From the NCBI GenBank assembly GCA_045863235.1, contig BTUM01000092.1:1-29677 (forward strand): 29,677 bases of DNA. Direction: 5' to 3'. The notes under the pieces are model-generated. The model did not search any database, was not told the origin of the DNA, and saw only the letters and a program-made list of their open reading frames with translations. This DNA is from Candidatus Xenobia bacterium (GTDB taxonomy: Bacteria > Vulcanimicrobiota > Xenobia > Xenobiales > QWHO01). Position 1 is the stretch's first letter; every line of letters starts with the position of its first letter. Of this stretch, positions 1-29,677 are shown piece by piece. A program made the position numbers and the translations under genes.

Positions 1-126
1 ACGACCGGTGGGACGACGACCGGTGGGACGACGACCGGTGGGACGACGACCGGTGGGACGACCACCGGTGGGACGACGACCGGCGGAAGCACCACCGGGA
101 CGACGACCGGCGGGTCTACCACTGGC
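1..126 (+). repeat. Coding 15-bp tandem repeat (ACGACGACCGGTGGG, encoding TTTGG)
   Basis: About 6 near-perfect units that degenerate after ~85, with no spacers. Confidence 0.95.
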
Positions 127-432
127 GGAGCGGGCGAGCCCCCCAAGGAGCCGATCCTGGCCAACTTCACCCGCTACACCGATGGTCTTTACACCGTCGA
201 CGTGGTGGGCCTCTTGAGCACCGAGCAGAAGAAGACCGAGGAAGAAGTGGCCAAGCTGGTCGCTGACGCCATCGGTGGTCTGGACGAGAAGATCATTCTG
301 GCCCAGATGCGTGAAGCTGCAGGGGATGAGGGAAAGCAGAAGGGCAAGAAGTACAAAGTGGACGTGCAGGACCCGGCCCAACTGCTGCCCGTGGTGGAGC
401 AGGCGCGGGTGATGTACTGGCACGAAGAGTAA
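1..432 (+). CDS. 5'-truncated protein with (TTTGG)n linker; C-terminus resembles PilX-like pilus assembly proteins
   Basis: Frame 1 is open from base 1 to TAA at 430-432: TTGGTTTGG...GAGEPPKEPILANFTRY...ARVMYWHEE. It is followed by a terminator. The final strand-plus-Trp ending resembles VVISWQRL of the 19753-21060 protein. Confidence 0.7.
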   Translation, partial: TTGGTTTGGTTTGGTTTGGTTTGGTTTGGSTTGTTTGGSTTGGAGEPPKEPILANFTRYTDGLYTVDVVGLLSTEQKKTEEEVAKLVADAIGGLDEKIILAQMREAAGDEGKQKGKKYKVDVQDPAQLLPVVEQARVMYWHEE

Positions 433-457
433 GGTCAGGATCACCTGCCGGTTGATG

Positions 458-488
458 GCCTGCTGTGAAAGCAGGCTTTCTTCTTTTC
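458..488 (+). terminator. Rho-independent terminator
   Basis: GCCTGCT-GTGAA-AGCAGGC stem-loop followed by TTTCTTCTTTTC, 25 nt after the stop at 432. Confidence 0.8.
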
Positions 489-615
489 TGGGCGCGCGAC
501 ACGACAGGGCTGGTTGGTTGGAGCACCTGCCATGCCATAACCGTGAGCGCCTCGCCTCACTTCACAGGCAAACCTTACGAACGCGCTGGAGTTCCGGCGG
601 GGGTAAACCTGGGCT

Positions 616-1335
616 TCAGTAACGGTCGTTGCGCAGATAAATCTTGCGGGTGAGCGAGAAGCTTTCGGGCGGAGCGCCTTCGGGGGCGGGCGCCTCGGCC
701 GAAAGGCTGACCGTGTGCGGAACCCGGGTCAGGTCCACGTCGAAGGTCTTCAGGATACCGAGCAGACGCTCTTCCCCGCGCGGATTGTCGGTGATCAGGG
801 TCAACTCGTCCAGGGTCGGCTTGAAGGATTCGTCGATGTCGGGACGTCGGCCCACGGGGTAGCCGGGGGGCCAGACCAGACGGTAGAGCTTGCCGGAATC
901 CACGCGCCACCAGTAGATAACCAGCTGGTCGCTCCAGGTCTGCTGTCCGACCGTGTCGACCCCGGTGAAGGCTTGAATGGCGAGAATCAACGTCCCGCCG
1001 GGAGGCGGGGCCCCGGTTGTCGGATAGCGGGTAATCCCCGCGGCCGGTGCCGTGGCGAGATCGGCGCAGACCTTCTGCATGGCCATCAGGGCCACTTGCT
1101 GGATCTCGATCTGCTGCGAGCCGCGAACCGCTCCTCTGCCCATCGGTACGACCACCTGGATGATCAGGGTGAGAATCAAGAGCAGCAGGACGCAGCCCAC
1201 CATGATCTCGATGAGAGTGAAACCTCTCGTTCTCGAGCCGCAAACCCTGTGGTGTCGGAGGGAACCTCCGCCACCACAAGATGTTGTAGGCGGCCGGACT
1301 TCCAGGTTTCCGGCTGAGCTCTTAGCGGCGAACAT
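616..1335 (-). CDS. Type IV prepilin-like protein (PilW/GspJ-like minor pilin) with an abnormally long leader
   Basis: RG|FTLIEIMVGCVLLLLILTLI N-methylation motif. ATG at 1335 overlaps the end of the upstream gene (alternative GTG at 1353). The 38-aa leader spans a palindromic element. Confidence 0.8.
   Translation of the reverse strand: MFAAKSSAGNLEVRPPTTSCGGGGSLRHHRVCGSRTRGFTLIEIMVGCVLLLLILTLIIQVVVPMGRGAVRGSQQIEIQQVALMAMQKVCADLATAPAAGITRYPTTGAPPPGGTLILAIQAFTGVDTVGQQTWSDQLVIYWWRVDSGKLYRLVWPPGYPVGRRPDIDESFKPTLDELTLITDNPRGEERLLGILKTFDVDLTRVPHTVSLSAEAPAPEGAPPESFSLTRKIYLRNDRY
1237..1316. repeat. Palindromic REP/MITE-like element, copy 1
   Basis: 1237-1305 matches 19246-19317 except for a 3-nt indel and 2 substitutions. 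Inner hairpin TGTGGTGTCGGAGG-GAA-CCTCCGCCACCACA at 1248-1278. GTAG at 1286-1289 is followed by an imperfect stem (1291-1298/1309-1316). Confidence 0.9.
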
Positions 1336-1720
1336 TGGTCCTGGCCATCTCACGCACGAGCACGTGATCCATGTTGCGGTCCTTCCAGCGCACCGTCACC
1401 TTGATTCGCTTGATCATCGTGGGATCCACCCCGACCGGTCCGGTCATGTCAAAGATCTCCACGCTGGGCTCGAACTCGGTGCCCCGCCCGGGAACCTTGG
1501 GGAGGACCTGCGGCGGCCCGGGCCTGAGGTCTTTGAAACTGACCACCATGTACTCCTCCAGCACCGAGTCGGCCACGGCATCGGCCTGCAGCTTCTGGCC
1601 CGAGACCCGCAGGGTGGCCATGGAGCGGGGGAAGAGGTTGAAGATCAGCACCACGGTCAAAGAGAGCAGGAAGACTGCCAGAACCGACTCGGCTATGCTG
1701 ACCGCATGATTTCGTCTCAC
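1322..1720 (-). CDS. Small pilin-like protein (PilV/GspI-like)
   Basis: MRRNHA|VSIAESVLAVFLL has Glu at +5 and a hydrophobic helix. It ends KRIKVTVRW. Paralogous to 19361-19756. Start/stop overlap with the upstream gene. Confidence 0.75.
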   Translation of the reverse strand: MRRNHAVSIAESVLAVFLLSLTVVLIFNLFPRSMATLRVSGQKLQADAVADSVLEEYMVVSFKDLRPGPPQVLPKVPGRGTEFEPSVEIFDMTGPVGVDPTMIKRIKVTVRWKDRNMDHVLVREMARTNVRR

Positions 1721-3288
1721 AGGCTTTGCACCACCTCAACCATGGGAAGCAGAGTGGCCAGGGCCACGATGGCGGCTGCCACACCCATCAGCATCATCAA
1801 CAGGGGCTCCAGGGCGGCCGCCGCCATCTCGAGCGCCGCCTCCAGCTCGAGCTGATACATCCGAGAGAGCCACTGGAGAGTTTCGGGCACGCTGCCCGAT
1901 TCCTCGCCCGCCCTGAGCACCAGTAAGAACCCGCGTGGGAAAAATTCCGTGAGCCCAAGGCTCTGCTGCAGGTTGCGACCATCCTTGGCGGCCTCGATCG
2001 TCTTGGGAATGGCCTGCTCGAGGACCGGGTTGCCAGAGGCTGCCGCCGCGTTGGGAAGCGCTTCCAATAGCCCCAGCCCGACTCTGATCTGCACCGCCAG
2101 GGCTTCGCCGAAGTGAGCGGCCCCCATCAACCGGATCAGGTGGCCGATCTTGGGGATGCGCATCAACAGGCGATAAAGAAGGAGCTTGCCAGCTGGCGTC
2201 CGCAGATAGGCCAGCAAGAAAGGCCCTCCGAGCAGGGGGATGGCCGCCATCACCAGGATGACCCGGATGTCAGTCAGGGCAAACACCAAGCGGGTGATCA
2301 TGGGGGGCTGTGTGCCCAGTTGAGCCAGCAGGTCGAGTTGGCCCTTCAACAGGATCGGGGCTCCCACCATCATCATCACCAGGCAGATGCCGAACAAGAG
2401 CAGTGGGTAAGTCAGCACCGAGAGCAGCTTCATGCGCATGGCCCGCTGGCTCTCCTCGTAGTCGGCCAGTTGCTGCAAGACCTGCACGAGTTGCCCGGTG
2501 GCCTCACCCACCTTGACCAGGCGGAGCTGGAAACTGGTAAAGGAGGGCGAGCTGCGAGACAGGGCTTGCGAGAGCGGCATGCCGGCGTCGACGATCGAGC
2601 GGGTAAGCAGGCACACCTCGGCAGCTTTCTTCTCCTCAGACTGCTTGGCTAGAACCGAGAGAGCCCGGCCGATGGGGATTCCCGCCGCCATGAGAGTGGC
2701 CAGGGAGCGCAGCAAGATGACCATGGCCCGGCCCGAGAGCCGAGGTCCGGTGCTAGACCCCGGCGGGGGATCGGCCGAGGGTTGGGAGGGGGTCGAGCGA
2801 GTGGGAGACGAGGTCTCTCGCACACGAACCGGCTCGGAGCGGGCCCGAGCCGCTGGTGGACCCGGGCTAGCTGGCTCGTCCAGACGTTGCTCGAGCTTGC
2901 GAGCATACTCGCTCAGGCGCTCGGCATCCTGGCGCGTGAAAGACACTGTGGCCATGCGGTGATCAGCGTAGAGAATCCCTCGCACCTGACCGTCCCGGCC
3001 CAGCAAGGGGACGCAGAGGACGGCTCGCACGTCCGAAAGGAGCAAGCTGGAGCTTTCCAGCAGCTTGGGGTCGCGGCGGGCGTCGGAGCTGAGAAGCGTC
3101 TGGCGTGATTCGACCACCTTGTCCACCACGGTCATGCTGATAGGGGCGTGGCTGCTGTTGGTGTCGACTCCCCGAGTGGCCCAGGCGGTGAACGGCTCGT
3201 CGGGCGATTCGCGGAAAAGCACAAGCAGTCGCTCGGCCTTGAGATGACTGCGCATGAAGGCCAGGGCTTCATCGAAGAGTTGGCTCAA
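1717..3288 (-). CDS. GAF domain fused to a type II secretion F / PilC family platform protein
   Basis: N-terminal GAF (VRAVLCVPL...RGILYADHR), a Pro/Ser/Thr linker, then two T2SSF repeats (LATLMAAGIPI...VGEATGQL...LTYP; AGEESGSV...LEPLLM). Confidence 0.85.
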   Translation of the reverse strand: MSQLFDEALAFMRSHLKAERLLVLFRESPDEPFTAWATRGVDTNSSHAPISMTVVDKVVESRQTLLSSDARRDPKLLESSSLLLSDVRAVLCVPLLGRDGQVRGILYADHRMATVSFTRQDAERLSEYARKLEQRLDEPASPGPPAARARSEPVRVRETSSPTRSTPSQPSADPPPGSSTGPRLSGRAMVILLRSLATLMAAGIPIGRALSVLAKQSEEKKAAEVCLLTRSIVDAGMPLSQALSRSSPSFTSFQLRLVKVGEATGQLVQVLQQLADYEESQRAMRMKLLSVLTYPLLLFGICLVMMMVGAPILLKGQLDLLAQLGTQPPMITRLVFALTDIRVILVMAAIPLLGGPFLLAYLRTPAGKLLLYRLLMRIPKIGHLIRLMGAAHFGEALAVQIRVGLGLLEALPNAAAASGNPVLEQAIPKTIEAAKDGRNLQQSLGLTEFFPRGFLLVLRAGEESGSVPETLQWLSRMYQLELEAALEMAAAALEPLLMMLMGVAAAIVALATLLPMVEVVQSL

Positions 3289-3316
3289 TCCCGATTCGCT
3301 TACCTGGGGCAGCCGC

Positions 3317-4657
3317 TCACCCCTTTCCCCACCGTCTCAGAGCAAGGCTCAGAGCCTGACCTGCTTCTTCTACATCGGCGAAGCGGTCTCCCGGTTGCTT
3401 GGCCAGCATTCGAGCTAAAACTCCATCCACTTCAGGCGGAACACCTTCTCGCAGCTCGGAAGGCGGCTGAGGAGTGTCTGAGATCTGCATGAAGAGCACC
3501 TGCATCGGGTCCTCCGCATTGAAAGTTCGCTGGCCGGTGATCATCTCGTGCACGATCAGCCCCAGGGCATACTGGTCGCTGGCTGGCTCGTAAACGCTTC
3601 CTCCCCGGACTTGCTCGGGAGCCATGTAAGCCGGCGTGCCCAGAGCGGTCCCGGTGAGAGTGACGCGGTCAAGGTGCGAGCTGCGCGCGAGACCGAAGTC
3701 GAGCACTTTCACGTCGCCTCGGGAAGTGATCATGATGTTTTCCGGTTTGAGATCGCGATGCACGACGCCCCGGGCGTGGGCGTACGAGACGGCTGAGAAC
3801 AAAGGTCCACAGATGCGGTAGATCTCGGCCGGCGTAAGCAGCTTCTGGCGCATGAGCTTGGCCATGGTCTCGCCATCCACATACTCCATCACGAGGAATT
3901 TACGCCCATCTTTGTCGCCGTAGTCGTAGAGGCGAACGATGTTCTTGTGCAGCAGGTTGAGGCACACCTTGACCTCGCGCTGAAAGCGAGCCTCGTACTC
4001 CTCGTTGTGGTCGAGCTCGGCCTGAAGCACCTTGATGGCGACCGCCTTGGAGTCGTCCAGCGTCTCCTCGGGTACGGCGTAGTAGACCCGGGCCATGCCG
4101 CCGCCCCCGAGCTCTCGGATCAGCCGGTAGCCACCCAGAGTCGGGCTGACCTGGGTGAACTCGGTGGTGGCGATGATATCGTCGAGCTGTTTGACCCGCT
4201 TCATGGCTCGCCGGGCCCGAAGATAATGCCAGAACCCCAGGCCACCCAGTCCGAGCACCGGCAGGCTGGCATAGAACACCCAGCGATTGCGCTGCCAGTG
4301 ACCTTGCAGGCTGGAGGGCTTGAGGTAGATGACCCCCTCGACCGGATAAGTGTAGGTGCGCCCGGTGGCTGCGGCGACCCCGAAGGTCGTCCGAGCGCTG
4401 ACGCTGACGTTTTGAGTCGCGTAGCCCTCTCGCTTGAAGCTGAGCTCGATCTGGCCATCTCCGAAGGGCTCGAGATCGAGCAGCAGCGGCTTGTTGGCCT
4501 GGCCCACGAAGCCATACTGGTGCCACACTCCGGCATCGGTCGGCTCGACCCGGAAGATCACCTTGACTTTTGGGTCTGGCTTCCCGTTCTGAGCGCTGAC
4601 CGGCAAACCGGCCAGCACCACCAGGACGAGAATCAGGACTGCTCGCCACCCGCTCAC
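3317..4657 (-). CDS. Membrane Ser/Thr protein kinase with an N-terminal signal peptide and PEGA-like ectodomain
   Basis: Hanks motifs [25 protein letters not shown] and GTPAYMAPE. Signal peptide from GTG 4657 (start uncertain; the ORF is open to 4705). TM helix [18 protein letters not shown]. Confidence 0.9.
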
Positions 4658-4700
4658 GATCGATTGATTCGTGGCAACCTTGCCCGAGGCCCTGCCTGGA

Positions 4701-4733
4701 TGCAACCGGTGTGCAACGGGTGCGGTCTAATTT
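4701..4733 (+). promoter_or_regulatory. Putative phaC promoter: tandem TGCAAC(C/G)GGTG repeat plus -10 TAATTT, likely leaderless
   Basis: 11-bp direct repeat at 4701-4722. TAATTT at 4728-4733 lies 6 nt before ATG 4740. No Shine-Dalgarno sequence. Confidence 0.5.
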
Positions 4734-4739
4734 TCGCCC

Positions 4740-5795
4740 ATGAAAACCGTCACCCGAGCCCTTCGCTGGGCCAGTCTCACTTCCGGTCAAGAGACCGTTC
4801 CCATCGCCACGACTCCGCGCGAGGCCATCTACGAGCGCGACCGCATGGTGTTGTACCGCTATCGTCAGGACAACCCTACCCAGAAAGTCCCGATTCTCCT
4901 GATCTACTCTCTGATCAACCGGCCCAGCGTGCTCGACCTGCGACCCGGTCGCAGCGTGGTGCAGAACCTCTTGGCCCAGGGGTTCGAGGTGTATTTGCTG
5001 GACTGGGGTATCCCCAACGCCCTGGACCAGTTCTTCGATCTCGATGCCTACGTCAACTTGCTGCTGCGCGCCGCGGTTCGCGAGGTTTGCCTGCACGCCG
5101 AGGTGCCGCAGATTACCCTGCTGGGCTACTGTATGGGCGGTACGCTGACGGGAATGTATACCGCCCTGCACCCTGAGCGGGTAGCCAACCTGGTGCTCCT
5201 GGGCGCGCCCTTCTCTTTCCGCAGCGAGCAGCTTCTCTATCGCTGGGGCACCGACCCCAAGGTGCTCGACCCGCAGAAGGTGCACGAGGCGTTCGGCAAC
5301 GCCCCGCCCTGGGCGTTCGAGGGCTTCTCGCTGCTGACGCTCGACTCCAAGCCGGCCAAACTGCACGGACTCTACCAGAACCTGGACGACCCTGCCTTCC
5401 TGGAGAGCTACCTGGCCATGGAGCAGTGGGTGTCGGACAACATCCCGATGCCCGGAGCGATATACTCCGAGTTCATTCGAACCTGTTTCCACGAGAACCG
5501 CCTCTTCCGGGGGAAGCTCAAGATCGCTGGAAAGACGGTCAACCTCAGCCGCATCAAGTGCCCGACTCTGATCCTGGCGGGTGAGAAAGATCACCTGGTG
5601 CCGCCCGAGACCACCTGCCGCCTGACCGAGCTCGTGCCTCAAGCCGAAACCATCGTGTTCCCGTCCGGGCATATCGGGCTGTCGGTTTCGGGCGGCTCCC
5701 AGAAGAAACTGTGGCCCCAGGTTGGCAACTGGCTTTCGCTGCAACAGCCTTGCAACGAGCCGGAGCTAATCTCCAGCCAGACAACGGAGGACTGA
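4740..5795 (+). CDS. phaC: Poly(3-hydroxyalkanoate) synthase catalytic subunit, class III/IV type
   Basis: 351 aa. PILLIYSLINRPSVLDL, VYLLDWG, lipase-like box GYCMGG, GEKDHLVP (Asp) and SGHIG (His). Confidence 0.93.
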   Translation: MKTVTRALRWASLTSGQETVPIATTPREAIYERDRMVLYRYRQDNPTQKVPILLIYSLINRPSVLDLRPGRSVVQNLLAQGFEVYLLDWGIPNALDQFFDLDAYVNLLLRAAVREVCLHAEVPQITLLGYCMGGTLTGMYTALHPERVANLVLLGAPFSFRSEQLLYRWGTDPKVLDPQKVHEAFGNAPPWAFEGFSLLTLDSKPAKLHGLYQNLDDPAFLESYLAMEQWVSDNIPMPGAIYSEFIRTCFHENRLFRGKLKIAGKTVNLSRIKCPTLILAGEKDHLVPPETTCRLTELVPQAETIVFPSGHIGLSVSGGSQKKLWPQVGNWLSLQQPCNEPELISSQTTED

Positions 5796-5798
5796 TAG

Positions 5799-6200
5799 AT
5801 GACTAGCAAGACCGAAGAGAATACCTTCGAGAACCTGGCCGACCAATGGCGCCAGATGTGGCTCGACAACTGGGCCAGCGTCACTCGCACCACGGTCGAT
5901 TCAGATAGCTTCAAGAATGCCAACGCGGCCGCTTTCAACTGGACCCTGGCGGGCCAGAAGATGTGGCGCGATGCGATGGGGCAGGCCCTGGAGAGCATGG
6001 ATCTTCCGCGCCGCAGCGACCTGGCCCGCCTCTCGCGCCAGATCGCGGCCCTCGAGGCTCGAGTGCTGGATATGCAAGAAGAGCTGGCTCAGACCCGTAA
6101 GGCCGCCGCTCGACCCGAGCCCAAACCCAAAGCCCAACCCAAGACTCAGCCCAAGACGGCGCCTGCCAAGGCCGCCAATCAGAAAGGAAAATCCAAATGA
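5799..6200 (+). CDS. PhaE/PhaR-type second subunit of the PHA synthase, short, with a Lys/Pro/Ala tail
   Basis: Directly after phaC with a GGAGG SD. LPRRSDLARLSRQIAALEARV resembles the PhaE C-terminal coiled coil. Tail PKPKAQPKTQPKTAPAKAA. Confidence 0.7.
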   Translation: MTSKTEENTFENLADQWRQMWLDNWASVTRTTVDSDSFKNANAAAFNWTLAGQKMWRDAMGQALESMDLPRRSDLARLSRQIAALEARVLDMQEELAQTRKAAARPEPKPKAQPKTQPKTAPAKAANQKGKSK

Positions 6201-6538
6201 GCAACGCGACCCAAGAGCTGAAACAATTCAACGAGGCCATGATGCAGACCACGATGCAGGCCGTTTCCACCGCCCTCTGGGCCCAGGAGCAGGCTGACCA
6301 CCTCGTGCGCGCCTGCCTCGACAGCCAGAAGTCCACTCGCGAAGAGGGCAAGAAGCTGGCTGAGAAGATGGCCGAGCAGGTCAAAGCCAACCAGGAGAAC
6401 CTGCAGCGCTTCATCCACAGCTCGGTGAGCCTGTCTTTGGCCTCGATGCGCATCCCGCAGCCGGGTCAGGTGGAAGAGCTGAACCGCAAGGTGGAGGCTC
6501 TCACCAAGGAACTGGAAGCCATCAAGAAGACGAAGTAA
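6197..6538 (+). CDS. Phasin-like PHA granule-associated protein
   Basis: ATGA overlap with the previous gene. 113-aa all-helical amphipathic sequence in a pha operon context. Confidence 0.6.
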   Translation: MSNATQELKQFNEAMMQTTMQAVSTALWAQEQADHLVRACLDSQKSTREEGKKLAEKMAEQVKANQENLQRFIHSSVSLSLASMRIPQPGQVEELNRKVEALTKELEAIKKTK

Positions 6539-6576
6539 CGTTCCTCAGAACCCTTTGGCCCGACGCGCGCTGGGCG

Positions 6577-6612
6577 CGCTTGAGATAGATTGTCCGCTTG
6601 AGATAGATTGTC
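6577..6612. repeat. Perfect 18-bp tandem duplication CGCTTGAGATAGATTGTC x2
   Basis: 6577-6594 is identical to 6595-6612, between convergent genes. Confidence 0.95.
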
Positions 6613-6669
6613 CCCTTGCCCCGCCCGGGTGTTCCTCCACAAGCCTGGTGCGGGGCTCTCCTTTTCCCC

Positions 6670-8604
6670 TCAGCTGGCTCGGACCGTGGCGGCCGGCTCT
6701 CCGACCTCGGCCGCCTCGACCTCAGCCTCGACTTTGCCTCCGGCCCTGGCCTCGACCTCAGCCTCGACCTCGCCCCTGGCCTCGACCTCGGCCTCGAGCC
6801 CGACCTGCACGTGGTTGCGACCCGAGCGCTTGGCGCGGTAGAGGGCCTCGTCGGCCACCTTGATCACCTCATTGCCATCCCGGCCGTGATAAGGGAAGGC
6901 TGCCACCCCGATGGACAGGCTGATGGGCCCGACCGGACGCCCGCCCGAGCTGACGTTCAAGCCCTGAGCGGCGGCGCGCAGCTTTTCGGCCCGCTCCCGA
7001 GCCACCTCCAGGCTGGCTCCCGGAAGCAGCACGGCGAACTCCTCGCCGCCAAAGCGGCAGGGAATGTCTTCGGCTCGCACGCTGTTCTTGAGCAACACCC
7101 CCAGAGCTTGCAGCACTGCATCTCCGGCCTCGTGGCCGAAATTGTCGTTGAACTGCTTGAAATGGTCGATGTCGATCATCAGCACGCCCATCGGCTGGTC
7201 GTTGCGCATGGAGCGGTGGAGCTCGCGGTCGAGCGACGCTTCCAGGTAGCGGCGGTTGAACAGGCCCGTAAGGCCGTCACGGATGGACTGGTTGCGCAAC
7301 GTCTCGCGCAACCTGAGGTTGGCCAGGGCCAGCGAAAGTTGCTCGCTGACGGTGACGGCCAGTTGCTCGTCGATCACGGCTCCTTCCAGGCACAGCACGC
7401 CCAGGGCTTCGCTCTGAGCCACCAGCGGGATGCACAGCTCGTTTCCCGGCTGCTTGTCTTCGTGATAATGATGGCAGTGCAGGGCTCCGGGCTCGACGGC
7501 CGAGTGGGCCCGCCCGCGGCGCAGGGCCCAGCAGTCCTCCGGGCTGAACATGCGCTCGCTCCTGGGCTCTCCCCAGCTGGTGACGGCCTCCAACAGCGTG
7601 CGCGAGGGGGTGGTGAGGAGCAGCGTGCCGCAGGTGTCGGGAAAGACCCGCTCGCCAAAGCTGGCCACCACCTGGTAAGCTTCCTCGGCGCGAACGGCGG
7701 TCTGCAAGAGCTCGGTGAGCTTGCTCATCTCCTCGATCTCCATATTCTTGCGCCGCAAAGCCTCGACCCGGTCAGCCAGCATGGCGTTGGTGGCCCTCAG
7801 CGCTTCCTCGGCGTTGAAGCGCAGCTCGCGGCCCAGTTGCAGTTGCTCGGCCATGCGGTTGAAGGCTCGTCCGAGCTGTCCGATCTCGTCGCTGGAGCTG
7901 ATCTCCACCCGGTAATCGAGCCTGCCCTCGCCGATCTCCGTAATGCCGGCTACCAGGCGCTGCAACGGGATCGTCAGGTCGTTCACAACGGCCCGGCCCA
8001 TCGTGTAGATCATCAAGATGGCCACCAGGGCTTCCACTCCGAGAGTGACATAGGTCTGGTTCTTGCGGCTGTCAACTTGCTTTCGTAGCAAGCGTAACTC
8101 GGCTTGCTGCCCGATGCGCAGGGCATTCACCGATTCGTAGAAGCGGTCGAGCACCTGGCGATCCTGGTTGTCCACCAGCAGTTTGGCGATGTCTCCGTGG
8201 CCTTTCTCCCGAGCGATCTGCATGATCTGGGTCAGGCGGCTCATTCGCTCGGTGCAGTAACGGCGCAGGGCGGGAAGTTGGACCAGCAGATGCTCCTCCG
8301 TGCCCAGAGCCCCCTCCACCTCCTCCAGAGCATACTTCTGCTCTGGCTCGGTGGACTCGAACTTGCGTAAAGCTTGAGGATCTCCGGTCAGGGCATAGGT
8401 CAGGGCGGCCGACTCGGCCCTCGTCAGGCTGGCTTCCAGGTCGATCATGGCGCGCAGAAGTTGCTCGCCAGCAGCCACCCTTTCGATGTCCTTGAGCTGG
8501 CTGTGGACGGTGAGCGTCGACACCACCCCGATGACGATCAGCACGAGCACGGTGATCGTTACGCCGAACCCGATTTTGTAGCCGATCGAGGAGCGAAACT
8601 TCAC
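6670..8604 (-). CDS. Membrane sensor diguanylate cyclase (CHASE3-like, HAMP, GAF, GGDEF)
   Basis: Two TM helices, HAMP (DEIGQLGRAFNRM), GAF, DGLTGLFNRR, DIDHFKQFND, and RAED..GGEEF. Start set at GTG 8604, just after the upstream stop at 8633. Confidence 0.92.
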   Translation of the reverse strand: MKFRSSIGYKIGFGVTITVLVLIVIGVVSTLTVHSQLKDIERVAAGEQLLRAMIDLEASLTRAESAALTYALTGDPQALRKFESTEPEQKYALEEVEGALGTEEHLLVQLPALRRYCTERMSRLTQIMQIAREKGHGDIAKLLVDNQDRQVLDRFYESVNALRIGQQAELRLLRKQVDSRKNQTYVTLGVEALVAILMIYTMGRAVVNDLTIPLQRLVAGITEIGEGRLDYRVEISSSDEIGQLGRAFNRMAEQLQLGRELRFNAEEALRATNAMLADRVEALRRKNMEIEEMSKLTELLQTAVRAEEAYQVVASFGERVFPDTCGTLLLTTPSRTLLEAVTSWGEPRSERMFSPEDCWALRRGRAHSAVEPGALHCHHYHEDKQPGNELCIPLVAQSEALGVLCLEGAVIDEQLAVTVSEQLSLALANLRLRETLRNQSIRDGLTGLFNRRYLEASLDRELHRSMRNDQPMGVLMIDIDHFKQFNDNFGHEAGDAVLQALGVLLKNSVRAEDIPCRFGGEEFAVLLPGASLEVARERAEKLRAAAQGLNVSSGGRPVGPISLSIGVAAFPYHGRDGNEVIKVADEALYRAKRSGRNHVQVGLEAEVEARGEVEAEVEARAGGKVEAEVEAAEVGEPAATVRAS

Positions 8605-8632
8605 CTGCCGTTGTTCGAGGTCGGTTTCGAAA

Positions 8633-9751
8633 TTACCCCTGCCGACGAGGCACGCGCACTCCGCCCACCAGCAGCCATCCGCCCTGCTCCAGGATGCCGG
8701 TTCGCTCTTCGGCCTCGGGCGTGGCCGCGAACAGCTCGGCCGCCCGGCGCTTCTCCTCGTCCCGGGCTGCCTGAGGATCACGGTGGGTGCGGATGGCGTG
8801 CAGACCGGAGCGCAGGTTGTTGACGTAGACGATTCCGTCCGGGGCGCAGACCGCCTGGCCACCGAAACCTCCCGGGTCCTGGCTCCAGGGGTCGGCCAGA
8901 TCGTGGACCTGGCCCCAGCGCGTCACCACGGTCAGATCACCGTCTGAGGCCAGGGTCAGGTCGACTGGCGCCGAGCTCAGGCGGGTCAGGGGTCGGGCTT
9001 GATCCTCGATCTGCCACAGGGTCCCCATGTAGTCTCCTACCAGCAGCCTGCCCTGGGAGTCGAACCCCGGCTCTGAGGTCAGCTCGTCCTCGAACTTGAG
9101 GCGCAAGACCTCCTGCCCTTGCGAGTCGACCCTGATGAGCTCGTTGTCGAGGGTGGTCAGGGCGGCCCCGCCGTCCGGGCCCCAGACCGGCCCGTGCGCC
9201 AGGCCAGCGGGCAGGGAGTAACTCCAGAGCGGCTTTCCGTCCGAGCTGAAGGCCTTGACGTGGCGATCGCGGTCGGCCACCAGCAGGTCGCCCCGGGGAC
9301 CTACCCGGGGAGGGGAGAAACTCGCCTTCTGCCAGAAGCGCTTCAACGGGCGGCTGAAGATCTCGCTGCCATCGGGGGCGATGCCCCGGAGGCGGCCTTT
9401 GGCGTCCACCAGGTAAACCTCGCCCTGAGGGCCGGCAGCCGGGTCCAGGCCCGCCTGGACCGGACGGCTCCAGCGCGTGCTTCCATCAGGCTCCAGAGCG
9501 TAAAGCCGCTCACGATCGTGCACGAAGACGGCGCCCTCGGGCGTGCTGGCCGGGGAGGACAGGGGTCGCTCGAATTGACGCGTCCAGAGCACCTCGCCAT
9601 CGGCTTTCAGAGCGGTCAGCTCGGTGCTATCGGCGTAACAGACTCCGTCCGGCAGAGGGGCCAGGTCCTGGGCGCTGCCCTGGCCGTATTTCCAATTCTC
9701 ATCTCCCCGTCGCGGAGCCGCTCCGGTGAGCACGCGGGTCATCTCGTTCAT
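8633..9751 (-). CDS. PQQ-like beta-propeller repeat protein
   Basis: Repeated A(L/I)xxDGxxxW blades (ALKADGEVLW, ALEPDGSTRW, AFSSDGKPLW). Start ATG at 9751; the longer ORF overlaps the antisense gene. Confidence 0.82.
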   Translation of the reverse strand: MNEMTRVLTGAAPRRGDENWKYGQGSAQDLAPLPDGVCYADSTELTALKADGEVLWTRQFERPLSSPASTPEGAVFVHDRERLYALEPDGSTRWSRPVQAGLDPAAGPQGEVYLVDAKGRLRGIAPDGSEIFSRPLKRFWQKASFSPPRVGPRGDLLVADRDRHVKAFSSDGKPLWSYSLPAGLAHGPVWGPDGGAALTTLDNELIRVDSQGQEVLRLKFEDELTSEPGFDSQGRLLVGDYMGTLWQIEDQARPLTRLSSAPVDLTLASDGDLTVVTRWGQVHDLADPWSQDPGGFGGQAVCAPDGIVYVNNLRSGLHAIRTHRDPQAARDEEKRRAAELFAATPEAEERTGILEQGGWLLVGGVRVPRRQG

Positions 9752-9758
9752 CCCTTCA

Positions 9759-9829
9759 GGAGTAACGCAGGGGGCTGAAAACAACCTCAAAGCCAGCGAC
9801 AGACATTTTTCAGCCCCGCATGGCAGACT
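9759..9829. promoter_or_regulatory. Back-to-back promoter-like motifs TTTCAG-N10-(T/C)AnnnY for two divergent genes
   Basis: Plus strand: TTTCAG 9808-9813, CAGACT 9824-9829, ATG 9836. Minus strand: TTTCAG 9780-9775, TACTCC 9764-9759, ATG 9751. Together they form an 11-bp inverted repeat GGGGCTGAAAA/TTTTCAGCCCC. Confidence 0.55.
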
Positions 9830-9835
9830 CAGAGC

Positions 9836-10831
9836 ATGCAGATCTCTACCCTGCCCATGCTGGCGGCCGCCACGCCTCGACGCCGAGACAACGCCCCGCC
9901 CGATGGCGAGTCGCACGTAAGCCCGCTGGTGGCCGCCGTGGCCCGACCGCTGAACAAGCTGGCCATGGGTTTGATGCTCAAGCAGGAGATCGAGGGCCTG
10001 GACAAGCTGCCCGCCGAGGGCGGGAGCCTGCTCTGTCCCAACCACCAGAGCTTCCTGGACGCCCCTCTGGTGGCTTCCCTGAGTGAGCGGGACACCCGCT
10101 TCATGGCCGCCAAAGAGCAGTTCCACGGGGCTCAGGGCTGGGTGATGGGTCGGGTGGGCGCCTTCCCCGTCGATCGGCGTCGCCCCGGCCTCAAGCCGAT
10201 CGAGCACACTCGAGATCTGCTCGACCAGGGCAAGGCCGTGGTCATGTTTCCCGAGGGCGGCATCTTCCGCGACGGCACGGTGCACGAGCTCAAGCCGGGT
10301 GCGGCCAGAGTGGCCACCAGCTCGAGCTGCCAGAGCATCGTGCCGATCACCATCCATTTCCAGGAGACTCCCCAGCCCAGCGTCTCGCGTCAGGCGGCCT
10401 CGCTGGCTCTGGCCGCGGGGGTGACCGCTCTGGCTGCCGCCGGAGCTTGCGTCTCGCCCACCGTGCGCGCCCTGACCGGCGCCCTGGCGGGGGGCTTCGT
10501 GGGCTCGCGTTTCGGCCAGGGAGCCCTCAAGAAGGCCCTCTTCACCGCTGCAGGAGTCGTGGCGGGCGGGGTGGGAGGGGCCCTGACGCCCGACCCGGTG
10601 GGACTGGTGACCGGCCTGGGGACCGGGGTTTTGACCTGGAAAGTGGCCGATCACCTGGCCCGACGAGACACCGTCAAAGTGGTGGTGGGCGATCCCCTGA
10701 GCGTGCCCGACTACGTGCGCCGTTTTGGCGAGCAGGCCGAGGAGAGGCTGACCGAGGATCTGCACGCCGCCATGAGCGGGGTCAAGACTCGCTTGGAGGC
10801 CGAGTCGGCCTCGTTCTACCCGCCCATCTGA
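9836..10831 (+). CDS. Lysophospholipid acyltransferase (PlsC-like) with a Gly/Ala-rich hydrophobic insertion
   Basis: NHQSFLD (HX4D), FPVDR, FPEG and IVPI motifs. A glycine-zipper-like insertion precedes VKVVVGDP. Confidence 0.85.
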   Translation: MQISTLPMLAAATPRRRDNAPPDGESHVSPLVAAVARPLNKLAMGLMLKQEIEGLDKLPAEGGSLLCPNHQSFLDAPLVASLSERDTRFMAAKEQFHGAQGWVMGRVGAFPVDRRRPGLKPIEHTRDLLDQGKAVVMFPEGGIFRDGTVHELKPGAARVATSSSCQSIVPITIHFQETPQPSVSRQAASLALAAGVTALAAAGACVSPTVRALTGALAGGFVGSRFGQGALKKALFTAAGVVAGGVGGALTPDPVGLVTGLGTGVLTWKVADHLARRDTVKVVVGDPLSVPDYVRRFGEQAEERLTEDLHAAMSGVKTRLEAESASFYPPI

Positions 10832-11284
10832 TCAGGCGGGAATCGGGGCTCGGCGCCGGACCCGGGCGCCGCCCACGATGATGTAGCCCTCGTGCTCAGC
10901 GATCGGGGTCGAGCCGCCACCACCGTTCAGGGAGCGGGCGAACTTCTTCATCCTGCGCATCTCGGCTGATTCCCCGGCTGCGACGGGCCTGCCCGGTAAG
11001 CCCAGGGTGCCCAGGGCACTGATTCCGCCGAGCATCGCCCCTACGGCTCCCCCGACCAGCGAGCCCGCCACGGCAGAACCTGCGGCGCTGGCGGTGGCCG
11101 CTCCGATTCCGGCCATGGCGCCATTGAGGAGCTTGGGATCGAGCACCCCGAGGTCGTCGCGCCTACCGAAGGAGGTCAGATCGTGCTCCAGGCTGCCGAA
11201 ATCGACCTTGCCAGACCCGGCCAGCGGCTGGCCGGAGGTGGCTGTCCGCGGCATGGTTGTCAGGGTCTGCAAGGAGGCCAGCAT
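10832..11284 (-). CDS. Hypothetical glycine-zipper protein with a C-terminal VGG.RV.RR motif
   Basis: Fills the gap between plsC-like and GNAT genes. GxxxG-rich segment, and a tail shared with the 8633-9751 protein. Confidence 0.65.
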   Translation of the reverse strand: MLASLQTLTTMPRTATSGQPLAGSGKVDFGSLEHDLTSFGRRDDLGVLDPKLLNGAMAGIGAATASAAGSAVAGSLVGGAVGAMLGGISALGTLGLPGRPVAAGESAEMRRMKKFARSLNGGGGSTPIAEHEGYIIVGGARVRRRAPIPA

Positions 11285-11290
11285 GGGTTC

Positions 11291-11312
11291 AGCTTAATCG
11301 GGCGGCCTGAAA
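11291..11312 (-). promoter_or_regulatory. TTTCAG-N10-TAAGCT promoter-like motif, leaderless geometry
   Basis: TTTCAG 11312-11307, TAAGCT 11296-11291, then 6 nt to ATG 11284. Confidence 0.55.
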
Positions 11313-11743
11313 GTTTTCTCGAAGCAGAGGCTGTGGGGGTTGCCAACGAATGGCCCGTATGGCTCGATGGGCTGGAATCCAGCTGCTCGGTAGAGCCCGG
11401 CTGCCTCGGGGCGAAGGTCGCCCGTCTCCAGAATCAGTCTGTGGTAGCCATGCTGGCGCGCCCATGACTCCAACCCGGCCAGCAGAAGGCGTCCCACCCC
11501 CTGCCCTCTGGCTTCGGGGGTCACGTACATCCGCTTGACCTCCAGAGTCTGGCTCGAGAAGGGCACCAGGGCGGCGCATCCCAGCGTCTTACCTCGCGAG
11601 CAGGCCAGCAGGAAGTGGCAGGGATCCTGGAAACGCTCGGTGCCGTCGTCGCCATAGATGCTCCTCAACTCGCTCGACAGGGCCTCGAGCAAAGCCTTCC
11701 CCCGCGGATCCTCGATCGAGGCTGCCTGGAGCTCTACAGGCAC
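11294..11743 (-). CDS. GNAT family N-acetyltransferase
   Basis: EVKRMYVTPEARGQGVGRLLL (motif A), LETG...AAGLYRAAGF. Confidence 0.9.
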   Translation of the reverse strand: MPVELQAASIEDPRGKALLEALSSELRSIYGDDGTERFQDPCHFLLACSRGKTLGCAALVPFSSQTLEVKRMYVTPEARGQGVGRLLLAGLESWARQHGYHRLILETGDLRPEAAGLYRAAGFQPIEPYGPFVGNPHSLCFEKTFRPPD

Positions 11744-12678
11744 GAGCGGAGGAAATCGGCGATGCGGCGCTCGATCCAGGGTCGCCAGCCGGGGCCGATG
11801 TAACCCAGGTGCCCGCCCTGCTCGGTGACCTCCAGGCTGAGATTGGTGTTGGCGGCCACCAGCGCGTGCGGCAGGTCGCCGGGAGCCAGGAAAGGATCGT
11901 CGGCGGCGTTGATCAGGTGGGCCCGGCGGGCGATCCGGCTCAGGTAGAAGAGCGAGCTGCAGTGGCCCCAGTAGTCTTCCTCGTCGCGAAAGCCATTCAG
12001 GGGGGCGGTCACTTCGCGGTCAAAGTCGGTCAGGGTGCGCGCTGCTGCCACCCGCTTCCACTCGAGCGCCCCGGGAAAGCGTTCGAGCAGGCTGGCGACC
12101 CGGGCCTTCAGACGGCGCACCATGTAATAGCGGTAGAAGCGCGAGATGGCGTCTTTCTCGAGCTGGCGCGCGCAGTTGCCCAGGTTGTAGGGCACGCAGG
12201 CGGCGCAGCCCACCACGCCAGGCGGGGCCTGCTGGCCTCTCTCGCCCAGCCACTTGAGCAAGATGTTGCCCCCCAGCGAGAATCCCACCACCCCCAGCCG
12301 GGGACCGAAGCGCTCGAGCAGGTGGTCGACCACCAGGTCCAGGTCGTCGCTGCGCCCGGCGTGATACAGGCGGGGTTGGCCAGGAGGACCCAGGGCCCCG
12401 CGAAAGTTCATGCCCACCACCCGGGCGGGCAGGCGGTGAGCAGCCGCCATGGCCCCGCGCACGATGGGAGAGCTGGAGGTGCCGCTCAGCCCGTGCAGGA
12501 CCAGCACGGTGGGAACCTGCCCCGGGGCGTCCAGGAAGTCGAGCCCCAGACGCTCGCCGTCCGGTGCCTGGAACCACTCGCGACGTGGCTTGAGCGGAGG
12601 ACAGGGACGCAGGGCCGCCCCGGCCAGGGTTTGCAGGTGGGGATGGGCCAGCCCGGGCTGGGGTCGAAAACAGGTCAA
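11734..12678 (-). CDS. YheT-like alpha/beta hydrolase
   Basis: HPHLQTL, LHGLSGTS, YHAGRSDD, GFSLGGN, NAADDPF, GGHLG. Confidence 0.88.
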   Translation of the reverse strand: MTCFRPQPGLAHPHLQTLAGAALRPCPPLKPRREWFQAPDGERLGLDFLDAPGQVPTVLVLHGLSGTSSSPIVRGAMAAAHRLPARVVGMNFRGALGPPGQPRLYHAGRSDDLDLVVDHLLERFGPRLGVVGFSLGGNILLKWLGERGQQAPPGVVGCAACVPYNLGNCARQLEKDAISRFYRYYMVRRLKARVASLLERFPGALEWKRVAAARTLTDFDREVTAPLNGFRDEEDYWGHCSSLFYLSRIARRAHLINAADDPFLAPGDLPHALVAANTNLSLEVTEQGGHLGYIGPGWRPWIERRIADFLRSCL

Positions 12679-13454
12679 GCTTCCGAGCTGCCCAGCAGGG
12701 CGTCCACCGCCCCGGTCCCGGGCAGGCGGCTACAGGGCTCGAAGTCGGCCTGCTCGACGCGCTCGATGAACGCCAGTATCTCCTCGAAGACCTGCTCGCG
12801 CTCCACGTCGCGCATCATCTCATGGCGGCTGACCTCGAACCAGCGCACCTGGGCAAAGGGGCTGCCGGAGCGGGCGCGGATGCTCTCGGCCGCGTCCAGG
12901 CGCACCACCGGGTCCTGGGTGGACTGAATGACCAGCAGGGGGGCTTTCAGGTAGGGCAGCACCTCCTTGACCACCTCGCGGTAGGCGTACAGGCTGGCGA
13001 AGGCTTGCAGCGGGAAGTAGCTGTAGTTGGTGTCCTGCTCCTTCAGGGCGGGGTCGGCATAGTCGGGGCTGGAAGGCCAGTCGCGCAGGGTGCGCTGCAG
13101 CAGGCCGAGGTAGGGGATCAGGGGATGGCGGAATTCGAGGCAGGCGGCCACGGTCACCACCCCCACCACGCTGTCGGGGTGCTCGGCGGCCAGGTTGAGG
13201 GCCACCAGTCCCCCCATCGAAAGCCCGACCACGACCACCGGCAGGCCCCGGGCGGTCAGCTCGAGCAGGGCCTCGCGAGCATCCTCCACCCAGTCGCGCC
13301 AGGTCACGCCCCGCAACGCCTCGGGGGTCTGACCGTGGCCGCGCAGCACGGGCATCCGGTAGGGAATGCCCAGCTGCTCGAGGTGGGGCACCAGCCCGTT
13401 CACCGTGTCCAGGCTGGAGGTAAAGCCGTGGAGGAGGAGGACTCCGACTTGCAA
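12675..13454 (-). CDS. Carboxylesterase / monoacylglycerol lipase family alpha/beta hydrolase
   Basis: LLLHGFTSS, LRGHG, GLSMGG, QDPVV and SRH. AGGAG SD before the TTG start. Confidence 0.88.
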   Translation of the reverse strand: MQVGVLLLHGFTSSLDTVNGLVPHLEQLGIPYRMPVLRGHGQTPEALRGVTWRDWVEDAREALLELTARGLPVVVVGLSMGGLVALNLAAEHPDSVVGVVTVAACLEFRHPLIPYLGLLQRTLRDWPSSPDYADPALKEQDTNYSYFPLQAFASLYAYREVVKEVLPYLKAPLLVIQSTQDPVVRLDAAESIRARSGSPFAQVRWFEVSRHEMMRDVEREQVFEEILAFIERVEQADFEPCSRLPGTGAVDALLGSSEA

Positions 13455-13539
13455 GGGCGGCTCCTGACTAAAGGATTATGCGTTCCGTGCTGGCACCTCC
13501 AGACAAATCTATCGGTGCAAAACTTTCAGCGCTTCACTT

Positions 13540-14097
13540 TCAAAGATGGGGCGAGGGAGCCAGTACCGGCTCGCTCACCTGTATCGACGTGATCACGGTT
13601 TTCTCGACCGTGAAGTGGATCCCCTTGTCCCAATACTGGATGCGGCCCGGGGTGGTGGGCTTCTGCTCGAACTCGAAGGCCTTGCCGAATTCGCGGATGG
13701 CCGTATCCACGTCGCCCTGGACGGCCGAGCCGCCCCGGGTGCGAAAGGCGGGATTCTTGACCAGAATCGAGTTGACCCGCCCCTCGGTTGCCATCAGGCT
13801 GACGCCGAGCTGGTCGAACTGGTAGACCAGGCCCCCCTCGGTGGGACGAATCAGGGCCTTGCCCCAGCGGCGCTCCACTTCGCCCACGTCCAGGCCCAGC
13901 GTGACCACGTCCACCCGGTGACCGGGCACGATCTCCATGTCGTTGGGCCCGGGGCGAGCCTCGGCCGGGCTGGCGACAGGCTCGGGACGGGTGGTGTGGT
14001 AGGCCACCACCGCGCCCAGTGCCAGGGTGACCAGCAGGATCAGCACCAGCGGCCAGGCCGCTCGGCGCGGGGGGCTATCCTCCTCGGTTTCTTCCAT
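13540..14097 (-). CDS. Hypothetical single-pass membrane protein
   Basis: N-terminal TM helix (WPLVLILLVTLALGAVVAY). Fits between co-oriented genes, with a GAGG SD. Confidence 0.7.
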   Translation of the reverse strand: MEETEEDSPPRRAAWPLVLILLVTLALGAVVAYHTTRPEPVASPAEARPGPNDMEIVPGHRVDVVTLGLDVGEVERRWGKALIRPTEGGLVYQFDQLGVSLMATEGRVNSILVKNPAFRTRGGSAVQGDVDTAIREFGKAFEFEQKPTTPGRIQYWDKGIHFTVEKTVITSIQVSEPVLAPSPHL

Positions 14098-14124
14098 CCT
14101 CGAGGACCTTCGCGTCGGGCCGGG

Positions 14125-15330
14125 TCACTCCTCGGACGGGGGAGGCGGCATCTGGTCCAGGCCCGGGGGCCGGGTGGCCTCGAGGCCGCGCTGGTGAGAA
14201 TAATCGAGCGCGAAGTGGAGCAACTCGCGGGCTCCCGCGGCGATCTCACGCGAGACCTGCAGGGCCTCCGGGACGGCCGGCTGGAACTCGCGCGCGTCCT
14301 CCACGATGGTCGAGAAGACCCCCTTGTGATGGTAGAAGTAGTCGTCCGAGGCGCCACTGACCACCTGCGAGGTCACCGTGGCATACTCGCGCCCCCGTAC
14401 CGACTTGATGGCTGCGGCCATACGCGAGTGCATGGCGTCGTAGACGGGGCGGTCGGCCTCGGAGACGCCCCAGGGCCGGCGCACTTCCTCGCCCTGGGAA
14501 TGCCAGTCGCACAGGAAGCGAATGTTGGGCCGCTCCTCCACCAGCGAGGCCACGTGGCGGGTCTCGGGCTCAGAGAGGGGCGCCGGGCCGGGATAAACCT
14601 CGCTCGCGACGTCCGAGCTCGACTTCCACAGGTGGGGGTAGTTGCGGTTGACGTCCACCCCCACCCCGCCCGTCTCGGGTGAGCGATTCTTGCGCCACAT
14701 CGCCTCGTCGAACATGGAGTAGTTGGTCCCATCGGGATTGGTGACGGGGATGACGTAGAGGTCGAGGTTCTGCACCAGGGCGGTGTTGGCTGCCACGGCC
14801 GGCTCGCTGGAGGTGGGGTCGTAGTTGGCCAGCAGCTGCTCGGTCAGCTCCACCATGCCGATGGGCTGGCACCACTCGCGGGCGTGAGGGGCGGCAAAGT
14901 TGAGCACGCCCAGCTTCTCGTCGCGCCCGGGGTCGTCCTTCGGTCCGATGCGAAGGTAGTAGAGGGGGGCCGGGCCGCGCAGCTCGGCCCTTTGTCCATC
15001 GTATCCGTCGGTCTGGTAGGGCCGCTCCACCAGCTCGACCAGGTCGGGATAGCGCCGGGTGAGGTCCTGGGCCCAGCGGTAGACTTCGGTGGGGGCCATG
15101 TAGCCGTTGACGAAGCCGGTCTTGAGCCCGGCCAGCAGACCCGCTCCCACCACCGGGCCGGCCGCGGCGGCCACGGTGGGTGCGACCACCTCGGCTCCCC
15201 GCGCAGGAGCTGACGCCGAGCCGCTCAACGTCACGGTGTCGGCGGGCTCGGCCGCGGGGGCGCAGGCGGCCCTGGGGCGCGCAGCCATGGTGCTCAGCAT
15301 GGGTTGGCTCGAGACAGGGGCGACTTGCAT
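14125..15330 (-). CDS. M14 family zinc carboxypeptidase
   Basis: HAREW, NPDG, WRKNR, GVDVNRNY, SEPET and DWHS. Low-complexity N-terminus with no Sec signal. Confidence 0.9.
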   Translation of the reverse strand: MQVAPVSSQPMLSTMAARPRAACAPAAEPADTVTLSGSASAPARGAEVVAPTVAAAAGPVVGAGLLAGLKTGFVNGYMAPTEVYRWAQDLTRRYPDLVELVERPYQTDGYDGQRAELRGPAPLYYLRIGPKDDPGRDEKLGVLNFAAPHAREWCQPIGMVELTEQLLANYDPTSSEPAVAANTALVQNLDLYVIPVTNPDGTNYSMFDEAMWRKNRSPETGGVGVDVNRNYPHLWKSSSDVASEVYPGPAPLSEPETRHVASLVEERPNIRFLCDWHSQGEEVRRPWGVSEADRPVYDAMHSRMAAAIKSVRGREYATVTSQVVSGASDDYFYHHKGVFSTIVEDAREFQPAVPEALQVSREIAAGARELLHFALDYSHQRGLEATRPPGLDQMPPPPSEE

Positions 15331-15340
15331 GGCCCTAAAG

Positions 15341-15958
15341 TTAGCCTTGCCCGGACTGCGAAAAGGCTACCTGCTTGTGTACATTGCGTCGAGTCTGGTA
15401 GGCAACCACCACCGCGCGCACCGGGCTCGCACCCGCTTCCCGCAGGGCCAGGGCACACGAGATCAGGGTCGAGCCGGTGGTCAGCACGTCATCCACCAGC
15501 ACCACCGGGCCGCTGACGCGACTGCGCGCCTGAACGGTCCTCAACTGGCGGCGTTGCGCAAGCTCGAGGCGCTTTTGCTGGGGACCATCGGGACAGGAAA
15601 GCAAAGCTTTCCAGGGGCGGTCGAGAGCCCGCACCAGCAGCTCGGAGGGGTTGAAGCCGCGCTGGTGGTGGCGCCAGGGGCCGCTGGGGACGGGCACCAG
15701 CAGCCCCGGCGGGCAGGAGAGCAGGGCCGCCAGCTCGCGGGCACAGGCCAGGTGGCCCTGGAACTTGAGGCCGTGGATTGCCTGGCGCAGGGGACCGTGG
15801 TAGAGGCCCGCGGCCTCGACCAGGTCCAGGCCCGGCAGCAAGGGTGGGGAGGCGGGCTCGATCTGCTGCCGGCAGGCCGGGCAGAAGCCGCGCTGGAACC
15901 GGTCGCAGCCCGGGCAACGAGGAGGGAACAGCAGGTCCGTGAGCAGCCTAAGTGGCAA
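15341..15958 (-). CDS. comF: ComF family protein (zinc ribbon plus PRTase domain)
   Basis: LLFPPRCPGC...FCPAC, PVP...RGFNPSELL and VLVDDVLTTGST. TTG 15958 overlaps the upstream stop. Confidence 0.85.
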   Translation of the reverse strand: MPLRLLTDLLFPPRCPGCDRFQRGFCPACRQQIEPASPPLLPGLDLVEAAGLYHGPLRQAIHGLKFQGHLACARELAALLSCPPGLLVPVPSGPWRHHQRGFNPSELLVRALDRPWKALLSCPDGPQQKRLELAQRRQLRTVQARSRVSGPVVLVDDVLTTGSTLISCALALREAGASPVRAVVVAYQTRRNVHKQVAFSQSGQG

Positions 15959-17006
15959 CTTGCGGGGTCTTGAACGTGAACCGGCTCCCGCTACCCAGGA
16001 CGACCTGCCGGTAGCGATGACCTCCCTCGAGCACACAGCCTGCCCCCACCAGGGCGTCGCTGACCTCGGCCTCCCGGTTGATGCGGCTGGCGTCCCAGAT
16101 GACGCTGGAGGAGAGCTGCACACCTTCCTCGAGCACCACCCCGTCGCCGAGCACCACCGGGCCTTCCAGCCGCACCCCCGCCTCCACGTGGGCTCCGCGT
16201 CCGAGCACCACCGGGGGGACGACGTTGGCCTCGGGGTGCAAGAAGGCGTGCTCGTCGAGCCACACGCCCGGTTTGACCTCGCTTCCCGGCAGGGGGAGGC
16301 CCACCCGGCCCTCGAGAAAGTCACGATTGCCCTGGCGGTAGCTCATCAGATCGCCCACGTCGCGCCAGTAGCCTTCCAACTCGAGCGCGTAGAAGGCCCG
16401 ACCCTCCTGGACCAGGCGGGGAAAGAGCTGGCGACCAAAGTCATAGACGATGTTGGGGATCAGCTCGAAGATGGCGGGCTCGAAGACGTAGATTCCGGTG
16501 TTGCACAGAGGGCTGAAGACCTCGTCGGCCCGGGGCTTCTCCTGGTAGCGCATCACCCGGCCCTGCTCGTCGGTGGCCACGACGCCGACCTCGCTCGGGT
16601 TGTCCCGGCGCACCACGCCCAGGGTGGCCAGGGCCCCGCGCTCCTGGTGGAAGGCGATCAGCTTGCCCAGGTCGAGGTCGGTCAGAAGGTCCCCTCCGAT
16701 CACCAGGAAGGTGGAGCGGAAAAAATCAGCCACCTGGCGCACTCCGCCCGCAGTCCCGAGCAGGTCGGGCTCGACCGAGTAGCGCAAACGGGTGCCCAGA
16801 AACTCGGATTCCCCGAAGTAGTCGGTCACGTAGCGAGGCAAGAGGTGCAGGTTGATCATGACCTCGTCCATCCCGTGCCGCCTGAGGTGTCCGAGGGTGT
16901 GCTCGAGAATGGGCCGGTTGACCATCGGCACCATGGGCATGGGCAGGGCGTAAGTTAGCGGATAGAGCCGGGGCGCGCCCCCCGCGGCCAGCACCATGCC
17001 CTGCAT
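15948..17006 (-). CDS. NDP-sugar pyrophosphorylase family protein (mannose-1-P guanylyltransferase-like) with a left-handed beta-helix
   Basis: MVLAAG...RLYPLT, LGTAGG, GDLLTD, EKP, NTGIY, YWRDVG and hexapeptide repeats. TGATG overlap with the upstream gene. Confidence 0.88.
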   Translation of the reverse strand: MQGMVLAAGGAPRLYPLTYALPMPMVPMVNRPILEHTLGHLRRHGMDEVMINLHLLPRYVTDYFGESEFLGTRLRYSVEPDLLGTAGGVRQVADFFRSTFLVIGGDLLTDLDLGKLIAFHQERGALATLGVVRRDNPSEVGVVATDEQGRVMRYQEKPRADEVFSPLCNTGIYVFEPAIFELIPNIVYDFGRQLFPRLVQEGRAFYALELEGYWRDVGDLMSYRQGNRDFLEGRVGLPLPGSEVKPGVWLDEHAFLHPEANVVPPVVLGRGAHVEAGVRLEGPVVLGDGVVLEEGVQLSSSVIWDASRINREAEVSDALVGAGCVLEGGHRYRQVVLGSGSRFTFKTPQVAT

Positions 17007-17761
17007 CAAAGAGCCCGAGCGCCTTCCGCGCCCCTTCTCACAACTTGCAGCATGAAGCGGGGGATGGCCAGCATGCGGGTGAACCGGCTGGGCTGGCGCA
17101 AAAGGCGATAGAACCACTCCAGGCCCAGCGAGCACATCCAGCCGGGGGCTCGCTGCACCTTGCCGGCGAAGACGTCCAGGCTGCCGCCGACTCCGATGCC
17201 CACACGCGCTCCTAGCTCGGCGGCGTGGCGCTGCATCCACTTCTCCTGGCGCGGGAAGCCCAGGGCCGCCAGCAGGATGTCGGCCTGGGAGGCATTCACG
17301 GCCGCGATGGCCTCCTGGTCGTCTTTGAAGTAGCCGTGCATGGTGCCGGCGATCTGGAGGCCAAAGCGCCGCTCGAGCGTGGCGGCGGCCGCTTCGGCCA
17401 CGCCCGGGGCGGCTCCGAGCAGGAAGATGCGGGGTTTGCGGCCCGAGGGGAGGGTGGCCAGCCTGGGGATCAGATCCACCCCGGGCACCCGCTCGGCCAG
17501 CGGATAGGCGCAGCGGCGCGAAGCCCACACCACCCCGGCGCTGTCGGGTACCACCACGTCGGCCTGGTTGACCAGCTCGCGATACTCGGCATCATGCTGG
17601 GCGTGCATGATCATCTCGACGCCCAGAGTGACCACCTGATGAAATTTATTCTCGTCAAGCAGGGCGTCGAGGCGCGTCAGAGCTTCGTGCATCGAGAGGC
17701 GATGCACTCTGACTCCAAGGATTTCCAGGCTTTCCACCTCGGGATGGACTGTCGCTGCCAT
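17006..17761 (-). CDS. WecB/TagA/CpsF family glycosyltransferase (GT26)
   Basis: VPDSAGVVWA, ERVPGVDL, HGYF, LGFPRQEKW, GVGGSLDV, RAP..LEWFYRL. Confidence 0.92.
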   Translation of the reverse strand: MAATVHPEVESLEILGVRVHRLSMHEALTRLDALLDENKFHQVVTLGVEMIMHAQHDAEYRELVNQADVVVPDSAGVVWASRRCAYPLAERVPGVDLIPRLATLPSGRKPRIFLLGAAPGVAEAAAATLERRFGLQIAGTMHGYFKDDQEAIAAVNASQADILLAALGFPRQEKWMQRHAAELGARVGIGVGGSLDVFAGKVQRAPGWMCSLGLEWFYRLLRQPSRFTRMLAIPRFMLQVVRRGAEGARAL

Positions 17762-17889
17762 GGCTCGCCTCTTCTAGAAATAGCCACGAAACCCTGTTTG
17801 GCGGGGATTGAACCGGCTTCGGGCAGATGAACAATTTACAAGTTGGATCCTCCGGGGGGGGCGGCCGGGTAACTGGCGAACCAGTCTGG

Positions 17890-18657
17890 ATGACGCGACT
17901 TCTCCTCATCTTGCTGTTGATGGGCCTGGCTCAGGCCCAGGAACTCGAGTTGACACCGTTTGCCTATCAGGGAGTGGTGCAACAGGTCACTCCCGGTGGG
18001 GTGTGGCTGCAGACTTCCGACGGGCTGAACGTCATGCTGCCCCAGGGGCTCGACTTCGAAGTGGGAGGGACCCGCGTCGAAGTGGGCTCGCTGGTTCCTG
18101 GCAACCCTTGCTCGGTGCTCGTTCCCGCTGGCCCGGCCCAGGTCGTCGCCGTGCAGGGGGACCTGTGCACCCTGATGCTGCCCACCGGTCCCTGCCAGGT
18201 GCCCGTTTCGGTCCTGCCGGCCGACGCCCTGGGCAAAGGCAAGGTTTCCGTCCTGAAGAACAACGGCAAGGTTGTCCAGGTGCCCCTGAATGCCGCTTTG
18301 AACATGCAGCGCTCACAGGGAGCGCGCATCCTCGGCGCTCCTGGCCTGAGCATCCCTCGCTGGACGAACGGAGCTGCGCTGGAGGGCGTGGTCTGTGGTT
18401 ACCAGGGCGACGACCTGCTGCTGGTGACGGCTGCCGGAGGCCTGCTGGCCGTTCCCTCGCGCTATGCCCCCTCGCTGGCTCCGGGCAGGCCCATCTTCGT
18501 GCCGGGCGGGCCCGATTTCAAAGTGCAAAACTGGGTCCCGGGCTACAAAGCCAAAGGGGGGCCGGTCAAGATCGACGTGGGCGGACCGGGCAACTCGGGC
18601 AAGGGAAACGGGGGGAAAGGCAACCCGGGCAAGGGGAAGAACAAGATCAAATTCTGA
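17890..18657 (+). CDS. Secreted hypothetical protein with a Gly/Lys/Asn-rich tail
   Basis: Sec signal MTRLLLILLLMGLAQA and a C-terminal GPGNSGKGNGGKGNPGKGK. The ORF is open from 17827. Confidence 0.7.
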   Translation: MTRLLLILLLMGLAQAQELELTPFAYQGVVQQVTPGGVWLQTSDGLNVMLPQGLDFEVGGTRVEVGSLVPGNPCSVLVPAGPAQVVAVQGDLCTLMLPTGPCQVPVSVLPADALGKGKVSVLKNNGKVVQVPLNAALNMQRSQGARILGAPGLSIPRWTNGAALEGVVCGYQGDDLLLVTAAGGLLAVPSRYAPSLAPGRPIFVPGGPDFKVQNWVPGYKAKGGPVKIDVGGPGNSGKGNGGKGNPGKGKNKIKF

Positions 18658-18660
18658 CCT

Positions 18661-19380
18661 TTAGAGGCGCAAGAAGACCCGGGTGACCACTTCCATGCCA
18701 TTGGGAGGGTTGCCCTGGCTGGTCAGCCCGAGCTCCAGTCCTAGAGCCGTTCCCTCCCGGAAGATCAACTTGGAGAGCTTGTCGGTGATCAGGATCTCGG
18801 GCAGGGTCGGGTCGTTGATCAAGACGTCCGGGGTGACGTTGGGGCTGGGAAGATTGGGCACCGATCGCGTGGGGTCGGTCGGGTCGACGGGCCGGATCTT
18901 CTGATACAGTCCGGACTGCCGTCGATAGAAGCAGACATGCTTGAAGTAGTAAGGCTGTCCCGTGGCGGGGTCGTGCGTGTAGATCCCGGCCGGACTCTCG
19001 GCCGAGACGAAGCAGAGGGCGTCCTGGGCCAGGTTGATTTCCACCGATTCGTAGGCGGCCGTGGCCAGGGCGCGCTCGATCCTGTTGACCGAGGTCAGCG
19101 TCTCGCGCTGGATGGTGGCCGTGTCGTGGGTGCGGTTGGAGTAGCGCATGGCCAGAACCAGCGCGGCATAGGTCGCGCTCATGATGATCCCGAAGAGCAC
19201 CATCGAGATCAAGACCTCCAGCAGGGTCAACCCTCTAGAAGTCCGGCCGCAAACCCCCCTGTGGTGTCGGAGGGAACCTCCGCCACCACAAGATGTTGCA
19301 GGCGGCCGGACTTCTAGCACACCATGTTGGGCGTCGCGCGGCCGGAACCCGGCCGCGCTCCTACGGCGAGTTGCGGGCAA
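18661..19380 (-). CDS. Type IV prepilin-like protein (PilW/GspJ-like) with an abnormally long leader
   Basis: RG|LTLLEVLISMVLFGII motif. TTG 19380 overlaps the upstream gene end, giving a 50-aa leader across palindromic elements. Start uncertain. Confidence 0.78.
   Translation of the reverse strand: MPATRRRSAAGFRPRDAQHGVLEVRPPATSCGGGGSLRHHRGVCGRTSRGLTLLEVLISMVLFGIIMSATYAALVLAMRYSNRTHDTATIQRETLTSVNRIERALATAAYESVEINLAQDALCFVSAESPAGIYTHDPATGQPYYFKHVCFYRRQSGLYQKIRPVDPTDPTRSVPNLPSPNVTPDVLINDPTLPEILITDKLSKLIFREGTALGLELGLTSQGNPPNGMEVVTRVFLRL
19235..19317. mobile_element. 83-bp MITE/REPIN-like element (copy 2) with 16-bp perfect terminal inverted repeats
   Basis: CTAGAAGTCCGGCCGC (19235-19250) and GCGGCCGGACTTCTAG (19302-19317) enclose the same 31-nt hairpin (19260-19290) as copy 1. 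Mobility is inferred, not shown. Confidence 0.7.
19336..19364 (-). repeat. GTAG-type REP-like hairpin
   Basis: Minus strand GTAG-GA-GCGCGGCCGG-GTT-CCGGCCGCGC, a perfect 10-bp stem. The GTAG includes the TAG stop of the upstream gene. Confidence 0.6.
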
Positions 19381-19756
19381 TTTCGGTCTCCAGCATGAGA
19401 TTGCGGTCGAACTCCCAGAACCAGCTTACGGTCACCCGCACGCTCTTGAGCCCGGGGTTGACCTCCTGGACATCCATGGTCATGTTGTAGGTCACGTTGA
19501 GGTCGGTCCCATTGACCTTGAGGGTGAACGGGATGGGGGGGAAGCTCTCGCTGAACAGGGCCTCGTAGCTTCTGGCCCTCGCGATCTCGAGCTGGTTCTC
19601 AGCCAGATGGGTTGCGATCAGGTTCAGCTGGGAATTGCGCACGGCTCGGGCTGAGAGCGGAAAGATGCCCAGCAAGATCATCACCGAGCTGGCGAAGACA
19701 GCCGCGGCCACCAGCATCTCCATGACCGAGAAAGCACGACGCTGCTGCAAGCTCAA
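19361..19756 (-). CDS. Small pilin-like protein (PilV/GspI-like)
   Basis: QQRRA|FSVMEMLVAAAVF, and KSVRVTVSW near the C-terminus. Confidence 0.8.
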   Translation of the reverse strand: MSLQQRRAFSVMEMLVAAAVFASSVMILLGIFPLSARAVRNSQLNLIATHLAENQLEIARARSYEALFSESFPPIPFTLKVNGTDLNVTYNMTMDVQEVNPGLKSVRVTVSWFWEFDRNLMLETEIARNSP

Positions 19757-21060
19757 AGCCTCTGCCAGGAGATGACCACGACCGGCAGGTTCAGGCCCAG
19801 GCCACCGCCGACCCCCCCGAAGCCTCCGGTCAGCCAGGACTCGAAGCCCGGCAAGACCATGCCCGAAGGATCGAAATTGAGGGTGCGGCTTCCCTGGCTG
19901 TCGAAGTTACCGAAGCAGACGATCAGCCCGTTGAGGTTGAAGTTGGACCGGGTCGAGACATTCCCATGGGCCAGGATCAGCCCGGCGATCTCGTTGCGGC
20001 CATTGGAGAATGTGATGCTGGGATTGCCCATGGCGGGCATCTGGCTCTTCCAGCGCAGGGCCAGCACGTTGACTTTGGGAAAGCCGCGGATGGCCCGATT
20101 GAAGGTCACCGGGTTGCCCCGACCGCTGACGATGGTGCCCTCGCCGGTGACGGTGTCGATGGTCACCCCATCGGGGAAGAAGTGGATCTTTCCGCCCAGG
20201 TCCAGGTTCCCGACCAGGGTCTCGGGGTGCAAGACCACGTCGGTACGGGCCGCATCGATCTGGTAGAGGCCGCTCACCGGGTCGACCACGTAATCACCCA
20301 GCCCGTCTTCGGTCAACCCCAGCAGGGCCACGGGGTCGGGGTTGGGCAGAACCTCGCCGACCTCGCCGAGGGCCAGCGTGTTGTTGAAGCGGCCGTCGGC
20401 GATGAAGGCGGAGGTGGCCGGCGTGGTGTCGTTGGCGAACACGTTCGTGCCGGTCTGGTTGACCGTCCCGGCGGCGCGAATGTCCTGCGAGGAGTCGACC
20501 TTCACTCCGCCCCCGAGTTGGATGTCCTCATTGGAAAGGACTCGCCCGTTGCCGTTCACCGGGGTGATCCGGATGCCCCCTCCCACGGTCAGGTCGCCTG
20601 AAGCCTTGAGGCTGCCAGCAATGCGGCCCCCTCCCTGGATGTCGACCGTGCCGCCGGCGGCCACGGTGTAGGGAAAGCTGGAAGTGGCTTCGCCGTTCTC
20701 CAGCCCTCGGATCATCACTCCTACGCGGCGCTCGTAGCGGTCGCCGGTGGTGGCCGTGGAAAGCAGGTAGGCGGCCCCGGCCGGCACCTGGGGAGGCCCC
20801 ACGCTGGGGCCCAGGGTTACTCGCACCTGGTAGCTCGACTGGCCGATCTGGCCGCTGACGTTGCCCGTGCCGCCCCCGATGATGTCGCGAATCGAGCGGG
20901 CGATGCCGGCCTCGGCGGCGTAGACGGAGCGTTTCTGGAAGGTGTCCACGCGCGACTGTTGCAGGTTGGCGATGCCCGAGGAGGCCACCACCGAGACGAT
21001 GATCAGCATCAAAGTCAGCACCGAGAGTACCACCGGCAGGGCGATGGCGCGCTGTCTCAT
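19753..21060 (-). CDS. PilX/GspK-like large minor pilin
   Basis: MRQRA|IALPVVLSVL, SVYAAEAGI, a beta-helix-like Gly-rich body, and ends VVISWQRL. ATGA overlap with pilC. Confidence 0.75.
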   Translation of the reverse strand: MRQRAIALPVVLSVLTLMLIIVSVVASSGIANLQQSRVDTFQKRSVYAAEAGIARSIRDIIGGGTGNVSGQIGQSSYQVRVTLGPSVGPPQVPAGAAYLLSTATTGDRYERRVGVMIRGLENGEATSSFPYTVAAGGTVDIQGGGRIAGSLKASGDLTVGGGIRITPVNGNGRVLSNEDIQLGGGVKVDSSQDIRAAGTVNQTGTNVFANDTTPATSAFIADGRFNNTLALGEVGEVLPNPDPVALLGLTEDGLGDYVVDPVSGLYQIDAARTDVVLHPETLVGNLDLGGKIHFFPDGVTIDTVTGEGTIVSGRGNPVTFNRAIRGFPKVNVLALRWKSQMPAMGNPSITFSNGRNEIAGLILAHGNVSTRSNFNLNGLIVCFGNFDSQGSRTLNFDPSGMVLPGFESWLTGGFGGVGGGLGLNLPVVVISWQRL

Positions 21061-22280
21061 AAGGCCTCCAACAGACTGTAGATGGGCATGAACACAGCCA
21101 GCAAGATGAAGCCCACGATGGTCCCCATGATGGTCAGCATCAAGGGCTCGATCAGGGCCAGGGCGGTCTCCAGGGAGAGGTCGAGCTCGGTCTCGTAGAA
21201 GTCGGCCAAGCGGTGCAGGATGCGAGGCATGCGTCCGGATTCTTCTCCCACCCGGAGCATATGGGCGCATTCTGGAGGAAAGAACTTGGCGTTCATCAGC
21301 TCGTGAGCCAGCGAGCCGTGCCCGTCTCGCACGCGCACGCCCAGAGCCTGGATCTCACGATGCACGATCTCGTTTCCGACCACGCTTCCGGCCACCTCCA
21401 GGGAGTACAACTGGGGTACCCCACATTCTATCATGATTCCCAGGGTGCGGCAGAAGCGCGCCAGCATCACGTCGCGGTGCACCCGCGACAGGACGGGGGT
21501 GTGCAGGATGATCCAGGCCCACGCGCGCCGTCCACCCTGGGTGGAGGTGAAGTAGAACCAGGCCTGGGCGCTCAGGTAGGGAATCGCCAGCAAGAGTCCC
21601 AGGAGCACCCAGGGGTCGGTGAATAGCTGGCTCGTTGCCAGCACGAACCGAGTCAGCAGCGGGAGTCGAAGCGAGAGGCCTTCGAAGAAGCTGACGAAGG
21701 CTGGAAAGACGTGCAAGACCATAAAGGCGGTCATGGCCACGCTGGAGATGAAGATCAGGGCGGGATAGGCCAGTGAGGATCTCAGCTTCTGGTAGAGCCG
21801 CATGTCGCGCTCGAGGAAGTCGGACAGTCGCTTGAGGATGTCGTCCAGGCCGCCCGACACCTCCCCTGCCCTGACCAGGCTGACGTAGACCGGGCCGAAG
21901 GCGCGCGGGTGGCGAGCCAGCGAGTTGCTGAAGCCCTTGCCGTCCCGCACCCCCTCCATCACGCTGGCGATGGCCAGGCGCAGCCGGGGGCTCCAGGCCT
22001 GGTTGAGCAGGCAGCTCAAGGCTTTCAGGATGGGCACCCCGGCGCTGATCAACAGCGACAGCTGGCGGGTGAAGAGGGCCAGCTCGGTGACGCTGACCGT
22101 CGCCACCCCGCTGAAGGCACGTTTGAGGCGCTTGAACAGGGGCAGCTTCTCGCGCACGCCCAGCACGACGTATTCCAGGGTCTCGAGCTCTCGCACCAGT
22201 TCGAGCCGGGTAGGAGCCTCGGCTTCGCCCTGCAAGACCTTGCCCTTCGGGTCGCGCACTTCGTAGAGATAGGTCGGCAT
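21057..22280 (-). CDS. pilC: Type II secretion F / PilC family inner-membrane platform protein
   Basis: MPTYLYEVRD..G, FTRQLSLLISAGVPI, AGEVSGGL, LAYP, VGEESG, LIEP...FMPIY. Confidence 0.9.
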   Translation of the reverse strand: MPTYLYEVRDPKGKVLQGEAEAPTRLELVRELETLEYVVLGVREKLPLFKRLKRAFSGVATVSVTELALFTRQLSLLISAGVPILKALSCLLNQAWSPRLRLAIASVMEGVRDGKGFSNSLARHPRAFGPVYVSLVRAGEVSGGLDDILKRLSDFLERDMRLYQKLRSSLAYPALIFISSVAMTAFMVLHVFPAFVSFFEGLSLRLPLLTRFVLATSQLFTDPWVLLGLLLAIPYLSAQAWFYFTSTQGGRRAWAWIILHTPVLSRVHRDVMLARFCRTLGIMIECGVPQLYSLEVAGSVVGNEIVHREIQALGVRVRDGHGSLAHELMNAKFFPPECAHMLRVGEESGRMPRILHRLADFYETELDLSLETALALIEPLMLTIMGTIVGFILLAVFMPIYSLLEAL

Positions 22281-22425
22281 GCTTGATGGTACCTGTCGCT
22301 GCACCTTCGCCGGATACCTCGAAGATTCCCGGGGCACGATCCGAGGGTCTCACAGAGCCAGGGGACCTGATCCTCCGGTCCCCCCGGGAGCATCTTTCGG
22401 CACCCGGTCGGGGATCAGGGGAAAG

Positions 22426-23658
22426 TCAGGCCTCGTCGTCCATCCAGGACTCCTTCTCGGGGTTCACCGGCAAGAGCATGCGAAAACAACTGCCCTCGCC
22501 CAGCTTGCTCTCCACTTCGAGCTCTCCCCCGTGGGCCTCGACGATGTTCTTGGCGATGGCAAGGCCCAGTCCTCGGCCTCCGAAGCGAGCCGTGCGGCCC
22601 TTCTCGACGCGGTAGAAGCGCTCGAAGATGCGAGCTAGCTCCTGCTCAGGGATGCCGGCTCCGCGATCGACCACCTCCACGACCGCCATCCCTTCGTACA
22701 TCCGGGTACGCACGGTCACCTGGCCGCCCGGTTGGGAGTATTTGATGGCATTGTCGGTCAGGTTGAGCAGCACCTGGCTGATTCGATCCTCGTCGGCCCG
22801 TATCTCGGTCAGCTCGGGGTCGAACTCGGTGGCCATGGCCACCTCGGCCTTCTGGGCATAGCTGTCGAGCACGGCCACCGTGTGGTTGGCCACCGCCCGC
22901 AGGTCCACCGGCTGGAACTTCAGGGCTACCTGATGGGCCTCGATCATGCTCAAGTCGAGCAGATCGTGGATCAAGCGCTCGAGCCGCTTGGCTTCCTCGC
23001 TGATGATGCTCAGCCAGCGATGGGTCAGGTCGCGGTCCTCCATGGCGCCTTCGAGCAGGGTCTCGGCATAGCCCTTGATGCAGGTCAGGGGCGTTCGCAG
23101 CTCGTGGGACACGTTGGAGACGAAGGTGACCAGGATCTCCTCGAGCTCGGACTTGAGGGCGGCCTCGCGGCGTGCCTCCTCAACGAGCTTGTCGACGGGC
23201 AGGCGAGGGTCGTACTTGATGACCGTGTAGCCGCTGCGCAGGTCAACCTTCTCCTTGACGCCGAGTTGCACGGCCCGCTCATTGAGGATGTTGGTCAGCT
23301 TGTGGACCACGCGCGAGCTGACCACCTTGAGGTCGGTGGGGGAGAAGGCGTCCTTGCGCCGGGGCGGGCTGAACAGGTAGATCACGAAGTAGTCCGAGCC
23401 GGCCCCGCCCACGGCCACCAGGTCCTCGTCGCGGAACAGCTTGCCGCGCTGGCGGATCAGAGTTTGCCCGAGCAGGTTGCGCAGGTTCTCGGCCACCTCT
23501 TCGCCGTAGGTCTCGATCAGGTTGTGGAACTGAACCACGTCCACGTAGATGAAGCCCGCCTGCTCGCGCTTGAGCAGTTCGTTCTCGACCCGGTCGAGCA
23601 CGGTGCTGAGTACCGGCAGCCCGGCGCTGTCCTCGGTCACCTCAAGTCGATCTGCCAT
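22426..23658 (-). CDS. Cytoplasmic sensor histidine kinase with an N-terminal degenerate GGDEF-like domain
   Basis: H-box FVSNVSHELRTPL, N-box NLTDNAIKY, DRGAGI, FERFYRV, GLGLAI. N-terminus YVDVVQF...YG...RDED...GSDYFVI. Confidence 0.9.
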   Translation of the reverse strand: MADRLEVTEDSAGLPVLSTVLDRVENELLKREQAGFIYVDVVQFHNLIETYGEEVAENLRNLLGQTLIRQRGKLFRDEDLVAVGGAGSDYFVIYLFSPPRRKDAFSPTDLKVVSSRVVHKLTNILNERAVQLGVKEKVDLRSGYTVIKYDPRLPVDKLVEEARREAALKSELEEILVTFVSNVSHELRTPLTCIKGYAETLLEGAMEDRDLTHRWLSIISEEAKRLERLIHDLLDLSMIEAHQVALKFQPVDLRAVANHTVAVLDSYAQKAEVAMATEFDPELTEIRADEDRISQVLLNLTDNAIKYSQPGGQVTVRTRMYEGMAVVEVVDRGAGIPEQELARIFERFYRVEKGRTARFGGRGLGLAIAKNIVEAHGGELEVESKLGEGSCFRMLLPVNPEKESWMDDEA

Positions 23659-24401
23659 GCGCGTAACGCCTCCAATTGCTCCAGATGGGTCAGGTTGCAG
23701 TGCAGCGGGGTGACCGACACGTAGCCATTTTCGATGGCTCCGAAGTCGGTTCCGGGCAGCGGCTCCCCCCGGGGAGCATCCCCCGAAACCCAGAAATACT
23801 CCGTTCCCCATGGATCTACCCGCTTGACGATGCGCTGGGAATACTCGGTATGCCCCTGGCGGGTGACCTGCACGCCTTTGAGCTGATCCTCGGGAAGGGC
23901 CGGCACATTGACGTTCAGGAGCGTTTTGGAGGGCATGCCGTAGCGCTGAATCGCCTCGACCATCCGCACCGCCACCCGGGCGGCGGTCTCATAGTGCATG
24001 GGCTTGGAACGAGGTTGTGAGAAGGCCACGGAGGGCACCCCGTGGATCATGCCCTCCAGGGCGGCCGCCACCGTGCCCGAGTAGGTCACGTCGTCGCCCA
24101 GGTTGGAGCCCCGGTTGATGCCCGAGAGCACCAGGTCAGGACGGTCCTCGGCCAGCAGGTCGTAGAGCGCGAGCAGCACGCAGTCGGTGGGGGTGCCGTC
24201 GGTGCTGTAGCAGACGTAGTTCCCTTGCTCCTCGAGCTTGCGCACCCGCAGGGGCGAATGGAAGGTGAGCGAGTGGCCCACGGCACTGCGCTCGCGGTCG
24301 GGAGCCACCACCGTGAGGCGGGCCAGGGGGCGAAAGGTGGCGATCATCGCCTGCAGGCCTTCGGCGTGAACCCCGTCGTCGTTGGTCAGCAAGAGATGCA
24401 T
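23637..24401 (-). CDS. surE: 5'/3'-nucleotidase SurE
   Basis: LLTNDDG, VVAP..ERS, GTPTDCV, SGINRGSN, YSGTVAAA, VSVTPL. Confidence 0.96.
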   Translation of the reverse strand: MHLLLTNDDGVHAEGLQAMIATFRPLARLTVVAPDRERSAVGHSLTFHSPLRVRKLEEQGNYVCYSTDGTPTDCVLLALYDLLAEDRPDLVLSGINRGSNLGDDVTYSGTVAAALEGMIHGVPSVAFSQPRSKPMHYETAARVAVRMVEAIQRYGMPSKTLLNVNVPALPEDQLKGVQVTRQGHTEYSQRIVKRVDPWGTEYFWVSGDAPRGEPLPGTDFGAIENGYVSVTPLHCNLTHLEQLEALRAWQIDLR

Positions 24402-24409
24402 TCAGAACA

Positions 24410-24445
24410 TACAGAAACCAGGGGCCCCCGGTCGGGGCCCCGGTT
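24410..24445 (-). terminator. GC-rich hairpin, possible terminator or attenuator upstream of surE
   Basis: Minus strand AACC-GGGGCCCC-GACCG-GGGGCCCC-T-GGTT followed by TCTGT; the U-tract is weak. Confidence 0.4.
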
Positions 24446-24462
24446 GGCCGCTCGGGCGTCGG

Positions 24463-24693
24463 CTATTCCTCGACGCGCCGGCGGGCCGTGCTGGCTCGTC
24501 GGCCCTGGGCCAGAAGGCGCTCGGCCTCCTGAATCAGCTCCTTCACCTTGGTTGCGCGGGGGTCGCGCTGGCGACGCGAGTCCATGTACTCGTAGCCAGC
24601 CTTGATCGCCACGGTCAGGAGCAGCCCGGCCCCGACGCCCATCGCGACCCACTTCCAGGTGGACGAGGACCGGCGGGTCCGCTTGCCTTTCAC
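24463..24693 (-). CDS. Small membrane-anchored hypothetical protein
   Basis: AAGGAGG SD 7 nt before the GTG start. One TM helix followed by a charged helix. Confidence 0.65.
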   Translation of the reverse strand: MKGKRTRRSSSTWKWVAMGVGAGLLLTVAIKAGYEYMDSRRQRDPRATKVKELIQEAERLLAQGRRASTARRRVEE

Positions 24694-24792
24694 CCTGATG
24701 CCTCCTTGGTTGACCGCGAGAGCGTTGAGAGCAAGCCCTGCGGCCCGGATAGTGCAAAATTCGAATCAGCGAGCGGGAAATCCTGCCCGCCT

Positions 24793-24806
24793 CGAACGTT
24801 TGTTTG
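24793..24806. promoter_or_regulatory. Putative LexA (SOS) box, GAAC-N4-GTTY type
   Basis: CGAAC-GTTT-GTTTG in an intergenic region about 100 bp upstream of 24693. Confidence 0.4.
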
Positions 24807-24814
24807 AAAAGTGC

Positions 24815-25135
24815 TCACTCCGCCTTCTTGCGGAAGAACAGCGCCATGATGGCGGCGGCGATGAGTCCGATCACGGCCCCGATTGGCCCCAGGATGCCTC
24901 CCCCGATCATGTACCCGAGCTTGTCCTGCAAGGGCCCCTCGGGGATCTCGAAGCCGGCCTCGAAGAACGGCTCCCAGTAGTGGGGCAACTGGTAGACCAC
25001 CACGGCCAGAACGGCCAGCAAGACGAACTTGATGCCAAAGCCCTTGAGGCCTCGAATGGGCAGCAAGCCCAGGACCAGAAAGATCGCCAGCGTTCCAATG
25101 CCCAGAGCCACCGTGCCCCTCCATCTGCCCGCCAT
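24815..25135 (-). CDS. Small integral membrane hypothetical protein
   Basis: Three hydrophobic segments with basic flanks. Fills the gap between co-oriented genes. Confidence 0.7.
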   Translation of the reverse strand: MAGRWRGTVALGIGTLAIFLVLGLLPIRGLKGFGIKFVLLAVLAVVVYQLPHYWEPFFEAGFEIPEGPLQDKLGYMIGGGILGPIGAVIGLIAAAIMALFFRKKAE

Positions 25136-25206
25136 GCCGGCTGAGCTTGAGAATTCGTCAAGACTCTGAACTTCACCGTTCGCAGGACAAGCTCCTCTGG
25201 AGAGGG

Positions 25207-25980
25207 TCAGACCACCGCTCCCCCGTCGACCGAGAGCACATGGCCGTTGACATAGCTCGCTTCGTCCGAGGCCAGCCAGAGATAGGCGTTGGCCACCTCC
25301 TCCGGCAGTCCCATGCGGCGCAGAGGCACCCGCTCGTAGATCTTCTCGGCCACTTTGTCGGGAATACCGGCTGTCATGCGGGTCTCGATGAACCCTGGAG
25401 CGACGGCGTTGACCCGAACCCCCTTGGGGCCGAGCTCACGGGCCCAGACCCTGGTCATGCCGATGACTCCCGACTTGGCGGCCACGTAGTTGGACTGGCC
25501 GAAGTTGCCGTAGAGCGCCACCACCGAGGAGGCGTTCAGGATGACTCCGCTGCCCTGCTCCACCATCCGGCGGGCCACCACCTGGGTGCAGGCGAAGACG
25601 GCCTTCAAGTTGACGTCGATGACGGCGTCGAAGTCGGCCTCGCTCATCTTGAGCAACTGGGCGTCGCGCACGATGCCGGCATTGTTGACCAGCACGTCCA
25701 GCCGCCCCCAGAATGAGACGATGCGGTCAAGCCCGGCCTCGATCGATTCGCGCGAGCTCACATCCAGCTCCAGGGCCAGTCCCTGCTCGCCCAGCTCATG
25801 GGCGACTTCCGAGGCCACCTGCAGGTCGACGTCCGCCACGGCCACGCGCGCGCCCTCCTGGGCGAAGCGGATGGCGGTGGCGCGGCCGATCCCGCGTCCT
25901 GCTCCGGTGATCAGGCAAACCTTGTCTTTCAGACGCATAGAACCCCGTTCTTCCAGGACAACCTGGTCTTGCAGTTGCAT
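25207..25980 (-). CDS. SDR reductase, 3-oxoacyl-ACP reductase FabG / acetoacetyl-CoA reductase PhaB type
   Basis: TGAGRGIG, NNAGIVRD, GNFGQSNYVAAK, VNAVAPGFIET. Start is ATG 25980 (GGAGG SD) or ATG 25938. Confidence 0.9.
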   Translation of the reverse strand: MQLQDQVVLEERGSMRLKDKVCLITGAGRGIGRATAIRFAQEGARVAVADVDLQVASEVAHELGEQGLALELDVSSRESIEAGLDRIVSFWGRLDVLVNNAGIVRDAQLLKMSEADFDAVIDVNLKAVFACTQVVARRMVEQGSGVILNASSVVALYGNFGQSNYVAAKSGVIGMTRVWARELGPKGVRVNAVAPGFIETRMTAGIPDKVAEKIYERVPLRRMGLPEEVANAYLWLASDEASYVNGHVLSVDGGAVV

Positions 25981-26029
25981 GGCTTTCAATCCTCCGCCCT
26001 CAAAGTAGGGGCGGGATGTTGCAAATGCG

Positions 26030-27037
26030 TTACTTCAGGATGTCGCGGGGAACCGAGAAGGTGAACTCGGCCACTCGGCCCTCGTTGGCCTCGGAGTTGC
26101 CGGGCACGGCCACCACCAGCTTGAGCTCCTTGCCGCCCTCGTCGCGCACCGCGAAGCTGCGGTCGACGATCTCGGCCAGGCCGTCGCCGTGGTCGAAGAG
26201 CGAGCCGGCCGGCACTTTGGCCAGCTCGCCCCGGATGCTGTTGAGCACGTGACCATGCTGACCCTGGCTGAGCAGCGAGCTGAGCAGGACCCGTTCGCCC
26301 GAGACGTGATCGAAAGTCATGAACTCGGCGGTCTGGTTGGGGCTGCCCCCGGTGTAGACGTCGGAGGTGACCGCGATGGAGGCCATGGTGGCAGCCCCGC
26401 CAGCCGGCCGGATGCTGGTCTTCACGTGCCAGTTCTCGCTGGCCTCGTCGGCGAACGAGTTCAGGTATTCGGGCATCAGGCCTTCGCGGGCGTCGTAGAC
26501 TTTGACGTCCTCGGTGCCGCCCCGGGCGATCAACTGGCCGCCCTCGTAAGTGAAGGTGAAGCCGTTGGCCTCAGCGCTCATCCGGTCGGACTTGAGCTGG
26601 ACATAATCGGCCGAGGGGCCGAAGCTGGTGGCCGACAGCTGGGTGTCAAAGCGGGCATTCTGCAGAGCCACGCCGTACTGGGCTTTCTGGACCTCGGTCT
26701 TGAGGTCGGTTTTGGCTTCTTTTTGCACCGTGACGGCTGCCACCGGGGCGGTGGCCTCGCGGGTGGGGCCGGCCATCGGGCCCAGCGTGGCGATCCCGAC
26801 CCCCAGCCCGGCCGTCAGGGCCAGGACTCCCAGCGCCCATCGCGGTACCCTGCGCTTCTCGGCCCCCTCGTTGCTGGCCGGAGGAACGTGAACGACAGGT
26901 GGCGCGGCGAACTCGCCGTTGGTCACGGTATCCTGCGGGCCCACCCCTCCGGTCGAGCCGGGAGGGGCTCCGTTTTGGAGGGTGGACCGGGTCACGCCCA
27001 CGTGAGGGCTGTGGAAGTTGAGGGGGGACGTGTTCAT
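26030..27037 (-). CDS. Single-pass membrane protein with an RsiV/PdaC-like (DUF3298-like) C-terminal domain
   Basis: TM helix WALGVLALTAGLGVGIATL. YTGGSPN...TFDHVSGERVLLSSLL resembles the YTGGAH...FDxxTGxxLxLxDL pattern. Start ATG 27037. Confidence 0.6.
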   Translation of the reverse strand: MNTSPLNFHSPHVGVTRSTLQNGAPPGSTGGVGPQDTVTNGEFAAPPVVHVPPASNEGAEKRRVPRWALGVLALTAGLGVGIATLGPMAGPTREATAPVAAVTVQKEAKTDLKTEVQKAQYGVALQNARFDTQLSATSFGPSADYVQLKSDRMSAEANGFTFTYEGGQLIARGGTEDVKVYDAREGLMPEYLNSFADEASENWHVKTSIRPAGGAATMASIAVTSDVYTGGSPNQTAEFMTFDHVSGERVLLSSLLSQGQHGHVLNSIRGELAKVPAGSLFDHGDGLAEIVDRSFAVRDEGGKELKLVVAVPGNSEANEGRVAEFTFSVPRDILK

Positions 27038-27074
27038 CTTGCTTTGTTCACCGCCACGGAAAGTCTTACCTGTG

Positions 27075-27096
27075 AAGTTAGCCGGGGCGGCTGAAA
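27075..27096 (-). promoter_or_regulatory. TTTCAG-N10-TAACTT promoter-like motif
   Basis: TTTCAG 27096-27091, TAACTT 27080-27075, 37 nt upstream of ATG 27037. Confidence 0.55.
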
Positions 27097-27101
27097 GAAG
27101 G

Positions 27102-28565
27102 CTAAAACTCGACCAGAACCCGGGGGGTGGAGTCCAGCGGCGTGGCCTGCCCCGGGCTGCCGGGGGCGAAGGGACGCGGAATGGCCGACCCCGGGCCGCC
27201 GGGCGCGAAGGCCAGCGGCACGGCCGGCCCCGAGTCGCCATCGGCCAGCGGTTTGGAGGCGGCCTCGATGGCCTGCTCGATCACCTTCTCGGGAACCCGC
27301 TGGGGGCTCTCGTCCGCCAGCACGTCGGCGATCCACTGCTGGCCCTGGCGGTCCGAGACCAGCGACTTGTGGTTGAGGTGCAGCACTGACTGGGCGATGA
27401 GCTCGGTGCCCCGAGGCATTTTCAGGGCGCTCTCGAGGTAGAGCAATCCGTCCGAGGGTCCGCCTTTCTCGTTGACGATCCCCTGGATGTCGGCCTTGTC
27501 CCCGGCCAGCACGGCTACCTGGATGCCAGGCAGGATGGGAGTCTTGTGCAGGCGCTCGACCAGGTTGCCGCCCTCGGCAATGTAGTGATCGATGCCCTTG
27601 GAGTAACTCACGAAGCCCTGGCCGCCTTCGTAGGTCGTGTGCCAGTCGGGCTCGCTCAAGGGCACGGGGAAGCGGTGGGCCCAGCGGGCCAGCATCTGGC
27701 GCTGGCCGGGCCAGTAATCGGGTCCTTCCGAGCTGAAACCCATGGCGCTGGTGTCGCGCATGCTCCCCCAGGCCACCATCCGCTCCCAGGACATGGGAGC
27801 GTTCAGACGGGGGCTGTCGGAGTCGCCATAAAGGACGTAGTTGGTGGAGGGATGGCGGAACATGGTGTCGATGCCGCCGTTGGGGGCCGCCACCAGCACC
27901 AGCCGGCGCACGTCGCCCTGGCTCCTGGCCATCCAGTCGTGGGCCACTCCCGAGCAGTACATGCGGGTGGCCTGCCCGCCTTTGCTATGACCGACCAGGT
28001 CGATCTGGGGTGCGCCGGTGAGAGCTCGGATGCGCTCGGAGGCGTTGGCGATCTGCTGGGCCCAGAAGAACTGATCGTCCTGGTTGTGGGCGAAGCTGAC
28101 CGCGTAGACCTGGAACCCCTGCTCGCGCAACAGCTGGGGCAGCCCCTGGTTGCTGCCGTCCTCTTTCGGATCCCACCAGAACTCGGCGCTCTTGCTGGCG
28201 CCGTGCACGAGTAGCACCGGAGTCGGCTTGACCGCCACCCCCGGAGGGGGGTCGCCCGCGTAGTGAAGCAGTGCATCGCCCGAGTGGGGCTTGTCGGTTC
28301 CGAAAGCGGCGATCACCTCGGGGCTGCGCTGGGTGGTGCGGGGGTGGAAGTTTCGCTGGATCAGGTTGGGGTTTCTGTCGCGCAACAGCTCGACCCAGCC
28401 GCCGTGACGGGAGGGGGAGCGCTTGACCACCTGCACGCGCTCGGTGGCAGCCGCCTGATCGCTCAGCATCACCTGGTCCGAAGGTCCAGAGGCGGGCGTG
28501 GCCGCCGCCGCCGCCGGACGGCGCAGGGAGAGCGTTGGGGGGAGGTGCACGGGGGAAACTTGCAT
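27102..28565 (-). CDS. Alpha/beta hydrolase (lipase/esterase, possibly a PHB depolymerase)
   Basis: PVLLVHGA, IDLVGHSKGG nucleophile elbow, APNGG, SDGLL and LNH. Low-complexity N-terminus. Confidence 0.8.
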   Translation of the reverse strand: MQVSPVHLPPTLSLRRPAAAAATPASGPSDQVMLSDQAAATERVQVVKRSPSRHGGWVELLRDRNPNLIQRNFHPRTTQRSPEVIAAFGTDKPHSGDALLHYAGDPPPGVAVKPTPVLLVHGASKSAEFWWDPKEDGSNQGLPQLLREQGFQVYAVSFAHNQDDQFFWAQQIANASERIRALTGAPQIDLVGHSKGGQATRMYCSGVAHDWMARSQGDVRRLVLVAAPNGGIDTMFRHPSTNYVLYGDSDSPRLNAPMSWERMVAWGSMRDTSAMGFSSEGPDYWPGQRQMLARWAHRFPVPLSEPDWHTTYEGGQGFVSYSKGIDHYIAEGGNLVERLHKTPILPGIQVAVLAGDKADIQGIVNEKGGPSDGLLYLESALKMPRGTELIAQSVLHLNHKSLVSDRQGQQWIADVLADESPQRVPEKVIEQAIEAASKPLADGDSGPAVPLAFAPGGPGSAIPRPFAPGSPGQATPLDSTPRVLVEF

Positions 28566-28605
28566 GACGCTGAGAGCATCCTACCCCGCCTGCTCCTCGG
28601 TCGTC

Positions 28606-28620
28606 TTAACAGCTTGTTAA
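28606..28620. promoter_or_regulatory. Operator-like palindrome TTAACA-N3-TGTTAA
   Basis: Perfect AT-rich 6-3-6 inverted repeat about 40 bp upstream of the hydrolase start, with TAGGAT downstream. Confidence 0.5.
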
Positions 28621-28699
28621 AGTCCCTTCGGACTTGGAGTGGGTGGAGGTCGTCACGGACGACCGGCGTCATCCCAAAGAGTAACAATCCGGCCTCTCG

Positions 28700-29677
28700 T
28701 CAGGGCAGGTGCAGGCGCAGCCACTCCGGCAGGTACTGGAGGTAACCGTGAACCTCGAGCCAGTCTGCGATCTCGTGACCGAACAGGGAGTAGCTTCCTC
28801 CGGCTACCAGCGTGCCCAGAAAGAGAACCAGGAGAAAACAGCCCGCAACGGAGCCTTTCTTGCGTCGAGCGGGATGGTCTTGCTCATCGTCGAGGTGGTC
28901 GGTGTAGGAGTCATACTCGGCTCGGCGGCGGCGCGCGGGAGCAGGCCCCTGGGACTCCGCCTTGCGGCTGGGCGAGCGTGGAGGCAGAACCTTGCTCCAT
29001 GAGTCGATCACTTCGACCGGCTCTTCATCCACCCGAGCGTTGCTCAGGAAGGGAGTCTCCAGGACAGGCTCATCGAGCCAATCGTCGGGCTCGTCCGGCT
29101 CTGGCTCGGGCTGCGGCACGGGAGGTGGTTGTGCATCGCGTTTGGGCACTCGGGCCAACTCCAGCTTGGCCGGCCCGGGAGCCGGCTCGGGGGGCGACGG
29201 CGGCCAGCTCGAGGCAGCCGTTCGAGGCTCGAGCTTCAAGGCTGGCTCGGGCTTGGGGGGCGGCTCGGGTGGGCGCAGCGCCGGCGGTGGTGTGGCCAGG
29301 TCGATCTTGGGGGCCAGCGACGGCGGGGGTGTTGGAGGCGGTGGGGGTGGCGGTGGCTCAGGCCGGGTCAGCGGCTCGAGGGGAGGCGGGGGCAGGCTCA
29401 GATCGATCTTGGGGGGCGGGACGCTCAGGTCGATGCGTGAGGCATAGGAAGACTGTACCGGGCGGGACTCGACCCGGGGCCCGAGCGGCGGCAAGGCCGG
29501 GGGGAGCGGCGCGTCCAGGGGACCAACCGGCTGGGCAGGCCAGACTGGCGCGGGAGGGGGAAGCGGGCTTGGCTCGGGAGGGGCCGGGGGCCAACCTTGC
29601 TGGGGTGGAGACGGCGCAGCCTGGGCCGGAGGGGGCCAGCCTGGAGCGGCAGCCGGCGGGGGAAGAGGCGCAGCCTG
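28700..29677 (-). CDS. 5'-truncated proline-rich protein with a C-terminal TM helix
   Basis: The frame is open from the window end to TGA at 28700. WPP repeats, three (R/K)IDL(S/A)xPPP repeats, and RRKKG followed by a hydrophobic helix. Confidence 0.75.
   Translation of the reverse strand, partial: QAAPLPPPAAAPGWPPPAQAAPSPPQQGWPPAPPEPSPLPPPAPVWPAQPVGPLDAPLPPALPPLGPRVESRPVQSSYASRIDLSVPPPKIDLSLPPPPLEPLTRPEPPPPPPPPTPPPSLAPKIDLATPPPALRPPEPPPKPEPALKLEPRTAASSWPPSPPEPAPGPAKLELARVPKRDAQPPPVPQPEPEPDEPDDWLDEPVLETPFLSNARVDEEPVEVIDSWSKVLPPRSPSRKAESQGPAPARRRRAEYDSYTDHLDDEQDHPARRKKGSVAGCFLLVLFLGTLVAGGSYSLFGHEIADWLEVHGYLQYLPEWLRLHLP

What the first reader, a model, noticed from the sequence alone, without database searches (positions are those of the whole stretch)
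1237..19364. The same palindromic element sits in frame in the disposable leader peptide of two different prepilin genes
Seen: 1237-1305 and 19246-19317 are identical except for 2 substitutions and one frame-preserving 3-nt indel, while the two host genes share no obvious DNA similarity elsewhere. Both copies have the same orientation and frame, contain no stop codon, and encode LEVRPP(T/A)TSCGGGGSLRHHR(G)VCG. Both lie just before the G|FTLIE or G|LTLLE cleavage site, in the last gene of each pilus cassette. No in-frame ATG/GTG/TTG lies between the element and the cleavage site, so translation must cross it. The leaders become 38 and 50 aa, against 5-8 aa in neighbouring pilins. Established: prepilin peptidase removes the leader, and in-frame palindromic insertions are known (Rickettsia palindromic elements). 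Inference: either a REP/MITE family uses class III leaders as a safe haven, or it has been domesticated as an RNA element that tunes minor-pilin levels.
Basis: partly seen in the sequence, partly recalled or inferred. Interest (0 to 1): 0.9.

Follow-up and report, generated by a model that had tools for sequence, protein, structure and literature searches.

The report
Jumping DNA parked in disposable leaders
A small jumping DNA element has landed in frame in the cut-off leader segment of two pilus genes, and across this genome such elements survive inside genes mostly in leaders that the cell removes, so disposable leaders seem to shelter selfish DNA.

Summary
Observation confirmed, but the element is larger and common. 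Both copies are eroded members of a 148-bp, CTAG-ended MITE (89 loci, plus three sister families; 261 sites). One end matches an IS1182 transposon of an order-level relative at 28 of 31 bases. Each window copy starts on the stop codon of the upstream pilin gene; that stop overlaps the next prepilin's leader, so the insert falls in the leader. Only 2 of 6 frames of the element are open, which forces the shared orientation and frame. Congeners hold empty sites (7-8 aa leaders) or different inserts at the same base. Genome-wide, 14 of 18 inserts found inside genes lie in cleaved leaders (8 prepilin, 6 signal peptides; hand-curated), none in a domain interior, against 3% expected. Occupancy of leader-overlapping stops (5/21) exceeds other overlaps (0/73) but, once target context is controlled, not free stops: tolerance, not targeting. 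Mature pilins remain under purifying selection. Safe haven supported; domestication not. No expression or cleavage data. This scan's unchecked notes report leader-borne MITEs and IS1182 MITEs at stops in other genomes; ten literature searches found no paper on the leader refuge.

The parts
19235..19364 (.). MITE copy B (family F1): net insertion 126 nt = 42 codons; 18 nt deleted from hairpin 2 relative to the 148-nt unit
   Evidence: empty in 3 of 4 congeners
19235..19317 (.). Hairpin 1 of copy B (83 nt, closed by the left terminal repeat and its internal inverted copy; inner 31-nt hairpin at 19260-19290)
   Evidence: (z -8.4)
19318..19364 (.). Linker, shortened hairpin 2 (19336-19358) and the IS1182-like end of copy B; in-frame GTG at 19320-19318 on the minus strand
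1226..1324 (.). MITE copy A (family F1), eroded: 1237-1305 hairpin 1, 1306-1324 IS1182-like end, linker and most of hairpin 2 lost, 1226-1236 no longer matches; 93 nt longer than the empty orthologue
616..1335 (-). Prepilin A (PilW-like minor pilin by position, label inferred): ATG 1335, 38-aa leader, G|FTLIE cleavage before 1221
   Evidence: dN/dS 0.07-0.16
18661..19380 (-). Prepilin B: TTG 19380 with GGAG 7 nt upstream (TTG kept in 4 of 4 congeners), 50-aa leader, G|LTLLE cleavage before 19230
   Evidence: dN/dS 0.12-0.14
1322..1720 (-). Upstream pilin-like gene; its TAA stop (1324-1322) is the insertion point of copy A and lies inside prepilin A's leader
19361..19756 (-). Upstream pilin-like gene; its TAG stop (19363-19361) is the insertion point of copy B and lies inside prepilin B's leader
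1717..3288 (-). GAF + T2SSF (PilC-like) platform gene of cassette 1
19753..22337 (-). Large pilin-like gene (about 19753-21060, no Pfam hit) and T2SSF platform gene (21057-22337) of cassette 2

Best explanation
A non-autonomous IS1182-type MITE inserts at CTAG (inferred from shared ends; no transposition shown). In this 66% GC genome CTAG is rare and often a stop codon, and the insertion rebuilds the stop. In pilin cassettes the next gene's start lies 8-17 nt upstream of that stop, so the insert lands in the class III leader (shown by empty sites). The net insert is 144 nt; only one orientation is open in that phase, so survivors share orientation, frame and peptide (shown by translation). The ribosome reads through the hairpin, PilD cuts at the untouched Gly|Phe/Leu site and the extra 30-48 residues are discarded (inferred). 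The insert is then nearly neutral and decays, mostly by deletions of 3n (shown). The same filter keeps copies in the N-terminal part of ordinary signal peptides. It is tolerance, not targeting or function.
For: 148-nt unit with CTAG at both ends in 14 of 14 end-to-end hits; end identical at 28/31 nt to a complete IS1182 element in G015 and an exact 19-mer about 99 nt before an IS1182-type start in 44 of 120 metagenome loci. 157 of 261 sites, 54 of 99 near-full copies, abut a called stop. Site B empty in G002, G003, G004, 9-nt in-frame remnant in G001; site A empty in G004, other inserts in G001, G003. 2 of 6 frames open; both are used where the CTAG phase predicts. 14 of 18 coding inserts in cleaved leaders against 18 of 581 coding CTAG sites (p about 2e-18). 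TAG/TAA stops occupied: 5/21 prepilin overlaps, 0/73 other overlaps (p 0.0004; stratified 0.036 and 0.035), 176/2239 free. Shared old inserts erode to different lengths in the same frame (146/128 vs empty 8; 76/28/100), whereas 15 of 26 near-full F1 copies genome-wide are not 3n. dN/dS 0.07-0.16. PilD present.
Against: No transcript, translation or cleavage evidence. Leaders of 38 and 50 aa exceed the 6-26 aa range given in PMC4471445. No IS1182 transposase found in G000 or four congeners. Frame is not always kept: the G003 insert at site A (135 nt from stop to cleavage site) and G000 C15:112644 are out of frame with the ancestral start and rely on possible new starts; three further prepilins have 96-121 nt spacers without read-through. 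Four coding inserts lie in uncleaved tails. The census rests on a home-made gene caller and signal peptides judged by hydropathy and eye; filled non-pilin overlaps could have been miscalled as free stops. Only 10 of the 73 other overlaps have the preferred C before the stop. Recent loss of function would not yet show in dN/dS.
Confidence: 0.8

Rival explanations
1. The inserts damage or silence these minor pilins (strong hairpin, broken translational coupling) and persist only because the genome has about 158 prepilin-like genes in redundant cassettes, or because fewer pili is an advantage, for example against phage.
For: Hairpin B is very stable; 158 prepilin-like genes; site A carries an insert in 3 of 4 species compared; two out-of-frame cases.
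Against: Later indels in A, B and shared old inserts keep the frame; dN/dS of filled genes (0.07-0.16) matches pairs without the F1 copy (0.08-0.15); the same pattern holds in single-copy exported proteins.
Confidence: 0.1
2. The hairpin has been domesticated as an RNA element that sets the ratio of the last minor pilin to the upstream pilins.
For: Stable fold in the mRNA sense; three inserts are shared by at least two species; MITE hairpins affect mRNA stability elsewhere (PMC2229807).
Against: Absent or replaced by unrelated, shorter remnants in orthologues; copy A has lost its outer stem (z -2.5 vs -7.3); shared inserts diverge strongly in sequence and length; no Rfam match.
Confidence: 0.07
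3. The transposase actively prefers prepilin leader sequences, beyond CTAG.
For: Unstratified occupancy 5/21 vs 176/2239 (p 0.022); repeated hits at orthologous sites.
Against: After splitting by the base before the stop the excess is not significant (3/6 vs 132/739, p 0.076; 2/15 vs 44/1500, p 0.074); about 93% of sites are outside genes.
Confidence: 0.03

Closest known systems
MITEPye1 of Paracoccus yeei and IS1182-family insertion sequences (PMC11578231, passages seen)
   Same: Short, transposase-free, terminal repeats like those of IS1182 elements, 4-bp-scale direct repeats, long stem-loops.
   Different: MITEPye1 has 1-3 intergenic copies and no ORF; F1 has 89 loci, a two-hairpin plan with internal copies of the terminal repeats, and in-frame copies in leaders.
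Rickettsia palindromic elements (RPE; as summarised in PMC2229807 and PMC10969869; original papers not read)
   Same: About 150 bp, palindromic, open frame, fused in frame in protein genes.
   Different: RPEs stay in the mature part of conserved enzymes; here coding copies are concentrated in segments that are cut off, and none was found in a domain interior.
Caulobacter/Brucella CIR repeats (as summarised in PMC2229807; original paper not held)
   Same: Two stem-loop arms joined by a linker, TA at the ends, several sister families.
   Different: CIRs are described as intergenic only, with stops in all six frames and a GANTC motif; sequence relationship not tested.
MITEPsy1 of Pseudomonas syringae (PMC3189936, passages) and RUP/IS630-Spn1 (PMC2229807)
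   Same: CTAG/YTAA or TA targets with duplication; borrowed IS ends. Sister family F3 matches IS630 ends.
   Different: No leader-peptide residence in the passages read.

Membership tests
Bacterial MITE | Short, no transposase, multicopy | tested here: met
   148 nt, 89 loci, 26 near full length
Bacterial MITE | Terminal inverted repeats | tested here: met
   Imperfect, 19 of 24 nt
Bacterial MITE | Target duplication and empty sites | tested here: met
   Empty orthologues hold one TAG/TAA where the filled site has two; length 2-4 bp unresolved
IS1182-mobilised MITE | Ends shared with an IS1182 element | tested here: met
   28/31 nt with L320, transposase above NF033551 cut-off; 44 of 120 metagenome loci
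IS1182-mobilised MITE | Cognate transposase in the same genome | tested here: not met
   None found in G000 or 4 congeners; draft assemblies lose repeats, so the mobiliser's family is inferred, not shown
IS1182-mobilised MITE | Mobilisation by the transposase | not testable with these tools
   Needs a transposition assay
REP/REPIN (RAYT) | Y1 HUH transposase in the genome | tested here: not met
   PF01797: 0 matches in G000
RPE | In-frame residence in protein genes | tested here: met
   (works like RPE)
RPE | Sequence homology to Rickettsia elements | not tested
   No RPE sequence fetched; no plasmid or Rfam match
CIR | Intergenic only, stops in all six frames | tested here: not met
   Two open frames, intragenic copies
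Class III signal peptide | Gly-1, Glu+5, hydrophobic tract | tested here: met
Class III signal peptide | Cleavage by prepilin peptidase | not testable with these tools
   PilD gene present; processing of 38/50-aa leaders untested

The most novel reading that the evidence does not exclude
Cleavable leaders (class III and Sec) are a general niche for selfish DNA in bacteria: host peptidases remove the insert's product, as splicing does for introns and inteins, and F1 has been shaped for that niche (3n net length, one open frame per orientation, each matching a usable CTAG phase), while recurrent insertion and erosion at pilin gene junctions supplies heritable variation in pilus composition.
Probability: 0.2. 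Interest if true: 0.8.

Novelty: new variant of a known kind. Interest (0 to 1): 0.52.

Why it matters
It explains, with empty sites and a frame rule, how a mobile element can live inside genes of a compact genome: the cell's own peptidases throw the insert away. It predicts that PilD and the Sec pathway accept leaders of 40-70 residues with a strong mRNA hairpin, which natural filled and empty alleles make directly testable. Practically, such inserts hide true start codons, so these pilins and exported proteins will be mis-annotated as truncated or pseudogenes.

Tried and rejected
REP/RAYT origin: no Y1 transposase. IS630 as partner of F1: my first guess; the one IS630 in G000 has other ends and no F1 end was found within 4 mismatches at 30 IS630 loci; only F3 matches IS630 ends. 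Known RNA family: none in 4 loci. Plasmids: no match. Viral contigs: 8 pattern hits not examined beyond a transposase search; no related transposase locus. Expression: the one RNA-labelled run laid (X3) covers all 30 bins of 19 kb evenly like the DNA runs, so it says nothing on transcription; no joint skipping either element was among those listed. Records with other phylum labels that hold the end motif were not counted as spread of the element. My note that all inserts at site A are in frame was wrong: G003's is not. No orthologue found for the C33 prepilin. C59:47294 and C16:20153 were not checked against congeners. Of 35 open frames spanning a site I dropped those with a plausible start after the element. 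Literature searches without a paper on leader-resident MITEs: (listings only). No structure or complex prediction was run: not informative for a cleaved leader.
Full report
Observation. The two stretches align as stated (72 columns, 2 substitutions, one 3-nt gap) and translate in frame into 38- and 50-residue leaders of two genes with Pfam N_methyl hits.

The element. BLAST and a profile show a 148-nt unit: CTAG, hairpin 1 (83 nt), linker, hairpin 2, CTAG, with imperfect terminal repeats (19 of 24). Three sister families share the plan and a similar linker but have their own ends; together 284 loci at 261 sites, 89 of them F1. F1 is found in 4 of 4 congeners, 3 of 16 genomes of a neighbouring family and 0 of 20 others searched. 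Copy B lacks 18 nt of hairpin 2; copy A has lost the linker, most of hairpin 2 and its left end.

Mobiliser. A 19-nt end motif lies about 99 nt upstream of a transposase start in 44 of 120 metagenome loci; the one protein scanned passes the IS1182 cut-off. A complete IS1182 in order-level relative G015 matches the F1 end at 28 of 31 nt. F2 ends resemble an IS1182-like element of G007 (3 mismatches in 18; just under the cut-off); F3 ends resemble an IS630 of G009. No such IS1182 was found in G000 or its congeners, so mobilisation is inferred.

Why leaders are hit. The genome has 1847 CTAG, and 392 called genes end in C-TAG. 157 of 261 sites touch a called stop. Both window copies begin on the stop of the upstream pilin gene, and the prepilin's start lies 11 and 17 nt upstream of that stop. 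Site B is empty in G002, G003 and G004 (8-aa leader) and has a 9-nt in-frame remnant in G001. Site A is empty in G004 (7-aa leader), has a 30-nt in-frame insert resembling the opposite end of F1 in G001 (below profile significance) and an unrelated, out-of-frame insert with its own possible starts in G003; no G002 orthologue was found. A contig from another run carries three extra bases in copy A, again in frame.

Why the same orientation and frame. In 148-nt copies only two of six frames are open. The other open frame is used where the target is a CTA codon (C70, C88:13002). The shared peptide is therefore a filter effect.

Census inside genes. Of 158 prepilin-like genes, eight carry an element in the leader: five clear F1 copies (A, B, C3:192682, C33:47364, C88:15029), a 33-nt F1 remnant (C58:12002, empty in 3 congeners, not at a stop) and two weak F3 remnants (C15:65141, C53:7912). 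Six inserts lie at the start of predicted signal peptides: C30:63123, C88:13002, C70:35949, C12:91466, C69:14808 in frame with empty orthologues, and C15:112644, in frame in G001 but out of frame in G000. Four lie elsewhere: N-terminal tails C16:110036 and C9:105921, C-terminal tail C40:22883, and unverified C59:47294. None lies in a domain interior. 14 of 18 contrasts with 18 of 581 coding CTAG sites in the first 25 codons of hydrophobic-start genes (p about 2e-18; among N-terminal sites 14 of 17 against 18 of 77, p about 5e-7). These counts are hand-curated on a home-made gene caller, without SignalP, so the p-values overstate precision.

Tolerance or targeting. TAG/TAA stops are occupied at 5 of 21 prepilin overlaps, 0 of 73 other overlaps and 176 of 2239 free stops. 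A C before the stop raises occupancy about six-fold; stratified, prepilin overlaps still differ from other overlaps (p 0.036, 0.035) but not from free stops (p 0.076, 0.074). Leaders behave roughly like intergenic DNA.

Are the genes alive? Mature A and B have dN/dS 0.07-0.16 against congeners, like pairs without the F1 copy (0.08-0.15). Old shared inserts have eroded to different lengths in one frame, while 15 of 26 near-full F1 copies are not 3n. A PilD gene is present. Against: no expression data, leaders longer than the 6-26 aa range in PMC4471445 (passages), and the out-of-frame exceptions above.

Comparison. As an element F1 is a new IS1182-type MITE family like MITEPye1 (PMC11578231, passages); its in-frame habit works like RPE and its two-arm plan like CIR (PMC2229807, parts 1-2 of 3 read; PMC10969869, passages). 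That review also notes a Yersinia repeat forming part of a predicted signal peptide. IS1182 element ISPse1 makes a 4-bp repeat (PMC3281130, passages). The labels PilV/PilW and the Sec pathway reading are from my own knowledge. Ten searches gave no paper on cleavable leaders as a refuge; subscription journals and supplements were not seen. Unchecked notes of this scan report MITEs in prepilin leaders in other lineages, mostly at the cleavage-site codons, and IS1182 MITEs at CTAG stops; I did not test them. New here are the link between the two through gene overlap, the frame rule and the extension to signal peptides.

Verdict. Real; best read as a neutral safe haven for a known kind of element (0.8). 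New variant of a known kind; interest 0.52.

Noticed in passing
window 19288-19335 and all F1 copies; G000:C23 upstream of 58900 (L340): F1 carries two similar 14-16-nt motifs 31 nt apart that resemble the pair of boxes, also 31 nt apart, upstream of this genome's nrdJ; nrdR is present. The operator consensus is recalled; the first motif is not kept in variants from G007, G009, G025. Chance or captured operator is undecided.
   Followed up: partly
G000, 284 loci: Four repeat families with different ends (two IS1182-like, one IS630-like, one unassigned) share a two-hairpin plan and a similar central linker, and often sit in tandem or nested; why unrelated transposon ends share a core is unexplained.
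   Followed up: partly
G000 genome: About 158 prepilin-like genes in many small cassettes, 12 PilB/PilT-like ATPase motifs, one PilD found.
   Followed up: no
L054 (G003, orthologue of prepilin A); G000:C15:112644: Out-of-frame inserts that seem to supply a new ribosome-binding site or start codon for the host gene.
   Followed up: partly
window 1717-3288: A GAF domain is fused in front of the T2SSF (PilC-like) platform domain.
   Followed up: no
window 1-132: 15-bp tandem repeat encoding a Thr/Gly-rich linker at the contig start.
   Followed up: no
L157 (G002): The signal peptide that holds F1 in G000 (C88:13002) holds a different short tandem-repeat expansion in G002.
   Followed up: no
L008 (G025): A diverged F1 variant occurs in 15 near-identical matches, suggesting recent spread, though no IS1182 match was found there with my query.
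   Followed up: no
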